A stretch of DNA of 64,000 bases from a virus (lineage: Duplodnaviria > Caudoviricetes): the IMG/VR virus record IMGVR_UViG_3300027679_000366, positions 1 through 64,000 of that record. One strand, given 5' to 3'. Positions 1 to 64,000 of the stretch are shown piece after piece. The translations under genes and the position numbers were made by a program. The notes below the pieces were generated by a model. That model was not told the origin of the DNA. It saw only the letters and a program-made list of their open reading frames with translations, and did not search any database. Numbering within the stretch: the first letter of the stretch is position 1; each line of letters starts with the position of its first letter.

Positions 1-143
1 GACATTTCCCAACCGCGGAACTTTGAGTGGTATTCTTCCATAACAGCGTCTTTGGCCATGGACAGCACGTCTGTGCGGATCTCGTAACCGTTCTTGCTGA
101 ATTTAACTTCTGGTAGTTTTGGTGTATCGAATGTGTTTGACAT
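1..143 (-). CDS. Conserved phage hypothetical protein (truncated by window start)
   Basis: Manual translation MSNTFDTPKLPEVKFSKNGYEIRTDVLSMAKDAVMEEYHSKFRGWEM; AGGAG RBS; homolog of 61399-61668. Confidence 0.9.
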   Translation of the reverse strand, partial: MSNTFDTPKLPEVKFSKNGYEIRTDVLSMAKDAVMEEYHSKFRGWEM

Positions 144-242
144 AATAATCTCCTGTGTGTAATGTCTGTATGTGACAGCAACTTTGCTGTCCATGTATTT
201 ATTATACAGTGTACAAGACTGTGTGTAAAGCTGAATGACTTA

Positions 243-815
243 TTAGCGAAACTTGTTTACTCTTTCTTCCACAAGTTGAATCACCACATCACTCAGCACA
301 ACTTCATAGTGGTTGTAGTCCACTTCTACTAGTTCCATATCAGCATGGTGTTTTTGACTAGCAACAGTAACTACGCCGTCATTATGTGCCAACATAAACG
401 GGCTTTGTCCTCGTACAGTAACAATATTAGTCCAAGGATGCTGTATTTTAATCTTATCTGCTTGTTTCATAGCCCACGAGTTGGGACCAATGTCACGCAT
501 TAGTCTACTGAATGGTAAAAAGTATTGTGCATAGTCCGCTACTTCAGCGCCACCATATGGTGTGCTTAGGGTAACAGCACCTTTAACAGCATTGGGCATT
601 GAGTTGGCTAGATGTAAACTGTATATGCCGCCCAAGCTATGTGCAACAAACACTATGTCAGTGCAGTTGCTCAAAGTTGACTGCATGTCTTCTAGGTTGT
701 TTTGAAACCCATTACGGCTGTCGTAGTTTAAATCTATGCCCGTGCCCAGTTTGCTCTTAATATAGTTGAAGCTCTCGCTGGTGGCGTTAGCACCGTGAAT
801 GTACACCAAGTTCAT
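243..815 (-). CDS. Alpha/beta hydrolase (esterase/lipase fold)
   Basis: YIHG oxyanion motif, AHSLGG nucleophile elbow, NDGVV and C-terminal NH; start set at MNLVYIHG. Confidence 0.85.
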   Translation of the reverse strand: MNLVYIHGANATSESFNYIKSKLGTGIDLNYDSRNGFQNNLEDMQSTLSNCTDIVFVAHSLGGIYSLHLANSMPNAVKGAVTLSTPYGGAEVADYAQYFLPFSRLMRDIGPNSWAMKQADKIKIQHPWTNIVTVRGQSPFMLAHNDGVVTVASQKHHADMELVEVDYNHYEVVLSDVVIQLVEERVNKFR

Positions 816-843
816 GCCAATATTTATCGGGCGCCGTACAGTG

Positions 844-957
844 TCAAGCCATAGTGATGGCAATAAAAGCCAACATAAACATCAATACTGCTCCCACAAT
901 GGGTAGCACAATATGTATGTGTTTGACCACATCTTCTACTGGATCATGCTCGTCCAT
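844..957 (-). CDS. 37-aa single-pass membrane peptide
   Basis: MDEHDPVEDVVKHIHIVLPIVGAVLMFMLAFIAITMA; conserved in arm B (60586-60699). Confidence 0.7.
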   Translation of the reverse strand: MDEHDPVEDVVKHIHIVLPIVGAVLMFMLAFIAITMA

Positions 958-1069
958 TGTACACAGCTTTAGATTCTTCTATGCGACCCTGACGAGCAAG
1001 ACTAGCCGCATAACGTGCTTCGCCAAATGCTACTATTACTGACCAGATGGTGTTTAATATTGTTTTCAT
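944..1069 (-). CDS. 41-aa hypothetical peptide
   Basis: MKTILNTIWSVIVAFGEARYAASLARQGRIEESKAVYNGRA; ATGA overlap with upstream ORF; conserved in arm B. Confidence 0.7.
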   Translation of the reverse strand: MKTILNTIWSVIVAFGEARYAASLARQGRIEESKAVYNGRA

Positions 1070-1242
1070 AGGTATTTTTCCTTTTGATAGTTAAACTGTT
1101 GGATATAGTTTTCTAATTGTGCGGCATCGGTAATGCCTTTGTCTGCTAGATACGCATCTAGACTTGATTGATATGATGAACCTGGGAACATTTCTGCTAA
1201 ACGTCCCATAATGGCCTGCATCTTTTCTGATAGATATTTCAT
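1066..1242 (-). CDS. 58-aa protein, possibly DUF3563-like
   Basis: MKYLSEKMQAIMGRLAEMFPGSSYQSSLDAYLADKGITDAAQLENY...; homolog at 60298-60477. Confidence 0.7.
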   Translation of the reverse strand: MKYLSEKMQAIMGRLAEMFPGSSYQSSLDAYLADKGITDAAQLENYIQQFNYQKEKYL

Positions 1243-1391
1243 TGTATGATTCCTCTGTATGTGTGTAGCTACTCATGGTTTCTACTGAGTATTTAGCAAG
1301 TATATGTGGCACTGCACAAATAATCAACCCTCTTGATTTCCATTCAAACAAATGTTACAATCAAATAAATACAGTAAGAGAGATTAACAAT

Positions 1392-1643
1392 ATGCGTAAA
1401 AGCACCCGTAGTATATTACAAGAACTAAGCGACATAGGCATCAAACGAGATACCGATTTGATCATAGAAAGCCGCGGTTCCAACTTGATCGACAGTGCTG
1501 TTAACCTATTGAAGCTGATACGTGAAAACTATGATGTGGAAACAGCCGCTGAATTGGAGCGCAGATTCATCAACAGCATACGCAGTGCTGACAGTAGCAA
1601 GTTCAAGCGCGGCATTAAAAAAATTCAAGAAGGCAAAGAATGA
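1392..1643 (+). CDS. Conserved phage hypothetical protein
   Basis: MRKSTRSILQEL...ELERRFINSI; TAAATA motif upstream; homolog 59902-60153. Confidence 0.85.
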   Translation: MRKSTRSILQELSDIGIKRDTDLIIESRGSNLIDSAVNLLKLIRENYDVETAAELERRFINSIRSADSSKFKRGIKKIQEGKE

Positions 1644-2566
1644 GCGGCTTTGCATTAGAACCAGCTGGCCTTTATGGTATTGAAGAACTGAACGACACAC
1701 GTTTGGGCGACACTGCCAAACCTAAAAAGAAGATCAACCCAGATGCTGTCAAAGGCATAATTGTACGCATACCACGTGAAGCATACGATGGCATTGTTAA
1801 ACAGGTACAGCCCATGTTAGATGAGTTGGGCACCAAAGGACATTGGACCAGCGGTTCAGCCGGTTCGTGGCACCCTAGCCATCCATACTACAAAATGGGT
1901 AGCATCAAGGACACTGCTGGTGACATTGACGTTCATATCAGCAGTAAAGAAATTGCCCCCAAGCTGGGACTGGACGCTGGTGCTGATGACGGCAAGGTAC
2001 GTGCGGCATTTGCACAGTATCTCAAACAGTCATTTGATGCTGTAACTCAAACAGGTGAACAGGTTCACTTGGGTATTGCAACAGGCGAGCAAGTGGATGT
2101 ACCTGCATTGGGCACCAGTGTGCCATCTTACTATCAAGTGGACTTTCCAACCACAGAACATGCCAGCAGTACTGTTAAACATCATGAGCATGACTATGCC
2201 AAAGACTACAAATATGACGGACAGGATCAACAGTTTGCCCTATCCAGTCTAGCCAACAGCGTTCCTGATCATCTTGAAAAGACATTCTTGTACTACGGCA
2301 TGGGTGGATCATTAAAGAATCGTGCTGACGGTGAAGTGTTGGAACGTGACATACACAAAATAGCCCAACGCTTGTTTAACGATCCCAATGCTAATCAAGA
2401 CTGGTTAGCCACGGTGGATCGCATACTACAGCATATTCCGCAAGGCATAGACAACCCACGTCTAGCACAGTTCAAGGGCGATATGATGAAGAAGTATCCA
2501 GATCGTTTCCTCAAAGAAGGATCAGCAGGCTGGTTCCGACTTATCTCTCAAAAAATAACCCTATAA
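1640..2566 (+). CDS. Pol beta/PolX-like nucleotidyltransferase
   Basis: GS...GDIDV (DxD) and later YQVDF third acid; same motifs in 59063-59905. Confidence 0.7.
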   Translation: MSGFALEPAGLYGIEELNDTRLGDTAKPKKKINPDAVKGIIVRIPREAYDGIVKQVQPMLDELGTKGHWTSGSAGSWHPSHPYYKMGSIKDTAGDIDVHISSKEIAPKLGLDAGADDGKVRAAFAQYLKQSFDAVTQTGEQVHLGIATGEQVDVPALGTSVPSYYQVDFPTTEHASSTVKHHEHDYAKDYKYDGQDQQFALSSLANSVPDHLEKTFLYYGMGGSLKNRADGEVLERDIHKIAQRLFNDPNANQDWLATVDRILQHIPQGIDNPRLAQFKGDMMKKYPDRFLKEGSAGWFRLISQKITL

Positions 2567-2652
2567 ACACCATTTTTATCAAAATGGCTAAATAAAATTA
2601 CAAAGGCTCACAGAGTAGTGAGTATTTGATAAGCATATTCGAGGAGATTATT

Positions 2653-3120
2653 ATGCCATCATTATTAGGAACAGCAGTCACAGTCAATTACGGCAGGATG
2701 ACACCACAAGATTCATACGGTACAGGTCCAGCATTCAGTAACTTTGGTACACGGTCATTACGTTTACTTAAAGTTGTTACAACTGGCGGTACAAACAACC
2801 TGACTTTAGGTGCAGACGGCGCAACTGGCCTATTCACAGATCAAAACAGCGTGTTTAGCCGTTGTGTTCGCGCACTGCAAACAATGGCCGAAGTTTATGT
2901 AGTTGGTGTTCCAGACTCTACATCATTCTTGGTGTTAGTAACTGGCGACACAGTAAACGATGCTACAACAACAAGCAACACCGCAGGTACAACTTACAAT
3001 GCATTGGAAGCTGTAATTGGTGCTTCAATGAACACAGGTGGATCAGCAACTGTTACTGCAACTGGTACAGCCGCTAACCCAGGTATTTTCGTTGGTGCCG
3101 CTCTAGGTACATTCGCTTAA
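2653..3120 (+). CDS. Probable small virion structural protein
   Basis: Thr/Gly/Ala-rich; late-promoter motif, strong RBS and own terminator; homolog 58564-58977. Confidence 0.6.
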   Translation: MPSLLGTAVTVNYGRMTPQDSYGTGPAFSNFGTRSLRLLKVVTTGGTNNLTLGADGATGLFTDQNSVFSRCVRALQTMAEVYVVGVPDSTSFLVLVTGDTVNDATTTSNTAGTTYNALEAVIGASMNTGGSATVTATGTAANPGIFVGAALGTFA

Positions 3121-3142
3121 TTCTCAGGGATGGGAAGCAACT

Positions 3143-3164
3143 AAGGACCTTCGGGTCCTTTTTT
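3143..3164 (+). terminator. Intrinsic terminator
   Basis: AAGGACC-TTCG-GGTCCTT followed by a T run. Confidence 0.9.
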
Positions 3165-3198
3165 GTTGGCTGACATTAAGTGTGCAGTTAAATACACG

Positions 3199-3600
3199 AT
3201 GGAATACAAGTTGTACACCACTATCGATATAACACATACTGGACAGTTTAGAAATGAGCCAGGGCGCGAACTTGAACGTTGGCAAGAACAAAACTTTAAT
3301 ACAATACTACAAACTATTGGCATACGTGCCAATATAACTTTTAGGCACGGGCCAGAACTATTTGAAATGGGCGGGCAAACATGTGGCTTTGAATTTGGCC
3401 ATACTGCCCGTGTTTGGCGTTTTGATTTTTATACTGAACAAGACTTTATGTTTGAACTTGATAACGACCATGTGGGAATTTTAAAAGAAATGTTTGCAGG
3501 TGTTCCGTACATAGCTGACCTGACTGAACAGGTTGAACAGAACTACGCTGTGTTTGTCACAGACGGTCCCAACCGAAATATTGTTTTTCATCAAAAGTAA
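3199..3600 (+). CDS. Conserved phage hypothetical protein
   Basis: MEYKLYT.DITHTG...QNFNT.LQT.GIR shared with 58086-58487. Confidence 0.85.
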   Translation: MEYKLYTTIDITHTGQFRNEPGRELERWQEQNFNTILQTIGIRANITFRHGPELFEMGGQTCGFEFGHTARVWRFDFYTEQDFMFELDNDHVGILKEMFAGVPYIADLTEQVEQNYAVFVTDGPNRNIVFHQK

Positions 3601-3609
3601 TAAATAACA

Positions 3610-3709
3610 TTGTAGGCAAATTCAGTACACGTAAACACTTAGGCATTCAATCATACATTAGGCACATGACTCGGAGCGAGTCCCTGACTTATAACATTGG
3701 AGAGCCCAG
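3610..3709 (+). promoter_or_regulatory. Conserved leader with three TAGGCA repeats and a hairpin
   Basis: TAGGCA at 3613, 3640, 3659; GACTCG-GAG-CGAGTC at 3668-3682; nearly identical to the reverse complement of ~57990-58055. Confidence 0.65.
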
Positions 3710-4057
3710 ATGGCCACAAAAGAAGCAGTAGCACAATTAGCTATGCTACCAGAGCGTGTAGCAATAGTTGAAACCAAAGTACACCAAATAGAAGAAAAAC
3801 TTGACGAACTCAAAGTGAGTGTCAAAGAAATGCATGACTGTCTAGACAACACCCGTGACCTGCTGGACAAAAAGCTGTGTGAAATGGCGGAGCAATCAAA
3901 TACTCAACATGCAGAACTAGCTGACAAAATCAAAGACCTACATGCAACCAAAGACAAGTGGGTCAAGTACTCATTGGCCGCCATGGCCTTTGCGGCAGGC
4001 GCTGGTTGGATCAACACCATGAACTTGCCACACTTATTAAAGTTCCTAGGCATGTGA
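3710..4057 (+). CDS. Coiled-coil protein with C-terminal TM helix (XhlA/holin-like)
   Basis: ERVAIVETKV heptads, then hydrophobic YSLAAMAFAAGAGWI. Confidence 0.55.
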   Translation: MATKEAVAQLAMLPERVAIVETKVHQIEEKLDELKVSVKEMHDCLDNTRDLLDKKLCEMAEQSNTQHAELADKIKDLHATKDKWVKYSLAAMAFAAGAGWINTMNLPHLLKFLGM

Positions 4058-4073
4058 TTCAGTTAAATACTGA

Positions 4074-4775
4074 ATGCACATAAACGAATTTGTCAAAGCT
4101 GTTACTTATCACAGCACACTAAATCCCAAGCTATGGACCGGTACATTCTTAAAACAGGATGTACGTCATAAACTCATGGCCATTGCACGGGACTTTGTAC
4201 GTTTTATTGCGCTTCCCCAAATTAATTTAAAAGACATAACCATCAGCGGAAGCAACGCCAGCTACGGTTACAGCGAATACAGCGATGTGGACTTGCATCT
4301 AATAGTTACCATGCCAGATGATCCTGTTGTGCGTGAACTGTTTGATGCCAAAAAGAACAACTACAATTTCAAACACAAGATACAGTTGCATGGCATCGAT
4401 GTGGAAGTGTATGTGCAGGATGCCAAACAAACACATCACTCAGCTGGCATATTCAGTGTGCTGAACAATCAGTGGATCACTAAACCCGAACACAAGACTC
4501 CAGAAGTAACAGACAAAGAAGTGCGTCAGAAAGCCCGCAGTTATGCCGTTATGATTAACAAAGCTCTCAAGTCAAATGACTTAAATACACTAGAAGATGT
4601 TGCGGCCGATTTAAAGAAGTTACGCCAAGCTGGTTTGGCCCGAGGCGGCGAGTTCAGCGTAGAGAACCTGGCATTTAAATTACTACGCAGTCGTGGCAAG
4701 ATTGGCGCAATACACAACAAGATTACTAAATTAAAGGATTCCGAATTGAGTTTGGAGAACACATATGAAAGTTAA
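4074..4775 (+). CDS. Nucleotidyltransferase (Pol beta superfamily)
   Basis: SGSNASYGYSEYSDVDLH (GS...DxD) and DVEVYVQD. Confidence 0.8.
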   Translation: MHINEFVKAVTYHSTLNPKLWTGTFLKQDVRHKLMAIARDFVRFIALPQINLKDITISGSNASYGYSEYSDVDLHLIVTMPDDPVVRELFDAKKNNYNFKHKIQLHGIDVEVYVQDAKQTHHSAGIFSVLNNQWITKPEHKTPEVTDKEVRQKARSYAVMINKALKSNDLNTLEDVAADLKKLRQAGLARGGEFSVENLAFKLLRSRGKIGAIHNKITKLKDSELSLENTYES

Positions 4776-5289
4776 AGAAATCACACTAGCAGAAGATACT
4801 TACGAAGTTACTACCAAACCCATGCCCGGTGCAACGTCCATTGAAGTGGGCGGTAAATCAGTTGGCACTGCTAAAGATCCACAAACTGCACAAACAGTTG
4901 CACAAGCGGCCAAAGATGGTAAGTTATCTTTGACTCCTCCAGGAACACAAGTTGGCGGCAACAGCAGTGTTCAAGAACAGCCAGGCAGTGATCCACAGAT
5001 GGCGGCCTTGCAAAAATTACTAACCACTGCACAACAACCGTGGGAACAAGCACAGATCAGATGGCGCATGGAGAATTTGAAATCCCAGCAATCATTAGCA
5101 GGTGAGCCAGGTGCTGGCATGGGTGCTCCAGTTGACGGCCGCGGCAATTTGATTCCAGTTCTTCCTCCTAAAGAATGGATGGCAAAGAATCCAAATGTTG
5201 TTAAACAATTACCCAACGAAGCATTGCCTCCAGAAATGCAACAGCCAGGCATGCTGGATCGTATCAAGGGATTAGCAGGTATCAAATGA
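4765..5289 (+). CDS. Hypothetical, probable head-associated protein
   Basis: MKVKEITLAE N-terminus and LDRIKGLAGIK C-terminus. Confidence 0.6.
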   Translation: MKVKEITLAEDTYEVTTKPMPGATSIEVGGKSVGTAKDPQTAQTVAQAAKDGKLSLTPPGTQVGGNSSVQEQPGSDPQMAALQKLLTTAQQPWEQAQIRWRMENLKSQQSLAGEPGAGMGAPVDGRGNLIPVLPPKEWMAKNPNVVKQLPNEALPPEMQQPGMLDRIKGLAGIK

Positions 5290-5501
5290 GAATAAACGAA
5301 CTTGTTGGCGAGTTTGGAATCTTCACAACCAATGAAGAAGCGGTGATTCTTAAAAAGCTAACACGGCCCGTTCCCTTATCTAGCCTAAGTGAACAAGAGC
5401 AATTCAAGATCGAGGGTCTGATCCGTAAAAGTTTGGTAACTAAGATAGGACAAGTTAATCCTAAAGTAGTAGCTAATGAACAAACCAAACACCAAAACTA
5501 A
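5286..5501 (+). CDS. Conserved small phage protein
   Basis: TTNEE...IRKSLVTK shared with 55994-56197. Confidence 0.8.
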   Translation: MRINELVGEFGIFTTNEEAVILKKLTRPVPLSSLSEQEQFKIEGLIRKSLVTKIGQVNPKVVANEQTKHQN

Positions 5502-5955
5502 AAGCAAACAAACCAACAAAACAAGACCAGATGTTAAAAAGCTGGCCGATGTACTGGATATTGAATTCAAAAAAATAGTACCCTTGATACCCCTGCCTGA
5601 TGGCAGTGTGGCATACAAAGATTACATTGTTAAGAAAAACAAAGCTGGAGCTTGGTGTATATATTCCAAGCACACTACCAATTACTCGCATGGTGAATTT
5701 AACCTTCAAACATGTGCGCTGGTAGCGGCCAAAGCACTGACACAACTGCAACTGCAACGCTATAACGAAATCAAGAGTTTAGACAACAAATACTGGAGCA
5801 ACTTCTATAGAACCAGTGTGTATCAGCACAACATCAAACTTGCAAAAGATTATGATAGGTACTTGATTCTGTTAAATAAGCTAGAAGACAGTACATGGAA
5901 GGCTAATCATTACAAAGAGGAAATCTCCAAGTTATTTCGATGGGCTTTTGTATAA
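5476..5955 (+). CDS. Conserved phage hypothetical protein
   Basis: LDNKYWSN...DRY.ILLNKLEDS shared with 55549-56007. Confidence 0.8.
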   Translation: MNKPNTKTKSKQTNKTRPDVKKLADVLDIEFKKIVPLIPLPDGSVAYKDYIVKKNKAGAWCIYSKHTTNYSHGEFNLQTCALVAAKALTQLQLQRYNEIKSLDNKYWSNFYRTSVYQHNIKLAKDYDRYLILLNKLEDSTWKANHYKEEISKLFRWAFV

Positions 5956-5983
5956 ATATTAGAAGATAGCTTAGGATATAATC

Positions 5984-7006
5984 ATGAACATTAGAGAACT
6001 TTCTCAACCAGTTACAAGCAAAAGACTTAACGAAAATATGGCAAAGCAGTTGGGATATAGATTAAACTTGGAAAAGTTTAGCGATGCCCAGTTGGAAGAT
6101 GCCCGTAACAAAATGCGCACAGAAATGAGCCAATTTGAAGTTAGTGAAAGCTTCGATAGTGTTAATGTAAGCCCACAGTATCAAAAAGTACGTATGCTAC
6201 ATGATGTTATCAATCAAGAGATTTTAGAGCGTGAAGCTTCTATGGAAGAAGGCGCAGATAATTTGCCAGGCAATCGAGAACGTCTTGATGTTAACAAAAA
6301 CGGCAAACTTGAAAAATCAGACTTTGCGGCATTACGCAAAAACAAAACTAAGAAAAAAGCAGAGGAAAGTATGGACCACAACATTTATTTAGGTAAGTTA
6401 GCTGTTAAAGCTCAGGAACATTCAGTTCCAAACAGTTGGATTGCCGATGCCATCCGACGTATTAATTTAGGCGAAAGCGATCAAGAAGAATTGGCCAGCG
6501 AATTACAACTGCGTTACGACCTAAGCGAAACAGTTGCCAATCGCATTGTATATCTAAACGAAGGCGAAGAAGAAAAAGCCAAAATCATTATGTCCACAAA
6601 GGACATGGTTGATCGTATTACAGGCTGGCTTGACGATGTGTCAGCTATGAAAGCCGAACAACTACTACAACTATTAGACTCTATAAGAGAAGAATTGGGG
6701 TCAGATGTCGCTGAACAATATACACAGGCAGTTCGTCCAGCATTAGAAGAAATTTATGCAGGCTTAGAAAAGGCACGTGGCGCATTGAGTTCAGGATTAG
6801 GAATTGTGTCAGGCCAAGGCGGCGGTGAAATGATGGGAGCTCCAACAGGTGCTCCAACAATGCCAGGCGAAGAAGGCATGAGTATGCCAGGTGCAGAAGA
6901 AATGACAGGTGCAGAAGATTTAGCAAGCCCAGCAGGCCGCGAAATGCGGGAGTCACAGTATAGCCGCAAGTTAGGCATCATGTTGGCACAATCAAAAAAA
7001 AAGTAA
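5984..7006 (+). CDS. Acidic helical protein, possible prohead core/scaffold
   Basis: Glu-rich, TATAAATA upstream, G/M/P-rich linker; ends in slippery TCA AAA AAA AAG TAA. Confidence 0.6.
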   Translation: MNIRELSQPVTSKRLNENMAKQLGYRLNLEKFSDAQLEDARNKMRTEMSQFEVSESFDSVNVSPQYQKVRMLHDVINQEILEREASMEEGADNLPGNRERLDVNKNGKLEKSDFAALRKNKTKKKAEESMDHNIYLGKLAVKAQEHSVPNSWIADAIRRINLGESDQEELASELQLRYDLSETVANRIVYLNEGEEEKAKIIMSTKDMVDRITGWLDDVSAMKAEQLLQLLDSIREELGSDVAEQYTQAVRPALEEIYAGLEKARGALSSGLGIVSGQGGGEMMGAPTGAPTMPGEEGMSMPGAEEMTGAEDLASPAGREMRESQYSRKLGIMLAQSKKK

Positions 7007-7332
7007 CTGAAAATTTAGATCCATTACTTATAACACTTCAAGCAGTAAAGGCTAACGCAGTAAACAATAATTCAGTCGCTCCATTAAGTTGGAGCGCATT
7101 GAATCAAGAGTTAGCAAAAAATCAAGCACCAGGCCTTAACTACAAGACATTTGTCAAACGTTGGAACGATCCTAAAGATCCTCTCAAAGCCAGCGGCTTA
7201 ATCAAGAAGTTTGACGGCAATCAATTAATTATTGACACAGGCAGTGACTCTGACAATCCAGAAGTACAAGCCAATCCTGCTCCAGATGTTTTGGATAAAA
7301 CAGCAATGGCCGCTACAAAAAGAGCACAATAA
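7003..7332 (+). CDS. -1 frameshift C-terminal extension of 5984-7006
   Basis: Frame is open from the A AAA AAG site (VTENLDPLL...), has no in-frame ATG near its start and runs into track ORF 7099-7332; same arrangement in arm B. Confidence 0.75.
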   Translation, partial: VTENLDPLLITLQAVKANAVNNNSVAPLSWSALNQELAKNQAPGLNYKTFVKRWNDPKDPLKASGLIKKFDGNQLIIDTGSDSDNPEVQANPAPDVLDKTAMAATKRAQ

Positions 7333-7335
7333 TAG

Positions 7336-7364
7336 TTGACACACTGCGCAATTGATAGTATAAT
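7336..7364 (+). promoter_or_regulatory. Consensus sigma70 (early) promoter, probably leaderless transcript
   Basis: TTGACA-17 nt-TATAAT with ATG 6 nt downstream and no RBS. Confidence 0.85.
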
Positions 7365-7370
7365 TGCGCT

Positions 7371-8087
7371 ATGACCTTACTTAAAGAACGATACGACTAC
7401 ACACCTTTGAACAGAGAAAGTGTAGAAGGCAAGCGTTTATACGCCACGCCGGACGGAGGTAAACTACCATCCGTCACAACAATCCTAGACAAGACCAAAC
7501 CGTGGGAAAAGGTACAAGCCTTACTCAATTGGAAGAAAGCTGTGGGTGAAAAGAAAGCCCAGGAGATTGTTACTGAAGCCGCAGGACGTGGAACACGTAT
7601 GCACAAGTTTCTTGAAGACTATATTGTGCAGGGTGTTATCAATGCTCCAGGCACTAATCCATACAGTGTACAAAGCCACAAGATGGCTAATCATATCATT
7701 GAACACGGACTTAAGAACGTGAACGAAATATGGGGTGTTGAAGTTGGCTTGTACTATCCAGGATTGTATGCAGGCACAACAGACTGTGTGGGATTGCATC
7801 TAAATGAGGCCGCCATTATGGACCATAAGCAAACCAATAAGCCCAAGAAGCAAGAATGGATTGAAGACTACTACTTGCAAATGGTAGCGTATGCCCTTGC
7901 ACACAACAAAGTACACGGAACTAACATTCAAAAAGGTGTTGTGTTTATGTGCGTTAAACCTCCCGAAATCAAGCCTATGACATGGGGCGACCCTGCTTAT
8001 CAGGAGTTTATTCTTACTCCAGACATGTTCGAGCACTGGGAAAAGCAATGGTGGAATCGAGTGGAACAGTACTACAATCAAAACTGA
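7371..8087 (+). CDS. PD-(D/E)XK exonuclease (RecB/Cas4/MGME1-like)
   Basis: LPSVTTIL, RGT.MH, YAGTTD, IMDHKQ, Q..AY motifs. Confidence 0.9.
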   Translation: MTLLKERYDYTPLNRESVEGKRLYATPDGGKLPSVTTILDKTKPWEKVQALLNWKKAVGEKKAQEIVTEAAGRGTRMHKFLEDYIVQGVINAPGTNPYSVQSHKMANHIIEHGLKNVNEIWGVEVGLYYPGLYAGTTDCVGLHLNEAAIMDHKQTNKPKKQEWIEDYYLQMVAYALAHNKVHGTNIQKGVVFMCVKPPEIKPMTWGDPAYQEFILTPDMFEHWEKQWWNRVEQYYNQN

Positions 8088-8114
8088 TAAATATCCTATA
8101 TAGAGGATATTATT

Positions 8115-10187
8115 ATGGCTGTAGTGCAAATCTCGAGAATCCAAGTAAGACGCGGCAGAGAGAATCAAGGTAGCGGATTACCGCAATTAGCTTCGGGTGA
8201 AATGGCGTGGAGTATCGATGCACAAAACTTGTGGATCGGTAATGGATCCGTGGCCGAAGGTTCTCCCTTTGTAGGCAACACCAAAATCTTAACACAAAAT
8301 GATTTAGGGTCCAACGGCAACATCTTAGACTTAATTTCATATCAGTATAAGAAAAACGATTATACGATTGTTACAGGTGTAGCAGGTGCCAACTATCCTT
8401 TCATTAGAGACATCCAAACCAAGTTTGATGAAGTAGAAACCAGTGTTAAAGACTTTGGAGCATTGGGCAATGGCATAACTGATGACACCGCCGCTATACA
8501 GTTAGCTATCAATCAAATATTTTTAAACAGTTTAAATTTATCCACAATATCTAGCAGGGTTGTATTAAAAATCCCAGCTGGCAAATATATTATATCCAGC
8601 ACGTTGTACATTCCAAGCTATGCAACCTTAATTGGTGCAGGCAAGGAAAAAACTATTATTCAATTTAATAATACTCAAAGCACGCCTGGGCCAGTTTTTC
8701 AATTTGTAAACGACACAGCCAAGCCAGGAATTCCACGTATTTTCAGTATGCCAACAGAAGCCAAGGCCAGCTACAATCCAGTTGGTAGTGCAGGTACAAC
8801 TATTAAACTAACAAGGTTTGATACGTTAACTGGCACCACTGGTATTGTACCAGGCATGGTTATCACTGGCACAGGATTTACCAGCCCGCACACTGTTATC
8901 AGTGTTGATGACTCGACAACAATCATTATTAGTAGTAATCCAGATTCTACTCCAAGCGGAGTATTGACATTTACTGCTGGAAGTGCGCCAGCACCAACTT
9001 ATCTAAATCAACCACGCAACATCACTATCAAAGAGTTATCTGCATTTAATAACACAGCAGATCAATATGGTCTGAGATTAGATGCTGTTCGTGACAGTGT
9101 GTTTGAAAACTTATATATTCAAGGTGCATGGGGTCAAACATTCAACGAAACCAGCGCAGGAATTTATTTGACAGCGTTTAGTCGCTTGGTAACTTGCCAA
9201 CGTAATATTTTTAACAATGTGGATATAACTGGGTTTGGCTATGCTGTGTATTCAAACAATGATATTCAATACAATGCATTTAGAACATTGTACGTGACCA
9301 ATTGTCGTAGCGGAGTTATTTTTGGACGTACCACTGACCTATCCAGTGTTGGCCAGCTGTACGGACCCAGTTATAATGAACTACTTAATGGGCATTATGA
9401 AAACATTAGGCAACATGCGGTGTATGTTTATAATGGCACTGGTAACACAACAAGAGAAACTCGTTTGCAGAACGTTGGTAACAACGGCGGCTCGAATCTA
9501 ACCAGTGCGGCATTCCCCCAAATTTATTTTGCTGTACAAGGCAATGCAAGTATAAACGATCAGAGCGATCGAGCAAAAGATTTATCAACCACTGTTCCTA
9601 GTGTTAGCACCACATATAATCCTTCGGGATCAAGCGGAACTACACTAGTTGTTGCTTCAACGGCTGGCATATCAGCGGGTATGGTTATAAGTGGAACAGG
9701 ATTCACAACTAGCCAAGCAGTGTCAAGTGTTGTTAATGCAACAACATTGTCCATAACTGCCAATCCAAACACAACCCCAAGCGGAACGCTGACATTCAGT
9801 GTTCCTTACTATCCTGAGATCAGCGGACTAGTTTCTTTCAATAGCTACGGGGTTAACCAAATTGCAATTAGTAACATTACTAGCCCTACATTTGCCTTTC
9901 GTTTGCCATTGCCAACCAACGGTGTTGGATACACAATTGATTATGTTTATCGCAGTACCAATAGAGCACAAAGCCGCCGCGGACAATTGACAGTCATGGC
10001 CGATGTGGCAAATAATCTAGTACAACTTAGCGATGAATATGATTATGTTCAATCTATCAACACGTCTGAAGATGTGTTGCTAGCGTTCAGCGCACAGATT
10101 TTGAACAAGAGTTTGAACATATCGTATGTTAACACAAGCTCTGGCGACAGTGGTGTATTGATCTATTCGTATTCCGCTGTACTTTAA
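8115..10187 (+). CDS. Tail fibre/tailspike with pectate-lyase-like beta-helix
   Basis: QISRIQVRRG...LASGE.AW N-terminal anchor; VKDFGALGNGITDDTAAIQ beta-helix start; internal duplicated module. Confidence 0.8.
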   Translation: MAVVQISRIQVRRGRENQGSGLPQLASGEMAWSIDAQNLWIGNGSVAEGSPFVGNTKILTQNDLGSNGNILDLISYQYKKNDYTIVTGVAGANYPFIRDIQTKFDEVETSVKDFGALGNGITDDTAAIQLAINQIFLNSLNLSTISSRVVLKIPAGKYIISSTLYIPSYATLIGAGKEKTIIQFNNTQSTPGPVFQFVNDTAKPGIPRIFSMPTEAKASYNPVGSAGTTIKLTRFDTLTGTTGIVPGMVITGTGFTSPHTVISVDDSTTIIISSNPDSTPSGVLTFTAGSAPAPTYLNQPRNITIKELSAFNNTADQYGLRLDAVRDSVFENLYIQGAWGQTFNETSAGIYLTAFSRLVTCQRNIFNNVDITGFGYAVYSNNDIQYNAFRTLYVTNCRSGVIFGRTTDLSSVGQLYGPSYNELLNGHYENIRQHAVYVYNGTGNTTRETRLQNVGNNGGSNLTSAAFPQIYFAVQGNASINDQSDRAKDLSTTVPSVSTTYNPSGSSGTTLVVASTAGISAGMVISGTGFTTSQAVSSVVNATTLSITANPNTTPSGTLTFSVPYYPEISGLVSFNSYGVNQIAISNITSPTFAFRLPLPTNGVGYTIDYVYRSTNRAQSRRGQLTVMADVANNLVQLSDEYDYVQSINTSEDVLLAFSAQILNKSLNISYVNTSSGDSGVLIYSYSAVL

Positions 10188-10370
10188 TCAAACTGATAGA
10201 CAAAAACTAAAACTACGTATATAATTCATTGTATGCGAGAGATATAGGATTGCCACCTGAATAAATCGTGCGTAACCTAGTGAAATAATTAGAAAAACAA
10301 AGAAATCGGCAAGTTATAACATGGTAACTAAATACTTCCTAATCAATATAACTTGTATAAAGCGGACACA

Positions 10371-12713
10371 ATGAACATTACAGTAATTAAAAGAAACGGA
10401 CAAAAAGAGCCGTTGACAATCGATAAATGGCAAGCGCAGGTAGCAAAAGTTTGCCAAGGCATTGCAGATGTTAGCCAATCGATGATTGAAATCAAGGCTC
10501 AATTACATTTTTATGATGGCATAACAACTAAAGAAATTGACGGTATCACACTGCGAGCTATAGTTGACTTGATCGATGTGGAACAAAATCCAGACGTTGG
10601 ACATGTCAACTATCAATACGTAGCAGGCAAGCAACGGCTGAGTATGTTACGCAAAGACGTGTACGGCAGTTATACAGTTCCACACTTGTATGAAATTGTT
10701 AAGAAGAATGTGGCTACTGGCTTGTACACTAACGAACTGCTGGAATGGTATACTGAAGAAGACTGGAACCGGATGGAAGACATGCTGGATCACGAAAAAG
10801 ATGAACAGTATGGCTATGCGGCTATTGAGCAGTTGATTGAAAAATATCTTGTTAAAAACCGTGCAACAAAACAAACATATGAGACACCGCAGATCAGATA
10901 TATGATAGCGGCTGCAACTGTGTTTCACAAAGAAGAACCCAACAGCGCAAGGATGCGTTACATAAAGGAATATTACAATGCGGCTTCAGACGGTTTATTT
11001 ACTCTCGCTACTCCTGTTCTTGCTGGCCTTGGCACTCCCACTAAGCAGTTCAGTAGTTGTGTACTCATTCGCAGTGATGATGATCTTGACTCCATTTTTG
11101 CTAGTGGCGAAATGATGGCCAAGTATGCCAGCAAACGTGCTGGCATCGGTTTAGAGATCGGACGACTACGTCCCTTGGGCAGTCCCATCCGTGGTGGTGA
11201 GATCATGCACACAGGTATGATACCTTTCCTGAAAAAATGGTTCGGTGATTTGCGTTCATGTAGTCAAGGGGGTATCCGCAATGCTAGTGCTACTGTATTC
11301 TATCCTATTTGGCATCATCAGTTTGATGACCTTATTGTGCTTAAGAACAACCAAGGCACAGAAGAAACCCGAGTCCGTCATATGGATTATGGGGTTGTGC
11401 TTAGTGCTTTCTTCTGGAGACGATTTAAAAACAAACAAGACATAACATTCTTTGATCCCAACGAAGTGCCGGACCTGTATGAAGCATTTTATCAAAATAC
11501 TGAACTGTTTGAAGAGCTGTATGTAAAATACGAAAAACGCAAAGACTTGCGTACCAAGACGATGAATGCCGAAGAAGTATTCAAAAGCGGAATACTAAAA
11601 GAACGCACTGATACTGGTCGCATCTATCTAGTGTTCATTGACAATGTAATGAAGCAGGGTCCGTTTGATCCTGAATACCATACCATCTACCAGAGTAACT
11701 TATGCTGTGAAATACTTTTACCGACAAAATCATTTAAAAGACTTGACGATGCAGAAGGACGTATCGCGCTCTGCACACTTGGCAGTATCAACTGGGGAGC
11801 TTTCAGGAATCCCGAAGATATGCGCCGTGCTTGCCGTATTCTACACCGTAGCCTCAATAATATACTTGATTATCAAGACTTCCTAAGTATCCAAAGTAAA
11901 CTAAGTAATGACGAGATTCGTCCGTTGGGTATTGGCATTACTAATTTAGCATACTGGCATGCCAAGCGTGGACTCAAGTATGGGGAGAAGGATGCACTAC
12001 AAGATGTAAAAAGTTGGATGGAACATCAGGCCTTTTACTTGACAGAAGCCAGCGTTGAGCTGGCAAAAGAACGTGGTGCGTGTGAAGGTAGCAGTCAAAC
12101 ACGCTATGGAAAAGGCGTATTTCCGTGGGAACTCCGTGCCAACGGATCTAATGAACTGGCAAACTTTGCTCCTGAACTTGATTGGGAAACACTGCGCGGT
12201 CAGATGAAAGAACACGGTGTACGTAATGCTACACAGATGGCAGTTGCACCAGTTGAAAGTTCAAGTGTGGTTATTAACAGCACTAATGGCATTGAAATGC
12301 CTATGAGTTTGATCAGTGTTAAAGAATCGAAAGCTGGATCGTTTGTACAGGTTGTTCCAGAATATCACAAACTAAAGAACAAGTATCAATTGATGTGGGA
12401 CCAGAAAGACTGCACTGGCTATCTAAAAACAGCAAGTGTGATTGCGGCTTATGTGGATCAAAGTATCAGCACAAACACATTTTATAATCCTGCACACTTT
12501 CCAGGACGTAAAGTTCCAACCACATTGATTGCCAAGAACTTGATGCAAGCTCAGTTATGGGGATTGAAAACCTTTTACTACAGCTTGATTAACAAAGCAG
12601 GCAGTAAGGCAGTGGAAGAACCTACTCCGGAACAAACACAAATTAATGGTGTACAAGTAAACGGCTATCATATTGAAGAGTTAGAAGACGACTGTGAGAG
12701 TTGCAAGCTATGA
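10371..12713 (+). CDS. nrdA: Class Ia ribonucleotide reductase alpha subunit with ATP cone
   Basis: VIKRNG ATP cone, KQFSSC, QSNLCCEI, LKTFYY, terminal CESCKL. Confidence 0.97.
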   Translation: MNITVIKRNGQKEPLTIDKWQAQVAKVCQGIADVSQSMIEIKAQLHFYDGITTKEIDGITLRAIVDLIDVEQNPDVGHVNYQYVAGKQRLSMLRKDVYGSYTVPHLYEIVKKNVATGLYTNELLEWYTEEDWNRMEDMLDHEKDEQYGYAAIEQLIEKYLVKNRATKQTYETPQIRYMIAAATVFHKEEPNSARMRYIKEYYNAASDGLFTLATPVLAGLGTPTKQFSSCVLIRSDDDLDSIFASGEMMAKYASKRAGIGLEIGRLRPLGSPIRGGEIMHTGMIPFLKKWFGDLRSCSQGGIRNASATVFYPIWHHQFDDLIVLKNNQGTEETRVRHMDYGVVLSAFFWRRFKNKQDITFFDPNEVPDLYEAFYQNTELFEELYVKYEKRKDLRTKTMNAEEVFKSGILKERTDTGRIYLVFIDNVMKQGPFDPEYHTIYQSNLCCEILLPTKSFKRLDDAEGRIALCTLGSINWGAFRNPEDMRRACRILHRSLNNILDYQDFLSIQSKLSNDEIRPLGIGITNLAYWHAKRGLKYGEKDALQDVKSWMEHQAFYLTEASVELAKERGACEGSSQTRYGKGVFPWELRANGSNELANFAPELDWETLRGQMKEHGVRNATQMAVAPVESSSVVINSTNGIEMPMSLISVKESKAGSFVQVVPEYHKLKNKYQLMWDQKDCTGYLKTASVIAAYVDQSISTNTFYNPAHFPGRKVPTTLIAKNLMQAQLWGLKTFYYSLINKAGSKAVEEPTPEQTQINGVQVNGYHIEELEDDCESCKL

Positions 12714-13261
12714 GTTATAGTTTTATTAGACAATTCATTATGGAAGGCAAGCCGGCTTCTTTAAAAATATTGCCGTTGCCTTACGGTGTAAACGATCTGG
12801 CGCCGGCTATCTCCAAAGCCACAATAGATTATCATTACGAGCATCTAGCCAAAGGATATGCCAAGCGTTTCAATGCAGGCGAAGGCGATCCAGATTTTAA
12901 CGAAGCTGGTGCGTTCTTACACAACGTCCTATGGCAACAATATCAAGAGCCAAAAGACACTAATGAACCAACTGGCGCAGTGGCAGAACTTATTGTTAAA
13001 CATTATAAAACTTTTGCCAAGTTCAAAGATGAATTTGAAAAAGTAGCAATGGCAGTGCAAGGCAGTGGCTGGGTTTACCTGGCCAAGGACGGCAAGATCA
13101 AAACCATTGTGAATCATGAGATCAAGAAAGACATTGTGGTATTAGTTGACTGGTGGGAACATGCATGGGCACTGGACTATCAATCAGACAAGAAAGGTTA
13201 TTTGAAGAATCAATGGAAAATTATGAATTGGGACAAGATAAATGCTAGAAACATGTTGTGA
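12710..13261 (+). CDS. sod: Fe/Mn superoxide dismutase (arm A only)
   Basis: LPLPY...L.P.IS, YH, LHN, QGSGW, DWWEHAW; all four metal ligands present. Confidence 0.9.
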   Translation: MSYSFIRQFIMEGKPASLKILPLPYGVNDLAPAISKATIDYHYEHLAKGYAKRFNAGEGDPDFNEAGAFLHNVLWQQYQEPKDTNEPTGAVAELIVKHYKTFAKFKDEFEKVAMAVQGSGWVYLAKDGKIKTIVNHEIKKDIVVLVDWWEHAWALDYQSDKKGYLKNQWKIMNWDKINARNML

Positions 13262-13898
13262 CATATTAGTAGACGCTTACAAGCGCAATTGGATTACCAG
13301 TAGAGATGGTAACATTTCTATACGGCATCATGACCGTGATCATTTTTATGTAACACCCAGCGGTGTACGCAAACAGACCATGCAACCGGAGATGTTCAAG
13401 AAGATCAAAATCTGGAGAACAATTAACAGTGGTGTTGGTAATGGTGCTTTTAACTATAATTGGGAAGTCATTGAACAAACAGACTTATCGGGTAACTTGG
13501 AACCTAGTGGTGAGATGCCTTTACACTTTGGCTTACAGAAAGAATTGGGCCAGCACAAAGACGATGTGCGTGTAGTTGTACACGTTCATCCCACTTACTG
13601 TATTGCGGCCATGCATGCCGGTATTGACTTGGGCACTGTTAGTGATGCGTTTCCAGAACTCAATCGCTACACAAAAGTAGCACACAATGTGGGAGATGTT
13701 GCTCCTATCAGTGAAGAATTAGGTAGTGAGTGCCATCGTAACCTAGGACTTGACTGTGAAGGCAACATCAAGTTTGACATAGTGGGAATCAAAGGACACG
13801 GAGTAGTGGCAATTGGAAACACTCCATGGCGTGCCTATGAGCATATAGAAAGATTAGAACACATTTGCAAGATAGTACTTGCTTCAGGAAAATATTAA
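13242..13898 (+). CDS. Class II aldolase/adducin family protein
   Basis: DGNIS, VTPSG, PSGE..LH, VHVHP, GHGVV. Confidence 0.9.
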   Translation: MLETCCDILVDAYKRNWITSRDGNISIRHHDRDHFYVTPSGVRKQTMQPEMFKKIKIWRTINSGVGNGAFNYNWEVIEQTDLSGNLEPSGEMPLHFGLQKELGQHKDDVRVVVHVHPTYCIAAMHAGIDLGTVSDAFPELNRYTKVAHNVGDVAPISEELGSECHRNLGLDCEGNIKFDIVGIKGHGVVAIGNTPWRAYEHIERLEHICKIVLASGKY

Positions 13899-13899
13899 A

Positions 13900-15000
13900 A
13901 TGAGTAATGCACAATATAATTTAAAAACAAAGACAGACTATCTTAACCGTAAGATGTTCCTGGACCCAGCAGGCCCAGTTACTATCCAACGCTTTGAAGA
14001 AGTCAAGTATAAAAAGATCGCAGACTTTGAAGCCACAGCACGTGGCTTCTTTTGGCAACCAGAAGAGATCAGTTTGACTAAAGATTCAAACGATTTCAAA
14101 GATGCCAGTGATGCTATCAAACATATTTTTACCAGCAACTTGTTACGTCAAACAGCACTGGACAGTTTGCAGGGTCGAGGCCCGAGCCAAATCTTTATGC
14201 CAGTAATATCGTTGCCTGAACTGGAAGCATTGGTGTATAACTGGACATTCTTTGAAACAAACATTCATTCAAAGAGCTACAGTCACATCATTCGTAACAT
14301 CTACAATGTGCCCAAGGATGTGTTCAACACCATCCACGACACACAAGAAATTATCGACATGGCATCCAGTGTGGGACAGTACTATGAAGACTTGCACCAG
14401 ATCAATTGTCGTAAACAGTTAGGCGAAAAAGTCAACGAGCGTACTCACATCCGAGCAATTTACATGGCTTTACATGCCAGCTATGCACTAGAAGCGTTCC
14501 GCTTTATGGTCAGCTTTGCCACCAGTTTGGCCATGGTAGAGAACAAGATCTTCATGGGCAACGGCAACATTATTCAATTGATCCTACAGGACGAGATCCT
14601 ACACAAAGGCTGGACTGCTTACCTGATCAACCAAGTGGTCAAAGAAGATACTAGGTTTGCCGAAATCAAAGGCGAATGCGAACAAGAAGTGTATAATCTA
14701 TATATGGATGTTATACGTGAAGAAAAACAATGGGCAGACTATTTGTTTAACAAAGGGCCAGTTATTGGACTCAACGCTAACATTCTCAAAGACTTTGTGG
14801 ATTACACAGCAGTGGGCGCACTGAAAGATATCGGTATCAAGTACAACAACCCAGCACCCAAGTCAACTCCTATTCCTTGGTTCAACAAACATGTTAACAC
14901 CAGCAATAAACAAACAGCACTGCAAGAAAGTGAAAGCACAAACTATGTGATTGGTGTAATGAGCGATGCTCTAGACTATGACGCATTACCAGCACTATAA
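13900..15000 (+). CDS. nrdB: Ribonucleotide reductase beta subunit
   Basis: FFWQPEEI, ETNIHSKSY, DEILH, ALQE.E..NY. Confidence 0.96.
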   Translation: MSNAQYNLKTKTDYLNRKMFLDPAGPVTIQRFEEVKYKKIADFEATARGFFWQPEEISLTKDSNDFKDASDAIKHIFTSNLLRQTALDSLQGRGPSQIFMPVISLPELEALVYNWTFFETNIHSKSYSHIIRNIYNVPKDVFNTIHDTQEIIDMASSVGQYYEDLHQINCRKQLGEKVNERTHIRAIYMALHASYALEAFRFMVSFATSLAMVENKIFMGNGNIIQLILQDEILHKGWTAYLINQVVKEDTRFAEIKGECEQEVYNLYMDVIREEKQWADYLFNKGPVIGLNANILKDFVDYTAVGALKDIGIKYNNPAPKSTPIPWFNKHVNTSNKQTALQESESTNYVIGVMSDALDYDALPAL

Positions 15001-15009
15001 GAGAAGAAC

Positions 15010-15252
15010 ATGATCACAGTATATTCAAAAAACAACTGCCCGTTCTGCGACAGAGCAAAGGCACTATTAGAAAGCAAAGAGATTCCATTTGAAGTTATCA
15101 AAATGGAAGAACACACTGGCGCACGTGAGTTTCTCATGGAACAAGGCCTGCGCTCAGTACCGCAGATTTTCAAGGACGGCGTTCTCCTTCCAGGCGGCTT
15201 TCAGGGCCTAGCTGGCAAAGACGAAGAATTTTTCAACACACTCAAAGGATAA
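15010..15252 (+). CDS. grx: Glutaredoxin
   Basis: CPFC and SVPQIF. Confidence 0.93.
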   Translation: MITVYSKNNCPFCDRAKALLESKEIPFEVIKMEEHTGAREFLMEQGLRSVPQIFKDGVLLPGGFQGLAGKDEEFFNTLKG

Positions 15253-15254
15253 AC

Positions 15255-15545
15255 ATGTTAATCAACAAAGGTATCACAATAGGCGAAGTAGTAACAATTA
15301 AAACAACTGCGGGCGAAGAGATTGTCGCTAAACTAGTTGAAGAAAACCCAATGGCCATCACAGTGAGCAAACCATTGGTACTGACCGCAGGACAAAAGGG
15401 TATTGCCCTTGTTCCCTTTTTGTTTACCACAGAGCCCGATGCAGATATACAAATTTCTCGTGGTACAATCATGGTGTTGGCACCTTGTGGTAAAGATGCG
15501 GCAAATACATATATTCAAAACACCACGGGCATAAAACTAGCATAA
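15255..15545 (+). CDS. Conserved T4-like phage small protein (possible Sm-like fold)
   Basis: GEVVTIK..GEEIVAK...TTGI pattern; homolog 45594-45884. Confidence 0.65.
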   Translation: MLINKGITIGEVVTIKTTAGEEIVAKLVEENPMAITVSKPLVLTAGQKGIALVPFLFTTEPDADIQISRGTIMVLAPCGKDAANTYIQNTTGIKLA

Positions 15546-15572
15546 ATACGGATATAATTTAGGAGTTACGCT

Positions 15573-16337
15573 ATGCCCGGTACAACAACGATAACAACTG
15601 CATTTCCAGCCGCAGGAACTATAACTATAGTCGATACTACTGCGGTAGCAGTTGACCTGTTAACCGCGGCTGTTACGGCCCAAACTACATTTTTAACAAC
15701 CACTTTAACACCAGCACCGGACGGCAAAGGAATACCTGGCTCAATAGCACAATCTTTAAATCTCAGTTATCAGACACTAATTAATGTATCTACTCACTTA
15801 GGTCAAATTAACAGTAACTTGGAAACACTAATAACAGCAGTAGGCAAAACAAATACCGAACTTGAAAAACTAAACAAAGCCGCTGGTATTGGTAATAGTC
15901 ATGCAAACAAAGCAAATGTAGTAGCCGAATTAACATTTATTGATCAAAATGATAAAAATAATTTTGATAAGAAAGTGGTTAATGCAACACTGGAAAAAGC
16001 CGGAGAGCCGCCTATTCAAAATAATCCTGTAGATCTCCAGGCTGACGTACAGAAAAAAGTTTCCGATATTACTAGCCTCAACGCCGCTATAGCCGCTACC
16101 GGTATAATCATCGAAGGAGCCCAAACTGCAATTGCAGAAGGTTTTAAGTTGGCACAAGAAATTGTGTTAGACACTGCGATTGGTAAAAAATTAGTCGAAT
16201 ATTACTACGAAGGTGAAATAGCTGTAGTACAGGTATTCAGCAAAGAAAGAGCTCAACGACTCATTGTTGAAAATAACGATCGCCTCAATAAGGCGAAAGG
16301 TGGCGGCACACCAACTCCACCAGTTGCACCTGGTTAA
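15573..16337 (+). CDS. Hypothetical late protein upstream of PAAR-like gene
   Basis: TAAATA promoter; similar to the two tandem paralogs at 44265-45571. Confidence 0.65.
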   Translation: MPGTTTITTAFPAAGTITIVDTTAVAVDLLTAAVTAQTTFLTTTLTPAPDGKGIPGSIAQSLNLSYQTLINVSTHLGQINSNLETLITAVGKTNTELEKLNKAAGIGNSHANKANVVAELTFIDQNDKNNFDKKVVNATLEKAGEPPIQNNPVDLQADVQKKVSDITSLNAAIAATGIIIEGAQTAIAEGFKLAQEIVLDTAIGKKLVEYYYEGEIAVVQVFSKERAQRLIVENNDRLNKAKGGGTPTPPVAPG

Positions 16338-16339
16338 TT

Positions 16340-16603
16340 ATGAAAACTGCAAGGATCAATTCTGATGTAGACAGCAAGGGCAATAGGTTAAATTCCAATG
16401 GCAAGATCCCCTCGGTGTTTATCAACAACCAGCCCATAGCTTTGCTTAATAGTTCAAACTCAAAAGGATCAAAGGTAATGTCTGGATCTCCCAATGTATA
16501 TGCACACAATATAAATGTTGCCAGAGTCAACGATGCATTTGCTGGCGGAACCAAAATTGCTACTGGAAGTGACAACGTTCTCACAAACTTGCCAAATCCT
16601 TAA
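16340..16603 (+). CDS. PAAR-like spike-tip protein
   Basis: SVFINNQPIA, SGSPNV...VARVND, ATGSDNV repeats. Confidence 0.75.
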   Translation: MKTARINSDVDSKGNRLNSNGKIPSVFINNQPIALLNSSNSKGSKVMSGSPNVYAHNINVARVNDAFAGGTKIATGSDNVLTNLPNP

Positions 16604-16612
16604 TCAATAAGG

Positions 16613-16641
16613 TTGACCTTTATTTTCTACCCCTGTACACT
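16613..16641 (+). promoter_or_regulatory. Sigma70-like promoter
   Basis: TTGACC-17 nt-TACACT upstream of the Hc1-like gene. Confidence 0.55.
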
Positions 16642-16680
16642 AGGTATAAGTACTTGGTACTTGCCTTAAAGGAGAAATAT

Positions 16681-16875
16681 ATGGCTACAAATAAATTCGC
16701 AGAATTCACTGCAATCATCGAAGCAATGGAAAATGATTTTGAAAAGTTTTACGACAAAGAAGTAGGTGCGGCTGGAACCCGTGTTCGCAAACATTGTCAG
16801 GACCTGGCCAAGTTGTGTAAAGAAACACGCAACGATGTCACCACAGTTAAAAACGCACGAAAAGAACCAAAATAA
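16681..16875 (+). CDS. Histone H1-like Hc1 family protein
   Basis: EKFYDKEVGAAGTRVRK motif resembling Hc1 (K.NKAA..R.R). Confidence 0.7.
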   Translation: MATNKFAEFTAIIEAMENDFEKFYDKEVGAAGTRVRKHCQDLAKLCKETRNDVTTVKNARKEPK

Positions 16876-16890
16876 TCATATAAATACAAT

Positions 16891-17277
16891 ATGGCATACA
16901 GCGATAAGGTAATCGACCACTACGAAAATCCAAGGAACGTTGGATCATTCCCAAAAGATGATCCTGACATTGGCACGGGTATGGTCGGTGCGCCCGCTTG
17001 TGGCGATGTAATGAAACTACAGATAAAGGTAGATCATGATACAGGTATTATTACAGATGCAAAATTTAAAACGTATGGCTGTGGATCGGCTATCGCAAGT
17101 TCGAGCCTCGTTACAGAATGGCTGAAAGGCAAAACACTTGACGAAGCAGGAACAATCGAAAACTCCAAAATTGCCGAAGAACTAGCACTGCCTCCAGTCA
17201 AGATACATTGTTCAATACTAGCAGAAGATGCTATCAAAGCGGCTGTGCATGATTACCGTAACCGACACAGCGTATAA
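16891..17277 (+). CDS. iscU: Fe-S cluster scaffold IscU
   Basis: DHYENPRNVG, GAPACGD, YGCGSA, LPPVKIHC. Confidence 0.97.
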   Translation: MAYSDKVIDHYENPRNVGSFPKDDPDIGTGMVGAPACGDVMKLQIKVDHDTGIITDAKFKTYGCGSAIASSSLVTEWLKGKTLDEAGTIENSKIAEELALPPVKIHCSILAEDAIKAAVHDYRNRHSV

Positions 17278-17575
17278 AAAAATCAAACTGAATTTAGAAC
17301 GCCGGGGCAAAGGTGTTGGTATTCGTTTAGGTGTTCGTACTACTGGATGCAGTGGACTGGCATACACTATCGAATATGTGGACGAGTATACCGCAGAAGC
17401 AGGGGTAACCAATTATGCTCAAAAAGACTTTGTTGTGCTAGTAGATGCCAAAAGTCTAGCATATTTAAATGGCATCACAATGGATTGGGTCCGCAATGGA
17501 CTCAATGAAGGTTTTGACTTTCAAAATCCAAATGAACGCGACCGTTGCGGTTGCGGCGAGAGTTTCAGAGTTTAA
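17249..17575 (+). CDS. iscA: A-type Fe-S carrier IscA
   Basis: TGCSGLAY and CGCGESF. Confidence 0.96.
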   Translation: MITVTDTAYKKIKLNLERRGKGVGIRLGVRTTGCSGLAYTIEYVDEYTAEAGVTNYAQKDFVVLVDAKSLAYLNGITMDWVRNGLNEGFDFQNPNERDRCGCGESFRV

Positions 17576-17587
17576 CCCCAAAAATAC

Positions 17588-17616
17588 TTGACTTTAACCA
17601 AAGTTAGCTGTATAAT
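17588..17616 (+). promoter_or_regulatory. Sigma70-like promoter
   Basis: TTGACT-17 nt-TATAAT. Confidence 0.7.
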
Positions 17617-17654
17617 ACTAGCTAATGTTATAACTTTTGGAGATTATTTTGAGT

Positions 17655-18041
17655 ATGCATTTAGAAGGTCCGTGGCTCAGTACCACCGGCAAGAAAAAAG
17701 GTAAAAAGAAATTTGCTAGTTCAGAACATGCCCGCAAAGCACGTGAGCAGGAAGAAAGTTGGAAAGATCTACAAAAGCGTTGGGGCATTGAGGCAGAAGA
17801 AAAGAAACGCAACCGTGCCATGACCAGTGAAGTTTGGAAACCGGATAACAAACCATACACTAGATATGGTACCGATGTCAAGTATCCCAGTCGAGATACT
17901 GGTGCAGGCAATGCCACACTCAAGCCCCCGAAAGTTTACACAGGCACAATGGTAAAAGGCATTGCCACCATGCACAAAAGCAACGCAGTACCGGTTTTTA
18001 GTAATGAAGAAGCAATAGATATTAGTAAAATGCGTAGATAA
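17655..18041 (+). CDS. Conserved basic phage protein
   Basis: KGIATMHKSNAVPVF...ISKMRR; homolog 41758-42150. Confidence 0.85.
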   Translation: MHLEGPWLSTTGKKKGKKKFASSEHARKAREQEESWKDLQKRWGIEAEEKKRNRAMTSEVWKPDNKPYTRYGTDVKYPSRDTGAGNATLKPPKVYTGTMVKGIATMHKSNAVPVFSNEEAIDISKMRR

Positions 18042-18087
18042 CCATTAAACTTATGTTTTTATACCGGCTATCATGGCATAACTATAT

Positions 18088-18216
18088 ATTGTACCTCAAA
18101 AGGTTTGGAGTACAACAAAGCAGTAAGGCTTTTAACGCACAAGGAGATGTATCAGAGCCATATTTTATAATGACGGAACCAGCGATTCCGTGATCCAGCG
18201 TAAAGGAGAAAATCAT
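18088..18216 (+). ncRNA. Candidate structured leader RNA
   Basis: ~130 nt of non-coding sequence almost identical in arm B, with three predicted hairpins. Confidence 0.55.
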
Positions 18217-18747
18217 ATGATACGCATCATCAAAACAGCAGTCTTTATTTTAGTAATGATACTAGTAGGATTAGCAGGGGTTAAGGCAGTGAATTACAAA
18301 CTGGACACCCTAAAAACAGCTCGTGAACAAGCGAGTCCGGTTACAGCACAAATAAGACAGAAACAACTAGACTGTCTAGCTCGTAACATATACCATGAAG
18401 CAGGCTACGAACCTTTTGAAGGCAAGGTTGCAGTGGCTCAGGTAACAATCAATCGTGCAGAAAGTGGACAATTTCCCAGTGACATCTGCCAAGTAGTATA
18501 TCAAAAGAACATAGTGTACGAACGGGTGCTTTGCCAGTTCAGTTGGTACTGTGAAAGTGCCACTGTTAAAAAACCCATGAATGGCCCTGTGTATACAGAA
18601 AGTATGGAAGTGGCCAAAAAAGTATTGTTAGAAGGATTTAGATTACCCTCCATCAAAAATGCTCTTTACTTTCATGGCGACTACATCAATCCCAAATGGG
18701 GTAAGCAACCCGTGGCCAAAATTGGCCGACACATTTTTTATAATTAG
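18217..18747 (+). CDS. SleB-like cell wall hydrolase (Hydrolase_2) with N-terminal TM anchor
   Basis: CLARNIYHEA, GKVAVAQVTINR, QFSWY, IGRHIFY. Confidence 0.92.
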   Translation: MIRIIKTAVFILVMILVGLAGVKAVNYKLDTLKTAREQASPVTAQIRQKQLDCLARNIYHEAGYEPFEGKVAVAQVTINRAESGQFPSDICQVVYQKNIVYERVLCQFSWYCESATVKKPMNGPVYTESMEVAKKVLLEGFRLPSIKNALYFHGDYINPKWGKQPVAKIGRHIFYN

Positions 18748-18755
18748 GAGATAAT

Positions 18756-19103
18756 ATGAATTTGAATATTTTAACAGAACGCATCAAAAATAGCATTAGT
18801 GATCTTTTTAATTTGGATTTGTGGGTTAAAAACGTTAAAGAACATGCGCCACAGGTCAGCGCAGAAACTATGGGCTGGCTAGCTGGCATTCTAATGCATT
18901 TGGCCACGATCCCAACCATGGTAGCAGTACTCACAGGGCTAACTGAAAAGATGCCCCCTGTGGATCTAGTGCTGTTTGTTTGGGCTGGTTTATTTGCTTT
19001 GTTTATTAAAGCAACTATCCAGAAGGATCTATTAAATATTGTTACAATAGGATTTGGATTCTTTGTGCAGGCCGCTTTGTTAGCACTTATTGTGTTCAAA
19101 TAA
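18756..19103 (+). CDS. Small three-TM membrane protein
   Basis: Three hydrophobic segments; directly after the hydrolase; homolog 40701-41036. Confidence 0.7.
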   Translation: MNLNILTERIKNSISDLFNLDLWVKNVKEHAPQVSAETMGWLAGILMHLATIPTMVAVLTGLTEKMPPVDLVLFVWAGLFALFIKATIQKDLLNIVTIGFGFFVQAALLALIVFK

Positions 19104-19186
19104 CTTGCTTTCAGTTTAGCCCTAATGTACAATTACTCATTAGGGCTAATTGCTGATAAATATATGATATTAATAGGAGCATAATA

Positions 19187-19771
19187 ATGCCATCAGGATT
19201 TCAACAAGACACCAATCAGCTACAAGCTGAAATGTACAGAGTGGTTGTTACAATGAGTAACACCACATTCTACCCAACCGCAACCGGTAACGACAACGGT
19301 GGAGTAACGCCAAATTCATGGGACTCGTTTGCTACCCTACCAACCACATTGGCATTGAGTCAAGCTCGTGCCAGAGGTAACATGCGTTTCCGTAACATTG
19401 TTAACCAATTAACTGGTTTGACAGATGTGCAATTACGCGATATTACAATTACAGAAGCTAATGGTGATGCCCAAGCAACCAGTCTAGCATTTACATTGCT
19501 AATCGAGCGTCCAGCATTTATCAATGTAACCGGTACTGCAATTGACGCTTCGACTGCACTTACAACTACAGCACTTGTGCTTAAGAATGAAGTAGCCAAG
19601 GCAATTCGTCTAAGCACTAGTGCTAGTTCACGTGTGTATGATCCAACTAGTCCAACTACCCCAATGGGTACTCAAGTATCAATCACCGCCACGCATACAG
19701 GCGCTACTGCTACACAAACTTTTGGTACAGTGGCAGTTACTTTAATTGACGAATCAACATTGTTCGATTAA
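19187..19771 (+). CDS. Probable virion structural protein
   Basis: Thr-rich, TAAATA upstream; ARARGNMRFRNI shared with 40037-40612. Confidence 0.65.
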   Translation: MPSGFQQDTNQLQAEMYRVVVTMSNTTFYPTATGNDNGGVTPNSWDSFATLPTTLALSQARARGNMRFRNIVNQLTGLTDVQLRDITITEANGDAQATSLAFTLLIERPAFINVTGTAIDASTALTTTALVLKNEVAKAIRLSTSASSRVYDPTSPTTPMGTQVSITATHTGATATQTFGTVAVTLIDESTLFD

Positions 19772-19778
19772 GGACTAG

Positions 19779-21023
19779 ATGATTTTAGCGTACTTACTAC
19801 TATTAACTGGTTTAACGATATCTGCGGTCGCAATCTACTATAGTGTAGTAGGTCTGACCGCAATATTTTCTGCCGCGGCTATCCCAATTATCATCATGGG
19901 TTCAGCTTTAGAAGTAGGCAAACTGGTGTGCGCCAGTTGGCTCAAAGCCAACTGGACTCGTGCTCCTGCTTACATGAAGTACTATATGATTTCAGCAGTG
20001 GCTATACTGATGCTGATTACCAGCATGGGTATCTTTGGATTCCTTTCCAAAGCACACAACGATCAAAATTTAGTGAGTGGCGATGTCCAAAGTAAGATTG
20101 CTATCTATGATGAAAAGATCAAAACAGCACGAGACAATATAGATGCAAACCGCAAAGCTCTTAAACAGATGGATGAAGCTGTGGATCAAGTCATGGGCCG
20201 AAGCAGTGATGAAAAAGGTGCCGAAAAAGCTGTTCAAATTAGACGCAGTCAGCAAAAAGAACGTGCAAGGCTCCAGTCTGAGATCACCGCTGAACAAAAA
20301 ATTGTTGCCTCCGTTAGCCAAGAGCGTTCTCCAATCGCGGCAGAAGTACGCAAGGTTGAGGCTGAAGTAGGACCAATCAAATACATTGCCAAATTCATCT
20401 ACGGTGATAAAGGTGCAGATGAAAACATGTTGGAAAAAGCTGTCACATGGATCATCATAATGATTGTTATTGTGTTCGATCCTTTGGCAGTTATCATGTT
20501 GCTGGCCGCACAAATGACATTTGGTTGGCGCCGCGAAGGCACAGAACCTGTTAAGCCTGTAAGCATTAGCGACTTTGTTCCTCAACCCACAGAACACATT
20601 CCCAACAAAGAAACAAAAGAATCTGAAGTTGAGTATACTATTTTGGATGACCATCACGAACCGGATTATCCTGAACCAATCACAACAGCAGATCAAACTA
20701 CAAATATTAATCAAACTGAGGCACCAAGCGAAACGCCTGTTACAGCACTAGGAGGTGATATAACTGGACAGGAATCGTCAAATCAAGAATTTCCACAGCC
20801 AATAGAGCAATGGAACAACATGATTGCAGAGGCAGAAGCAGAGGCAAACAAAGAAATAGTTGAGAAGGAAGCTCGTAAATATCAAATACTTCCTGAACTT
20901 GTTGAACATACCAACGAGCGAAATAAGCCTGATCTTACTGAAGTTATAGAACCCATCGACTCAAAAAAAAAGACTTACATGATGAAGGCTCCGGACGGCT
21001 CAATACAGATCAAAAACCGTTAA
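19779..21023 (+). CDS. Multi-TM coiled-coil membrane protein (DUF4407-like)
   Basis: Three N-terminal TM helices, coiled coil, VFDPLAV TM, acidic tail; A9G slippery run at 20963-20972. Confidence 0.75.
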   Translation: MILAYLLLLTGLTISAVAIYYSVVGLTAIFSAAAIPIIIMGSALEVGKLVCASWLKANWTRAPAYMKYYMISAVAILMLITSMGIFGFLSKAHNDQNLVSGDVQSKIAIYDEKIKTARDNIDANRKALKQMDEAVDQVMGRSSDEKGAEKAVQIRRSQQKERARLQSEITAEQKIVASVSQERSPIAAEVRKVEAEVGPIKYIAKFIYGDKGADENMLEKAVTWIIIMIVIVFDPLAVIMLLAAQMTFGWRREGTEPVKPVSISDFVPQPTEHIPNKETKESEVEYTILDDHHEPDYPEPITTADQTTNINQTEAPSETPVTALGGDITGQESSNQEFPQPIEQWNNMIAEAEAEANKEIVEKEARKYQILPELVEHTNERNKPDLTEVIEPIDSKKKTYMMKAPDGSIQIKNR

Positions 21024-21292
21024 TAAGTAACGACTATGTACAAAACGCAGAACAAGGCGTTGATACATTATGGTCACGTATTACTGAACGTTCAACTTTA
21101 AAATTAAAAGATCAACTATATGTTGAATATGGCCTAGACCAATTTGCAGGCATAATTGTTGACAAAGAGGCAGAGCCAGAACTTTATGATTTTGTGGAAG
21201 ATTGTAAAACCAACGGCGCCCGTTTTTACGGATACCCAGAAGATAAAATGGAATATTTTGCAAGAAGGATTTATGAGCTTAGGAAAGATTAA
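20972..21292 (+). CDS. -1 frameshift alternative C-terminus of 19779-21023
   Basis: Open frame DLHDEG...YVQNAEQGVDTLWSRI...[13 protein letters not shown] with no suitable start; conserved in arm B. Confidence 0.8.
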   Translation, partial: DLHDEGSGRLNTDQKPLISNDYVQNAEQGVDTLWSRITERSTLKLKDQLYVEYGLDQFAGIIVDKEAEPELYDFVEDCKTNGARFYGYPEDKMEYFARRIYELRKD

Positions 21293-21677
21293 TTTGATAA
21301 CACCACCAGATAAGCTGTTCAATATGAACTTAGGCTATCTTTTGGTAAAACCAAGTGTATATGTTAAACAACAATTTCAAACTATATTGAGTCACAATAT
21401 GGAAGAAATTAATGTATTCGTTTACGACGAGAATGAACACGATATCGATTGGTTACTTAGTGTGGCCAATCAATGTGATGTTACTATAATAGATGTCGAC
21501 AACTGTGACCCAATTACTCAAAAATTTATCACTTATTTGTTAGCCCAGCCCAACACACACTATATAACTAACGACGAGATTACTCCTTATGGATTAATCA
21601 ACAAAAATAGAATTTACAATTTGGACTGGATTGTACAGCAAATGGACGATAACGAAGAGGATGAAACTGATGAGTAG
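21273..21677 (+). CDS. Conserved phage hypothetical protein
   Basis: [10 protein letters not shown]...IDVDNCD...NRIYNLD; homolog 38166-38582. Confidence 0.85.
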
Positions 21678-21906
21678 AGAAAAGCGGTATGATGGTAATC
21701 GTGTTACTGTCAAAGATAATGAAAACATAACACAGGCACTGCGTAGATTCAAACGTAAGATTGAAGACAGTGGACTTTTGGACACACTCCGTAAAAAAGA
21801 GTTTTATGAAAAGCCAACTACTGAACGCAAACGTAAAAAGAGTGCGGCCGTAAATCGATATAAAAAGAAACTTGAAAAAGAGCAATTACCTAAAAAAATG
21901 TATTGA
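21670..21906 (+). CDS. rpsU: Ribosomal protein bS21
   Basis: [17 protein letters not shown]...EFYEKPT.ERKRKK. Confidence 0.93.
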
Positions 21907-21931
21907 CGTAGGCTAGTATACCTGTTATAAT
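21903..21931 (+). promoter_or_regulatory. Sigma70-like promoter
   Basis: TTGACG-17 nt-TATAAT; arm B has TTGACA...TATACT at the equivalent site. Confidence 0.7.
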
Positions 21932-21959
21932 TTAAGTTCACAATTAAGAAAGAATTTAA

Positions 21960-22544
21960 ATGGCCAATACGGATATTATGATTGACTTGGAAACACTGGC
22001 AACATCTACTGATGCTACGATCCTAACAATTGGTGCTGTGAAGTTTGACCCTTTTGGGAAAGACATCGAAGAACCCGCAATGGATTCTTTCTATGTTAGA
22101 GTAGACTTGGATAGCTGTGACGAACTTGGACTTGCAGTTAACGATGACACTATAGCATGGTGGGCACAACAAAGCCAAGAAGCACAGGACGAAGCCTTTG
22201 GAACAGAGGGCCGTATTCACATCCGCGAAGCTATGGAAAAACTTTACAAGTTTTGCTGGGGCGCCAAGCGTGTATGGGCTAATGGTGCTTGCTTTGACAT
22301 TCCAATTTGCGAAACTGCATATCGCAAACTTAACAAAGCAATCCCATGGAGTTTCTGGCAAATACGTGATGTGCGCACTGCCTTTGACTTGGGTATCGAT
22401 CCTCGTCGTCCAACTGTAACAGCACACCACGCATTGCAAGATGCATACAATCAAGCAGTAGGAATACAAAATGTATATACACTTTTGCGTAGCAGTACGA
22501 CAAGAGAAGGTAATTACATTACACCTTTTAAAAATGAAAGATAA
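21960..22544 (+). CDS. DEDDh 3'-5' exonuclease (Rv2179c/DUF5051-like)
   Basis: MIDLETL, WANG..FD, RDVRT, HHALQDA. Confidence 0.9.
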   Translation: MANTDIMIDLETLATSTDATILTIGAVKFDPFGKDIEEPAMDSFYVRVDLDSCDELGLAVNDDTIAWWAQQSQEAQDEAFGTEGRIHIREAMEKLYKFCWGAKRVWANGACFDIPICETAYRKLNKAIPWSFWQIRDVRTAFDLGIDPRRPTVTAHHALQDAYNQAVGIQNVYTLLRSSTTREGNYITPFKNER

Positions 22545-22546
22545 AA

Positions 22547-22831
22547 ATGGACTCACAAACTAAAGAAGTAATGGACATTCTCCAGGAAGAATGTGCTGAA
22601 GTAATTCAAGCGGTAAGTAAAATCAGCCGTTTTGGTATTGACAATTTCAAACCAGGTAAACCTAAAACCAACAGAGAACATCTTGAAGAAGAACTTGGCG
22701 ATTTACAAGCTATGGTGGAAATCCTACAAGAGCTTGATATTGTAAGCTGGACTAATATTGAACGTGCGGCCGAAGCCAAACGTGAAAAACTCAAAATTTG
22801 GTCCAATATCTTTAAAACAGAGAACGTCTGA
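22547..22831 (+). CDS. MazG-like NTP pyrophosphohydrolase
   Basis: LQEECAEVIQ...LEEELGD. Confidence 0.85.
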   Translation: MDSQTKEVMDILQEECAEVIQAVSKISRFGIDNFKPGKPKTNREHLEEELGDLQAMVEILQELDIVSWTNIERAAEAKREKLKIWSNIFKTENV

Positions 22832-22843
22832 GATAAATAAATT

Positions 22844-22898
22844 TGTAGTGCGCCGTAAGGGCCTACATATTCTTGCTTAATTAAAGGAGAACAATATG
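22844..22898 (+). promoter_or_regulatory. ROSE-like RNA thermometer of dnaK
   Basis: 5' hairpin, then TTCTTGCTT pairing with AAGGAGAA and leaving a bulged G. Confidence 0.7.
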
Positions 22899-24806
22899 AG
22901 CAAAATCATCGGTATCGATTTAGGTACAACAAATAGCTGTGTAGCAATCCTAGAAAACGGAGTTGCCAAAGTAATTGAAAATAGCGAAGGTGCTAGAACA
23001 ACACCATCAATCGTGGCTTACACCAAAGGCGAGATTCTCGTTGGTGCTACAGCTAAACGACAAGCAGTAACAAACCCAAAAAATACAATCTACGCCAGCA
23101 AGCGCCTTATTGGCCGCAAGTTTAGCGAGAAAGAAGTACAGAAAGACATTGGTCTAATGCCTTACGGTATTGTCCAAGCAGACAACGGTGACGCATGGAT
23201 TGAAGCCAATGGCGAGAAATTGGCTCCACAACAAGTGTCAGCTGAAGTACTTCGCAAAATGAAAAAGACTGCTGAAGACTATTTAGGTTATGAAGTAACG
23301 CAGGCAGTTATTACTGTACCAGCTTACTTTAACGACAGTCAGCGTCAAGCAACCAAAGATGCAGGACGTATTGCCGGCTTGGAAGTACTGCGTATTATCA
23401 ACGAACCAACTGCGGCCGCACTGGCATACGGTGTAGACAAACAAGACAAGAAGGATCGCAAGATTGCAGTATACGACTTGGGTGGTGGTACATTTGATAT
23501 CAGTATTATTGAAATTGCCAACATTGACGGCGACAAACAAATTGAAGTGTTATCAACAAACGGCGACACATTCCTTGGTGGTGAAGACTTCGATCAAGCC
23601 ATTATGGATCATTTGGTTGCAGTTTTTAAGAAAGAGTCTGGCATTGACTTGAAGAAAGATATGCTTGCCCTACAACGTTTGAAAGACTCAGCTGAAAAGG
23701 CCAAGATTGAATTGTCCAGTGCGGCCAGTACAGATGTTAACTTGCCATACATCACAGCAGACGCAAGTGGCCCTAAGCATTTGAACGTTAAATTAACTCG
23801 TGCTAAGTTTGAACAAATGGTCGAAGACTTGATTACTCGTTCAATTGAACCGTGTAAGACAGCCATGTCAGATGCTAATGTCACTGCCGCAGACATCGAC
23901 GAAGTTATCCTTGTTGGTGGACAAACACGTATGCCCAAAGTACAAGAAGCAGTTGAGAAACTGTTTGGCAAGGCTCCACGCAAAGACGTTAACCCAGACG
24001 AAGCAGTGGCCGCTGGTGCCGCCATCCAGGGTGCTGTGTTGGCCGGCGACAAGACAGATGTGCTGTTGCTAGACGTTACACCATTGAGTTTGGGTATTGA
24101 AACAATGGGTGGAGTGTTTACCAAAGTTATTCAAAAGAACACAACTATCCCAACCAAAGCTAGCCAAACGTTCAGTACTGCTGAAGACAATCAACCAGCT
24201 GTAACTATCAAAGTTGGTCAAGGCGAACGTGAACTATTCAAGTTTAATAAGATACTGGGCGAATTCAATCTCGACGGCATTGCCCCAGCACCACGTGGCA
24301 TGCCACAAGTTGAAGTTACCTTTGACATTGATGCCAATGGTATCATGCATATCAGTGCTAAAGATAAAGGCACTGGTAAGGAAAATAAGATTACAATCAA
24401 ATCCGATAGCGGATTGACGGAAGCTGAAATCCAACGCATGGTACAAGAAGCTGAACAAAACGCAGAGTCTGATAAGAAAGCCAAAGAGCTCATTGAAGCA
24501 CGTAATCAAGCTGATGGTGCCACACACAGCTTCAAGAAAGACTTTGAAGAAGTTAAAGAACAGTTGACTGAAGAAGAAAAGACAGCCGTTGAAACTGCAC
24601 TTAAAGGTGTAGACGATGCAGTAGTTGGAGAAGATCCAGAAGCTATTCAAAAATCAGTCCAAGCAGTTTTCGAAGCAGGCAAACCTGTATTTGAAAAGAA
24701 GCAGGCCGCTGAGGCCGCAAAGAGTGCCGCACCAGCTGACCAGCCTGCCGAAGGGCAAACAGTGGATGCGAGCTTCACAGAAGTTGACACACAGACAGCA
24801 AAGTAA
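22896..24806 (+). CDS. dnaK: Hsp70 chaperone DnaK
   Basis: [32 protein letters not shown]; full length. Confidence 0.98.
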
Positions 24807-24819
24807 TATAATGTAAACA

Positions 24820-24875
24820 TGCAGGATGCCTACGGGGTCCTGCAAAGTTCTTGCTTAAAAGGAGAAACTAAAATG
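24820..24875 (+). promoter_or_regulatory. ROSE-like RNA thermometer of hsp20
   Basis: TGCAGGAT...GTCCTGCA hairpin, then TTCTTGCTTAAAAGGAGAA. Confidence 0.75.
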
Positions 24876-25301
24876 CAACAACTAAGAACTATTGACACAG
24901 CCGCTCTAGCACAATTGAGCAAAGCACTAGTAGGATTTGATCGATACTTTAATGTACCACATCATGTAAACAGTAACTATCCTCCACATAATATTGTGAA
25001 GTATAGTGATGATACATACGCAATTGAAGTAGCTGTAGCAGGCTTCACTAAAGAAGAAGTCACAGTTGAAGTGGATCAAGACCAACTAACAATCCGTGGT
25101 GTAAAAGATCGTCCAAACGAAAATACTGGACAGATTGAATATCTACATCGTGGATTGGCCGCACGTGACTTCGAGCAAATATTTACTCTAGCAGAGTATA
25201 TGATTGTAAGGGGTGCTAAAGTGGAGAATGGTATGCTACAAATTGATATTCAACGTGTAGTACCAGACGCACTAAAACCACGTCAAATCACAATTAAATA
25301 A
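24873..25301 (+). CDS. ibpA: Small heat shock protein (IbpA-like)
   Basis: NYPPHNI, AVAGF, YLHRGLAAR.F, NGML.I. Confidence 0.93.
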   Translation: MQQLRTIDTAALAQLSKALVGFDRYFNVPHHVNSNYPPHNIVKYSDDTYAIEVAVAGFTKEEVTVEVDQDQLTIRGVKDRPNENTGQIEYLHRGLAARDFEQIFTLAEYMIVRGAKVENGMLQIDIQRVVPDALKPRQITIK

Positions 25302-25351
25302 AGTAAATAACAATGGAGGGGGCGACTCCTCCATTAACCCGGAGAACTAAA

Positions 25352-25654
25352 ATGGCAGGCACTGATATCCAACTAGACGAGAAAATTAAGGTCACTGTAC
25401 AAGAACCTAAACGTTGGAAAGTCATAGTACTTAATGACGACGCAACTCCTATGGATTTTGTAGTTGGCGTACTTGTTGAAATCTTCAAGCATACAGACAC
25501 AACTGCTAGAGATATAATGATCACTGTACACGAGCAAGGCGCTGGCATTGCAGGTGTATACAGTTTTGAAATTGCAGAAGCCAAAGCAGTTGAATCAACT
25601 CAACTTGCTAGGTCTAACGGATTTCCGCTACAGATAAAATTGGAAGAAGAATGA
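25352..25654 (+). CDS. clpS: Clp protease adaptor ClpS
   Basis: LNDDATPMDFV, VHEQG, EIAEAK. Confidence 0.93.
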   Translation: MAGTDIQLDEKIKVTVQEPKRWKVIVLNDDATPMDFVVGVLVEIFKHTDTTARDIMITVHEQGAGIAGVYSFEIAEAKAVESTQLARSNGFPLQIKLEEE

Positions 25655-26196
25655 GCTTAAAAGACCTAACATGGGAACATCACAAGTACGCTGAAACACG
25701 CCCGTTTGTTAAGGTATTGTTTTCAGGTAAGATTACTCCAGAAGCATACGCTACATATCTTTATAATCAGCACAAGTGTTATGACTTGTTAGAAGCTATG
25801 GCCATGATGCATGGCCTAATGAATGACTATCCTGCAATACGCAGAGCTCCTGCCATTCATGCAGACTTTTTAGAACTATGGACTGATAAGAAAAAACTAC
25901 CAAATCAAGTGCCATCGGTACAGGCGTATCACGACCATTTACTATCTATCAAAGACGATCCTAAAAAGATTCTAGCACACTTGTATGTTAGACACTTTGG
26001 AGATTTGAGTGGTGGACAGATGATTGCCAAGCGTGTTCCAGGCAGTGGAAAATATTATCAGTTCGACGGCGACACAACAGAAATTAAAAACATCCTACGT
26101 GCCAAACTAGATGACAGTCTAGCAGAAGAAGCGGCTGTGTGCTTTAAGTTTGCGGCTGACATGTTTGACGACTTGGAAAAGGCTGTCAATGAGTAA
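25651..26196 (+). CDS. hemO: Heme oxygenase (HemO/HO1-like)
   Basis: LKDLTWEHH..AE proximal His; AHLYVRHFGDLSGGQ. Confidence 0.92.
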   Translation: MSLKDLTWEHHKYAETRPFVKVLFSGKITPEAYATYLYNQHKCYDLLEAMAMMHGLMNDYPAIRRAPAIHADFLELWTDKKKLPNQVPSVQAYHDHLLSIKDDPKKILAHLYVRHFGDLSGGQMIAKRVPGSGKYYQFDGDTTEIKNILRAKLDDSLAEEAAVCFKFAADMFDDLEKAVNE

Positions 26197-26869
26197 AGTC
26201 TGGGATACGCTAATAGGTATACAGCAGTTACTAGAAGAAAGTTTTGATGCTACTGGGAAGGAAACCTTTGAGCCAGGCATGGATCGTTTCAATCAGCCCG
26301 GTTGGGTTAACAGAGTGTGGACTAGCGAATCCTATCGTAGAGCACACGTTGATGTTGTAGATGCCCGTGAGTCAAAAGGACTTTGGATGATGCACTGTTG
26401 CATATTTCCACATACACACAATCCAGCACCAATATACGGATTTGACGTTATAGCTGGTAAGAATAAGATTACTGGATGCTTTCATGATTACTCAAAAGCC
26501 GGAGATGCTGGCCATCCAATGATGGCTTGGTTCCACGACGAAGTAGCCAAACTGGAATGGCGCAGAGAACGTGCGCTACCTGAATGGGCCACTAACATAT
26601 TCAGCGGCAGTATGGTGGCCGCGGCCAATGTACAAGATGAAGAAGAACTGGAGCAGATTACAAATCTAGCACGTACCACAGTTGCTCACTATCTAAGCAC
26701 AGTAGCAGAAACTAACAATACTGCTGAAAACACTACAGAAGCACAAAACTACTACGCACAGAATCAGAAATGTAACCCTCATACACCACGTGTAATGGTT
26801 AGTTTGGGACTAAGTGAGGCGGATGTACAGCATTTCATACAGGAATGCCTGTTCCCTGAAATAGTATAA
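26189..26869 (+). CDS. pcyX: Ferredoxin-dependent bilin reductase, PcyX/PcyA group
   Basis: RRAHVD, MHCCIFP, PIYGFDV, LPEWA.IFS, QN.Y..NQ..NPHT; adjacent to heme oxygenase. Confidence 0.85.
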   Translation: MSKVWDTLIGIQQLLEESFDATGKETFEPGMDRFNQPGWVNRVWTSESYRRAHVDVVDARESKGLWMMHCCIFPHTHNPAPIYGFDVIAGKNKITGCFHDYSKAGDAGHPMMAWFHDEVAKLEWRRERALPEWATNIFSGSMVAAANVQDEEELEQITNLARTTVAHYLSTVAETNNTAENTTEAQNYYAQNQKCNPHTPRVMVSLGLSEADVQHFIQECLFPEIV

Positions 26870-26879
26870 ATATTACACT

Positions 26880-28556
26880 ATGCGTGTAATTGACATTTTA
26901 ACTGAATCCGTTTTAACAGAAGCTGGCTTAACAGCTAGAGACTTTTATGAGCGCGGTAGGCTGGATAATTTTATTAAGAAATTAGTTGCCAAAGAACCTT
27001 TTTTTACTGTGGACGGCGAACAGATTGAAATTCCTGCTACCGGTTCCGAAATAAGCTGGCTCAAAACTCAACTCAAAACAAACTTTGATTCTAAAGATCC
27101 TCTAGCAAGAGCAGTACAGACTCTTAATATTTTTCCAAAGATCGGAGGAATCAGACTAAGTTCCTTGGCCAAAACTAAAGAATTTGGGGGAACATTCAGT
27201 GTGAACTCCAGTGGCAAGATGGATACTAGCAAAGCCAATATAGGGCCAACTGTTGAAGCTTTGAAAGCATTTGCTATATTTGCAAGATTGGTAATACGAA
27301 ATAAGGCAACACTCACTGCTCAAGACGTTATGAAAGTTGCACAGATGGCTCAAAAGAATTCTAGTATAGTTTACCTAACAAATGAAAAAACGGGAAAACC
27401 CTCTAAAAATCCTACCACTCAGGTGACAGTTGTAAGAAAAGTACCTGACAAGAATGGAACTGTAAAAGATGAATTTACATTAAATGTATCTTTAAGCACA
27501 CCTTCTTTCGTTCGTGCAATAAATGTAACAGAAAAAGACAAGGCAGCTTGGGGACATTTAAACGGTGTTGTGAAATATATCAATTCGGAAGGCGACTTGG
27601 CAAAATATTCTAGATACTTTGCTAATAACAACAAAAAAGATCCTGTTAAAATTGCAGTGATTGGTATTGAGTTAGGCAAAGTTGATATCTCATCATCATA
27701 TACTGATCCGGTCAGTGGAGAAGAACGTCCTCTAGAAAACTTAACAATGAGTATCAAGAGCGAAGATGCTCCTTGGTTCCATCAAACATCCGGTGGAAAA
27801 TTAACCGGTATATATCAAATGTATCAAGCAATAGGTTTGACAGATGCTGAAGTAGACGAAGACATGGTCACTGCTGGCTACCAAGAAACAGGAAAGAAGA
27901 ATTCCCGTGCGCAATTCCAACAGACTGTGAAGGCTGTTGAAGCCATATATGATCTTGCTTTTGACCGACTGGGTTCAGCAATGGCCAAGTTAAACGATAA
28001 AGGCGAAGCTGACTATATTCATAACTTTTTAAACACGTTAAAACACAATATTGCAGGCGATGACAAATTAGTCTATGTAAAATTTAATGCACGTGGAGCA
28101 TACTCAAAATTAAAACCCAACATGTTATGGCATCTATCTGAAGTCATCGAACTGGGCGTTAATCAAGGCACAGGCCAACGCCGCGCAATCTACTGGATTG
28201 ACCAAAAAACAGGTAAAACACTGATGGAAGTGAGGATGTTAATAAATGCTCCAAATCACAGAATTACCAATCAATTTAATTTAGGCAAAGACTTCTTTTC
28301 GTTAATTAAAGAATCTGAAAAGATTTACAATGTTAACAGTACCAAAGCGGCACCTGCTACTACCCCTACAACGGACAAGCAAGTGACCCAAGTAGAACCA
28401 ACTGAACCTATCGCTAAAAAGGCAGTTCCAGCAAATATTAAAAAATCAGCGGCAACTGCTGTGCCAACCGCTAACATTGATACCAATCCCAATCAATCAT
28501 TAAACCGTGCTGTTCCTAGCACAAATCCAAACGACAATATTCCGTTCGCAACATAA
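26880..28556 (+). CDS. Large late protein, possible PD-(D/E)XK-fold nuclease
   Basis: TATAAATA promoter; MRVIDILTES; E-helix / KVDI / MSIK pattern mirrored in 31133-32980. Confidence 0.5.
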   Translation: MRVIDILTESVLTEAGLTARDFYERGRLDNFIKKLVAKEPFFTVDGEQIEIPATGSEISWLKTQLKTNFDSKDPLARAVQTLNIFPKIGGIRLSSLAKTKEFGGTFSVNSSGKMDTSKANIGPTVEALKAFAIFARLVIRNKATLTAQDVMKVAQMAQKNSSIVYLTNEKTGKPSKNPTTQVTVVRKVPDKNGTVKDEFTLNVSLSTPSFVRAINVTEKDKAAWGHLNGVVKYINSEGDLAKYSRYFANNNKKDPVKIAVIGIELGKVDISSSYTDPVSGEERPLENLTMSIKSEDAPWFHQTSGGKLTGIYQMYQAIGLTDAEVDEDMVTAGYQETGKKNSRAQFQQTVKAVEAIYDLAFDRLGSAMAKLNDKGEADYIHNFLNTLKHNIAGDDKLVYVKFNARGAYSKLKPNMLWHLSEVIELGVNQGTGQRRAIYWIDQKTGKTLMEVRMLINAPNHRITNQFNLGKDFFSLIKESEKIYNVNSTKAAPATTPTTDKQVTQVEPTEPIAKKAVPANIKKSAATAVPTANIDTNPNQSLNRAVPSTNPNDNIPFAT

Positions 28557-28619
28557 TCCACGTACTTAGAATACCTTATTAGTAGTAAATACTAATAACG
28601 ATATACCGGGAGCGAAACC

Positions 28620-29234
28620 GTGGATCCAATCACGATAGGTCTGGCATTTGCCGCCGCCCAATCAGCAGTTAGTCATATAAAGCAAGCCGTAGCTCTGGGT
28701 AAGGACATCAACAGTCTAGTAGGGCAATTCAGCAAATTCTTTGAAAGTTCAGATTCTATACATCGTGAACGAACAAAGTTAAAAGCCAAAGCTAACCTAC
28801 TGGGCAAAACTGATGCTGAGTTGGGGCACGAAGCCCTACAAATTGCCATGCACAGTGATGCCCTACGTCAAGCAGAGCGCGATCTCAAAGACATGATTCT
28901 TTGGCAATTGGGTAAACCGCAGATTTGGGAACAAATGATTGCCGAGCGCACCAGACTATTCAAAGCCCGTGCAGAAGCCCAACGTGCAGAAGAAGAACGT
29001 GAACTAGCACACAAGAAAAAAATGGCTGATACGTTTATTTTTGGCATGTATTTCCTAGCAGGGTCAGTGATTGTATTTGCATTTGCCATGGGCGGTGTTG
29101 GCATTTACGGCCAGATGGAAGAAAAACGAATTTATGAAGAAAAGGTTGTCAAGAGAAATCTAGTTATTCGTCAACAACAAAAAGAACGCGAAGCTCGTGA
29201 AAAGAAAGAACGCGAAGATTATGCTAAAAATTAA
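28620..29234 (+). CDS. MDP-family coiled-coil membrane protein
   Basis: GTG start after GGGAG; amphipathic N-helix, coiled coil, one TM, basic tail. Confidence 0.75.
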   Translation: MDPITIGLAFAAAQSAVSHIKQAVALGKDINSLVGQFSKFFESSDSIHRERTKLKAKANLLGKTDAELGHEALQIAMHSDALRQAERDLKDMILWQLGKPQIWEQMIAERTRLFKARAEAQRAEEERELAHKKKMADTFIFGMYFLAGSVIVFAFAMGGVGIYGQMEEKRIYEEKVVKRNLVIRQQQKEREAREKKEREDYAKN

Positions 29235-29245
29235 CAAAGGAACGT

Positions 29246-29359
29246 ATGTACTTCAACATTATTATCACATTCAATGATCTGCTGTTCTTATTGTCAATGA
29301 CTCCATTAGTGGCTATATTTTGTGTCATGTTTAAAGATTGGCTCAAAGATAGAAAATGA
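29246..29359 (+). CDS. 37-aa membrane peptide
   Basis: MYFNIIITFNDLLFLLSMTPLVAIFCVMFKDWLKDRK; AAGGA RBS; ATGA-coupled to next ORF. Confidence 0.6.
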   Translation: MYFNIIITFNDLLFLLSMTPLVAIFCVMFKDWLKDRK

Positions 29360-29517
29360 TCATGTACGAATGGATATTGATGCTAGCCCTTGCACAAGAA
29401 CCAGTTAAGAAATGGCCAGAGTGGGAGTGTGTGCGTTGGACATGGACCGGTGACGTTTACAATCGCACAGTGATATGTTTAGAATGGCGCAAGAGAGAAA
29501 ATAGATGGAAACCCTAA
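29356..29517 (+). CDS. 53-aa putative exported peptide with Cys pair
   Basis: CVRWTWTGDVYNRTVICLEW; paralog of next ORF. Confidence 0.7.
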   Translation: MIMYEWILMLALAQEPVKKWPEWECVRWTWTGDVYNRTVICLEWRKRENRWKP

Positions 29518-29750
29518 ACAGAATAATTGTGGTCCTGGCATTATCGACTCTGTGTGTTTCTACGATAGTGTCAAGTTCACCCATGTACGGCGGTGATCGT
29601 CCCAATGTAGCTAGAGAATTACCCAGTCGAGAACGTGAAGTAACGCTCAATCAGGGTGTTGCCCAATGTGTTAGAACTGCTTGGATTGGTGATGTCAGCA
29701 ATAGAACATTGATTTGTGTTGAATATCGCTATCGGAAAGAGGTCAAGTAA
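29505..29750 (+). CDS. Putative exported peptide with Cys pair
   Basis: Signal-peptide-like N-terminus; CVRTAWIGDVSNRTLICVEY. Confidence 0.7.
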   Translation: METLNRIIVVLALSTLCVSTIVSSSPMYGGDRPNVARELPSREREVTLNQGVAQCVRTAWIGDVSNRTLICVEYRYRKEVK

Positions 29751-30532
29751 TGGATCCCTTAACACTCTTTGCACTGGCCAATGCCGCAGTGTCCGCAGTC
29801 AAGGCTGGCTGTAAACTTTATAAAGATATCAAAGGTGCGGCGGGTGATGTCAAGGATGTACTCAAAGATCTTGATGCACAGTTCCAAAAACTTCACCCGG
29901 CTGAAAAACCAGCCACAGTAGAGCAACGTAATCAATACATTCGTACAAAAAACGAAGTTGTCGAGTTAAACAAAAAGGCTAACTCGGGCGAGCATACCGG
30001 TGTTTACACAGAGATTGGCAATCATCTTGGCGCATATTACGATAACTTAAACAAGTGTATGGCAATCTTTGCTGAAGAAGAACGTCGCAGTAAAACACAA
30101 GTTTATACTGGAGATGACAGCCTAGGTAAACGTGCCTTACAACGTGTGTTGATGCGCAAGCAATTGGAACAAATGGGCACTGAACTGCGTGAGATAATGG
30201 TGTATCAAAGCCCTAAAGAACTGGGTGCGCTTTATACAGAAGTAGAAGAGATGATGAGAGAAATGGGTAAGGAACAAAAAGTTCTCATCATCAAGCAAAT
30301 GAAAATTCAGGAGGTACAGGATCGTAGACGTGCGGCCCGTATGAAACAGCTGAGAGAAGAGTTGATCATCGGTGTAGCAATCATGATCATCATCATTATC
30401 ATGGGCGGAGTGTTCATGTGGGTAGCACATGATCGCCAGCAAAAATACCCACAATACGGCAACGAGTTATTTCCCAAGTCTGAAAAACAGCGACAATCTG
30501 AAGCAGAGCCTAAAGTATATATAGGACGCTAG
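29750..30532 (+). CDS. MDP-family coiled-coil membrane protein
   Basis: MDPLTLFALANAAVSAVK; same architecture as 28620-29234. Confidence 0.75.
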   Translation: MDPLTLFALANAAVSAVKAGCKLYKDIKGAAGDVKDVLKDLDAQFQKLHPAEKPATVEQRNQYIRTKNEVVELNKKANSGEHTGVYTEIGNHLGAYYDNLNKCMAIFAEEERRSKTQVYTGDDSLGKRALQRVLMRKQLEQMGTELREIMVYQSPKELGALYTEVEEMMREMGKEQKVLIIKQMKIQEVQDRRRAARMKQLREELIIGVAIMIIIIIMGGVFMWVAHDRQQKYPQYGNELFPKSEKQRQSEAEPKVYIGR

Positions 30533-30539
30533 GTGTTAA

Positions 30540-30620
30540 TTACTTCAATTGCCATTCCATCCATATCAAGAACGCAGTGACTAATAATGTTAATATCAGA
30601 ACAATTTGTGGCAATCTCAT
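30540..30620 (-). CDS. 26-aa hydrophobic peptide
   Basis: MRLPQIVLILTLLVTAFLIWMEWQLK; ATGA overlap with 30617-31048. Confidence 0.5.
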   Translation of the reverse strand: MRLPQIVLILTLLVTAFLIWMEWQLK

Positions 30621-31048
30621 ATTTTGTATAGTTTAAAAAAGTAAGTAACTAATGTGCCAGCTACAAAACACCAGCACAACACATCAATTTGTTTTTGTCG
30701 GTCGCGATCCATTGCAGATAATTCAGCTTTATATTCTTTTTCTATAACAGCTTTTTCAGCTTCTACTTTGATCCACGCATCCTTGCCGTATTTTTGAATA
30801 GTTTCAGCCTTTAGTCTAGCTACATCTCGCTCGTACTTCATCTTAGTCTCAAATTTTTCAAGAGCTCTATACTCAAGAGTTGATTTTCGATGTTGCTCTG
30901 CTAGTTTAGATTTTATACGGGATTCATGCTCGCGCTGAACGGTAGCTTCCATATCAGCCTGTTGGCTTGATACAACTGCTCCTAATTCCTTGCCTGCACT
31001 TTGCGCAGATTTAAGGGTAGTTGTGGCGGACTTAATTCCGTCTAACAT
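30617..31048 (-). CDS. Coiled-coil protein with C-terminal TM
   Basis: Start MLDGIK after GGGAGCGAAA; KYGKDAW..VE.E motif; C-terminal hydrophobic helix. Confidence 0.7.
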   Translation of the reverse strand: MLDGIKSATTTLKSAQSAGKELGAVVSSQQADMEATVQREHESRIKSKLAEQHRKSTLEYRALEKFETKMKYERDVARLKAETIQKYGKDAWIKVEAEKAVIEKEYKAELSAMDRDRQKQIDVLCWCFVAGTLVTYFFKLYKI

Positions 31049-31132
31049 TTTTCGCTCCCGAGGTTCCTCACCAGTATTTACTATGAGGTGGGGAATCATT
31101 AAATGACTGCTTTTTCTTGTTCTAAAACAAAC

Positions 31133-32980
31133 TTAGTGTGAGTATTTTGCTAAATGTAACATGCGTTGTAATTCACTTACATGTTCATCTTTGTGGGGTT
31201 GCCATTTGTGTTGTTCTGCAACCTTTTCTTCATCGTTAGCTAGTTGCGATTGCTGTGAAACGTCTGCAGGTTGTTGTGATGTAGGAACAGTTGGCATTGG
31301 TGCTTGTGTAGTAGTTGCTTTAACTGCGGCATTTGGCTCTGTTTTTGTTTTTGCAGGGCTAGTTGCCGTTGGTTGGTCAAATACTGGTTTAGCCCGTGTA
31401 TCAAACGTTGATGCAGTATCTGCACCTTCTTGTTGAGTTATGTCAGTAAGTTTCTTCAACAAACCGCCCATTTCAACTACGTTGCGTGTAGTTTTGTCTT
31501 GGTTATATGTACGTAGTTGTACAAACATACTATCACCATTATTAATGCGTTTTCCTAAATCAGTTACAGCAAAACCGTAAATCTTTAAGATACAAGTTTT
31601 TTCAGAGATTGTTAATTCGTGTGTTAGATTGTAATTTTTTAGTGCTTCATGAAATTCCGGGCCAAACGATAATTCTTTATATGCTTCTTTAGCTGAAGGG
31701 CTAATAACTACTACACGAACATCTTGTCCTAGAGTTGCATGATGTACCACTCCGGTTGTCACTTCTTTAACAAAATCATACTCATTAGCACTACCGGACA
31801 ATAATTTCTTTAGTTCTTTATCCATGTACTTATAGGCCGCAGGAATAGCAATTCTAGAATTATAATCGCGTGCCGCTTTAGCGATAGGTTCTCTTTCTTT
31901 AGAATATAAGTATCCTTCTGGAGCAGGATCACCTTTCTTCCAATCCGGAAACAATAGATTACCAGTTTCGTCTGTTGGAGGATTCTTTGGTGAAAACTGC
32001 AACGGCACCATCTTAAACTTTTTCTTTATTTCTTCGGGTAAGTGTATGCCTAATACACTGTTTAAGAATGTATCAATTTTATCAAACTCATAACCAGCAT
32101 ATCCGCCAATATGCTTAACTGTGCTTGTTTTAATACTTAATAGTTTTTCTTTAGTTCCATTAAGAGCAATCCATAAGTCTGCTTTTGTACTATGTTGGGC
32201 TTCGTGTGTTGCGCCATCAGCTGTAACTGAGATTACATCTTTAGTATCGGCATTTTTAATTTTTTCTAATGCAGATTTAACAGCACTTGATTGATTAACG
32301 TATGTTGCGCAATCACTAAACATTTTGTATACTTGTTTTGAATTTTCATATTTTAAAAATTCTTGAGGATTACGTGCAGACATTATAAATGCTTTAAAGT
32401 CTTCACCTGCCAGTGCAATATTAAGTTCTATAGCTTTACCAAATGCTGTGCTTTTAATACTTGTACCTTCAATGCGTTGTGCTGTACCAAATACATCCTT
32501 GGCTTCTAATTCAGCACCCTCTTTTTCAAATTTTGTTAGTACAGCAGATGCCATAATAGCTTCTGCAACGTTGCCGTCATTCCACCATTTACTGTAAGTT
32601 TTCTCACCTGGTTTTTCGCCTACTTTTTGCTTGATAGCGCCAGTCTTTTCAATTTGGTTAACTCGATATTCGCCACCGCCTTTAGCTGGTAATAAAACTG
32701 TTTTGATTTGTTCTAGCTGTTCGCCATCAGGTGACTCTAATCTGTCGCGGCCAGTTGGATTCCAAATAGCTTCTAATCTGTCTGCGGCCTCTGGGGAAAA
32801 TTTAATAGTCTTTACTAACTTAGGACTTGTTTTAGTCTTATCAAGAGTAACTTGTATCTCGTCGCCTGCTCGTATTGAGTTGATTAAGTTTCGATAATAG
32901 TTCGAATTACCCGGTCTAGCGATAGATACGGGCTGGAGTGTTTCTTCAGAAACCAGGTATTTAAAATCATTAAATCTCAT
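31133..32980 (-). CDS. Large late protein, possible PD-(D/E)XK-fold nuclease
   Basis: Start MRFNDF after TAAATA; GNVAEA / KADLWI / LSIK; syntenic with 26880-28556. Confidence 0.5.
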   Translation of the reverse strand: MRFNDFKYLVSEETLQPVSIARPGNSNYYRNLINSIRAGDEIQVTLDKTKTSPKLVKTIKFSPEAADRLEAIWNPTGRDRLESPDGEQLEQIKTVLLPAKGGGEYRVNQIEKTGAIKQKVGEKPGEKTYSKWWNDGNVAEAIMASAVLTKFEKEGAELEAKDVFGTAQRIEGTSIKSTAFGKAIELNIALAGEDFKAFIMSARNPQEFLKYENSKQVYKMFSDCATYVNQSSAVKSALEKIKNADTKDVISVTADGATHEAQHSTKADLWIALNGTKEKLLSIKTSTVKHIGGYAGYEFDKIDTFLNSVLGIHLPEEIKKKFKMVPLQFSPKNPPTDETGNLLFPDWKKGDPAPEGYLYSKEREPIAKAARDYNSRIAIPAAYKYMDKELKKLLSGSANEYDFVKEVTTGVVHHATLGQDVRVVVISPSAKEAYKELSFGPEFHEALKNYNLTHELTISEKTCILKIYGFAVTDLGKRINNGDSMFVQLRTYNQDKTTRNVVEMGGLLKKLTDITQQEGADTASTFDTRAKPVFDQPTATSPAKTKTEPNAAVKATTTQAPMPTVPTSQQPADVSQQSQLANDEEKVAEQHKWQPHKDEHVSELQRMLHLAKYSH

Positions 32981-32990
32981 AGTAGAGTAT

Positions 32991-33671
32991 TTATCGGATT
33001 TCTGGGAACAAACATTCCTGAATGAAGTGCTGTACATCGTCCTCACTTAGCCCCAAACTAACCATCACACGCGGTGTATGGGGGTTGCACTTCTGATTTT
33101 GTGCATAATAGTTCTGTGCTAGTGTTGTATCTTCAGCTGTGTTGTTTGTTTCCGCTACTGTGCTTAGATAGTGTGCTACTGTAGTTTTAGCTAGATTTGT
33201 AATTTGTTCTAGTTCTGCTTCATCTTGTACGTTACCCGCGGCCACCATACTACCACTGAATATGTTAGTAGCCCATTCAGGCAAAGCACGTTCTCTGCGC
33301 CATTCTAATTTGGCTACTTCATCATGGAACCACGCCATCATTGGATGGTCAGCATCGCCTGCTTTTGAGTAATCGTGAAAACAACCGGTAATCTTGTTCT
33401 TACCAGCTATAACATCAAATCCATAGATAGGTGCAGGGTTATGAGTATGTGGAAAGATGCAACAATGCATCATCCATAATCCTTTAGAGTCTCTTGCGTC
33501 TACAACATCAACGTGAGCGCGGCGGTAACTATCAGAAGTCCATACGCGATTAATCCACCCTGGTTGATTAAAGCGATCCATACCCGGTTCAAATACTTCT
33601 GTGCCAGTGTTATCAAAACTGTTCTCCAATAGATGTTGTATTTCTATTAACGTATCCCATACCTTGCTCAT
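32991..33671 (-). CDS. pcyX: Ferredoxin-dependent bilin reductase, PcyX/PcyA group
   Basis: Close homolog of 26189-26869. Confidence 0.85.
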   Translation of the reverse strand: MSKVWDTLIEIQHLLENSFDNTGTEVFEPGMDRFNQPGWINRVWTSDSYRRAHVDVVDARDSKGLWMMHCCIFPHTHNPAPIYGFDVIAGKNKITGCFHDYSKAGDADHPMMAWFHDEVAKLEWRRERALPEWATNIFSGSMVAAGNVQDEAELEQITNLAKTTVAHYLSTVAETNNTAEDTTLAQNYYAQNQKCNPHTPRVMVSLGLSEDDVQHFIQECLFPEIR

Positions 33672-34219
33672 ACATCTCCGTACAACTTAACAATAGGCAT
33701 CATGTCTTGAAAGAAACGTTTAGCAAAGTCAAAACACACTTTAGCTTCGTCTGCCATGTCATCGCTGATGCGTTCTCGGATAGCGGCTTTTAACACATCT
33801 GGATTTTCAAATTGATAATACTTACCCGAACCCGGAACACGTTTAGCAATCATTTGTCCGCCTGCAAGGTCGCCCATGTGCCGTACATATATGTGTGCCA
33901 TTAATTTCTTAGGATCATCTTTAATACTTAAAATATACTTGGTATATTCTTCAACTGCTGGTGTCATAGCCGGCATGTCTTCATGCGGCCACAATTCAAT
34001 AAAGTCCGCTAAGATAGCAGGTGCTCTACGAATATCAGGCAGACCGTGTAACAACTGATGCGGCATCGCACATACTTCTAACACTTCATACATTGGGTGT
34101 TGGTTCTTTAAGTATGTTGCATATAGCTCTGGATTAATGTTTCCAGAAAACAATATTTTTACAAAGGGCTGAGTCTCAGCGTCTCTGTGTGCATCGTGTG
34201 TAAGGTCTTTTAAGCTCAT
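33668..34219 (-). CDS. hemO: Heme oxygenase
   Basis: LTHDAH..AE; AHIYVRHMGDLAGGQ. Confidence 0.92.
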   Translation of the reverse strand: MSLKDLTHDAHRDAETQPFVKILFSGNINPELYATYLKNQHPMYEVLEVCAMPHQLLHGLPDIRRAPAILADFIELWPHEDMPAMTPAVEEYTKYILSIKDDPKKLMAHIYVRHMGDLAGGQMIAKRVPGSGKYYQFENPDVLKAAIRERISDDMADEAKVCFDFAKRFFQDMMPIVKLYGDV

Positions 34220-34518
34220 TCTTCTTCCAGTTTAATTTGTAACGGATAGCCATTTGCTCTAGCTTGATTAGTTGCTTCAACTGCTTTAGCTTCAGCAATT
34301 TCAAAACTATAGATTCCAGCTATGCCGGAGCCAGTTTCGTGTACTTGGAACATAATCGCTTGGGCTGTTTCATGAGTATGTTTGAAGATTTCAATTAGCA
34401 ATGAGATTACAAATTCCATGGGGGTTGAATCATCGTTGAGTAAAATAACCTTCCAATTTTTTGGTTCGGATACTTTAATTTTAATCTTTTCTTCTAGTTG
34501 AATATCAGTGCTAGCCAT
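34216..34518 (-). CDS. clpS: ClpS
   Basis: LLNDDSTPMEFV. Confidence 0.93.
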   Translation of the reverse strand: MASTDIQLEEKIKIKVSEPKNWKVILLNDDSTPMEFVISLLIEIFKHTHETAQAIMFQVHETGSGIAGIYSFEIAEAKAVEATNQARANGYPLQIKLEEE

Positions 34519-34571
34519 TGTTATCTCTTTTTTAAAATTGGGGGAGTTGCCTCCCCCGGGTTTATTTACAC

Positions 34572-34997
34572 TTATTTAATTTCGATAGTACGAGGTTTGA
34601 GTGCATCTGGAACAATACGCTCAATTTCAATCACAAGCATACCATCCTTTACTTCTGCTCCTTTAACCTCCATATACTCAGCAAGAGTAAATGTTTGTTC
34701 AAAGTCCCTAGCGGCTAAGCCACGATGTAGATATTCAAAACGACTATCTGCTTGATTTAGTTTACATCCTTTTACGGTGAGTTGATCTTGGTCAACTTCT
34801 ACTGTAATTTCTTCTTTACTAAAACCTGCTACTGCTACTTCGATACCATAATGCGTATCGCTATACTTCACGATGTTATGTGGAGGATAGTTTCCATTTT
34901 GGTGATGCGGCGCTGTAAAATAGCGATCAAATCCCACTAGTGCTTTGCTCAGTTGTGCTAGAGCGGCTGTGTCAATTGTTCTTAATTGGTGTGTCAT
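34572..34997 (-). CDS. ibpA: Small heat shock protein
   Basis: NYPPHNI, YLHRGLAARDF; start at MTHQ after AAGGAG. Confidence 0.93.
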   Translation of the reverse strand: MTHQLRTIDTAALAQLSKALVGFDRYFTAPHHQNGNYPPHNIVKYSDTHYGIEVAVAGFSKEEITVEVDQDQLTVKGCKLNQADSRFEYLHRGLAARDFEQTFTLAEYMEVKGAEVKDGMLVIEIERIVPDALKPRTIEIK

Positions 34998-35049
34998 TTT
35001 AGATCTCCTTATTAGCAAGAACATTTGTAGGGCCCCGGAGGCACCCTAC
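34995..35049 (-). promoter_or_regulatory. ROSE-like RNA thermometer of hsp20
   Basis: Minus strand GTAGGGT...GCCCTAC hairpin, then TTCTTGCTAATAAGGAGA. Confidence 0.7.
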
Positions 35050-35061
35050 GTTGTTATTATA

Positions 35062-36963
35062 TTACTTTTTTTCTGTAGAGTCAACTTCTGTGAAGCTTGC
35101 ATCTACTGTTTGTTCACCGGTTTGCGGAGCCTGTTGTTTGGCTTGCTCTGCGGCTTGTTTCTTTTCAAACACAGGAGTTGCTGATTCAAAAAGTGTCTGT
35201 ACAGATTTTGTGATTGCTTCCACATCATCACCTGCATGGGCTGTGTCCATTGCTGTGAGTGCTTCTTCAATCTTACTCTTCTCTTCATCAGTTAATTGGT
35301 CTTTAACTTCGTCAAAGTCCTTTTGGAACTGATGACGTTGAGCATCGGCTTGATTACGAGCTTCAATAAGCTCACGAGCCTTTTTATCAGACTCTGCATT
35401 TTCTTCAGCTTCACGAACCATACGTTCAATTTCAGCTTCAGTTAATCCAGAATCAGATTTGATAGTAATCTTATTTTCTTTGCCAGTGTTTTTATCTTTG
35501 GCACTTACATTAAGAATACCGTTTGCGTCAATGTCTAGTGTAACTTCAATTTGCGGTGTGCCACGCGGTGCTGGAGCAATACCTTCTAAATTAAACTCAC
35601 CTAACGATTTGTTGTACTTAAACAATTCACGTTCGCCCTGCGCCACTTTGATAGTAACTGCTGGCTGATTGTCGTCCGCTGTTGAAAATGTTTGACTATG
35701 CTTAGTTGGAATAGTTGTATTCTTTTTAATCAACTTGGTCATTACACCACCCATTGTTTCAATACCTAGTGTCAATGGAGTAACGTCTAGTAATAGAACA
35801 TCTGTCTTATCGCCAGCTAGCACAGCACCTTGTATGGCGGCGCCTGCGGCAACTGCTTCGTCTGGATTAACATCCTTACGTGGTGCTTTACCAAAGAACT
35901 TTTCAACTGCTTCTTGTACTTTAGGCATACGTGTTTGGCCACCAACAAGAATAATTTCGTCAATGTCAGCATTAGTAACACCTGCGTCTTTCATAGCAAT
36001 TTTACATGGCTCAATTGAACGTTTGATTAATTCTTCAACCATTGATTCAAACTTAGCACGATTAATAGTTACATTCATGTGCTTGGGACCACTAGCATCT
36101 GCGGTAATGTATGGTAAGTTAACGGCTGTGCTAGTTGTGCTAGACAATTCAATCTTAGCTTTTTCAGCGGATTCTTTCAAACGCTGTAGAGCCAACATGT
36201 CTTGTTTAAGATCAATGCCGTTATCTTTCTTAAATTCTGCAACTAGGTAATCCATTAACACTTGGTCAAAGTCTTCACCGCCCAAGAATGTATCACCGTT
36301 TGTTGATAGTACTTCAATTTGTTTGTCGCCATCGATGTTGGCAATTTCAATAATGGAGATATCAAATGTACCACCACCTAAGTCGTAAACTGCAATCTTG
36401 CGATCCTTCTTGTCTGTCTTATCAACCCCATAACTCAATGCCGCCGCTGTTGGCTCATTGATAATACGCAACACTTCTAAGCCAGCAATGCGTCCAGCAT
36501 CTTTCGTTGCTTGACGTTGGCTATCATTAAAATATGCCGGAACAGTAATAACGGCTTGTGTTACTTCGTGGCCCAAATAGTCTTCAGCAGTCTTTTTCAT
36601 TTTGCGAAGTACTTCAGCAGACACCTGTTGTGGTGCTAGCTTTTCGCCGTTAGCCTCAATCCACGCATCGCCATTGTCAGCCTTGACAATAGTATATGGC
36701 ATTAAGTCTATATCTTTTTGTACTGCGGCTTCGTCAAACTTGCGACCAATAAGGCGCTTGCTGGCGTAGATTGTATTTTTGGGGTTTGTGACTGCTTGTC
36801 GTTTTGCTGTTGCACCTACTAGGATGTCGTCCTTTGTATATGCAATGATTGATGGCGTTGTTCTTGCGCCCTCGCTGTTTTCAATTACTTTAGCAACTCC
36901 GTTTTCTAGGACTGCTACACAGCTATTTGTTGTACCTAAATCGATACCGATGATTTTGCTCAT
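35062..36963 (-). CDS. dnaK: Hsp70 chaperone DnaK
   Basis: All Hsp70 signatures present. Confidence 0.98.
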
Positions 36964-37015
36964 ATTGTTCTCCTTTAATTAAGCAAGAATATGTAGACCC
37001 TTACGGCATTCTACA
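36961..37015 (-). promoter_or_regulatory. ROSE-like RNA thermometer of dnaK
   Basis: Minus strand TGTAGA...TCTACA hairpin, then TTCTTGCTTAATTAAAGGAGAA. Confidence 0.7.
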
Positions 37016-37027
37016 AATTTATTTATC

Positions 37028-37312
37028 TCAGATATTCTCTAAATTAGGAATATTTGACCACTTTTTTAACTTCTCTATTTTAGCACGTTTAGCCGCATGT
37101 AAGCTACTCCAACTAACAACATTGTTAATCATTAGAATATCAATCATAGCTAACATATCGCCCAGTTCTTCTTCTAAATGCTCTTTGTTAGTTTGGTTAG
37201 TTCCATGTTTTCCATTATCCATGCCAAATCTACGAATCTTACTTACTGCCTGTATTACTTCTGCGGCTTCCTCTTGGAGGATATCCATTACTTCGTTGTT
37301 GTTTGTTTCCAT
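37028..37312 (-). CDS. MazG-like pyrophosphohydrolase
   Basis: LQEEAAEVIQ...LEEELGD. Confidence 0.85.
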   Translation of the reverse strand: METNNNEVMDILQEEAAEVIQAVSKIRRFGMDNGKHGTNQTNKEHLEEELGDMLAMIDILMINNVVSWSSLHAAKRAKIEKLKKWSNIPNLENI

Positions 37313-37313
37313 T

Positions 37314-37898
37314 TTAGTTTGTCTTTGCAAAAGGTGCGATGTATGTTCCACCGCTAGTTGTACTGGTACGCAATGTGTTGTATACATTTTGAATACCTAC
37401 TGCTTGATTCCACGCATCTTCTAACGCATGGTGTGCTGTAACTGGTGGACGCAGTGGATTGATACCCAAATCAAATGCTGTGCGTACATCACGCACTTCC
37501 CAAAACTTCCAAGGAACAGCACGATTAATTTTACGGAAAACATGTTCGCAAATGATAATGTCAAAACAACTGCCATTACTCCAAACACGTTTTGCGCCCC
37601 AGCAGAATTTGTACAGGCGAGCAAATGCTTCTTCTATATCAATTCTATCATTGGGATCAAAAGCGGCTTCTTGCGCTTCTTTACTTTGTTGAGCCCACCA
37701 TGCAATGGTATCGTCACTTGTTGTTAACCCAATCCTGTCACAGCTATCAACATCTACTCGACAGTAAAAACTATCCATTTTAGGTTCTTGTAGTTCTTTT
37801 CCAAACGGATCAAACTTTACTGCACCAATTGTAAGGATAGTTGAATCTGGTGTAGTATTTAGAGTTTCTAAATCGATCATTACATCTGTATTCGCCAT
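37314..37898 (-). CDS. DEDDh 3'-5' exonuclease
   Basis: MIDLETL...HHALEDA. Confidence 0.9.
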   Translation of the reverse strand: MANTDVMIDLETLNTTPDSTILTIGAVKFDPFGKELQEPKMDSFYCRVDVDSCDRIGLTTSDDTIAWWAQQSKEAQEAAFDPNDRIDIEEAFARLYKFCWGAKRVWSNGSCFDIIICEHVFRKINRAVPWKFWEVRDVRTAFDLGINPLRPPVTAHHALEDAWNQAVGIQNVYNTLRTSTTSGGTYIAPFAKTN

Positions 37899-37951
37899 TT
37901 AAGTTCTTTCTTTATTGTGAACTTAAAGTATAACACAGATATAACGCAATG

Positions 37952-38182
37952 TCAATACATTTTCTTTGGTAAACTCTCTTTTTCGAGCTTCTTGCGCCAA
38001 CGTGCTTTGGCCGCACCTTTGGCACGTTTACGAGCAGTTGTTGGTTTCTCGTAAAACTCTTTCGCACGTAGGTCGTCTAAAATGCCTGCATCTTCAACTT
38101 TACGTTTGAAACGGCGTAGTGCTTGATTAATATTCTCGTTATCTCTAACGGTAATACCTGTACCTTTACTCTTCTGATTCAT
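37952..38182 (-). CDS. rpsU: Ribosomal protein bS21
   Basis: ALRRFKRK...EFYEKPT. Confidence 0.93.
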
Positions 38183-38582
38183 CTGAGTCCTCATCATCTT
38201 CTGGGTCAGTAAGTTGTTCAACAATACTGTCCAGGTTATAAATCCTGTTTTTTGAAATTAAATTATATGGTGTAATTTCATCACTAGTTATATAGTATGC
38301 ATTTGGTTGTGCTATTAGAAATGTGATAAACTGTCTTGTGATTGGATCACAGTTATCAACATCTACTATTACCACATCTACCTGCTGTGAAACACTTAAC
38401 ATCCAACTAATATCAGTTTCTTCATGCTCGTACATGAATATGTTTAAATCATCTATGCTTTTACTCAATATTGCTTGAAACTGTTGTTTTACATATATCG
38501 ATGGCTTAACTAACAGATAACTTAAATTCAAATTGAATAGTTTATCCGGCGGTGTTATTACTGTTATTTTTCCTAAGTTCAT
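38166..38582 (-). CDS. Conserved phage hypothetical protein
   Basis: Homolog of 21273-21677; start MNLGK. Confidence 0.85.
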
Positions 38583-38883
38583 ATATCCTGCTTGCAAAGT
38601 ATTCGATGTCTGATGGCCCATAGTCGTCAAACTTATGTGTACCATCTTGTATAGCTTTAATAAATCGATCTATCTCTAATTCCTGTGATGCATCTATACC
38701 TTCAAATCGATCTTTATCAAACTCTATGTAAAGACGATCCATTGGTTTGAATATATCAACTGAACTTCGATCTTGTATTCTTGCCCAAAGTGTATCAGCA
38801 CCTTGCTCGGCATTTTGTACGTATCCTATTACTCCCGTGTCTTCACTTGCAACTGTCCGTCCGGGTTCTTGATCATGTAAGTC
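38542..38883 (-). CDS. -1 frameshift alternative C-terminus of 38829-40034
   Basis: DLHDQE...YVQNAEQGADTLWARI...[12 protein letters not shown] is open from the A AAA AAG site. Confidence 0.8.
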   Translation of the reverse strand, partial: DLHDQEPGRTVASEDTGVIGYVQNAEQGADTLWARIQDRSSVDIFKPMDRLYIEFDKDRFEGIDASQELEIDRFIKAIQDGTHKFDDYGPSDIEYFASRIYELRKNNSNNTAG

Positions 38884-40034
38884 TTTTTTTTAGACTCGTC
38901 TTCCTGGCCCCATAGTTCAGCTAGTGAAATTGTTTTTGCCGGTGTATCGTTAGCAATAGGTAGTTGGGCATCGGCTTCTACTTTTAAAAGGTGTTCACCC
39001 CTATTAAGTTCAGCTTCAATTTTTTCAGCCTCAACTGCTTTCTCAGCTTCTTCTATCATTGTATTCCATTTTTCTAGCTCTGACTCTGTAGGTACTTCTT
39101 CTACAGGTTCCTCCGGCGCTGTTATATCACCTCCTAGTGCAGTCGACGGTGTTTCGCTTGGAACTTCTTCTGTGTGTGTTTGTTTAATTTCTGTGTTTGG
39201 TTCTTGAATAATAGGAGGAACAATGCCTACTATAGTATTATCTTTATCTACTAGTAATGCACCATCTTTAGATTCTTCTTTACGCCAGCCAAATGTCATT
39301 TGTGCGGCCAGCAACATGATAACTGCTAACGGATCAAATACAACAACAATCATTATGATGATCCATGTTACTGCTTTTTCCAACATGTTTTCATCTGCGC
39401 CATGATCACCGTAGATGAATTTGGCAATGTATTTGATTGGTCCTACTTCAGCTTCTACTTTTCGAACTTCTGCGGCAATTGGAGAACGTTCTTCATTTAA
39501 GGCAACAATTGACTTTTGAGATTTAGCAATGTCAGCCTGTATTTGAGTTCTTTCTTTAGACTGTCGCTGACGCATAGCATTGGCATTAACAGCACCTTGA
39601 TCTGTTTTACTACGAGCAATCGTTTCGTCAATCGTAGCATCCATTTGCTTGAGTGCTTTACGATTGGCTTCAATGTTTTCTCGTTCTGTTTTAATTTTTT
39701 CGTCGTATATGGCAATCTTACTTTGGACATCACCACTGACTAGATTTTGGTCGTTGTGTGCTTTGGAAAGGAATCCAAAAATACCCATACTAGTAATAAG
39801 CATGAGAATAGCCACTGCCAAAATCATGTAATACTTCATGTAAGCAGGAGCACGTTCCCAATTGGCTTTAAGCCAGCTAGCACATACTAGTTTGCCAACC
39901 TCTAGGGCTGATCCCATTACAATGATAGGAATGACTGCCGCGGAAAAGATAGCAGTCAAACCTACTACAGAGTAGTAAATTGCGACTACAGAAATGGTGA
40001 GACCAGTAAGTAGTAATAACCAGGCTAAAATCAT
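38829..40034 (-). CDS. Multi-TM coiled-coil membrane protein (DUF4407-like)
   Basis: Homolog of 19779-21023. Confidence 0.75.
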   Translation of the reverse strand: MILAWLLLLTGLTISVVAIYYSVVGLTAIFSAAVIPIIVMGSALEVGKLVCASWLKANWERAPAYMKYYMILAVAILMLITSMGIFGFLSKAHNDQNLVSGDVQSKIAIYDEKIKTERENIEANRKALKQMDATIDETIARSKTDQGAVNANAMRQRQSKERTQIQADIAKSQKSIVALNEERSPIAAEVRKVEAEVGPIKYIAKFIYGDHGADENMLEKAVTWIIIMIVVVFDPLAVIMLLAAQMTFGWRKEESKDGALLVDKDNTIVGIVPPIIQEPNTEIKQTHTEEVPSETPSTALGGDITAPEEPVEEVPTESELEKWNTMIEEAEKAVEAEKIEAELNRGEHLLKVEADAQLPIANDTPAKTISLAELWGQEDESKKKTYMIKNPDGQLQVKTRE

Positions 40035-40036
40035 TA

Positions 40037-40612
40037 TTAAGCGTTAATTACAGTGACAGTATCAATTAATGAAACAGTAACAGTACCAAGTGTATTGGTA
40101 GCTGTACTGGCGGCTGAGACTGTAAGGCTTAGTTGTGTACCTTCAGCAGTAGTTGGATCATATACTCTACATGAAGCTGATGTTTCTTGACGAATTGCAT
40201 TAGCAACTGTGTTTTTAACGTATAGTGCTTTTGTAGTAATTGATCCACCGGCAATATCAGTTCCAGTAGTTGGAATGTATGCATCGCGCTCAAATTTAAC
40301 TGTGAACGTACATGATGTAGCTTGGTCATCGCCTACAGTTTCGCCTGCCATAGTAACATCTAAAATCTGGCAGTCGGTTAATCCTGTTAAGGCGTTGATA
40401 ATGTTGCGGAAACGCATATTACCCCTAGCACGGGCTTTACCCTTGACTAGTGTGGTTGGTGCAGTTGCAAGTGCGTCCCAGCCGTTTGAAGTAATACCAC
40501 CGTTGGTATTACCGTCAGCAGTTGGGTAATAGGTAGCTGAGCTAGTATCGATCGCTACTCTATAGAAGTTTGGTTGTAATTGGTTTGAATCTTGTTGGAA
40601 TCCTGATGGCAT
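40037..40612 (-). CDS. Probable virion structural protein
   Basis: Homolog of 19187-19771. Confidence 0.65.
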   Translation of the reverse strand: MPSGFQQDSNQLQPNFYRVAIDTSSATYYPTADGNTNGGITSNGWDALATAPTTLVKGKARARGNMRFRNIINALTGLTDCQILDVTMAGETVGDDQATSCTFTVKFERDAYIPTTGTDIAGGSITTKALYVKNTVANAIRQETSASCRVYDPTTAEGTQLSLTVSAASTATNTLGTVTVSLIDTVTVINA

Positions 40613-40700
40613 TGTATGCTCCTTAATATCTTATATTTATCAGTAAAACACCTGTTAGCTGATTATATACTAACAGGGTTTCACTTTACAATCTTTTTGA

Positions 40701-41036
40701 CTACTTAAACACAATTAAAGCAAGTAAACTTGCTTGGACAAAAAATCCAAGCCCGATTGTTACGATATTGAGTAAATCCTTTTGAATTGTTGCTTTAACA
40801 AAAAATAAGAACAAACCTAGCCAGCTAAACAAGACCATGTCAACTGGTGGCATTTTCTCTGTTAATCCAGTCATAACAGCAATCATTGTGGGGATTGTTG
40901 CTAAGTGCAATAGCACTACAGCAATCCATCCTGCGGTTTCTGCACTAATTTGCGGTGCATGTTCTTTAATGTTTTTAACCCAAAGATCTAAATTAAATAA
41001 ATCCTGTGTATATTTCTTAAATTGTGATGTATTCAT
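40701..41036 (-). CDS. Small three-TM membrane protein
   Basis: Homolog of 18756-19103. Confidence 0.7.
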   Translation of the reverse strand: MNTSQFKKYTQDLFNLDLWVKNIKEHAPQISAETAGWIAVVLLHLATIPTMIAVMTGLTEKMPPVDMVLFSWLGLFLFFVKATIQKDLLNIVTIGLGFFVQASLLALIVFK

Positions 41037-41044
41037 TTTAATCC

Positions 41045-41575
41045 TCATTTGTAAAAAATATGTCGACCAACTTTAGCTACTTTTTCTTTATTCCACTTTG
41101 GATTGATATAGTCCCCGTGAAAGTAAAGTGCGTTTTTAATGGAAGGTAATCTAAAGCCCTCTAATAGAACTTTCTTTGCTACTTCCATACTTTCTGTGTA
41201 TACTGCACCATTCATTGGTTTCTTTAATGTTGCAGTTTCACAGTACCAGCTGAACTGGCATAATACTTTTTCGTATACTATATTCTTTTGGTATACTACT
41301 TGGCAAATGTCACTGGGAAATTGCCCACTTTCTGCTCTGTTGATTGTAACTTGGGCTACTGCGACCTTGCCTTCAAAAGGTTCGTAACCTGCTTCATAGT
41401 ATATGTTACGAGCTAGACAGTCTAGTTGTTTCTGTCTTAATTCTGCTGTAACCGGACTCGCATATTGGCGAGCTGTTTTTAGGGTATCCAGTTTGTAATT
41501 AACTGCCTTATACCCTGCTAGTCCTACTAGCACCATTGCTAAAATAAAGACTATTGTTTTGATAATGCGTATCAT
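41045..41575 (-). CDS. SleB-like cell wall hydrolase
   Basis: CLARNIYYEA...QFSWY. Confidence 0.92.
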   Translation of the reverse strand: MIRIIKTIVFILAMVLVGLAGYKAVNYKLDTLKTARQYASPVTAELRQKQLDCLARNIYYEAGYEPFEGKVAVAQVTINRAESGQFPSDICQVVYQKNIVYEKVLCQFSWYCETATLKKPMNGAVYTESMEVAKKVLLEGFRLPSIKNALYFHGDYINPKWNKEKVAKVGRHIFYK

Positions 41576-41702
41576 ATGTTTTTCTCCTTTACGCTGGATC
41601 ACGAAATCGCTAGTTCCGTCATTATAAAATATGGCTCTGATACATCTCCTTGTGCGTTAAAAGCCTCACTGCTTTTGGTACCCCAAACCTATGAGGTACA
41701 AT
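41576..41702 (-). ncRNA. Candidate structured leader RNA
   Basis: Counterpart of 18088-18216 with changes compatible with the structure. Confidence 0.55.
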
Positions 41703-41757
41703 AAGTAATTATCCAAAAAATACTCCTGAATAACTACTACTTTATACTTAGCATCAG

Positions 41758-42150
41758 TTATCTCCGCATTCGAGAAATATCTACTGCCTGTTCATCACTA
41801 AACACTGGCACTGCATTACTCTTATGCATGGTAGCAATGCCTTTTACCATGGTACCTGTATAAACTTTTGGGGGCTTAACAGTACATGCTCCACCACTAA
41901 ATGGTAAACTTGGATGTTTGACATCGGTACCGTATCTACTGTATGGTTTGTTATCCGGTTTCCAAACTTCACTAGTCATAGCACGTTTGCGTTTCTTTTC
42001 TTCAGCTTCAATGCCCCAACGCTTTTGAAATTCTTTCCAACTTTCTTCTTGCTCACGAGCCTTCCTTGCGTGATCAGCGGAAGCGAATTTCTTTTTACCT
42101 TTTTTCTTGCCAGTGGTACTGAGCCACGGCCCTTCTAAATGCATACTCAT
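41758..42150 (-). CDS. Conserved basic phage protein
   Basis: KGIATMHKSNAVPVF. Confidence 0.85.
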   Translation of the reverse strand: MSMHLEGPWLSTTGKKKGKKKFASADHARKAREQEESWKEFQKRWGIEAEEKKRKRAMTSEVWKPDNKPYSRYGTDVKHPSLPFSGGACTVKPPKVYTGTMVKGIATMHKSNAVPVFSDEQAVDISRMRR

Positions 42151-42190
42151 AATTTTATCCTAAGATATCGAACATAGGACTATTATATAA

Positions 42191-42859
42191 TTACTTTTGG
42201 TATTTGTCAACCAGTATTTTTTCGTTATGCCAAACTTCACTCATCGGTGTGTTTTTGAACTCTTCAAAGCAAGGCGTTCCCAATGTGTAGTGGATTAATT
42301 TGGCGGCTTTGTTGGATCCAAACTCATCTGCTAACCAATTCCATTCTATCGGAAGCTCGCCAATTAGATCATCAGCTAACCAACTAAATCGATGCACTTC
42401 CGGCCCAGTTGCTGTTTGAATAAATTCAGGAGTTATCACTCGATTAGCAATGTGGCCGCAATTCCAAAGTATAACGCTACTCCAATTTTTTCTAGGATAG
42501 TCTTCGTTCTTTGCTCCTAGATATTTTTGAGATTGTTTAGTTTTATAATTGTGTTTGACTACCATTACTGCTTTTGATTCGTCTTTTAAATTCCATAGTT
42601 TATCAATATCATCTTGTAACACCATGTCACCGTCAATAAAAATAGCCCAACCTTTATAATTCATTAAGTTTGGAACTAAAAATCTAGTATATACAAACTC
42701 ATTGCTACCGTCAGTGTGGGTTTCTACGTAGTTTGCCAATAATGTTAAAGACAACGGAATGATGTTAATAGGTTTTGTAGCATGTCTAATTATGCTGTTA
42801 GAGCATACATGATATGCTATTGTCTCATTGGTATCATACCCAATAAAAATTGAAATCAT
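42191..42859 (-). CDS. GT-A (family 8-like) glycosyltransferase, arm B only
   Basis: IFIGYD, F.YTRFLVP, FIDGDM (DxD), RKNWSSV, IHYTLGTP. Confidence 0.85.
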   Translation of the reverse strand: MISIFIGYDTNETIAYHVCSNSIIRHATKPINIIPLSLTLLANYVETHTDGSNEFVYTRFLVPNLMNYKGWAIFIDGDMVLQDDIDKLWNLKDESKAVMVVKHNYKTKQSQKYLGAKNEDYPRKNWSSVILWNCGHIANRVITPEFIQTATGPEVHRFSWLADDLIGELPIEWNWLADEFGSNKAAKLIHYTLGTPCFEEFKNTPMSEVWHNEKILVDKYQK

Positions 42860-43710
42860 GTTATCACCGTTTTAGGCGGATCAACTTTGACCTTATGATT
42901 GACTATTAAAGTGTCTGATGCAAATGATTTACCAATTATTGCTAAAATTAGAGCTTTGCATATTAGGCCGGGCATATCTTGTATCAATGATTCGTTGTTA
43001 AAATATATTTGTATGCTTGCATCTTTTTCGCTAGTGTACCAAGGCTTAAGAACATCAATATTAGAAAATACAGTAAAAGACGAACTCTGAAGTCGCTGAT
43101 GTATAAACTGTTGCCATGTTGATGTATTAGGACTTACGGAAAACGCATCGAGATTAATGTGTGGAATTATTGAACAGTGATCTGCTACTAATTGAAATTC
43201 TAACGTATTATTTTCTAACAACTTGTCTTTATCAAACAGTTGCATCGACTTGAGAAAATCAAAATCAACGCCGCCTGTATTGAAATATAAACAGTTTATT
43301 GGCGTGGTGTTGTGGAATAGTTTTATAATATGGCCACGAGCTGTACCCGGGTGTACTACATTTTGTTGTATTCTTGGATTGTAATGAACAGCTATCGGGT
43401 GAGTAAATCCGTTCTTTAAAAAAGAATAGGCTAGCCAACATATTTTAGGAAACACATGGTTGGTACCTGCGGATTTAGAATTATCTTGGAGATAATGTTT
43501 AGCCTGAAAAAATTGCTTTATAGGATTTAACAGATCAACAGAATCTCTCAATAACAAATGACTCTTATCAATGTCACCTATATATAAATTTTCTGTTGTT
43601 CTCTTATATTTGTAAAAAAACTCTATCCGTTCTGTTATACCAGCAATTGGAATTAGTTCGTGATTAAACTGACTACGATCTAGTATAGTGTAAGGATAGA
43701 ACTTTTTCAT
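42856..43710 (-). CDS. Hypothetical AT-rich protein, arm B only
   Basis: 284-aa ORF coupled to the glycosyltransferase; GFTHPI...VHPGTAR is weakly ParB-like. Confidence 0.65.
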   Translation of the reverse strand: MKKFYPYTILDRSQFNHELIPIAGITERIEFFYKYKRTTENLYIGDIDKSHLLLRDSVDLLNPIKQFFQAKHYLQDNSKSAGTNHVFPKICWLAYSFLKNGFTHPIAVHYNPRIQQNVVHPGTARGHIIKLFHNTTPINCLYFNTGGVDFDFLKSMQLFDKDKLLENNTLEFQLVADHCSIIPHINLDAFSVSPNTSTWQQFIHQRLQSSSFTVFSNIDVLKPWYTSEKDASIQIYFNNESLIQDMPGLICKALILAIIGKSFASDTLIVNHKVKVDPPKTVIT

Positions 43711-43717
43711 TCAGCAT

Positions 43718-43912
43718 TTATTTAACAGCTGGTTTACGAGCGTTTTTAGTTGCTGTAACATCGTTACGAATGTCTTTACATAACTTGGCCAATTCTTGGC
43801 AATGCTTACGAACGCGAGTACCAGCGGCACCAACTTCCTTATCGTAAAACTTTTCAAAGTCGCCTTCCATTGCCTCTACTAACGCTGTGAATTCTTGATA
43901 TCTATTAGCCAT
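43718..43912 (-). CDS. Histone H1-like Hc1 family protein
   Basis: Homolog of 16681-16875. Confidence 0.7.
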   Translation of the reverse strand: MANRYQEFTALVEAMEGDFEKFYDKEVGAAGTRVRKHCQELAKLCKDIRNDVTATKNARKPAVK

Positions 43913-43993
43913 TTTTAATTCTCCTTTAATGGTGAGTAATTTTTACTCTACTACTAATTTAGCAGATGTAATGTGTGTTGTCAATCTTTTTGA

Positions 43994-44263
43994 TTAAGGG
44001 CCGGCAAATACGTTTGAACTAGCTAGACCAATTGTAAAACCTTTTGCGGTTACTGATCCCACCACTGCCACTGGCTGATTTTCAGCGAATACTTTCATTG
44101 ACGGAGTACTAACTATGACATCGCCAGCATTTGGAGGGCCGCCAATTGTACTACCGTTTATCACAGCAGTTGCTCTATTATTAACTTGTACTGAATCTGC
44201 GCCGGTTGCAATCAATCCACCTGCATGATCTATATTAATTCGACCTACGCCTTTCTTTGCCAT
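43994..44263 (-). CDS. PAAR-like protein
   Basis: ATGADSVQVN, VFAENQPVA, ASSNVFAG. Confidence 0.7.
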   Translation of the reverse strand: MAKKGVGRINIDHAGGLIATGADSVQVNNRATAVINGSTIGGPPNAGDVIVSTPSMKVFAENQPVAVVGSVTAKGFTIGLASSNVFAGP

Positions 44264-44264
44264 A

Positions 44265-44936
44265 CTATAAGCCGCCTTTTATCTTAGCCCATAGAGATTG
44301 AGCAGACGAGCTAATTTGCGCACCGATAGTATCGATAGAGTCTGATATCCATTTGGCCACAGTTTTGTATGCATTAGATCCTGTTATCCAAGTTCCCACT
44401 TCGGCAACACTACTGCTAACAAATCCAATTGCTAATCCAGAAGCTCTAGAAGCTGATTGTATTAAGTTACCGTTTATTATAGCAGTTTTGAATTGGTCGT
44501 CTAGCGGTTTCATAACTGGCTTATCGGGTGAGGCCGCCTGATAAAAATTATTAATTTCTATTTGACTTGCGGCAGCTATTGTTAATGTTGCACCGTGTGT
44601 AGATTTAGTAGTGGCAACACTTCCAGTTGCGATATTAAGGTCGCTTAAAAACTTTGCTATTTCTTTTTTCCTATCAGCCATGCTTGCTAGACTGTCATTA
44701 ACTCCAGACAATACTCCAGCTATAGTTAATGGGGTTACACCGTTTCCTAATTGTAGCATTAAACTGGCAATCAATGAAGATAACACCAAAGCCTCAGCTT
44801 CAATTCTAGCGGCATAATCGTTAGTAACGGTAACTTGAACTGGAACAAACGGAGGCAACGGCCCAATTGAATAAGGTTGATTACTTGTACCGGGTTGTGG
44901 ACTAGCAACAAAAACTTGTTTTTGACCGTAAGCCAT
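44265..44936 (-). CDS. Hypothetical late protein (tandem paralog 2)
   Basis: LSG.N.SLA..AD, LSDLN..TGSVA, AASQIE, GTWI.G..AY.TVA.W shared with 44936-45571. Confidence 0.75.
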   Translation of the reverse strand: MAYGQKQVFVASPQPGTSNQPYSIGPLPPFVPVQVTVTNDYAARIEAEALVLSSLIASLMLQLGNGVTPLTIAGVLSGVNDSLASMADRKKEIAKFLSDLNIATGSVATTKSTHGATLTIAAASQIEINNFYQAASPDKPVMKPLDDQFKTAIINGNLIQSASRASGLAIGFVSSSVAEVGTWITGSNAYKTVAKWISDSIDTIGAQISSSAQSLWAKIKGGL

Positions 44937-45571
44937 TATGCAGAAGATCCGCCCTTGGCTTTGGCAAACAGTGATGATACACTAGGTGGCAACACTCCAA
45001 GAATTGAGTCAGCGGCATCAGATAACCAACCTGCAACGGTAGTATATGCTTTAGTCCCGGCAATCCAAGTACCTAGCGCCGCTGTATTAGTTGTGATATA
45101 GTCTGTGACTATGCCACCTACAACTGCGGCTTGGTTAAGTGATATGCCATTGATCACGCTGGTTTTTATTTGTGCAGGTAGTGTAGGCAGTACTGGCTCA
45201 GGCAAGTCTGCACGTTTTAATGCGTCCAGTGTGGCCTGCTTTTGAAAGTTATTCTGCTCAATCTGACTTGCGGCGGCCATTGCTGTTACCGCAGTTAGCG
45301 ACGATTGTGCGACTGCTACTGATCCTGTGGAAACATTAAGATCGCTAAGTTTTTTAGCAATCAATTTATCAGCATCGGCAATATTAGCAAGACTACTGTT
45401 AATACCAGATAAAATAGCAAGTAGTGTGCCGGGTGCTTCAGTGTTACCAATTTGCAAAATAATAGAATTAAAAGCAGCCTGTTGTGCTAGTGTTTGGTTA
45501 AAGATAGCAACGGCTGCATCGTCGGTTACTGTAGCCGTTCCAGGCCCTGTCATGGTTACTACACTTGGCAT
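44936..45571 (-). CDS. Hypothetical late protein (tandem paralog 1)
   Basis: Syntenic with and similar to 15573-16337. Confidence 0.75.
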   Translation of the reverse strand: MPSVVTMTGPGTATVTDDAAVAIFNQTLAQQAAFNSIILQIGNTEAPGTLLAILSGINSSLANIADADKLIAKKLSDLNVSTGSVAVAQSSLTAVTAMAAASQIEQNNFQKQATLDALKRADLPEPVLPTLPAQIKTSVINGISLNQAAVVGGIVTDYITTNTAALGTWIAGTKAYTTVAGWLSDAADSILGVLPPSVSSLFAKAKGGSSA

Positions 45572-45593
45572 GTCATATCTCCTAAATTAATAT

Positions 45594-45884
45594 TTATATC
45601 AGCTTAATGCCCGATGTTGATTCGATAAATTGTTTAGCGAATTGCTTGTCAGTTGCTTCTGCTACTGTAACTGTGGATTTTGACAATTTAACTTCTTTGT
45701 CTGGATGTACTGTAAACAAGTAAGGCATTAAGCCCGGGCCCTTTTCGCCCATACCAATAACCATTGGACGGCTTAGTTTATAATAAAGAGCACCATCTTC
45801 TATTAGTTTAGCAACTAGCTCTTCACCGCTTGTTAGTTTAAAGGTGACTACTTCACCTTCGCATACGCCTTTGTCAATTAACAT
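45594..45884 (-). CDS. Conserved T4-like phage small protein
   Basis: Homolog of 15255-15545. Confidence 0.7.
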   Translation of the reverse strand: MLIDKGVCEGEVVTFKLTSGEELVAKLIEDGALYYKLSRPMVIGMGEKGPGLMPYLFTVHPDKEVKLSKSTVTVAEATDKQFAKQFIESTSGIKLI

Positions 45885-45886
45885 GT

Positions 45887-46129
45887 TTATCCTTTGAGTG
45901 TGTTAAAAAATTCTTCGTCTTTGCCAGCTAGGCCTTGATAGCCTCCTGGTAGGAGAACGCCGTCCTTGAAAATCTGTGGAACGCTACGCAACCCTTGCTC
46001 CGTTAGGAACTCACGTGCGCTTGGTTCGTCTTCCATTTTAATAACTTTAAATGGAATTTCTTTGCTTTCTAATAATGCCATTGCTCTATCGCAAAATGGG
46101 CAATTATTTTTACTGTAAACTGTAATCAT
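45887..46129 (-). CDS. grx: Glutaredoxin
   Basis: CPFC, SVPQIF. Confidence 0.93.
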   Translation of the reverse strand: MITVYSKNNCPFCDRAMALLESKEIPFKVIKMEDEPSAREFLTEQGLRSVPQIFKDGVLLPGGYQGLAGKDEEFFNTLKG

Positions 46130-46138
46130 ATTTCTCTC

Positions 46139-47239
46139 TTATAATGCTGGTAACTCATTGTAGTCAATAGCATCACCCATGACTCCAATAACGTAATTGG
46201 TTGATTCACTTTCCTGTAGTGCAGTTTGTTTCTTGCTGGTATCAACGTGTTTGTTGAACCAAGGAATAGGAGTTGACTTTGGAGCAGGGTTATTGTATTT
46301 GATGCCAATATCTTTAAGTGCGCCCACTGCTGTATAGTCCACAAAGTCTTTTAAAATATTAGCATTCAAACCAATCACTGGTCCTTTGTTAAACAAATAA
46401 GTTGCCCAGTCCTTCTCTTCACGAATGACATCCATGTACAATGCATATACTTCTGCTTGACATTCGTCTCGAGCTTCAGCGAACCTGGGGTCTTCTTTAA
46501 CCACTTGATTGATCAAGTAAGCAGTCCAGCCCTTGTGTAGCAGTTCGTCTTGTAGAATCAAACTGATAATATTGCCATTACCGATAAAGATTTTATTCTC
46601 TACCATGGCCAAACTTGTAGCAAAGCTAACCATAAAGCGGAACGCTTCTAGAGCATAACTGGCGTGAAGTGCCAGGTAGATTGCTTTAACATGTTCTTTT
46701 TCAGTAACTGCTTCGCCTAGTTGTTTACGACAGTTGACCATATGTAATGCTTCGTAGTAGTTGCCAACGCTTGAAGCCATTTCTACAATTTCTTTAGTGT
46801 CATGGATTGTATTAAACACATCCTTAGGTACATTGTAGATGTTACGGATAATGTGGCTATAACTCTTGCTGTGAATGTTAGTTTCAAAGAACGTCCAGTT
46901 ATAAACTAATGCTTCTAGTTCAGGCAAGCTAATTACTGGCATAAAGATTTGGCTTGGGCCACGTCCCTGTAAACTATCTAATGCGGTCTGGCGTAGCAAG
47001 TTGCTAGTAAAGATGTGCTTGACCGCATCACTGGCATCCTTAAAGTCATTTGAATCTTTCGTTAGGCTAATCTCTTCTGGTTGCCAAAAGAAACCACGTG
47101 CCGTTGCTTCAAAATCTGCGATCTTTTTATACTTGACTTCTTCGAATCGTTGTATGGTTACTGGACCTGCAGGATCCAGAAACATTTTGCGATTAAGATA
47201 GTCTGTCTTTGTTGTTAAATTATATTGTTGTTTACTCAT
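46139..47239 (-). CDS. nrdB: Ribonucleotide reductase beta subunit
   Basis: FFWQPEEI, ETNIHSKSY, DELLH. Confidence 0.96.
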   Translation of the reverse strand: MSKQQYNLTTKTDYLNRKMFLDPAGPVTIQRFEEVKYKKIADFEATARGFFWQPEEISLTKDSNDFKDASDAVKHIFTSNLLRQTALDSLQGRGPSQIFMPVISLPELEALVYNWTFFETNIHSKSYSHIIRNIYNVPKDVFNTIHDTKEIVEMASSVGNYYEALHMVNCRKQLGEAVTEKEHVKAIYLALHASYALEAFRFMVSFATSLAMVENKIFIGNGNIISLILQDELLHKGWTAYLINQVVKEDPRFAEARDECQAEVYALYMDVIREEKDWATYLFNKGPVIGLNANILKDFVDYTAVGALKDIGIKYNNPAPKSTPIPWFNKHVDTSKKQTALQESESTNYVIGVMGDAIDYNELPAL

Positions 47240-47240
47240 T

Positions 47241-47897
47241 TTAATATTTTCCTGATGCAAGTACTATCTTGCAAATGTGTTCTAATCTTTCTATGTGCTC
47301 ATAGGCACGCCAAGGAGTGTTACCAATGGCTACTACACCGTGTCCTTTGATTCCTACTATATCAAACTTGATGTTACCTTCGCGGTCAAGTCCCAAGTTA
47401 CGATGACACGCTTCGCCCAATTCTTCACTGATCGGAGCAACGTCTCCCACATTAGATGCTACTTTAGTATAACGATTAAGTTCGGGAAAACTATCACTGA
47501 CAGTGCCCAAGTCGATGCCGGCATGCATGGCCGCAATGCAGTAAGTTGGATGAACGTGTACAACTACCCGCACATCGTCTTTGTGCTGTCCTAATTCTTT
47601 CTGTAGTCCAAAATGCAAAGGCATCTCACCACTAGGTTCCAAGTTGCCTGATAAGTCTGTTTGTTCAATGACTTCCCAATTATAGTTAAAAGCACCATTG
47701 CCAACACCACTGTTAATTGTTCTCCAGATTTTAATCTTCTTGAACATCTCTGGTTGCATCTGTTGTTTACGCACACCACTTGGTGTTACATAAAAATGAT
47801 CACGGTCATGATGGCGTATAGAAATGTTACCATCTCTACTAGTAATCCAATTACGCTTGTAAGCGTCTACTAAAATATCACAACAAGTTTCTAACAT
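47241..47897 (-). CDS. Class II aldolase/adducin family protein
   Basis: Near-identical protein to 13242-13898. Confidence 0.9.
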   Translation of the reverse strand: MLETCCDILVDAYKRNWITSRDGNISIRHHDRDHFYVTPSGVRKQQMQPEMFKKIKIWRTINSGVGNGAFNYNWEVIEQTDLSGNLEPSGEMPLHFGLQKELGQHKDDVRVVVHVHPTYCIAAMHAGIDLGTVSDSFPELNRYTKVASNVGDVAPISEELGEACHRNLGLDREGNIKFDIVGIKGHGVVAIGNTPWRAYEHIERLEHICKIVLASGKY

Positions 47898-47905
47898 TAT
47901 TATCC

Positions 47906-48232
47906 CTATACTCTAAAACTTTCACCACAGCCGCAACGGTCACGCTCGTTAGGATTGACAAAATCAAAGCCTTCATTAAGTCCATTACGTACCCAATCCA
48001 TAGTCAACCCGTCTAGATAGGCTAGACTTTTGGCATCTACTAGCACAACAAACCCGTCGTGTGCAAAATTAGTCACTCCTACTTCGGCTTCGTAACTATC
48101 TACATATTCTAACACATAAGCTAATCCAGAGCAACCGGTAGTTTTCACACCAATCCTAATACCAACGCCCTTACCACGTTTAGCTAATGTTTGTTTAATT
48201 CGGTTACTGGCTGTGTCGGTTACGGTAATCAT
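47906..48232 (-). CDS. iscA: IscA
   Basis: TGCSGLAY, CGCGESF. Confidence 0.96.
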   Translation of the reverse strand: MITVTDTASNRIKQTLAKRGKGVGIRIGVKTTGCSGLAYVLEYVDSYEAEVGVTNFAHDGFVVLVDAKSLAYLDGLTMDWVRNGLNEGFDFVNPNERDRCGCGESFRV

Positions 48233-48590
48233 TCACTGCCGCCTTGATAGCATCTTCTGCCAATATACTACAATGTATTTTAACCGGAGGAAGAGCCAGT
48301 TCTTCTGCTATTTCTTTGTTTTTGATTGTTCCGGCTTCGTCGAGGGTTTTTCCCTTGAGCCATTCTGTAACGAGGCTCGAACTCGCGATAGCCGATCCGC
48401 AGCCATACGTTTTAAATTTTGCATCTGTAATAATACCTGTATCATCGTCTACCTTTATCTGTAGTTTCATTACATCACCGCAAGCAGGGGCGCCTACCAT
48501 GCCTGTGCCTACGGTAGGATCATCTTTAGCAAATGAGCCTACATTTCTTGGATTTTCATAATGGTCAATAACTTTTTCGGAATAACTCAT
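48204..48590 (-). CDS. iscU: IscU
   Basis: GAPACGD, LPPVKIHC. Confidence 0.97.
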   Translation of the reverse strand: MSYSEKVIDHYENPRNVGSFAKDDPTVGTGMVGAPACGDVMKLQIKVDDDTGIITDAKFKTYGCGSAIASSSLVTEWLKGKTLDEAGTIKNKEIAEELALPPVKIHCSILAEDAIKAAVNDYRNRHSQ

Positions 48591-50932
48591 AGTTTACATG
48601 CCTCACAGTCGTCTTCTAAATCTTCATAATGAAATCCGTTTACTTGAACTCCATTTATATGTGTTTGTTCGGGTGTTGGTTCTGCAATTGCCTTACTACC
48701 TTGCTTGTTAATCAAACTATAGTAGAATGTTTTCAATCCCCACATGTGTGCTTGCATCAAGTTTCTAGCAATCAATGTAGTTGGAACTTTACGATCTGCC
48801 CAGTGTGCTGGATTGTAGAATGTGTTAGTGCTAATTGATTGGTCGGTATACGCCGCAATGATTGCCGCAGTCTTTAAATAACCATCACAATCTTTTTGTT
48901 CCCACATGAGCTGATATTTGTTTTTTAGTTTATGGTATTCTGGCACTACTTGTACAAACGATCCTGCTTTTGATTCTTTAGTACTAATCAAACTCATAGG
49001 CATTTCAATACCATTAGTACTGTTAATAACAACACTACTAGATTCAACAGGGGCAACAGCCATTTGTGTAGCATTGCGAACTCCATACTCTTTCATGTTA
49101 GTGCGTAGTGTTTCCCAATCAAGTTCGGGAGTGAAGTTTGCAAGCTCGTTAACACCCTTGGCACGTAATTCCCAGGGGAACGTACCTTTACCATAACGAG
49201 TATGCTCAGAACCCAAGCAAGCACCTCGTTCTTTAGCAAGCTCAACACTTGCTTCTGTTAGGTAAAATGCTTGATGCTCCATCCAAGATTTAACTTCACC
49301 CAGTGCGTCTTTCTCACCGTACTTTAAACTACGCTTGGCATGCCAGTAGGCTAGATTTGTGATGCCAATGCCTAGTGGACGGATTTCATCGTTGCTTAGT
49401 TTGGATTGTATGCTTAGAAAGTCTTGATAATCAAGTATGTTGTTAAGGCTACGGTGTAGAATACGGCAAGCACGGCGCATGTCTTCTGGGTTACGGAATG
49501 CACCCCAATTGATAGATCCTAGTGTACATAACGCAATGCGTCCCTCTGCATCATCAAGACGTTTGAATGACTTAGTTGGTAATAGGATTTCACAGCACAA
49601 GTTACTTTGATAAATCGTATGGTACTCTGGATCAAATGGGCCTTGGTTCATGACATTGTCAATGAACACCAAATAGATACGACCTGTATCAGTTCTCTCT
49701 TTTAATATGCCTGACTTGAATACTTCTTCAGCACTCATTGTCTTAGTGCGTAGGTCTTTACGCTTTTCGTATTTTACATATAGCTCTTCGAAGCGTTCTG
49801 TATTTTGATAGAACGCTTCATACAAATCTGGTACTTCATTGGGGTCAAAGAATGTTATGTCTTCTTTGTTTTTAAATCTTCTCCAGAAGAAGGCACTAAG
49901 CACAACCCCATAATCCATATGACGGACTCGGGTTTCTTCTGTTCCTTGGTTGTTCTTAAGTACAATAAGGTCATCAAACTGATGATGCCAAATAGGATAG
50001 AATACAGTAGCACTAGCATTACGGATACCTCCTTGTGAACATGATCGCAAATCGCCAAACCATTTCTTCAGGAATGGTATCATACCTGTGTGCATGATCT
50101 CTCCGCCACGGATGGGACTACCTAGTGGACGTAGTCGTCCAATCTCTAAGCCAATGCCAGCACGTTTGCTGGCATACTTGGCCATCATTTCTCCTGAAGC
50201 AAATATACTATCCAAGTCATCATCGCTACGTATAAGAACACAACTCGAAAATTGCTTTGTAGGAGTGCCGAGTCCAGCAAGTACAGGAGTAGCAAGAGTA
50301 AAGAGACCGTCTGAAGCCGCTTGGTAATACTCTTTGATAAATCGCATACGAGCTGAGTTAGGTTCTTCTTTATGGAACACAGTGGCCGCCGCAACCATAT
50401 ATCTAATCTGTGGAGTTTCATATGTTTGTTTTGTACTACGATTTTTAACCAAGTACTTCTCTATTAATTGTTCAATGGCCGCATAACCATATTGCTCGTC
50501 TTTTTCGTGTTCGAGCATGTCGTTCATTCGGTTCCAGTCTTCTTCTGTGTACCACTCTAATAGCTCGTTAGTATACAATCCAGTAGCAACATTTGTCTTC
50601 ACTATCTCATAAAGGTGCGGAACTTGATATGATCCATACACATCTTTTCTCAACATTGATAATCGTTGTTTGCCTGCAACAAATTGGTAATTGGTATGAC
50701 CTACATCGGGATTTGATTCTACGTCGATAAGGTCGACTATTGCTCGAAGTGTAATTCCGTCAATTTCTTGTGTTGTTATGCCGTCATAAAAATGCGGTTG
50801 ACTTTTGATTTCAATCATACTCTGACTGACATCTGCAATTCCTGCACATACTTTTGCTATTTGAGCTTGCCATTTCTCTACTGCAAGTGATTCTCTGTTT
50901 CCGTTTCTTTTTATAACTGTAATTTTATTCAT
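48587..50932 (-). CDS. nrdA: Class Ia ribonucleotide reductase alpha subunit
   Basis: ATP cone, QSNLCCEI, CEACKL. Confidence 0.97.
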   Translation of the reverse strand: MNKITVIKRNGNRESLAVEKWQAQIAKVCAGIADVSQSMIEIKSQPHFYDGITTQEIDGITLRAIVDLIDVESNPDVGHTNYQFVAGKQRLSMLRKDVYGSYQVPHLYEIVKTNVATGLYTNELLEWYTEEDWNRMNDMLEHEKDEQYGYAAIEQLIEKYLVKNRSTKQTYETPQIRYMVAAATVFHKEEPNSARMRFIKEYYQAASDGLFTLATPVLAGLGTPTKQFSSCVLIRSDDDLDSIFASGEMMAKYASKRAGIGLEIGRLRPLGSPIRGGEIMHTGMIPFLKKWFGDLRSCSQGGIRNASATVFYPIWHHQFDDLIVLKNNQGTEETRVRHMDYGVVLSAFFWRRFKNKEDITFFDPNEVPDLYEAFYQNTERFEELYVKYEKRKDLRTKTMSAEEVFKSGILKERTDTGRIYLVFIDNVMNQGPFDPEYHTIYQSNLCCEILLPTKSFKRLDDAEGRIALCTLGSINWGAFRNPEDMRRACRILHRSLNNILDYQDFLSIQSKLSNDEIRPLGIGITNLAYWHAKRSLKYGEKDALGEVKSWMEHQAFYLTEASVELAKERGACLGSEHTRYGKGTFPWELRAKGVNELANFTPELDWETLRTNMKEYGVRNATQMAVAPVESSSVVINSTNGIEMPMSLISTKESKAGSFVQVVPEYHKLKNKYQLMWEQKDCDGYLKTAAIIAAYTDQSISTNTFYNPAHWADRKVPTTLIARNLMQAHMWGLKTFYYSLINKQGSKAIAEPTPEQTHINGVQVNGFHYEDLEDDCEACKL

Positions 50933-51162
50933 CTCATGTGTCGCTCTTTATTATAAATGGCTGTACTACTATTGTCTAGGAAGTATTTAGTACCACTACT
51001 CAATCGTTGAAAACATCCTGGCACTCAACGTCTGCGGCGTCGATTTCGCGTAGTAATCGATTGGTTTTATAGTGGCGAAAATCTTATCACGGTAGCATAT
51101 TAAATTATATGCGCAGTTATCAAATAAGTCAAATGACTTGAGCAATAATAATACTGCCAATT

Positions 51163-53379
51163 TTAAAAGTTAGCAATATATGAGTATGAAAATACACCCG
51201 AGTCTGAATTTGATACAGCTGGGGTTGTTAATGTATTTGAATATTGGATAGCAATGCTTGTTGGAATATCGCCAACACCGCCTAATGGGTTCCCAACTTC
51301 ATTCAACAGCACCGCAGAGATATCAAGCTTCAATGCGTTCTCATCGCTAATACCAGTCACATTGTATTCGTCTGTTAATTGAGCTTTGGTTGCATTGGCC
51401 GCTATACTTGCATCTATATCAACTACTAGTGTTATTTGGCCTCTTCTACTAAAATTGTTATTTGTGCTTCGATACACGTATTCAATTTTATAACTGATAG
51501 TTCTAGTAGGCGTGCCGGATGCTCCGGTTGATACTGGTAGTGTGAACAACAGTGACGGACTAGTAATGTAGCCAACTTGTATTTGACGAGTAGCATATGA
51601 CGTATATGTACCATAGCCAGACACTTCTGGAATGTATGGAATTAGCACTAGTTCACTTACCGCAGTTGGGTGGGTAGTTGGATTAAAGGATGCAATTGAT
51701 GTTCCAGACGATGCTGTTAAATTTCTACGGGCGCCGCCTAGCGTATTGGCAATTGAAAAGTTTGTACTACCACTAATGCTTTGTACATAGTATGTTGTGC
51801 CAGCAGTGATCCCGCCAATTGAACCGGTAAATTGAATAGCAGTTCCAACCAACAAGTCATCAGTTGAGTCAGAGGTAATAAACTCAGTAGTAGTTGCTGA
51901 TGTGATAGCAATCGTTGTTAAGTTACCGGGAGTGGCATTAAAGTCAATGCCAACTGTACTTACTGGATCAATTGACAAATTACTAAAGTTATTAAATGGT
52001 GTTGTGTAACGAGTAACAATTGTAATGTTTGAAGCTGATGTATAGTTTTGTTTCAATGTACCTTGTACATTGGTTGTGGTTTGTTTAATCTTATCATTTT
52101 TAAATGCAGTGATTGGTTGACTCAATGTAAGGTTAACTGTAAATGAATTTGACGATAGTGTTTCTTCTCTATCAGATTGCACATTCAAACATGCATTGCC
52201 AACTTCACCAAAGTAAATTTGCGGGTATTCTGGAAAGTACACTCCTGAACCATTGTTACCAACGTCAACTAGTTTCCAATCACGGATAGTGTTGTTGTTA
52301 CCGCGATGAATAATTAAGGCATGTTGTTTAATGTTATTAAACTTAGCTCTAGAGATTTGTGTGTATCTTGGACCATATTGTTGTCCGGGAGTTGTTCCGT
52401 CTGTATTTTCACCAAATACAAATCCTTGGCGACAATCTGTTACAGCAATGTCTTGGAATGTGTTGTTAGTAATGTCTTGTTGTGCCCATACTGCATAACT
52501 AAATCCAGAGATAACAACATTACTAAACAAGTTGTCACTACAGGTAACTAGTGCCGAAATTGCATTAAGGCTAATAGCTTTACTGTCAGCATTGCCAACA
52601 CCATTCCAGTTGCCTGCAATGATAAGGTCTGTAAACTGGCTGTCTCTAACTGCATCTAACTGCAAACCTGTTTGATTGTATGTATCTGAATAAACTGTTA
52701 ATCCACTAAACACAATCTTTCTAGGTTGCGTATTACCAAGAGTATTGTCAATGGAACTAGGACTGCCAATAGTTGATAAGTCGTTTACAAATTGTATTGC
52801 TGGGCCAACACCCGTGTAACTAATAATAGTTTTGTCCGGACCAGAGCCAACAATAGTTGCATAACTAGGAATGTACAATGTTTCAGTAGTTTTGTAAATG
52901 CCGGGCCCTAACTCTAATACTACTCGAGTACTGGTACCGTCTGCTGTGTTAATACTAGATGGACTAGTTGGGTTTAAAAACAATTGGTCTATAGCTCGCT
53001 GTAGTGCCGCAGTATCATCTACTGCACCATCTGCTTTTGAACCAAAGTCAGCGGCAGTAACTCGATCATCTAAACGATCTTGTGTTGAACGACTAACCGG
53101 ATCATTACGTGTTGGCCCTGTTGAAATAGCAGGGTCATTGGTTTTATAAATGTGGTATAGTAGGTTGAGTAAATTACCTCTAACAGTAAGATCTCGTTCT
53201 GTTAGTATTTTAGTATTACCAACAGCCGGGCTACCTTCCGCAACTGAGCCGTTACCAATGTATAGTTCTTGGGTGTCTAGAGACCAAGCTAGTTCACCAG
53301 ACGCAAGTTGCGGTAAACCTGTACCACCAAGCGATTTTCCTCTACGTACTTGAATACGGCTAATTTGCACTACGGCCAT
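51163..53379 (-). CDS. Tail fibre/tailspike with beta-helix
   Basis: Homolog of 8115-10187 with different inserted modules. Confidence 0.8.
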   Translation of the reverse strand: MAVVQISRIQVRRGKSLGGTGLPQLASGELAWSLDTQELYIGNGSVAEGSPAVGNTKILTERDLTVRGNLLNLLYHIYKTNDPAISTGPTRNDPVSRSTQDRLDDRVTAADFGSKADGAVDDTAALQRAIDQLFLNPTSPSSINTADGTSTRVVLELGPGIYKTTETLYIPSYATIVGSGPDKTIISYTGVGPAIQFVNDLSTIGSPSSIDNTLGNTQPRKIVFSGLTVYSDTYNQTGLQLDAVRDSQFTDLIIAGNWNGVGNADSKAISLNAISALVTCSDNLFSNVVISGFSYAVWAQQDITNNTFQDIAVTDCRQGFVFGENTDGTTPGQQYGPRYTQISRAKFNNIKQHALIIHRGNNNTIRDWKLVDVGNNGSGVYFPEYPQIYFGEVGNACLNVQSDREETLSSNSFTVNLTLSQPITAFKNDKIKQTTTNVQGTLKQNYTSASNITIVTRYTTPFNNFSNLSIDPVSTVGIDFNATPGNLTTIAITSATTTEFITSDSTDDLLVGTAIQFTGSIGGITAGTTYYVQSISGSTNFSIANTLGGARRNLTASSGTSIASFNPTTHPTAVSELVLIPYIPEVSGYGTYTSYATRQIQVGYITSPSLLFTLPVSTGASGTPTRTISYKIEYVYRSTNNNFSRRGQITLVVDIDASIAANATKAQLTDEYNVTGISDENALKLDISAVLLNEVGNPLGGVGDIPTSIAIQYSNTLTTPAVSNSDSGVFSYSYIANF

Positions 53380-53405
53380 AATAATATCCTCTTATGGGAT
53401 ATTTA

Positions 53406-54122
53406 TCAGTTTTCTCGGTAGTACTGTTCCACTCTGTTCCACCATTGCTTTTCCCAATGCCCAAACATGTCCGGAGTAAGGATAAACTCTTGATAAGCAG
53501 GATCTCCCCATATCATGGGCGTAATTTCTGGTGGTTTTACACACATAAACACTACACCTTTTTGTATATTAGTTCCGTGTACTTTATTGTGCGCAAGTGC
53601 ATAAGCGACCATTTGCAAGTAGTAGTCTTCAATCCACTCATGCTTTTTAGGCTTGTTGGTTTGCTTATGGTCCATGATTGCGCCTTCATTCAAATGAAGT
53701 CCAACACAATCAGTAGTTCCTGCATATAGACCGGGATAGTAAAGTCCAACTTCTACTCCCCATACTTCATCAACATTCTTAAGCCCGTGTTCAATAATAT
53801 GTTTGGCCATTTTGTGGCTTTGCACACTATATGGGTTTGATCCCGGATCATTAAGCGTACCTTGCACAATGTAGTCTTCTAAATACTTGTGCATACGTGT
53901 GCCACGGCTTGCGGCTTCTGTAACAATCTCAGTGGCTTTCTTTTCACCCACAGCTCTGCGCCATGCTTGTAGTGCGGCAACTTTTTCTGCTGGTTTAGTT
54001 TTGTCTAGGATTGTTGTAACGGATGGTAGTTTACCTCCGTCTGGCGTGGCGTATAAACGCTTGCCTTCTACGCTTTCCCTGTTTAAGGGAGTGTAGTCAT
54101 ATCGTTCTTTGAGTAAGGTCAT
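53406..54122 (-). CDS. PD-(D/E)XK exonuclease
   Basis: Homolog of 7371-8087. Confidence 0.9.
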   Translation of the reverse strand: MTLLKERYDYTPLNRESVEGKRLYATPDGGKLPSVTTILDKTKPAEKVAALQAWRRAVGEKKATEIVTEAASRGTRMHKYLEDYIVQGTLNDPGSNPYSVQSHKMAKHIIEHGLKNVDEVWGVEVGLYYPGLYAGTTDCVGLHLNEGAIMDHKQTNKPKKHEWIEDYYLQMVAYALAHNKVHGTNIQKGVVFMCVKPPEITPMIWGDPAYQEFILTPDMFGHWEKQWWNRVEQYYREN

Positions 54123-54128
54123 AGGACT

Positions 54129-54157
54129 ATTTTACTACAAATAGCCCTATGTGTCAA
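54129..54157 (-). promoter_or_regulatory. Sigma70 promoter, probably leaderless transcript
   Basis: TTGACA-17 nt-TAAAAT with ATG 6 nt downstream. Confidence 0.8.
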
Positions 54158-54164
54158 TTAGTTA

Positions 54165-54497
54165 TTAAGCCAAATCACCACGCTTAGTAGCACTCATAGC
54201 CATTTTGCTAACTTCACTTTGGCCAGCATCTTGCTGTTGGACAGGTTCATCCGTGTTAGCATCTGTCTTGAGCGTTAAGCCAACACCGTCAAACTTGTCT
54301 ACTTTATTGTGCAATGTTTGTTGCTCGGGCGGAAGACTTGCTTCTTGTTCCCATCGACGAGCAAACGTTCTATAAGAAATTGGGATGCCCATATTTCTAA
54401 GGGCAACCCAAGTCAGTTGTGATGCGGTACCTTGATTATCGGCTGCGCTTTGTGTTGTAAAAAGGAGCCTATCTAACGGTTCAATTGTTTCTATTAC
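54165..54497 (-). CDS. -1 frameshift extension of 54494-55507
   Basis: VIETIEPL...LTWVAL...SYRTFARRW...KFDG..L...KMAMSATKR, in frame with track ORF 54165-54392. Confidence 0.75.
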   Translation of the reverse strand, partial: VIETIEPLDRLLFTTQSAADNQGTASQLTWVALRNMGIPISYRTFARRWEQEASLPPEQQTLHNKVDKFDGVGLTLKTDANTDEPVQQQDAGQSEVSKMAMSATKRGDLA

Positions 54498-55507
54498 TTT
54501 TTTTTTGAGTTGAGTAACATGCCTAAACGACGGCTGTAGTCTACCGACTCACGCTTTTCTCTGCCTGCTTCTGCCGACATTGGTGTTTCTTCGTCCATGC
54601 CTGGCTCACCGCCTGGTGCTGGTGGCATTGGTAGTTCTGGTAGTCCGCCTGCTGGTTCTTCGCCTGGCAACCCGCCCATTCCGCCTGCTGGTGTGCCCAT
54701 TGTAGGAGCCTCACCACCTGATACAATTGCTAATGCGCTTGACAAGCCTTGACGACTTGTTTCTAATGATGTATAAATTGCCTCTAGAGCCGGCTTAACT
54801 GAATCTTGGTAACGTTGTGCAACGTCACTGCCTTGGGTTTCTCTTATAGAGTCTAATAGTTCTAGTAGCTGTTCTGCTTTCATAGCCGCAACATCTTCTA
54901 GCCAGCCTGTAATACGGTCTACCATATCTTTAGTAGCCATAATAGTTTCAGCTTTAGTTTCTTCGCCTTCTAGTAGGATCCAACTTGCTTGTGCTTCATT
55001 TAGGTCATAACGTAATGACAGTTCTGCCTTAAGTTCTTCTGTATCTGATTCGCCTAATCTCATTCTGCTAAGTGCTGAGTCAATCCAGCTATCTGGCACT
55101 GCCGACTTTCGAGCACGGTGACGGATAAATGCTGTGATGTTGTTGCTTTCGTTTGTTTTTGCTTTAGTTTTCATAGGCTTTTCTTCTTTATCTTCCTCTT
55201 CGTCGCATTCACATGGGCTACAATCACACTCTGAACAAGTGCTTTCTGCTAATTGATCACGCTCTAGGATAGCTTGGTTGATGCAATCTAGCATCAAACG
55301 TGTTTTTTGATATTGTGCGCTTTCAAGAACAGATTCATAGCTTTCTGATAGTTCCATTTGACTTAAACGTGTGCGCAACTTGTTACGTGCGTCTTCTAAT
55401 TGTACATCGCTAAACTGCTCAAAGTTAATCTTATAGCCAAACTTCTGTGCTAGGCTTTCGTTAAGCTGTTTGCTTGTAATGGGTTTTGACAATTCTCTAA
55501 TTTGCAT
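54494..55507 (-). CDS. Acidic helical protein, possible prohead core/scaffold
   Basis: Homolog of 5984-7006; ends TCA AAA AAA AAG TAA. Confidence 0.6.
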   Translation of the reverse strand: MQIRELSKPITSKQLNESLAQKFGYKINFEQFSDVQLEDARNKLRTRLSQMELSESYESVLESAQYQKTRLMLDCINQAILERDQLAESTCSECDCSPCECDEEEDKEEKPMKTKAKTNESNNITAFIRHRARKSAVPDSWIDSALSRMRLGESDTEELKAELSLRYDLNEAQASWILLEGEETKAETIMATKDMVDRITGWLEDVAAMKAEQLLELLDSIRETQGSDVAQRYQDSVKPALEAIYTSLETSRQGLSSALAIVSGGEAPTMGTPAGGMGGLPGEEPAGGLPELPMPPAPGGEPGMDEETPMSAEAGREKRESVDYSRRLGMLLNSKKK

Positions 55508-55548
55508 GATCTATTCCTAGAAATCTTATAGTGTATTTATACTTTTCA

Positions 55549-56007
55549 TTATACGAACGACCACTTAAACATACGTGAAATTGTTTCTTTGTAATATTGG
55601 GTCTTTTGCTCGCTGTCTTCTAGTTTATTTAACAAGATCACATATCGGTCAAATTCTTTTGCAGTTTTAATGTTATTACGATATACTTGATTATCGCAGT
55701 AGTTAGACCAGTACCTATTGTCTAAACGTTTGATTTCAAAAAACTTGTCTAAGCTAGTTGTACTGTATGCTTTAGCGGCCATTAGGGCACAGGTTTTAAG
55801 GAAGTATTGTTCAATTAGTGTTTGATTTCTATAATTGTACATACACCAGATACCGGCACTATTTTGTTTAATTAGATAGTTCTTATAAACTGCGGCGCCG
55901 CCTGGCAATACAGTTATAGGTAACTTGCGGTCAAGCTCAGTCTGAAAGTGTTCAGCTAGCTCTTTTACTACTTGTTTTTTGTTTGATTTTTTATTAAATT
56001 TTTTCAT
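55549..56007 (-). CDS. Conserved phage hypothetical protein
   Basis: Homolog of 5476-5955. Confidence 0.8.
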   Translation of the reverse strand: MKKFNKKSNKKQVVKELAEHFQTELDRKLPITVLPGGAAVYKNYLIKQNSAGIWCMYNYRNQTLIEQYFLKTCALMAAKAYSTTSLDKFFEIKRLDNRYWSNYCDNQVYRNNIKTAKEFDRYVILLNKLEDSEQKTQYYKETISRMFKWSFV

Positions 56008-56197
56008 TTGCAACTACCGTAGGATTATCCATCCCTACTTTAGTTACCAAACTTTTGCGGATCATGGCCTCAACTCTGAACTGATCGTGTTCATCGAGCT
56101 GACTAAGTTTGATGGGAGTCTTTAACTTCTTTAGTAGTTCTGCTTCTTCGTTAGTAGTCCAAACTGTAAAATCGTTAATTAATTCGTTTATTTTCAT
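55994..56197 (-). CDS. Conserved small phage protein
   Basis: Homolog of 5286-5501. Confidence 0.8.
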   Translation of the reverse strand: MKINELINDFTVWTTNEEAELLKKLKTPIKLSQLDEHDQFRVEAMIRKSLVTKVGMDNPTVVANEKI

Positions 56198-56961
56198 CTT
56201 AGGCCTGCAATAGTTAGCATCTTGTCTAACAGTGCATTATCTGATTCTTCTAACTTGTGTATCTCAGATGGTTTCATGCGTTGGTTTGGCTGTGGTAACG
56301 GTTGGCTCCTGCTGTCAAAACTTGGAGCAGGATTTCTTGTTGCAGGCAGATGCATTATGCCTGTGATTTCAGCAAATGCGTTTGGCCCAATTTTCCATTT
56401 GTGTCCAGTGTTTAATGCTAGATATTTTTTGCCTTTAAAAACAACATAACCCATTCTGTTACCTGCATTAGCCGGATCTGCAATGTATGCCTGATCAACT
56501 TCTTTTCTAGTGCTGGTGATTTCAATAGGGTCGCCATCCGATGCAAATAGTTGCGCACCTTTTTTGATTGCATTAACTGTATTTGAACTGTTAGATGGTT
56601 CTAATTCTTCCGCCATTGGTCTTGCAGGAGCTCCCATAGTCTGTTGTGGGGCTTGATTACTTATTGCAATCTTTGTACCAGCGGCTAGACGTTGTTGAGG
56701 TGTTTGTTGTGTAGTTGGATTTGTTGGACTGCCCGGCTGTGTTGTCATGTTAAACACATCGTTGCCTTGGGCATCTTGTGTAATAGCACCAAGCAAGTCT
56801 TTCTTGATTTGTGTGCCGTCTGGCATTTGAACCGTAATACTTTTGTCGTCACTTGCTACAATAGTACCTTCTTGGTCATTGCCGGTAGTAGAAGGCATTT
56901 CTTCTGGCACTGGCATTGTTTTTCCTGGTACTAAAGGTTTAACAATTTGTTTAACTTTCAT
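56194..56961 (-). CDS. Hypothetical, probable head-associated protein
   Basis: MKVKQI start and LLDKMLTIAGLR end; syntenic with 4765-5289 but interior unrelated. Confidence 0.6.
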   Translation of the reverse strand: MKVKQIVKPLVPGKTMPVPEEMPSTTGNDQEGTIVASDDKSITVQMPDGTQIKKDLLGAITQDAQGNDVFNMTTQPGSPTNPTTQQTPQQRLAAGTKIAISNQAPQQTMGAPARPMAEELEPSNSSNTVNAIKKGAQLFASDGDPIEITSTRKEVDQAYIADPANAGNRMGYVVFKGKKYLALNTGHKWKIGPNAFAEITGIMHLPATRNPAPSFDSRSQPLPQPNQRMKPSEIHKLEESDNALLDKMLTIAGLR

Positions 56962-57664
56962 TATATTCTCCAAGGCTTAATTCAGCACTTTGTAATTTGT
57001 TTATGTAACGTCTGAACTTATCAATTTTACCTCTAGCACGTAACAGTTTAAATGCTAGATTTTCTACACTATACTCACCGCCTTGTTCTAAGCCAGCTTG
57101 TCGTAAGCGTCTAATTTCAGACATAGTTTCCTTACAAGTATTTAAGTCATTTGAGCGCATCGCTTGGTTAATTCTGCTAGCATAGTTTCTAGCTTTTTTA
57201 GTAACATCTGCATCTCTAATTGTAGGAGGTTGATGTTTTGGTTTACTTAACCACTTATCATTTAGTAAACTATAGATTCCAGCTGAACGATGCGGTTGCT
57301 GTACGTCTTGTACATACAACTCAACATCAATGCCTTTGATCTTAATGTCGTGTGTGAAGTTATATTCGTTTTTCTTAGCAGAGTACAACTCGCCCAGTGC
57401 AACTTGGTTGCGCGGCATATCTACAACAAGGTGTAGATCTAAGTCACTGCTTTCAGCGTACCCGTAGGCCGCATTACTTCCGCTAATGGTAATATCTCTC
57501 AAGTTCAACTTAGGTACATTAAGGAACTTGGCAAAGTGCATGGCTATTGCCATGAGCTTATAGCGTACTTCGATTATTAGTTTATTGTTTTCCCAGATTT
57601 TTGGGTTAAGATTGTCGTGGTATACGACTGGGTTGATTGATTCTTCGAATTCTATGATCTGCAT
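56951..57664 (-). CDS. Nucleotidyltransferase (Pol beta superfamily)
   Basis: SGSNAAYGYAESSDLDLH, DVELYVQD. Confidence 0.8.
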   Translation of the reverse strand: MQIIEFEESINPVVYHDNLNPKIWENNKLIIEVRYKLMAIAMHFAKFLNVPKLNLRDITISGSNAAYGYAESSDLDLHLVVDMPRNQVALGELYSAKKNEYNFTHDIKIKGIDVELYVQDVQQPHRSAGIYSLLNDKWLSKPKHQPPTIRDADVTKKARNYASRINQAMRSNDLNTCKETMSEIRRLRQAGLEQGGEYSVENLAFKLLRARGKIDKFRRYINKLQSAELSLGEYNES

Positions 57665-57682
57665 TTGTCATTATTTAACAGA

Positions 57683-57985
57683 TTATAAACCGACAAATTT
57701 TAAAAGTGTTGCCATACTAGGATTACCAATCCATCCTGCACCAGCGGCAAATGCTAATGCTATCATTCCGTATTTCATCCACTTGTCTTTGATCTGCTGT
57801 AGATCTTTAATCTTCTCTGCCATCTCGGCATGCTGATTAGTTGATGCATCACGCATCTCTCTAAGTGTTCCAACTAACGAAGTTTGATTGGTTGTGATGT
57901 CCTGGCGGATATCATCAAACTTTTCATTAAAGTTATCAACTTTTGTCTCAAGTACGCTTACTCGCTCTGTTACTGTAGCCATCAT
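57683..57985 (-). CDS. Coiled-coil protein with C-terminal TM (XhlA/holin-like)
   Basis: Homolog of 3710-4057. Confidence 0.55.
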   Translation of the reverse strand: MMATVTERVSVLETKVDNFNEKFDDIRQDITTNQTSLVGTLREMRDASTNQHAEMAEKIKDLQQIKDKWMKYGMIALAFAAGAGWIGNPSMATLLKFVGL

Positions 57986-58085
57986 GGCATCTCCAATGTT
58001 ATAAGTCAGGGACTCGCTCCGAGTCATGTGCCTAGTGTATGATTGAATGCCTAATGGGTAATGCTATGCCTAGTACTCTATTTAG

Positions 58086-58487
58086 TCACTTTTTGGCAAA
58101 AACAATATTACGTCCGGGCCCGCCTGTGACAAAAACTGCATAGTGCTGTTCCATTAACTCGTCTAGCCCTTGTATATAGGGTATCAAGTTAAAGTCTTCT
58201 TTTAAATTGCCAACTGGGTCGCCGTCTGCTTCAAACAAGAAGTCACGTTCTGTACCAAAGTCAAAGCGCCATACTCTAATAACTTCATCAGTGTCAAAGC
58301 CTATAATTTTGCCCTTGACTTCTAGCACTTCGGGATTGTATGCAAATGCTACGTTGGCTCTAATTCCCAGTGTTTGCAATACCGTGTTGAAGTTTTGTTC
58401 CTTCCAACGTGCATGTTCTTTGCCTGCTTCAGGTCTGTATTGTCCAGTGTGCGTAATATCTACGAGGGTGTATAATTTGTATTCCAT
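58086..58487 (-). CDS. Conserved phage hypothetical protein
   Basis: Homolog of 3199-3600. Confidence 0.85.
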   Translation of the reverse strand: MEYKLYTLVDITHTGQYRPEAGKEHARWKEQNFNTVLQTLGIRANVAFAYNPEVLEVKGKIIGFDTDEVIRVWRFDFGTERDFLFEADGDPVGNLKEDFNLIPYIQGLDELMEQHYAVFVTGGPGRNIVFAKK

Positions 58488-58506
58488 GGTAGTATTTAAC
58501 CGTCGT

Positions 58507-58533
58507 AAAAAAGCCTACTGTGAAAGTAGGCTT
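58507..58533 (-). terminator. Intrinsic terminator
   Basis: Minus strand AAGCCTACT-TTCAC-AGTAGGCTT plus T run. Confidence 0.85.
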
Positions 58534-58563
58534 AGTCTTCCCATCCCTGAGAAATAAAACTAA

Positions 58564-58977
58564 TTAACCGCTAAATGGAGCAACACAACCAGCTACTACT
58601 GTAACTGTAGCGGCTACACCACCGTTACCGGCTGCGATTGCTGTTTCTAAAATACCAAAGTTTGCAGTTGGTGCTAAACCACCTGATGGAATTGCTGTAC
58701 GGCTAGTTTCTGTATCACCAACGTATTGTGTGTCAGTTGCAATGATAACATTGAAGCTGTCTGTTCCAGCGTCTACTGGCGTAAACACTGCCCATACTTC
58801 AGCTGTTTGTTGCAATGCACGAACTGACTTGCTGAACAAGCTGTTTGCTAATGCGTGATCAACAAATACATCAGCGATAGCGATGTTTAATACGCTAAGT
58901 TGGCGTGTACCAAATTGTGTGGTTGGTGTTGTTTTTAAGTAGTTTGCGGCTACTGTGTTTCCGACTAATGATGGCAT
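58564..58977 (-). CDS. Probable small virion structural protein
   Basis: MPSL.G..V..NY, FGTR.L, VRALQ..AEV shared with 2653-3120. Confidence 0.6.
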   Translation of the reverse strand: MPSLVGNTVAANYLKTTPTTQFGTRQLSVLNIAIADVFVDHALANSLFSKSVRALQQTAEVWAVFTPVDAGTDSFNVIIATDTQYVGDTETSRTAIPSGGLAPTANFGILETAIAAGNGGVAATVTVVAGCVAPFSG

Positions 58978-59062
58978 AATAATCTCCTCTGAATATGCTT
59001 ATCAAATACTCGCACTCTGCGAGCTTTGTATATGTATTTAGTATCTGAGTTTAAAAACTAGT

Positions 59063-59905
59063 TCAAATCGCCAATTTTTGACGGATGTTTTTAAACCAAT
59101 CTACAGTACCTTCCTTAAGATGAGGGTACTTTTTAGCCATGTCATCACGGAATTGTTCTAATCTAGGGCTATCAATACCGCCTACTGCTTGAATCATGCT
59201 TTCAACATTGCCTAACATTTCAGCAGTTGCGCCTTTGCCCAGTACAATCTCCGCTACTTTATCAATGTTGTGTGTAATTACTTTACCTGTGCTACGATCT
59301 TGTAAAGCACCGCCAAATCCGTTGTACTGGAATGTCTTGGGAGGATGTCCTGGAATCGTGTTAACTAAACTGCTCAGTGCAAACTGCTGATCTTGCCCTC
59401 CGTATGGGCTATCTTTAACTGAGTAGTCATGCTCGTGATGCTGGCCAATTTCGTGTGCATTAGCCATGGTCATCAAGTCTACTTGAAAGTACGCCGGCAA
59501 GCCTTGAATGTCTTGTCCCATAGGATAGCCTATGTGTACGTTCTTACCTATTTGCAATGTTGGATATTGCTGTGACATTTGTTGTGCTACTACTTTACGA
59601 ACAGCACCGTCATCCATTTGAGGATCTAAGTTTAACTTTTGTTTAATCTTATCTGTATCTAAGAATATATCAATATCGCCAGAGTCGATCTTTGTGGTAC
59701 CTTTGCTAGCATATCTATGTTCTGGATCAAACGAGCCTGCGCCGCCTGCTCTCCAGAAGCCTGCATCACCAATGCCGTCAAGTACTGGTTGTAGGTCTTG
59801 TTTAACTTGCAAGAACTGCTTAGGTGATAAACGTACTAGCACACCCTTAGTTGGGTTGTTTTCTAAGTAGTCAATTCCTAGCTTTTTAAGGGCATTACCG
59901 CTCAT
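59063..59905 (-). CDS. Pol beta/PolX-like nucleotidyltransferase
   Basis: SGDIDIF, FQVDL, HHEHDY, GQDQQFALSSL. Confidence 0.7.
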   Translation of the reverse strand: MSGNALKKLGIDYLENNPTKGVLVRLSPKQFLQVKQDLQPVLDGIGDAGFWRAGGAGSFDPEHRYASKGTTKIDSGDIDIFLDTDKIKQKLNLDPQMDDGAVRKVVAQQMSQQYPTLQIGKNVHIGYPMGQDIQGLPAYFQVDLMTMANAHEIGQHHEHDYSVKDSPYGGQDQQFALSSLVNTIPGHPPKTFQYNGFGGALQDRSTGKVITHNIDKVAEIVLGKGATAEMLGNVESMIQAVGGIDSPRLEQFRDDMAKKYPHLKEGTVDWFKNIRQKLAI

Positions 59906-60153
59906 TCTTTATCTTCCTGTATACGTTTGATGCCACGCTTGAACTTGGTGCCATCACCAGACTTAATGCTGTTGATAAAGCGGCGTTCTAGTTCGGCGGC
60001 AGTTTCAATGTCGTAGTTTTCCTTGATGAGATTAATTAGATTAATAGCACTTTGAATTATGTTTGAACCGCGGCTTTCAACTACTAGGTCAGTGTCTCGA
60101 CTGATACCTAGGTCGCTAAGTTCCTGCAAAATTGATCTGGTACTTTTACGCAT
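59902..60153 (-). CDS. Conserved phage hypothetical protein
   Basis: Homolog of 1392-1643. Confidence 0.85.
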   Translation of the reverse strand: MRKSTRSILQELSDLGISRDTDLVVESRGSNIIQSAINLINLIKENYDIETAAELERRFINSIKSGDGTKFKRGIKRIQEDKE

Positions 60154-60297
60154 ATTTTTATTCTTCCAAGTGTATTTATAGTATACACGGATTGAATAAT
60201 AATATCAATTAACTTGGTAAATGTTGCAGTGCCGTGTATACTTGCTAAATACTAAGTAGAAACCATGAGTAACTACACCAACACACAGGAAAGCAAA

Positions 60298-60477
60298 ATG
60301 AAATATCTATCAGAAAAGATGCAGTCTATACTGGAACGTTTAAGTGAAATGTTCCCAGGTAGCAGTTATCAATCAAGTCTAGATGCTTATCTAGCAGACA
60401 AAGGCATTACCGATGCCGCTCAACTCGAAAACTATGTTCGCGAGTTCAACTACTCTCAAAAAGGGAATTATCTATGA
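60298..60477 (+). CDS. Small protein, possibly DUF3563-like
   Basis: Homolog of 1066-1242. Confidence 0.7.
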   Translation: MKYLSEKMQSILERLSEMFPGSSYQSSLDAYLADKGITDAAQLENYVREFNYSQKGNYL

Positions 60478-60599
60478 AAACAATCATCAACTCAATCTGG
60501 TCATTTTTAGAAGCATTTGGCCAAGCACGTTATGCGGCTAGCCTTGCTCGTCAAGGTCGCGTGGAAGAATCCAAAGCTGTGTACAATGGACGAGCATGA
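60474..60599 (+). CDS. 41-aa hypothetical peptide
   Basis: MKTIINSIWSFLEAFGQARYAASLARQGRVEESKAVYNGRA. Confidence 0.7.
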   Translation: MKTIINSIWSFLEAFGQARYAASLARQGRVEESKAVYNGRA

Positions 60600-60699
60600 T
60601 CCAGTAGAATCAGTGGTCAAACACGTACACATCGTGCTACCCATTGTGGGAGCAGTATTGATGTTTATGTTGGCTTTCATTGCCATCACTATGGCTTGA
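60586..60699 (+). CDS. 37-aa membrane peptide
   Basis: Homolog of 844-957. Confidence 0.7.
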   Translation: MDEHDPVESVVKHVHIVLPIVGAVLMFMLAFIAITMA

Positions 60700-60727
60700 C
60701 GCTGTACAACACCTGATAAATATTGGC

Positions 60728-61300
60728 ATGAACTTGGTGTACATTCATGGAGCAAATGCCACAAGCGAAAGCTTCAACTATATTAAAAGTAAACTGGGCA
60801 CGGGCTTAGACCTTAATTATGACAGTCGAAATGGGTTTGAAAACAATCTAAAAGACATGCAGTCAACGTTGCAAAACTATAAGAACCTAGTGTTTGTTGC
60901 ACACAGCTTGGGCGGTATATACGCATTGCATTTGGCCAACTCAATGCCCGAGTCCGTTAAGGGTGCTGTTACATTGAGCACACCATATGGTGGTGCTGAA
61001 GTAGCGGACTATGCTCAATACTTTTTACCATTCAGCAGACTGATGCGTGACATTGGACCCAGTTCGTGGGTAATGAAGCAGGCCAACCGTATCAAGATAC
61101 AGCATCCGTGGACAAACATTGTTACTGTGAAAGGACAAAGTCCGTTCATGCATGGGCCCAACGATGGTGTGGTAACTATTGCCAGTCAACGGCATCATGG
61201 GGACATGGAACTGGTGGAAGTGGACTGTAACCACTATGAAGTTGTGCTGAGTGATGCAGTTGTTAAACTTGTGGAAGAAAGAGTAAACAAGTTTCGCTAA
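60728..61300 (+). CDS. Alpha/beta hydrolase
   Basis: AHSLGG; homolog of 243-815. Confidence 0.85.
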   Translation: MNLVYIHGANATSESFNYIKSKLGTGLDLNYDSRNGFENNLKDMQSTLQNYKNLVFVAHSLGGIYALHLANSMPESVKGAVTLSTPYGGAEVADYAQYFLPFSRLMRDIGPSSWVMKQANRIKIQHPWTNIVTVKGQSPFMHGPNDGVVTIASQRHHGDMELVEVDCNHYEVVLSDAVVKLVEERVNKFR

Positions 61301-61398
61301 TAAGTCATTCAGCTTTACACACAGTTATGTATACTGTATAATAAATACATGGACAGCAAAGTTGCTGTCAATACAGACATTACACACAGGAGATTATT

Positions 61399-61668
61399 AT
61401 GTCACAATTCGAAACACCAAAACTACCAGAAGTTAAATTCAGCAAGAACGGTTACGAGATCCGCACAGACGTGCTGTCCATGGCCAAAGACGCTGTTATG
61501 GAAGAATACCACTCAAAGTTCCGCGGTTGGGAAATGTCAGTGGCCAAAGACGAAAAGACTGGTCAAGTTGTTACCAGAGTAGATATGCCAGAGTTTCCAG
61601 GCTTAGACAAGATCATGGAAGCGGCTGAAAAGTTCTATGGGTTCGTTAATACGGGCACAAAGAAGTAA
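61399..61668 (+). CDS. Conserved phage hypothetical protein
   Basis: KNGYEIR.DVL.MAKD...AEKFY.FV; strong RBS. Confidence 0.85.
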   Translation: MSQFETPKLPEVKFSKNGYEIRTDVLSMAKDAVMEEYHSKFRGWEMSVAKDEKTGQVVTRVDMPEFPGLDKIMEAAEKFYGFVNTGTKK

Positions 61669-61704
61669 GCATAGCTTTTAGTAGGTTGATACTATAAAAA
61701 CACT

Positions 61705-61728
61705 AAAGGACTCTTCGGAGTCCTTTTT
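61705..61728. terminator. Terminator between convergent genes
   Basis: AAAGGACTC-TTCG-GAGTCCTTT plus T run. Confidence 0.88.
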
Positions 61729-62081
61729 TATGCTTGTCTATATATTAGGTTTGATTTTATACTTGTAGGACTAAAGAATTCTTCTACAGTATGTATTGCT
61801 TGGCTTGTATCAAAATCCTTACAACTAAACACATCGATATAAGCGGCCTTTGTTGAATTAACAAAGTGTGCTGTTATATTGCTAGTTGTTATCATTTGCA
61901 GTAGACTATAGCCTTCGTTGTCAGTACCAACCAGCATGAGTTCTATTTGTGGACTACCATATGCTGTCATATTAATTCGTTCAATTAATGTAACAACAAA
62001 ATTATTAATAGTTGTTCTATCAGTAATAGATTCTAGATTGCAATCGCTACAATCTAATATTAAGTGGTAACCCCAGCTCAT
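61728..62081 (-). CDS. speD: S-adenosylmethionine decarboxylase-like proenzyme
   Basis: GYHLILD..DC, GYS...I..SNI..H, YIDVFSC..FD. Confidence 0.8.
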   Translation of the reverse strand: MSWGYHLILDCSDCNLESITDRTTINNFVVTLIERINMTAYGSPQIELMLVGTDNEGYSLLQMITTSNITAHFVNSTKAAYIDVFSCKDFDTSQAIHTVEEFFSPTSIKSNLIYRQA

Positions 62082-62488
62082 GCAACGCTTTCTTGTCCAA
62101 AGTACGATGGATGTGCTTTACCCCAGTTGCGCATGATTACTGCCGCTCGGGCATTGGCTTCATTTTCTTGTGGTGATCCTGTAGATCCTGCTTCATCATC
62201 TTCTAGCTCATTGTCTAAGTCTTGCTTGTAGTGTACAAGTTCATGTGCTAATGTACGGCATACATCCATGATGTGACGATTCTTTACTGTGATAGTAATA
62301 TGTTCGTCGCCCGGAGCATATCCACCAAAGCTTCTACGTTCCATAGACTCTTTGTTATCAAACACAAAGTCAAACTTAGGCAAGCTGGTTAGCTCTAAGT
62401 CTTTGGCGGCAAAACGGATAAAGTCCAATAGGATTGGATAGGTATCCTTCTTGTTTAGACTTTCAGTTAGGAGTTCTTTAATCTTCAT
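62078..62488 (-). CDS. Zincin-like metallopeptidase
   Basis: RTLAHELVH (HExxH) and downstream ENEANA. Confidence 0.75.
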   Translation of the reverse strand: MKIKELLTESLNKKDTYPILLDFIRFAAKDLELTSLPKFDFVFDNKESMERRSFGGYAPGDEHITITVKNRHIMDVCRTLAHELVHYKQDLDNELEDDEAGSTGSPQENEANARAAVIMRNWGKAHPSYFGQESVA

Positions 62489-62499
62489 ATATGTACTTA

Positions 62500-63708
62500 T
62501 TAGAAGCCGTTAGTGGAAGTTCTGTAAAAGATTTTACCAGTAAAGTCTGATGTCTTGGCCTGTCCTGGATACTCATAACTGACAGTTAGCACTCCTGGAC
62601 CGTCTGGACCATTACCAAACATCACACGCAAGGGAATGTATGTGCCTGCTGTTAGAGCGACTGTAGTTGACACTTCACTCTCGCCGTGTAGACCGCCGTT
62701 TGATATAATCACGTTAGTTAATGTATCACCGCTTCGCCAGTTGGTAATAGCATTGTCGCCAAACCACAAGTAAGCACCGTCATCACAACTCAAATATATT
62801 GTGTAGTTGCCAGTGTATGTTACTCGTAAGTAACCTTTCAGCATCATACTAGTGGAGTTGGGTAGGTCTGGTTCGTTGATGTCATTGTCAGCAGCGTCAA
62901 AGTTATTAGGAGCAGCCTTTAAGGCAGCAGTATCAAAGAAGTTAGCACTTTCATAATGATAACCTTCATAGTTAGTACGCCATATACCTGGGCTTACTTC
63001 AATAACTTCACCGTTGTATGTTGCTTCGGTGTTTGGATCGTACCAAGGACGACCTTGTAATAATCCGCTGGTGTTGGCGTTGTCAACAATATCGGTACCA
63101 TCATATTGTGTTGGCAAAAATGCAAGATCGTAAGTATTTTTAGCACGATAGTACGGTTTGGTAGCATCTAAACTACCAGTAATGGTGCCATCTCTAGCAA
63201 CTACCTTGCCCTGACGTTTAGCTTCAGCTATGTCAAGTTTAGCAATCTGCCTAGCCTCTTTGTCTGCTCCGCCGCCGCCACCTAACTCAGTTGCGTATAT
63301 GACAAATGATGTGCCGTTGGGAATTAACGATGTATTAAGTTCACCAGCACCACTGCCTGCAAGGGCTAGTGAATTTGCTGTGGTGATAGTCCAAATGTCA
63401 ACACCAGACTCACTAGGATCATTGGATTCACCTGTGCCATCAGGTTGGTTCATTGATCTTGTAAAACTGGGTTGGCCGTTGGCTGGCACAAAAGTCCAGT
63501 TCCTAGCACCAGCACCCAGGGCAATTACCTGTGCCATGTAAGTGTCTAAGGTGCCACTGTCTTTTCTAGTGGCTAGGGTTCCTACTCCGTATGCGTCATA
63601 GTTGAACGTGCCCACTGCCACTAGATAACTGCTGGCGCCGCCCCCGTTAAAACTGGTTGCTGTTAAGCCAGTTGGTATTGTCAGTGTTGATATTCCGTTT
63701 AGGGCCAT
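62500..63708 (-). CDS. Virion protein with C-terminal PA14/GLEYA carbohydrate-binding domain
   Basis: GYL....TGNYT..LSCDDGAYLW, NGGLHG, YIPLRVMF. Confidence 0.8.
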   Translation of the reverse strand: MALNGISTLTIPTGLTATSFNGGGASSYLVAVGTFNYDAYGVGTLATRKDSGTLDTYMAQVIALGAGARNWTFVPANGQPSFTRSMNQPDGTGESNDPSESGVDIWTITTANSLALAGSGAGELNTSLIPNGTSFVIYATELGGGGGADKEARQIAKLDIAEAKRQGKVVARDGTITGSLDATKPYYRAKNTYDLAFLPTQYDGTDIVDNANTSGLLQGRPWYDPNTEATYNGEVIEVSPGIWRTNYEGYHYESANFFDTAALKAAPNNFDAADNDINEPDLPNSTSMMLKGYLRVTYTGNYTIYLSCDDGAYLWFGDNAITNWRSGDTLTNVIISNGGLHGESEVSTTVALTAGTYIPLRVMFGNGPDGPGVLTVSYEYPGQAKTSDFTGKIFYRTSTNGF

Positions 63709-63751
63709 TATTTGTATCCTCTAACAATATTTATGCTATAAATACGTTACT

Positions 63752-64000
63752 ATGATAAACATCGAACCATTCGAAAAACTAATTACAGATCTTAAAGAAA
63801 ACGGCAAATACCGTGTATTCAACGATATTCTGCGTGAAAATGGCAAGTTCCCACAGGCTATTTGGTATGGCCCTTACAACATTAAGAACATAACCAACTG
63901 GTGTAGCAACGACTACTTGGGCATGGGACAAAGCAAGGTAGTACTAGATGCCATGCACACCGCATTAGACATGACTGGCGCCGGGTCAGGCGGCACACGA
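63752..64000 (+). CDS. hemA: 5-aminolevulinate synthase (ALAS), N-terminal part, truncated by window end
   Basis: Manual translation MINIEPFEKLITDLKENGKYRVFNDILRENGKFP...NWCSNDYLGMG...GAGSGGTR; TATAAATA upstream; not in the ORF track. Confidence 0.88.
   Translation, partial: MINIEPFEKLITDLKENGKYRVFNDILRENGKFPQAIWYGPYNIKNITNWCSNDYLGMGQSKVVLDAMHTALDMTGAGSGGTR

Follow-up and report, generated by a model that had tools for sequence, protein, structure and literature searches.

The window analysed here, bases 1–64,000 of one linear IMG/VR virus record of 85,853 bp (IMGVR_UViG_3300027679_000366), contains two diverged versions of the same phage region joined tail to tail. We conclude that the record is very probably a chimera, created in metagenome assembly from two related freshwater phages that occur together (A and B) and connected through a shared cassette of ~1.7 kb, and that the mirror is most likely an artefact, not a new kind of genome. 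As expected of a chimeric contig, the abundances of the two sides vary independently (A:B 0.57–1.30 by contig-level k-mer depths in 4 of the 19 runs holding this region), the joint lies in a stretch with a depth of about the sum of its sides (runs X1 and X13), and the arrangement is absent from complete or long relatives (0 of 165 loci, and four relatives with single copies). CheckV puts the completeness of the record at 23%; the full genomes of phages A and B are probably about 370 kb.

Arm A (1–26882, plus strand) pairs with arm B (61538–32978, minus strand) in a collinear, inverted and diverged arrangement. Self-blastn returned 15 segments, every one inverted, with 63–88% nucleotide identity between the arms, and a repeat search agreed on the inverted pairing. 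Partners in arm B were found for 34 of the 44 script-called ORFs in 1–26869 (E ≤ 1e-3), at 32–97% amino acid identity. The mirrored arms of ~30 kb reported in the original prediction are thus present in the record, as are the near-identical orthologues it named (aldolase, 97%; FDBR, there called PcyX, 93%; IscU, 92% amino acid identity) and the genes unique to each arm, such as an Fe/Mn SOD confined to A and a GT8 glycosyltransferase confined to B. Two pairs that it described as barely alignable have no significant similarity at all (26880 versus 31133, E = 0.57; 4765 versus 56194, E = 0.29).

Homology between the arms is detectable only up to 26882/32978, so that 6 kb around the axis is unmirrored, and 61539–85853 has no counterpart in arm A. 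Gene order differs in arm B, where IscU–IscA is relocated beside RNR alpha; the B-only genes include the glycosyltransferase and, at 44265–45571, tandem paralogues. In the B-only continuation, a PA14/GLEYA protein and an AlaS-like aminotransferase are encoded alongside genes for sugar, nucleotide and lysis functions. A 636-aa protein was identified as DnaK by tblastn, and both lineages carry heme and bilin, Fe-S, chaperone and RNR genes. No tRNA genes were found in the whole 85,853-bp contig, and megablast of 20000–31000 against the phage collection gave no match. Between arm pairs, dS runs from 0.57 to above 3 and dN/dS from 0.035 to 0.30 (19/22 pairs with computable dS), values that place the mirror far beyond chance; the dN/dS ratios indicate strong purifying selection on both arm copies. 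The record opens within a stretch common to A and B, for which the repeat search gave 132 nt at a 99% match. As its first 125 nt are identical in A and B, the start resembles a contig broken off at a branch point of the assembly graph. Coordinates are collected in Table 1.

Table 1 Features of the window and of the stretch around the joint
Feature	Position	Strand	Remarks
Contig start	1–125	.	Identical to reverse complement of 61414–61538 (alignment)
Arm A, fragment of phage lineage A	1–26882	+	Listed Logan pieces in X1 at depth 28–37
Arm A genes, group I			Alpha/beta hydrolase, tail-spike-like 690 aa, RNR alpha, RNR beta, Fe/Mn SOD (A only)
Arm A genes, group II			Class II aldolase, IscU, IscA, cell-wall hydrolase, exoribonuclease
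Arm A genes, group III			DnaK, Hsp20, ClpS, heme oxygenase, FDBR
558-aa gene, A-specific	26880–28556	+	Positional partner of the 637-aa gene of B; similarity not significant (E = 0.57)
A-specific spacer and first 39 codons of 204-aa gene	28557–28736	+	Arm-A contigs cross, stop at 28736
Shared cassette, likeliest A-to-B switch of assembly path	28737–30429	+	Logan depth roughly A+B (X1, X13)
Cassette content			Rest of 204-aa gene (28620–29234), 53-aa ORF, 81-aa gene (29505–29750), most of 260-aa gene (29750–30532)
Last 103 nt of 260-aa gene (B version) and 7-nt strand-switch axis	30430–30539	.	
26-aa hydrophobic ORF (phage B)	30540–30620	-	
160-aa gene (phage B)	30617–31099	-	15 IMG/VR relatives
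637-aa gene, B-specific	31133–33046	-	52% relative in locus L083
Arm B, phage B orthologue of arm A	32978–61538	-	Listed Logan pieces in X1 at depth 53–63
B-only continuation, start	61539–64000	-	Runs on to contig 85853

Gene by gene, arm A and arm B align to one and the same region, 289.4–316.3 kb, of a 356,312-bp IMG/VR relative that CheckV rates as 96% complete. The B-only continuation is collinear with 316–351 kb of this relative, and its cassette lies at 279.6–281.2 kb on the opposite strand. Four IMG/VR relatives, this one among them, gave one DnaK and one RNR-alpha match each, while the record itself gave two for DnaK. The closest pair in 30 orthologue triplets was A–B in 11, A–relative in 11 and B–relative in 8, with mean amino acid identities of 72.3%, 74.1% and 71.7%, respectively; in 19 of the 30, an arm is nearer the 356-kb relative than its opposite arm. 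By these comparisons, the two arms represent a single-copy region in orthologous versions from two phage lineages; they did not arise by duplication within one genome. The original prediction had likewise attributed the divergence to two strains or species as opposed to a fold-back, a view supported by the amino acid identities, the mosaic nearest neighbours and the purifying selection on both copies.

We surveyed the layout of 165 loci with a homologue of the 260-aa protein, some of which are the same contig fetched twice. Arm genes lie downstream and antiparallel, that is convergent, in 23 loci (B-type), upstream and co-directional in 10 (A-type), and are absent within the flank in 132; no locus has the mirrored layout, with arm genes to the left and right of the 260-aa gene. 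Restricting the count to the 35 loci whose flanks reach at least 6 kb upstream and 9 kb downstream gave 8 B-type, 2 A-type, 25 without arm genes and 0 mirrored. Both A-type and B-type layouts therefore exist in nature, the former exemplified by FDBR>204>81>260>160> in locus L174 and FDBR>558-like>260> in L165. The 558-aa protein had no relatives in the IMG/VR relative search; relatives at 36–39% occur in L165 and L152. Neither PHROGs nor Pfam assigned a function to the 204-, 81-, 260-, 160- and 637-aa proteins. The three-gene cassette of membrane-anchored proteins varies in position and orientation among these phages.

A near-identical contig was not found in IMG/VR or JGI metagenomes as searched, where entries closest to the window may be left out. 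A 30-mer taken from A-specific sequence immediately left of the cassette had 0 exact matches in IMG/VR, and a metagenome scan with the 260-aa protein returned 80 loci, none of them near-identical, the best being 94% at the amino acid level on a 1,278-nt contig.

Read depth was taken from Logan contigs in four (X1, X8, X13 and X14) of the 19 holder runs, with 32 of 884 pieces listed and arm means computed over listed pieces only. Each depth is one k-mer mean per Logan contig, summed over strains, and such contig-level values are unsuited to fine use. On the listed pieces, arm A and arm B stood at 28.2–37.1 and 52.7–62.6 in X1, possibly the source run (A:B 0.57), 53.4–70.1 and 47.8–64.9 in X8 (1.08), 4.7–9.2 and 8.8–15.2 in X13 (0.62), and 28.4–37.2 and 14.6–29.6 in X14 (1.30). 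The ratio varies only about 2.3-fold across runs on piece means, and from 0.52 to about 2–2.5 right beside the joint. The A-like pieces in X14 carry 1–4 other letters and so may derive from a variant strain. Three bins covering the cassette (28338–30338) had depths of 78–93 in X1, where the stretch 28737–30429 stood at about 75–93, against 28 (A) plus 54 (B), or 82, beside the joint, and of 19–25 in X13, against 9 (A) plus 11 (B), or 20. In X8 (117–167) and X14 (68–144) the same bins were at or above A+B, which suggests that further strains share the stretch. Arm depths are thus uncoupled across runs, and cassette depth is roughly A+B. A comparison of arm coverage had been proposed in the original prediction, with differing profiles taken to point to a chimera, and this is the outcome seen across the four runs.

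Arm-A pieces stop at 28736 in X1, X8 and X13, and an arm-B contig in X1 spans exactly 30430–33014 at a depth of 53.8, with 0 other letters. Logan contigs break every 1–3 kb here, so that ends at these two positions would be unremarkable taken alone; among the 24 of 109 loose ends shown, there were no alternative branches at the cassette edges. None of the 32 listed pieces bridges 28736–30430 in the four runs; with 32 of 884 pieces listed and records filtered, this carries no weight here. The 260-aa gene ends in a TAG stop at 30530–30532, and the 26-aa minus-strand ORF has its stop at 30540–30542, a gap of 7 nt. The spacing described previously is correct when this ORF is counted as a gene, and the axis interrupts no ORF; if the 26-aa ORF is discounted, the first stop reached on the minus strand is that at 30617. 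As a mismatch-free contig at arm-B depth covers the axis, and relatives have the same convergent junction of the 260- and 160-aa genes, the strand-switch axis at 30533–30539 belongs to phage B itself, as a native convergent junction, and is not the point of misjoining.

The chimera most probably arose as follows. Phage A would supply 1–28736, with its arm followed on a single strand by the 558-aa gene, the 204-aa gene and onward, and phage B would supply 30430–85853, including its native junction, in which the 260-aa gene faces the 26-aa and 160-aa genes. Both phages would carry a nearly identical cassette of ~1.7 kb (204-, 81- and 260-aa genes; about 28737–30429), in opposite orientations in A and B relative to the DnaK–HemO–FDBR arm. 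The short-read graph would merge the two cassette copies into one node, and an assembler whose path came in from A and went out to B would place arm B, reversed, behind arm A. We infer the exact switch point within the cassette, the true sequence of B upstream of its 204-aa gene and the true continuation of A, which by analogy with L174 would be expected to run from the 260-aa to the 160-aa gene on the same strand. A chimera through an oppositely oriented cassette was one of the two explanations originally put forward; it is the one favoured here, with the cassette redrawn from 28560–31100 to about 28737–30429.

Words of A and B occur together in all 19 holder runs, which date from 2017–2025. 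All 19 runs that contain 50% or more of the words of 26000–33500 contain at least 87%, and none among the listed holders has the A part alone or the B part alone. Such constant company counts against a chimera, being what one molecule predicts; it is equally expected if the runs come from a single lake system in which the two phages persist. It would also fit a real molecule, either a hybrid phage genome or a product of homologous recombination within the cassette between co-infecting A and B phages, with one arm of each, tail to tail. An oppositely oriented shared cassette is the exact substrate for such recombination, and all genes are intact in both arms and under purifying selection. We nevertheless consider a hybrid improbable. 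The arm depths are unequal and swap sides, with B about 1.75 times A in X1 but no higher than A in X14; none of the 165 related loci is mirrored; and the relative rated 96% complete carries one copy. Cassette depth is near A+B instead of matching the larger arm, so free A and free B genomes are needed anyway and nothing requires a hybrid, while a dimer without the rest of the genome of A would hardly be viable. The partially diploid phage raised in the original prediction is disfavoured by the same uncoupled arm depths and by the lack of a counterpart in the 165 loci or the 96%-complete relative. It is very unlikely that the joint is a true minor product, with A/B heterodimer genomes persisting at low level in lake viromes; were this so, the cassette would be a mobile module, exchanged not long ago, that drives major rearrangements of very large phage genomes.

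If one phage genome had long ago duplicated about 27 kb in inverted orientation and the copies had since diverged, the same collinear inverted gene order with both copies intact would result. We regard this as extremely unlikely, given that 19 of the 30 triplets put one arm nearer the single copy of another phage, that relatives have one copy and that the arm depths are unequal; a dS of about 0.6 to above 3 would, in addition, mean a 27-kb redundancy kept for a long time without gene conversion or loss. The tail-to-tail geometry also brings to mind a fold-back in the library or during replication, whether a hairpin-telomere junction, a palindromic intermediate or a single-genome amplification chimera. 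A fold-back yields identical arms, whereas these are 63–88% identical, and neither a palindrome at the axis nor a protelomerase or recombinase domain among 50 Pfam-scanned proteins was detected, which leaves it next to no chance. We thus return to an assembly chimera of phages A and B as the preferred reading.

On that reading, the public 85.9-kb record appears to join 30.5 kb of one phage to 55.3 kb of another, and should be split near 28.7–30.4 kb in curation. The doubled auxiliary genes, among them DnaK, RNR, HemO, FDBR and IscU, should not be taken to reflect gene dosage or partial diploidy. The record provides a worked example of how a short, oppositely oriented cassette in two co-occurring relatives can lead to a large false mirror. 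A modest piece of biology remains, namely two mosaic lineages of very large freshwater phage at roughly equal distances, found together in every holder run from 2017 to 2025.

Freshwater phages that carry hemO–pcyA/X and a viral 5-aminolevulinate synthase gene (valaS) have been reported (Nat Commun 2024, PMC11480375). As in those phages, the heme oxygenase gene lies directly upstream of the FDBR gene in each arm. Pfam matches to Heme_oxygenase (E = 7e-19) at 25651–26196 and Fe_bilin_red (E = 9e-14) at 26150–26869 are adjacent, with orthologues in arm B. A 401-aa protein at contig 63752–64957, about 30 kb from hemO–FDBR in phage B, matches Aminotran_1_2 (E = 1e-63), an assignment at family level.

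Linear phages of the N15 type have hairpin telomeres and palindromic replicative junctions. The record shares with such a junction the tail-to-tail mirror symmetry about one point, and differs from it in that the arms are diverged (63–88% nucleotide identity). No inverted repeat centred on 30533–30539 was found, nor any protelomerase domain in the 50 Pfam-scanned proteins, a scan that leaves aside many small ORFs in a record covering only 23% of a genome. The invertible segments of phages, Mu G and P1 C, offer another parallel, since here too a small gene cassette is present in both orientations among related phages. Unlike these segments, the cassette also shifts relative to the 160-aa gene, beyond a simple flip. 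Flanking inverted repeats at about 28.7/30.4 kb were absent among the pairs listed (25 of 90), and proteins neighbouring the cassette had no Pfam match to an invertase or recombinase; on these grounds an invertible segment of the Mu G or P1 C type was rejected.

Short-read metagenome assemblies give inter-strain chimeric contigs by misjoining through a repeat common to related genomes. The record resembles these contigs in its co-occurring relatives, in a joint within a collapsed stretch of about summed depth, in flanks that differ in depth and in relatives that do not have the arrangement. It is unlike the usual inter-strain chimera in that the shared stretch is oppositely oriented with respect to the conserved arm, which produces a 27-kb mirror in place of a simple strain swap.

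The mirrored arrangement is confirmed as a real property of the sequence. Self-blastn returned 15 segments, all inverted, that pair 1-26882 (arm A, from phage lineage A) with 61538-32978 (arm B, from lineage B) at 63–88% identity, in agreement with the repeat search. A script called 44 ORFs in 1-26869, and 34 of them are matched in arm B (32–97% amino acid identity), bearing out the mirrored gene order of the original prediction as well as its near-identical pairs: aldolase (97%), ferredoxin-dependent bilin reductase (FDBR, 93%) and IscU (92%). For the two pairs it called barely alignable (26880 versus 31133 and 4765 versus 56194), similarity is not significant (E = 0.57 and 0.29). Every pair is intact in both arms; in 19 of 22 A–B pairs dN/dS is 0.035–0.30 and dS ranges from 0.57 to above 3, the remaining three being saturated. 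Homology stops short of the axis (30533-30539), by 3.6 kb on its left and 2.4 kb on its right; GC content in the window is 35–43%, and the sign of the AT skew reverses near 30 kb, at the coding-strand flip. By self-blastn, 61539-85853 has no arm-A counterpart. The contig opens with 125 nt that match the reverse complement of 61414-61538 exactly, beyond which identity falls to about 82%. The record is single, linear and 85,853 bp long, and its CheckV completeness of 23% implies a full genome of roughly 370 kb.

Each arm encodes an alpha/beta hydrolase, a PD-(D/E)XK nuclease, a pectate-lyase-like tail spike, RNR alpha and beta, a class II aldolase, IscU, IscA, a cell-wall hydrolase, an Rv2179c-like exoribonuclease, ClpS, heme oxygenase, FDBR, DnaK and Hsp20. 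Arm-unique genes had also been predicted and were found: an Fe/Mn superoxide dismutase in A and a GT8 glycosyltransferase in B. IscU-IscA occupy in arm B the spot of arm A's dismutase. Their position in arm A is that seen in G002, a 356-kb relative, and the transposition is therefore carried by arm B. The B-only part further encodes epimerases, a PfkB kinase, HAD phosphatases, a dCMP deaminase, an SNase, an AlgH-like protein, a tail lysozyme, an M23 peptidase and a 2OG-Fe(II) oxygenase. Its PA14/GLEYA protein is, from its domains, a candidate host-adhesion or receptor-binding protein, and its HNH endonuclease gene could be a homing-type insertion. The tandem paralogues of arm B match no Pfam family. 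The scanned proteins included no terminase, capsid or portal, and the whole contig has no tRNA gene.

Coordinates of features in the record (locus L001 positions in brackets)
Feature	Position	Strand	Remark
Fe/Mn superoxide dismutase	12701-13261	+	arm A only, between RNR alpha and aldolase
IscU-IscA, arm A	16891-17575	+	position differs between arms
IscU-IscA, arm B	47906-48590	-	position differs between arms
558-aa gene	26880-28556		A
Cassette genes, whole span	28620-30532		204-, 81- and 260-aa genes
204-aa gene	28620-29234
53-aa ORF	29356-29517	+	adjacent to 81-aa ORF
81-aa ORF	29505-29750	+
260-aa gene	29750-30532	+	stop 30530-30532
26-aa hydrophobic ORF	30540-30620	-	stop 30540-30542; ATGA overlap with stop of 160-aa gene
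160-aa gene	30617-31099
637-aa gene	31133-33046		B
Tandem paralogues, 223 and 211 aa	44265-44936, 44936-45571	-	44% aa identity; arm B only
PA14 + GLEYA carbohydrate-binding protein, 402 aa	62500-63708	-	E = 7e-21; B-only part
Aminotran_1_2 protein, 401 aa	63752-64957 (L001:2752-3957)		E = 1e-63; B-only part
HNH endonuclease	72482-72997 (L001:11482-11997)	-	B-only part, between DUF454 and AlgH-like genes

The innermost stop codons lie 7 nt apart, as originally stated, if the 26-aa minus-strand ORF is a gene. Between the arms stands a cassette of 204-, 81- and 260-aa genes. The 204- and 260-aa proteins have a common N-terminal stretch (37% over 46 aa), and the 53- and 81-aa ORFs a common 25-aa C-terminal motif (60% identity). 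From translations read by eye, cysteine and tryptophan recur in that motif, and a hydrophobic, membrane-anchor-like segment is predicted in the 26-aa peptide and in each of the 204-, 260- and 160-aa proteins. These four gave no Pfam family and only weak matches to phrog_32327. Relatives of the 260-aa protein are widespread in lake viromes (503 IMG/VR and 552 metagenome stretches). Related lake phages (L174, L115, L165, L060, L003) differ in where the cassette sits and how it is oriented with respect to FDBR and the 160-aa gene: some have it between these two genes on the same strand, others beyond the 160-aa gene on the opposite strand, and nearby small genes are shuffled too.

Relatives carry the arm genes in single copy. 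We fetched 80 loci each from IMG/VR and metagenomes, with 15 (13 of them new) from a search with the 160-aa gene, and mapped the record's ORFs onto them. Among the 165 loci with a 260-aa homologue, counted as loci and not independent genomes, since several are one contig fetched twice, out of different collections or in opposite orientations, 23 have arm genes downstream only and antiparallel (type B: arm > ... > 160 > < 260 < 204), 10 have them upstream only and co-directional (type A, such as DnaK>Hsp20>ClpS>HemO>FDBR>...>204>81>260>...>160> in L174 and FDBR>558-like>260> in L165), 132 have no arm gene within the flank, and none has arm genes on both sides. Where at least 6 kb upstream and at least 9 kb downstream were available (35 loci), 8 were type B, 2 type A, 25 neither and none mirrored. 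DnaK and RNR-alpha each matched once in every one of four IMG/VR relatives; in the present record DnaK matched twice. One of the four, G002 (356,312 bp, 96% complete by CheckV), aligns gene for gene with both arms over a single region (289.4–316.3 kb), so that arm A adds a further orthologue of a stretch that natural genomes carry once. G002 has the 204- and 260-aa genes at 279.6–281.2 kb on the other strand, with the 160-aa gene between them and the arm, and the B-only part is collinear with it onward to about 351 kb; 30430-85853, axis included, is therefore a native type-B layout.

Sequencing runs separate the two arms. Of 24 listed runs, 19 contain at least 87% of the words sampled from 26000-33500; all 19 are freshwater, lake-water or crustacean metagenomes from 2017–2025, and four of the 19 are possible source runs. 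For X1 (possibly the source run), X8, X13 and X14 we used Logan's independent per-run contigs on 21001-41000, with depths from 32 of 884 pieces; each depth is a contig-level k-mer mean that adds up all strains and is fit for coarse use only. Arm A stood at 37.1, 32.8 and 28.2 in X1, with arm B at 53.8, 52.7, 59.2, 56.3 and 62.6 (ratio of means, A:B, 0.57). The corresponding values were 53.4–70.1 and 47.8–64.9 in X8 (1.08), 4.7 and 9.2 against 8.8–15.2 in X13 (0.62), and 28.4–37.2 and 14.6–29.6 in X14 (1.30; beside the joint, 28.6–37.2 and 14.6). Three bins inside 28338-30338 had 78–93 in X1 (A+B = 82) and 19–25 in X13 (A+B = 20); X8 (117–167) and X14 (68–144) were at or above A+B, so additional strains have this stretch. 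Among the pieces listed, those of X1 carried no other letters, and arm-A pieces stop at 28736 in X1, X8 and X13.

The axis junction is real in phage B, because one complete X1 contig covers exactly 30430-33014 (260-aa gene end, axis, 26-, 160- and 637-aa genes) at arm-B depth without mismatch. The adjacency of the 558- and 204-aa genes is real in phage A. Logan contigs, which break every 1–3 kb here in the four runs covered, support both; nothing in the data joins the two ends of the intervening 1.7-kb stretch.

Most likely the mirrored genome is no real feature, and two sympatric relatives have been joined in a chimeric contig. Arm depths, single-copy relatives and the lack of any mirrored locus among the 165 favour the original prediction's first explanation, a chimera through an oppositely oriented cassette. 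Its second, a real hybrid, partially diploid genome with arms from A and B, is improbable, as is a recombinant molecule of this kind: the only point in favour is that words of A and B occur together in all 19 runs, and to explain the depths both phages would have to exist as free genomes too, after which no observation requires a hybrid. An old inverted duplication is much less probable still, as both arms map to one G002 region and the closest pairs in 30 orthologue triplets are spread over all three pairings (A–B 11, A–G002 11, B–G002 8). With mean amino acid identities of 72.3%, 74.1% and 71.7%, respectively, the three are mosaic lineages about equally distant from one another, which excludes that the arms arose by duplication within one genome. 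A junction formed by fold-back or a hairpin, with scarcely any probability left, is ruled out because the arms have diverged (63–88% identity) and the axis has no palindrome.

For the chimeric contig, we propose that phage A would read arm > 558 > 204, 81, 260 > ..., on one strand, and phage B ... > 204, 81, 260 > < 26 < 160 < 637 < arm. The cassette is apparently nearly identical in the two, with arms about 80% identical, which suggests that it was recently exchanged between them. Its two copies would collapse to one short-read graph node longer than a typical insert, which the assembler could enter from A and leave into B. A shared cassette agrees with the original prediction; its extent, placed at 28560-31100, is redrawn to about 28737-30429. 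At 28746-28748 the only X1 contig there (depth 63.9) differs from the window, and at 29663-29708 the window's letters are at depth 50.2, close to that of arm B, weakly suggesting a path switch between about 28.75 and 29.66 kb. The record's start in the 125-nt A/B-shared stretch would be as expected for a contig ending at another branch. IMG/VR and JGI metagenome searches, from which the records nearest to the window may be missing, gave no near-identical contig for A's continuation beyond the cassette or for B's upstream side. The record is worth flagging for curation.

The 401-aa Aminotran_1_2 protein is, by its family, a candidate viral 5-aminolevulinate synthase; its gene lies about 30 kb from the hemO-FDBR pair of arm B. 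The hemO-FDBR pair and this separate AlaS-like gene together resemble the 'broken cassette' that PMC11480375 describes in aquatic phages.

Follow-up and report, generated by a model that had tools for sequence, protein, structure and literature searches.

Most of the programmed recoding known in phages concerns tail-chaperone and capsid genes, and it is annotated as ribosomal. E. coli dnaX carries an upstream Shine-Dalgarno-like element and a 3' stem-loop. The excerpts of PMC5009743 used here attribute stimulatory signals to this gene and describe phage lambda G/GT as working at a set ratio with no strong stimulator. Slippage of bacterial RNA polymerase has a threshold of ~8-9 A/T (excerpts of PMC5009743 and PMC6260861) and is efficient in vivo at runs of 9 A or T (PMC5009743). 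The excerpts of PMC5009743 further describe the dnaX gene (tau/gamma) of Thermus thermophilus, in which slippage at nine mRNA-sense A's leads to a mixed transcript pool carrying one or several additional A's, from which standard translation makes two products, as well as slippage in Shigella (spa13, also mxiE, spa33 and mxiA), which in spa13 adds a 112 aa extension overlapping the start of the next gene. According to the part of PMC4256274 considered here, tssM1 of Citrobacter rodentium and Yersinia encodes an inner-membrane protein of two lengths with a poly-A run just before the stop. The A11 run yields 10-15 A's in RNA.

We analysed a 64,000 nt stretch of a Caudoviricetes virus (positions 1 to 64,000 of IMG/VR record IMGVR_UViG_3300027679_000366), in the following called the window. 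Each of its two arms encodes a membrane protein with an A run close to the end of the reading frame (Table 1). A sequence-only reading of the window had pointed to a common TCN AAA AAA AAG ACT TAC ATG, and indeed arm A reads TCA AAA AAA AAG ACT TAC ATG (20961-20981) and arm B TCT AAA AAA AAG ACT TAC ATG. The 18-nt word AAAAAAAAGACTTACATG is present in exactly two copies in the window, one per arm, with 0.03 expected from shuffling. Comparison of relatives supports a conserved and programmed frame change, giving a membrane protein with two alternative C-termini. Recoding takes place at the conserved A run (A9, in a minority A8), most likely by programmed transcriptional slippage of RNA polymerase, to which we assign a probability of roughly 55%.

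Table 1. Features of the A run-containing membrane-protein genes in both arms of the window
Feature	Position	Strand	Remark
Membrane protein of arm A in the 0 frame, 414 aa (short isoform)	19779..21023	+	ORF
Arm A putative recoding signal TCA AAA AAA AAG	20961..20972	+	A9 run 20963-20971; in-phase heptamer A_AAA_AAG 20966-20972
Arm A 0-frame tail TYMMKAPDGSIQIKNR and stop; also the overlap that the long isoform would read in the -1 frame	20973..21023	+	
Arm A -1 frame extension, putative C-terminus of the long isoform	20963..21292	+	Stop 21290-21292; pN/pS 0.49 downstream of 0-frame stop
Conserved linear motif YVQNAEQGVDTLWSRI	21035..21082	+	Smallest portion of the extension shared by all lineages
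Predicted three-helix C-terminal domain, ending in RIYELRK	21095..21286	+	pLDDT ~85-90; no PDB match
Gene following the arm A membrane protein, 134 aa	21273..21677	+	ATG within end of -1 ORF
Membrane protein of arm B in the 0 frame, 401 aa	40034..38829	-	
Arm B putative signal TCT AAA AAA AAG	38883..38894	-	A8 run 38884-38891, heptamer intact
Arm B -1 frame extension including stop	38542..38889	-	

The locus shares with Thermus dnaX the nine mRNA-sense A's and a nearby stop in the third frame; mixed mRNAs and two products by standard translation would be further common traits. In Thermus, however, the 0 frame gives the long and slippage the truncated product, whereas here slippage would extend the protein. 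Moreover the Thermus gene encodes a replicase subunit, in contrast to a phage membrane protein with RNA heterogeneity known at contig level only. The likeness to tssM1 lies in a poly-A run just before the stop of an inner-membrane protein, which here would likewise be made in two lengths; tssM1 has no Shine-Dalgarno-like or structural stimulator (PMC4256274, in part), and none was detected here. There, the run is A11 in a bacterial secretion gene and is described as interrupted-gene rescue, whereas here A9/A8 extends across a large phage clade with both C-termini conserved. The spa13 extension is comparable to the 106-113 aa found here, which overlap the next ATG, but belongs to a type III secretion operon instead of a phage membrane-protein gene. 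These poly-A length variants of Citrobacter tssM1 (PMC4256274, in part) and the spa13 extension (PMC5009743, in part) stand against the earlier remark that no precedent was known for programmed frameshifting in a phage inner-membrane coiled-coil protein. E. coli dnaX has an in-phase heptamer A_AAA_AAG identical to the one here; its stimulators were not detected at this locus, and its shift truncates the product while a shift here would extend it. Lambda G/GT likewise yields a short and a C-terminally extended product of a phage gene pair but is a tail assembly chaperone with a different slippery site and function, and the ORF considered here is not part of a tail module. A literature search (main texts, not supplements) revealed no paper reporting recoding of this phage membrane-protein gene.

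The arm A membrane-protein ORF is located two genes downstream of an endolysin. Its product contains hydrophobic segments at residues ~1-24, 23-55, 71-89 and 225-243, a charged coiled-coil loop of 135 aa and an acidic C-terminal linker. Following the positive-inside rule, it would represent a four-TM protein with N-in/C-in topology, the coiled coil being periplasmic and both alternative tails cytoplasmic behind TM4. Neither Pfam nor PHROG contained a family above threshold for the arm A protein, and searches of PHROGs, Pfam and NCBIfam with the extension, the membrane protein and the neighbours returned nothing above threshold. DUF4407 (Pfam PF14362) did not reach the gathering score of the Pfam model; the sole return was a sub-threshold Tetraspanin (20.8 bits vs a cut-off of 32.1). 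The label 'putative DUF4407' is the automatic name of a neighbouring ESM Atlas cluster and serves as a lead only. When named phages were searched by tblastn, only the N-terminal ~250 aa matched, in Pelagibacter phage Mosig, Flavobacterium immuto phages and several jumbo phages; the C-termini of these phages are unrelated and lack the A run. tRNA genes were not found in the window.

In both arms the signal lies ~55 nt upstream of the 0-frame stop, and in arm A the 0-frame tail reads KKKTYMMKAPDGSIQIKNR up to the stop. The -1 frame from 20963 starts with KKKDLHDEG, contains the conserved motif and comprises 109 codons with KKK or 106 after it. In arm B a TAA in the -1 frame is located immediately upstream of the run, followed by 115 codons (113 after KK) with motifs as in arm A. 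The sequence-only reading had given 106 and 113 aa, the motifs and an extent up to the next gene, all of which were recovered here; the -1 ORF even extends past the ATG of the next gene, with an overlap of 17 nt (arm A) or 38 nt (arm B). In 10 of 10 cases checked, its end is placed from 38 nt inside to 2 nt before this ATG. The residues Y, Q, N, E, Q and W of the motif are invariant in 42 sequences, while short-extension lineages are devoid of the three-helix domain. An AF2 model of the extension shows pLDDT <50 up to residue 34 and a mean of 52 over residues 31-40, and Foldseek of this model against the PDB gave no match at E <= 0.001.

The -1 ORF is under purifying selection (pN/pS 0.49 at pS 0.66; motif block 0.39). 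For the overlap of ~17 codons, we obtained a pN/pS of 0.33 when it was read in the 0 frame and of 1.0 for the -1 reading. As the 0 frame alone is under purifying selection there, this stretch is read in two frames but constrained in one. The description of the C-termini as dual-coded can hence not be kept for the overlap, whose -1 reading is neutral. The synonymous-site constraint that had been suggested as a check is visible inside the run, where these sites are frozen, but not in the overlap, where synonymous divergence is not reduced (pS 0.68).

The downstream ORF might also be a separate small gene without any fusion, using a non-canonical start or termination-reinitiation after the 0-frame stop. 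Gene callers do emit fragments of 61-93 aa from internal starts, namely in 16 of the 17 clusters listed (the other one has 126 aa and covers the whole query), and at the other A9 site of the window the two most distant relatives possess a downstream gene with its own ATG. The called fragments, however, span 53-76% of the extension and miss the motif. ATG, GTG or TTG are absent from the -1 frame upstream of the invariant motif in 50 of 53 sequences and from the entire -1 ORF in 19 of 53. The first such codon in arm A is the GTG at 21194, beyond the motif, which agrees with the earlier remark that arm A offers no usable start; the -1 ORF of arm B likewise has none. In addition, natural in-frame fusions and run-less distant relatives (see below) place the motif on the membrane protein, and a separate gene leaves the frozen A run unexplained. 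We regard it as very improbable.

To describe the conservation of the run, 82 sequences (80 loci and both arms) were examined, of which 5 run off the contig, leaving 77 complete ones. In 68 of these the run is in phase, lies 55-64 nt ahead of the 0-frame stop and leads into an open -1 frame. They correspond to 53 distinct sequences, 48 with TC-A9-G, 4 with CT-A8-G and 1 with TC-A11-C, and the in-phase heptamer is A_AAA_AAG in 52 and A_AAA_AAA in 1. The entropy of the synonymous positions of the run is 0, 0 and 0.14 bits vs 0.8-1.9 bits at nearby third positions, and 52/53 encode the three lysines as AAA AAA AAG, for which local Lys codon use predicts 15%. The G after the run is kept in 52/53; it fits the heptamer, but a D/E codon of the -1 frame also begins with it. 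Relatives lacking the heptamer and initiating the downstream ORF separately had been named as evidence against a shift; instead, the heptamer is kept in 68/77 and starts before the motif are missing in 50/53. Together with the selection on the -1 ORF and the in-frame relatives, this conservation bears out the proposed -1 change with two alternative C-termini.

The ninth A, not part of the heptamer, occupies the fourfold-degenerate third position of the codon ahead of AAA AAA AAG. This base is A in 49/53 and T in 4/53, at a background of 37% A at fourfold sites. Among the 75 family loci of a second sample, 72 have TCA, CCA or CTA as this codon. The constraint on the run thus reaches beyond the heptamer, to the ninth A. 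Even though synonymous sites of the compared sequences are close to saturation, A9 is the stable state in their genomes. The arm A stretch occurs in 20 runs from 19 studies. Two features expected for slippage are seen: a homopolymer at or above the ~8-9 A/T threshold, conserved beyond the need of the protein, and an alternative frame that encodes a conserved, selected product without its own start. On the other hand, A8 lineages (arm B, L017/L038, L043 and L078) have lost the ninth A but kept the heptamer. A8 is the detection limit of slippage for E. coli RNA polymerase (PMC6260861, in part) and counts against slippage, as does a perfect in-phase A_AAA_AAG within the run, which every A8 lineage, arm B among them, has kept.

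These latter observations favour -1 ribosomal frameshifting of the dnaX type, unstimulated, on A_AAA_AAG, whereby the mRNA would be faithful and a fraction of ribosomes, with tRNA-Lys in the P and A sites, would slip one base back and continue into the extension. This reading is a possible, tentative alternative. It is in line with the in-phase heptamer of the 68 relatives, the (nearly) invariant synonymous positions, the excess of AAA AAA AAG, the retention of the heptamer in A8 lineages and a -1 frame in arm B that opens exactly at the heptamer. Moreover the excerpts of PMC5009743 rate A_AAA_AAG as the most shift-prone -1 site in E. coli, which argues against a polymerase-only reading, and state that a stimulator is dispensable for some shifts in phages and that both mechanisms may act at certain sites. 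Frameshifting of the dnaX type typically combines an in-phase X_XXY_YYZ, which is found here, with a stem-loop or pseudoknot 5-9 nt 3', which is not. RNAalifold predicted 0 pairs on the 53 sequences, five single-sequence folds were no better than shuffles (z -1.2 to +1.95), and a candidate 3' helix showed no covariation, 103 of 500 shuffles scoring as high. The synonymous rate downstream is not reduced either. By inspection, no conserved AGGAGG-like block was found upstream, although the anti-SD of the host may differ; positions -17 to -6 consist of purine-rich acidic codons (GAAGA/GACGA) with variable third positions. Ribosomal frameshifting would furthermore leave unexplained the selection for the ninth A, the extra A's of RNA contigs and the intact short-tail ORF in A(n+1) relatives. 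The missing 3' structure, the constraint on the ninth A and the A's that RNA contigs have in excess of DNA contigs argue for slippage of RNA polymerase, either by itself or combined with ribosomal slippage, as both could act on the same site. Hence, of the programmed frameshifting first proposed from sequence, the programmed frame change persists while the ribosomal mechanism is disfavoured.

Metatranscriptome contigs provide a hint that the change is carried by RNA rather than by the ribosome. The contig of RNA run X15 over 20711-21700 contains four additional A's in the run (A13) and is otherwise identical to arm A. That of RNA run X16 over 20654-21700 contains two additional A's (A11) and differs in 1 other letter. 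In DNA run X5 two contigs cross the run with 0 gaps and A9. The RNA evidence consists of assembled contigs, i.e. one path each without proportions, read counts or RT/PCR control, and only 2 contigs from 2 of 3 RNA runs bridge the site; both are from 2017 with different study codes, possibly from one campaign. RNA libraries can contain DNA, and the compared stretch holds no other long homopolymer as artefact control. The insertions of +4 and +2 instead of the expected commonest +1 count against slippage. RNA run X17 has no bridging contig, as a gap remains between 20956, where one contig ends, and 21001, where the following one begins; it also shows an odd joint from 20764 to 20963 and was not used as evidence.

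The upstream ORF is in frame with the extension in L016, L049, L052/L054, L241 and P0008. The first four loci and L241 achieve the in-frame fusion through exactly one extra A, and in the A(n+1) relatives the short-tail ORF remains intact in the other frame, as expected if slippage runs both ways. In the distant, run-less relatives L060, L071, L073 and L079, Y.QNAEQ..W is found in frame. The A(n+1) variants and the two protein clusters with the extension in frame might indicate that run length varies at the DNA level (as in phase variation or replication slippage) or by homopolymer assembly error, so that each genome hard-codes one isoform without recoding. Such variants are rare, with 4 of 77 in the first set and 0 of 75 in the second, for which the search pattern was blind to the GAGC context of L052. 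A scan of the whole metagenome for A>=10 gave 1 family match, no variant contig occurs in DNA run X5, the stretch itself recurs in the 20 runs from 19 studies, and A9 is stable between sequences with near-saturated synonymous sites. We therefore consider variation at the DNA level very improbable. A shift at the 0-frame stop that joins both motifs in the manner of L060 was also considered and rejected; no slippery site is conserved there and the frozen A run is left unexplained.

According to the preferred slippage reading, RNA polymerase on the phage gene would realign at the run and add non-templated A's, resulting in mixed mRNAs that are translated normally. mRNAs with 9 A's (or +3) would give the short isoform with the conserved tail TYM.KD..G.IQ.K.R. 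One or four additional A's would lead to the long isoform ending on the start codon of the next gene. It would comprise a neutral spacer of ~18 residues (DLHDQG...), YVQN.EQ....W.RI and, in most lineages, the three-helix domain of ~65 aa. mRNAs with +2 A's would run into a stop after ~5 codons in the third frame. RNA polymerase rather than the ribosome thus probably makes most of the long form.

The long isoform is missed by gene callers everywhere and fragments are emitted instead, so that protein databases do not contain YVQN.EQ..W.RI within the protein to which it belongs. The site represents a natural overlap of both classical slippage mechanisms that is separable by experiment, and recoding could be surveyed via paired metagenome/metatranscriptome reads. 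A second gene likewise terminates in the identical 12-nt signal plus TAA (6992-7006, run at 6994-7002), a feature shared by both arms and 11 of 13 relatives and counted in favour of polymerase slippage. The cassette TCAAAAAAAAAG is hence used by at least two genes, encoding the membrane protein and a virion structural protein. The clade comprises more than 575 related IMG/VR stretches and is widespread in freshwater. Since slippage responds to polymerase state and nucleotide supply, the isoform ratio could change during infection. Speculatively, this freshwater T4-like clade may use the portable 12-nt cassette as a general stuttering signal at several genes, whereby polymerase realignment would determine the proportions in which each gene yields up to three isoforms, a shift of the ratio during infection would act as a timer and termination of the long form on the next ATG would couple downstream expression.

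The membrane-protein gene occurs in both arms of the window, and in each copy its reading frame (0 frame) passes through an A run shortly before the stop codon. In arm A the 0-frame product ends with KKKTYMMKAPDGSIQIKNR*, and the -1 frame begins with KKKDLHDEGSGRLNTDQKPLISNDYVQNAEQGVDTLWSRI and has its earliest ATG, GTG or TTG at 21194. In arm B the -1 frame shows a TAA directly 5' of the run followed by 115 codons with the same motifs as in arm A. The 18-mer common to both arms is found exactly twice in the window, compared to 0.03 expected occurrences. Run, both tails and the open -1 frames are thus present in both arms, as the sequence-only reading had described them.

Coordinates of the recoding sites and of neighbouring features in the window
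Feature	Position	Strand	Remarks
Arm A membrane-protein ORF, 0 frame	19779..21023	+	414 aa
Arm A run with context	20961-20981	+	TCA AAA AAA AAG ACT TAC ATG
Arm A -1 frame	20963-21292	+	
Arm B membrane-protein ORF	40034..38829	-	TCT AAA AAA AAG ACT TAC ATG
ORF ending with the second-site signal	5984..7006	+	340 aa; PHROG 14154, virion structural protein, E 2.3e-9
Second-site signal with TAA	6992-7006	+	
Second-site -1 frame	to 7332		about 110 aa more
Arm B copy of second-site run	54498-54506	-	
Non-repeated centre	about 26900-33000		convergent genes
SleB-like endolysin	18190-18747		PHROG 938, E 2e-18
Ribosomal protein S21-like ORF	21631-21906		named by eye from translation
Hsp70/DnaK-like ORF	22896-24806		named by eye from translation

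Conservation was evaluated with 80 relatives kept of 575 related IMG/VR stretches, giving 82 sequences together with the two arms; five run off the contig, leaving 77. An in-phase A-rich heptamer 55-64 nt 5' of the 0-frame stop combined with an open -1 frame is present in 68 of the 77. Collapsing identical 550-nt windows resulted in 53 distinct sequences, with the run types TC-A9-G (48), CT-A8-G (4) and TC-A11-C (1). The -1 reading is kept throughout as KK[DE]L[HY]DQG, a variable spacer and the motif GYVQN.EQ....W.RI. It goes on roughly 70 aa past the motif in 45/53, halts after it (about 42 aa from the run) in 7/53 and runs off the contig in 1/53. 3' of the 0-frame stop its mean pN/pS is 0.49 at pS 0.66 (motif block 0.39). 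In each of the ten cases checked, the -1 ORF stops somewhere from 38 nt inside the next gene to 2 nt short of its ATG, with an ATGA stop/start overlap in five of seven short-extension lineages checked. An independent start of the downstream ORF is poorly supported, as 50 of the 53 sequences have no -1-frame ATG, GTG or TTG 5' of the motif and 19 have none in the entire -1 ORF. Relatives that lack the heptamer and initiate this ORF separately, named beforehand as counter-evidence, were not seen among the 77. A second, pattern-based sample comprised 80 listed stretches of at least 110, its contigs being partly shared with the first set. Among the matches listed, 75 are family members (68 TCA-A8G, 2 CCA, 2 CTA, 3 TCT) with a long upstream ORF in the short-tail frame wherever upstream sequence sufficed; the other five are unrelated. 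We consider recoding at the run to be real with a probability of about 0.9.

Nine sequences deviate. In L052 and L054 (TC-A10), L016 (CC-A10) and L049 (TCT-A9) the run has exactly one A more than in their kin, the membrane-protein ORF is in frame with the extension (...SKKKELHDQ...GYVQNAEQ...RIYELRK) and the short-tail ORF is still intact in the other frame. A more distant lineage (L060, L071, L073, L079) is without the run and carries Y[QI]QNAEQ..W.[RK][IV] in frame on the membrane protein, followed by a stop and, directly 3', the next gene. The C-terminus of L061 is unrelated. 5' of the motif, the in-frame sequence resembles the 0-frame tail in L060, L071 and L073 (WMEKDTQGNQVKK vs YMTKDEQGQIQIK) and the -1 reading in L079 (KKKDNSMDGTGTGSTDSQD vs KKDIHDQGRTGTDTDQE). 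Both resemblances are short and of low complexity and are given no weight in our verdict.

In a collection of 5.8 billion proteins the extension is in frame in only two clusters of 271-863 aa, one of which, P0008 (507 aa), belongs to the arm A type. Sixteen of the 17 clusters of gene-caller fragments listed (61-93 aa) span 53-76% of the extension and leave out the motif; the remaining one (126 aa) covers the extension completely. A metagenome scan for at least ten As in the run context returned 54 stretches with a single family member (L241, TC-A10, 411 codons upstream in frame with the extension). From the in-frame exceptions and the rarity of such genomes we conclude that the extension is part of the membrane protein, that genomes stably carry A9 and that hard-coded fusions are rare. 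Both latter points argue against run-length variation at the DNA level, which is poorly supported.

The three Lys codons of the run show third-position entropies of 0, 0 and 0.14 bits versus 0.8-1.9 bits elsewhere in the tail, and AAA AAA AAG is used in 52/53 sequences vs 15% expected from the gene's own Lys codon use. The ninth A falls on the fourfold-degenerate third position of the Ser/Pro/Leu codon before the Lys codons; this position is A in 49/53, T in 4/53 and never G or C (background A 37%). Constraint extends one base past the ribosomal heptamer. In the 15 codons directly 3' of the run (50 of 53 sequences, ungapped) pN/pS is 0.33 at pS 0.68 in the 0 frame and 1.0 in the -1 frame. Here only the 0-frame protein is constrained, and the synonymous-site constraint in the overlap, for which the sequence-only reading had proposed a test, did not emerge.

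A -1 shift of the ribosome on the embedded A_AAA_AAG is a serious rival or co-contributor, albeit a rather doubtful one. The heptamer is perfect, in phase and survives in the A8 lineages, arm B included; slippage of E. coli RNA polymerase on A8 lies at the limit of detection (PMC6260861), and sites with both mechanisms may exist, as a review notes (PMC5009743). The site resembles E. coli dnaX, but the stimulator features of that family were not found here, as tested. RNAalifold predicted 0 pairs for the 53 sequences, five single-sequence folds gave z from -1.2 to +1.95, and a candidate 6-bp helix lacked covariation, with 103/500 shuffles reaching its score.

The arm A stretch is present in 20 public sequencing runs of 19 studies (lake/freshwater samples), six of which are metatranscriptomes. 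Three RNA runs and one DNA run were compared at the A run using assembled contigs only. In RNA run X15 a 1719-nt contig equals 20711-21700 with 0 other letters and AAAA added (A13); in X16 a 1075-nt contig equals 20654-21700 with one other letter and AA added (A11). The contigs of X17 (RNA) end at 20956 and restart at 21001, leaving the A run unbridged. Both contigs of the DNA run X5 (20495-20982 and 20953-21700) span it with 0 gaps. In the same strain the run is thus A9 in DNA but longer in cDNA at the contig level, where a contig is a single path and gives no proportions, only two RNA contigs bridge the site, RNA libraries can contain DNA, and the compared stretch has no second long homopolymer as control. 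The longer runs match published behaviour: Thermus dnaX mRNAs carry "1 or multiple additional As in a diminishing proportion" and slippage in vivo is efficient on runs of 9 A or T (PMC5009743), and the tssM1 A11 run is found with 10-15 A's in RNA, against an unchanged 11 in a synthetic RNA control (PMC4256274). In almost all relatives the third frame after the run (20973-20990 and equivalents) has a stop within about 5-7 codons (KKRLT*), which ATG followed by an A-initial codon makes unavoidable. Therefore mRNAs with two additional As, as in the X16 contig, would yield a product without either tail.

Slippage of RNA polymerase is favoured, at odds slightly better than even, because RNA and DNA contigs differ in run length, the ninth A is selected, no ribosomal stimulator was found and the relatives with one additional A retain both frames. 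Of the programmed -1 shift proposed earlier, the recoding stands, while its ribosomal mechanism is disfavoured by the first three of these points. The sequence-only reading knew no precedent in this context; Thermus dnaX, tssM1 and Shigella spa13 work alike, and in spa13 the extension is 112 aa long and runs at its end into the next gene.

The same 12-nt signal TCAAAAAAAAAG, with TAA directly after, also ends a putative virion structural gene, and its -1 frame is conserved in arm B. Signal and a -1 ORF of 109-123 aa are kept in 11 of 13 IMG/VR relatives (48-88% identity); the two most distant (25% identity) lack the run, and their downstream gene is a separate one with its start at an overlapping TAATG. 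This is probably the site that the sequence-only reading counted as its first frameshift. The two arms are syntenic, about 80% identical and inverted, and the source record (85.8 kb) is rated 23% complete. In the sequencing runs compared, loose contig ends at 20530 and 20998 link arm A with sequence of the arm B type; therefore both types co-occur and recombine, or assemblers mix them. The layout may stem from chimeric assembly or may be a genuine inverted duplication.

The membrane protein has hydrophobic segments at about 1-24, 23-55, 71-89 and 225-243, three K/R and no acidic residue in loop 56-70, a 135-aa charged loop between TM3 and TM4, and WRRE after TM4. The positive-inside rule predicts a periplasmic coiled coil, with the C-terminal linker and both tails in the cytoplasm. 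AF2 (42-sequence alignment) yields a three-helix unit for extension residues 45-108 (pLDDT about 85-90), for which no structural relative was found; the first 34 residues are of low and the rest of the motif of only moderate confidence, consistent with a linear binding motif. The endolysin gene is located two genes upstream of the membrane-protein gene, and the Mosig and immuto homologues are likewise adjacent to wall hydrolases or a holin, or separated from them by a few genes. Two exonucleases (PHROG 298 and PHROG 255) are also located in the neighbourhood. A role in lysis or envelope events at the membrane would be a guess.

We found no account of recoding of this membrane protein in the literature searched. 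New are the gene family, the clade-wide conservation, the use of a single 12-nt signal by two genes and the existence of public RNA data that are informative on the mechanism.

Follow-up and report, generated by a model that had tools for sequence, protein, structure and literature searches.

The window analysed here, a stretch of 64,000 nucleotides, corresponds to bases 1–64000 of a linear virus record of IMG/VR (85,853 b in total, CheckV completeness 23%). Its 3' end carries on the plus strand an open reading frame that is still open at the border and encodes 83 residues (Table 1). An earlier note made on the same letters had described at this place an ORF with three motifs of a 5-aminolevulinate synthase (ALAS), and all of them could be located as quoted, namely G18-x-YRVF-xx-I-x-R-xx-G-x-FP34, WCSNDYLGMG (residues 50–59) and GAGSGGTR (residues 76–83). 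In the parent record the frame runs uninterrupted from 63752 to 64957 and gives a protein of 401 residues, in which the PLP lysine that the note had proposed to look for in the rest of the gene is present as K248. The gene is referred to below as valaS. ALAS (EC 2.3.1.37) is a PLP-dependent α-oxoamine synthase that forms 5-aminolevulinate from glycine and succinyl-CoA and is the first enzyme of heme synthesis.

valaS is the lone plus-strand gene amid genes of the minus strand. Its upstream, divergent side harbours g096 and a gene resembling S-adenosylmethionine decarboxylase, and also encodes a small metalloprotease-like protein; downstream, in convergent orientation, a NAD-dependent sugar epimerase and a PfkB-type kinase are found.

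Table 1. Position and supporting evidence of the features discussed in the text (arms A and B are the two mirror-image parts of the record)
Feature	Position	Strand	Evidence or remark
valaS, 5' part (aa 1–83)	63752..64000	+	TIGR01821, PDB ALAS matches, AF2/Foldseek
g096, PA14/GLEYA-domain protein, 402 aa	62500..63708	-	Pfam GLEYA 7.1e-21, PA14 2.3e-09
S-adenosylmethionine decarboxylase-like gene, 117 aa	61728..62081	-	PF02675 1.1e-19, phrog_3125
TATAAATA	63737..63744	+	7 nt separate its end from the valaS ATG; the TAAATA core is the conserved part
Palindrome TATTTA-N5-TAAATA	63728..63744	.	in the 43-nt gap between the divergent g096 and valaS
Heme oxygenase, arm B	33668..34219	-	PF01126 67.8 bits, over cut-off
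Ferredoxin-dependent bilin reductase (FDBR), arm B	32991..33671	-	PF05996 46.2 bits, over cut-off
Heme oxygenase + FDBR, arm A	25651..26869	+	59% and 93% aa identity to the arm-B copies
IscA + IscU, arm B	47906..48590	-	PF01521 61.8 bits, PF01592 183.9 bits
IscU + IscA, arm A	16891..17575	+	over Pfam cut-offs
Central segment g043–g047	28736..30518	.	probably common to two related phage genomes; likely A-to-B assembly switch
Fe/Mn superoxide dismutase	12710..13261	+	PF02777 78.6 bits; arm A only, no arm-B paralogue

The 83-residue fragment alone was recognized by the ALAS equivalog TIGR01821 of NCBIfam with an E value of 1.9e-26, against 1e-06 for BioF and 4.4e-06 for Kbl, a match to ALAS that is far beyond chance. 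With the full-length protein the score for TIGR01821 rose to 565 bits (cut-off 338.55), whereas the sister families stayed under their cut-offs, Kbl with 317.8 bits (460), BioF with 315.7 bits (426.45) and the three SPT models with at most 228.1 bits (cut-offs of at least 500). Pfam returned the general Aminotran_1_2 domain only. The best solved relatives are the ALAS of R. palustris (7x98, 5e-127) and R. capsulatus (2bwn, 9e-124), with the human and yeast ALAS next and Kbl (3tqx, 1.8e-59) after them. The AlphaFold2 model, obtained from an alignment of 51 sequences, has a mean pLDDT of 96.9 and a pTM of 0.93, and the top 30 matches of this model in a Foldseek comparison with the PDB are all ALAS. 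It superposes on 2bwn with TM values of 0.95–0.97 and an rmsd of 1.1–1.3 Å (0.95–0.98 and 1.1–1.6 Å for 2bwn and 7x98 taken together).

Both the fold and the PLP-lysine motif are common to all these α-oxoamine synthase families, and the structures of Kbl, BioF and SPT still reach TM values of 0.91–0.94 against the model. The protein might thus be a different member of the group, be it Kbl, BioF, SPT or one of the cyclising ALAS-like enzymes of secondary metabolism. We consider this most improbable, given that the curated cut-offs of Kbl, BioF and SPT are all missed and that of ALAS is well exceeded, that the identity to the solved bacterial ALAS is 51–52% as against 27–33% to the structures of the other families, that the position in the tree described below is inside ALAS, and that no acyl-CoA ligase or amide synthase is present among the flanking genes scanned. 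The identification as ALAS made in the earlier note is thus borne out by score, fold and phylogeny alike, and the grouping with a sister family that the note had named as the alternative is contradicted by the tree for BioF and Kbl and by the scores for SPT. Judged from its sequence, the ORF of the window is the start of a complete phage-borne ALAS gene.

For a closer inspection of the residues the window protein was aligned with 80 viral homologues (the best 80 of 302) and 80 cellular ones. In the R. capsulatus enzyme, which we take as the reference, the PLP lysine and the ring and phosphate contacts are K248, H142, D214, H217, T245 and S/T277–278, the arginine that holds the glycine carboxylate is R374, and R21, T83 and K156 contact succinyl-CoA. 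The set of PLP contacts is present in the valaS protein as K248, H141, D214, H217, T245, T277 and T278, and that of substrate contacts as R373, R21, T82 and K155. Throughout the 80 viral sequences R21, D54, T82, R83, S136, D137, H141, S189, D214, H217, T245, K248, T277, T278 and R373 are invariant, as is K155, except for gaps where a contig end truncates the sequence.

This conservation bears on whether the gene could be a decaying or inactive copy. The sole point for such a reading is the absence of a Shine-Dalgarno sequence, since no SD-like tetramer was found upstream of valaS in any of 78 relatives. Against it, the ORF is full-length (396–406 residues) in 78 of the best 80 of the 302 homologues, the other two being cut by contig ends, the catalytic positions do not vary and the branches inside the viral clade are short, so that an inactive copy has very little to be said for it. 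The pseudogene that the earlier note had allowed for was not found, the frame being uninterrupted and the catalytic positions kept.

The phylogenetic position was determined in a maximum-likelihood tree of 88 rows, made up of 24 viral and 42 cellular loci (out of 80 each), 18 representatives of 50%-identity clusters, the window protein and three outgroups (Salmonella Kbl, E. coli BioF and Acinetobacter BioF); SPT had no row in this tree. A single clade (SH-aLRT 100, stem 1.15) unites all viral rows with the window protein and one of the cluster representatives. This clade lies inside ALAS, which is split from Kbl and BioF at an SH-aLRT of 97, so that the phylogeny proposed in the earlier note places valaS within ALAS and apart from both sister families. 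The nearest cellular ALAS are 51–58% identical to the valaS protein and belong mostly to Alphaproteobacteria (Caulobacterales, Parvibaculales, Rhodospirillales and Hyphomicrobiales). In a search of 1.84 billion 50%-cluster representatives the identity was 76% for the first match and at most 54% from there on.

Relatives of valaS are encoded on 302 IMG/VR stretches, and the best 80 of these are 79–95% identical to the window protein. Near-identical proteins occur by the thousands in metagenomes, where they bear the JGI name 5-aminolevulinate synthase, and the exact protein of the window occurs on 32 contigs. The contigs of the relatives reach up to 356 kb (at 96% completeness) and a T4-type Gp23 capsid gene was found in four of five large relatives, which together identify the carrier as a T4-like jumbo phage. 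The runs with matching DNA carry the labels freshwater or lake water, alongside one sample from a crustacean metagenome. Among T4-like jumbo phages of freshwater the valaS clade is an abundant one. A tblastn search of the GenBank phage collection with the full protein gave 19 records, all with an identity of 36.2% or less, and among them no valaS-like gene; where annotated, they bear the names Kbl or BioF, and several of them represent contigs of bacteria. In the five large relatives no ALAD/hemB gene was detected, with a control that was positive in 11 of 14 genomes. pmoC (PF04896) was likewise found in none of the five, but in a search whose control was also silent, so that this absence carries no information; the published link between pmoC and phages was not reproduced.

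Since the same record appears chimeric elsewhere (at 28.7–30.5 kb, see below), it may be asked whether valaS is cellular DNA that was fused to phage DNA by misassembly or mis-binning. Both flanks of the gene, however, are syntenic with other viral contigs, among them the 96%-complete record of 356 kb. Moreover, no cellular sequence falls in the viral clade among those sampled, the best cellular identity is 58%, and the exact protein was recovered on 32 contigs. A cellular origin of this piece of DNA is accordingly very hard to sustain. From the sequence evidence assembled above, the ORF is, with a probability of about 90%, the start of valaS, the gene for a phage-encoded and predicted catalytically competent ALAS of a freshwater T4-like jumbo lineage.

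The regulatory residues give a less distinctive picture. At the position of His342 of R. capsulatus the valaS protein has an arginine (R341), and no cysteine is present in its tail. Among the best 80 of the 302 viral sequences this position is occupied by Arg in 50, Lys in 28 and Leu in 2, and never by His, and a cysteine within the last 12 residues is seen in one of 78 viral proteins as against 19 of 80 cellular ones. Of the 80 cellular ALAS nearest to it, nevertheless, 67 also have a residue other than His at this position and 61 lack the C-terminal cysteine. Since most of the nearest cellular ALAS are devoid of His342 or the C-terminal cysteine, the loss of these sites is not a viral speciality. 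In the available part of Wegner et al. 2024 (Nat Commun, PMC11480375), where the gene and its product received the names valaS and vAlaS, the viral proteins are reported to cluster separately, to keep the catalytic residues and to lose His342 and Cys400. The gene studied here is on phage DNA and its product clusters apart from cellular ALAS; the heme-regulatory residues (His342 and Cys400 in R. capsulatus numbering) are lost too, a feature that does not discriminate, as most of the closest cellular ALAS have lost them likewise. As far as these residues can tell, the published argument for an escape from heme feedback is weak for this viral clade.

The element TATAAATA just upstream of the gene starts one base to the left of the position given in the earlier note (63738), where it had been called a perfect late promoter. 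This element occurs seven times in the window, where 5.15 copies are expected, and at least seven are also present in 27 of 100 shuffles, so that there is no enrichment. All seven sites are nevertheless in sense orientation and 4–26 nt upstream of ORF starts on the same strand; their placement is non-random although the raw count is unenriched. The exact element does stand in front of valaS here, but it is specific to this record, since just 3 of the 78 relatives have it. ATAAATA at the same spacing was found in 2 of the 78, while a TAAATA ending 5–9 nt before the ATG is present in 64 and a bipartite TATTTA-N2-6-TAAATA in 60; the conserved element is this bipartite one, at a distance of 6–7 nt from the ATG. 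A T4-type late promoter (TATAAATA at -10, gp55-dependent) would call for conservation of TATAAATA, seen in those 3 of 78 relatives, for room for a leader and an RBS, for which the distance to the ATG leaves 7 nt, and for a phage of the T4 superfamily that encodes the late sigma factor, a point on which the Gp23 gene of four of five large relatives was observed. Such a promoter fits other genes of the record, those with NATAAATA and an SD, unlike valaS.

By enrichment, TAAATA ranks second among the hexamers of the 45 nt that precede the ORFs of the record, where it is present in 30 of 144 upstream regions (2.26 expected), and two classes of arrangement could be distinguished. In the first, which includes g096, NATAAATA lies 19–26 nt before the ATG and is accompanied by an SD. 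In the second, formed by 14 of the 144 ORFs including valaS, TAAATA lies 4–8 nt before the ATG and an SD is missing. The palindrome in the gap between g096 and valaS recurs nowhere else in the 85,853 b of the record (shuffle mean 0.31). Its minus-strand reading is CATAAATA, placed 19 nt before the ATG of g096 and followed by an AGAGGA Shine-Dalgarno.

The position of TAAATA and the missing SD suggest that transcription of valaS starts at or next to the AUG and yields a leaderless mRNA; the SD-less start could instead reflect weak or special translation. A tentative extension of the leaderless reading, less likely to be right than wrong, is that valaS belongs to a separate expression class with leaderless mRNAs, timed or translated differently from the late genes with NATAAATA and an SD, and that the palindrome doubles as the late promoter of g096, which would make the 43-nt gap a bidirectional control region. 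The available portion of the main text of PMC11480375 is silent on the native promoter, on the lack of an SD at the start and on the T4-type capsid.

The relation of valaS to the other genes of tetrapyrrole and iron metabolism in the record depends on how the record itself was put together. Bases 1–26,869 are a diverged mirror image of bases 32,991–61,300, with a nucleotide identity of 63–88%, and the two arms, denoted A and B, are syntenic gene by gene at 36–97% amino acid identity. nrdA, nrdB, hemO, FDBR, IscU and IscA are in this way doubled, with two copies of each. HemO was found in 13 of 50 related whole records, and each of these 13 has one copy. The centre goes with arm B: in the 356-kb relative, the counterpart of bases 28,620–31,060 is collinear with that arm. 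Contigs from independent runs bridge the stretch from FDBR(A) and g042 up to 28,736 and that of g048, g049 and FDBR(B) from 30,732; contigs of two runs end exactly at 28,736, and among the 32 contig pieces listed (there are 586 further pieces) none spans 28736–30732. At the g047 loci of 80 other contigs, FDBR/HemO lies to the left on the same strand in two and to the right on the opposite strand in two, and on both sides in none. For g042, the gene at the putative join, no relative was found in IMG/VR.

It is quite likely that two related genomes differ by an inversion beside a shared segment of ~1.8 kb and that the assembler walked from A (1–28.7 kb) to B (30.5–85.9 kb), which makes the record a probable head-to-head chimera, assembled from two related phages. 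Less favoured is a genuine inverted duplication of ancient date, because one HemO copy is all that was found in each of the 13 relatives that carry the gene, and FDBR lies on both sides at none of the 80 g047 loci examined. The point of convergence at 30532/30617 was rejected as the join, since an identical convergent arrangement is present in the 356-kb relative. The contig depths of A, centre and B, which are not copy numbers, are about 54:95:52 (X8), 12.5:17:7 (X10) and 29–37:54–98:12–15 (X13), and give a weak hint of two populations that share the centre. Contigs of an RNA library (X15) cover parts of the region 21–36 kb, which is no proof of transcription.

The division into arms decides which genes can be placed on one phage together with valaS. 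The superoxide dismutase that the earlier note had listed alongside ALAS is found on arm A, valaS being on the B side of the probable chimera, so that the record gives no support for placing the two on one phage; no Cu/Zn SOD was found in the record. Since valaS, one hemO–FDBR pair and one IscU–IscA pair are all on the B side, the co-occurrence claimed for HemO, IscU and IscA holds, each of them exceeding its Pfam cut-off. What had been called PcyX does belong to the FDBR family (PF05996, over cut-off), but the more specific label is not established: the FDBR copies score 76–82 bits (76.6 for arm B) on the PcyA equivalog, against a cut-off of 206.

The distance from valaS to the hemO–FDBR pair of arm B is 29.5 kb, with hemO upstream and on the opposite strand. 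In the relatives the detection of HemO follows the reach of the contig upstream of valaS: with 32 kb or more of upstream sequence 13 of 14 contigs have it, with 47 kb or more all 7 do, and with less than 25 kb none of 31; wherever present, it is on the strand opposite to valaS and 25.2–46.8 kb away. The co-occurrence with hemO for which the earlier note had called is thus seen in nearly all contigs of sufficient reach, within one syntenic lineage, and it therefore represents one evolutionary event and is no sign of repeated coupling.

The same note had proposed that the phage both pushes heme synthesis and pulls heme into bilin, in other words that valaS drives the flux through heme and biliverdin to a bilin by way of the phage HemO and FDBR, the bilin being the wanted product. 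The pairing of valaS with a single hemO in the contigs of sufficient reach speaks for such a scheme, as does the fact that FDBR adjoins hemO in this record, and three-gene cassettes have been published for other phages and for Bradyrhizobium ORS278 (according to the available part of PMC11480375). However, valaS and hemO are 25–47 kb apart on opposite strands and not co-transcribed, the co-occurrence goes back to the single event mentioned above, and no bilin-binding partner was identified in this analysis. In the same part of PMC11480375, Wegner et al. also report contigs with valaS only, and a co-expression of phage HemO and FDBR that did not lower porphyrin accumulation. On balance, a bilin as the purpose of valaS appears unlikely, although the present findings neither bear the idea out nor refute it.

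Phage ALAS as such is already known, having been listed in 2020 and found active in 2024, when the tRNA-sparing idea was published as well. The preprint of Chen et al. 2020 (bioRxiv 10.1101/2020.02.13.942896), in its available part, lists large freshwater phages with ALAS, ho1 and a pcyX-like gene; a further literature search gave only PMC11480375 and the preprint version of that paper. PMC11480375, as far as its available text goes, describes cassettes, broken cassettes and lone genes, the distant arrangement of hemO and valaS seen here matching the broken cassette. It reports that vAlaS of CB_2 rescues an E. coli 5-ALA auxotroph, that 5-ALA is formed and that the K250A variant fails. Both a bypass that spares tRNA-Glu and a support of the host ALAS are proposed there, the role of hemO/FDBR is called enigmatic, and the FDBR of the freshwater CB_2 is identified as PcyA, with PCB and not PEB as its product. 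CB_2 and the phage of the window are alike in that both are aquatic phages also carrying hemO and FDBR as a broken cassette. The published vAlaS are ~55% identical to alphaproteobacterial ALAS, comparable to the 51–58% of the nearest cellular ALAS here, and K250 of CB_2 stands for the PLP lysine, which is K248 here, a comparison made by description and not by sequence. By analogy with the activity demonstrated for the CB_2 homologue, the valaS protein of the window is almost certainly active.

In its physiological role and timing, we infer, valaS would most likely supply the committed and normally tightly regulated precursor of tetrapyrroles during infection, independently of host control. The absence of ALAD/hemB in the large relatives suggests that the later steps are carried out by the host's own enzymes, the phage supplying the first step only. 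A phage ALAS means that the committed step of tetrapyrrole synthesis is taken over by viruses; as this point is already in print together with biochemistry, the window contributes one more member rather than a new principle. The present analysis adds the size of the clade in T4-like jumbo phages of freshwater (302 IMG/VR stretches), the fixed spacing of 25–47 kb between hemO and valaS, the weakness of the argument for an escape from heme feedback, and a native upstream region that points to a leaderless transcript. Modest new points are the placement of TAAATA without an SD, the palindrome as a putative divergent control region and the probably chimeric make-up of the contig, the last of which matters when auxiliary genes per genome are counted from this contig.

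Compared with the HemA proteins of R. capsulatus (2bwn, 2bwo, 2bwp) and R. palustris (7x98), the valaS protein is of similar length (~400 residues), shares 51–52% identity and the same fold, and keeps the PLP lysine, the ring contacts and the substrate arginines. From its likeness to the solved ALAS dimers, it would be expected to form a homodimer whose active site is at the interface. It differs in being viral, in its long separate branch, in the Arg in place of His342 and in the lack of a C-terminal Cys. The hemO–pcyA–alaS island of Bradyrhizobium sp. ORS278, as presented in the available part of PMC11480375, likewise unites the three activities in one genome, but there the three genes are adjacent and beside a phytochrome gene, whereas here valaS is separated from hemO–FDBR by 29.5 kb and is on the other strand. 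The Bradyrhizobium ALAS rows of the tree (from strains other than ORS278) lie away from the viral clade. The hemO–pcyX cassette of marine pelagimyophages, as cited in that part of PMC11480375, resembles the present one in its adjoining, overlapping hemO and FDBR genes and its myovirus-type carrier, and differs from it in that the lineage described here is a freshwater jumbo one.

The record is organised as two syntenic but diverged arms in mirror order, positions 1-26869 against 32991-61300 (63-88% identity at the nucleotide and 36-97% at the amino acid level), separated by a centre of about 6 kb. The gene copies that are doubled on these arms are single in relatives. Two related phages were probably merged into one chimeric record during assembly, by way of a common segment of about 1.8 kb (28736-30518), the orientation of which relative to the heme oxygenase gene (hemO) and the ferredoxin-dependent bilin reductase gene (FDBR) is probably inverted between the two genome types.

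Features of the arms, of the centre and of the surroundings of valaS, the phage 5-aminolevulinate synthase (ALAS) gene
Feature	Positions	Strand	Remarks
Fe/Mn SOD	12710-13261	+	arm A, after nrdA
IscU-IscA	16891-17575		arm A, 4 kb beyond the SOD slot
IscU-IscA	47906-48590	-	arm B, directly after nrdA
636-aa protein	22896-24806; 35062-36963	+; -	both arms; phrog_22485, 899.7 bits
Centre between arms	26880-32990		
g042, 558 aa	26880-28556	+	directly after arm-A FDBR
g047, 260 aa	29750-30532	+	
g049, 634 aa	31133-33037	-	directly after arm-B FDBR
S-adenosylmethionine decarboxylase-like	61728-62081	-	PF02675, phrog_3125
402-aa protein, C-terminal PA14/GLEYA carbohydrate-binding domain	62500-63708	-	divergent from valaS
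NAD-dependent nucleotide-sugar epimerase and PfkB-type kinase	64926-66517 (record)	-	convergent with valaS
Shine-Dalgarno-less TAAATA ORFs (examples)	3199, 4074, 16891, 26880, 63752	+	
Shine-Dalgarno-less TAAATA ORFs (examples)	57664, 58487	-	

The slot following nrdA differs between the arms, being occupied by the Fe/Mn SOD in arm A and by IscU-IscA in arm B, from which SOD is absent. The gene next to FDBR is not the same either, g042 and g049 being unrelated by BLASTP. No relatives of g042 were found in IMG/VR; it is covered at 99% identity by contigs from runs dated 2017 to 2025. The central g047 gave no matches in Pfam or PHROG and has relatives on 503 stretches in IMG/VR, in varying neighbourhoods; it is a core gene of this lineage, of unknown function. 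Each arm also encodes, three genes upstream of its hemO, the 636-aa protein, which has no known function and aligns over its full length to phrog_22485.

Across the whole record, 14 of the 144 ORFs carry TAAATA 4-8 nt before the ATG, frequently in the form GTTAAATAC, and have no Shine-Dalgarno sequence. This arrangement is retained in the homologous genes of both arms and, as a sequence pattern, suggests that this phage lineage has a class of leaderless genes. A second class of ORFs presents NATAAATA 19-26 nt upstream together with a Shine-Dalgarno sequence.

Around valaS, the PA14/GLEYA protein, possibly an adhesin or fibre, is weakly conserved among relatives (34-59% over parts), and the epimerase and kinase may have a role in sugar-nucleotide (heptose-like) metabolism. 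Two genes from valaS, the S-adenosylmethionine decarboxylase-like gene is an auxiliary gene of polyamine synthesis.

In the maximum likelihood tree of viral and cellular ALAS, the sequence from a contig titled Leptospira interrogans is placed within Hyphomicrobium-like alphaproteobacterial sequences; this contig is probably a contaminant in its assembly.
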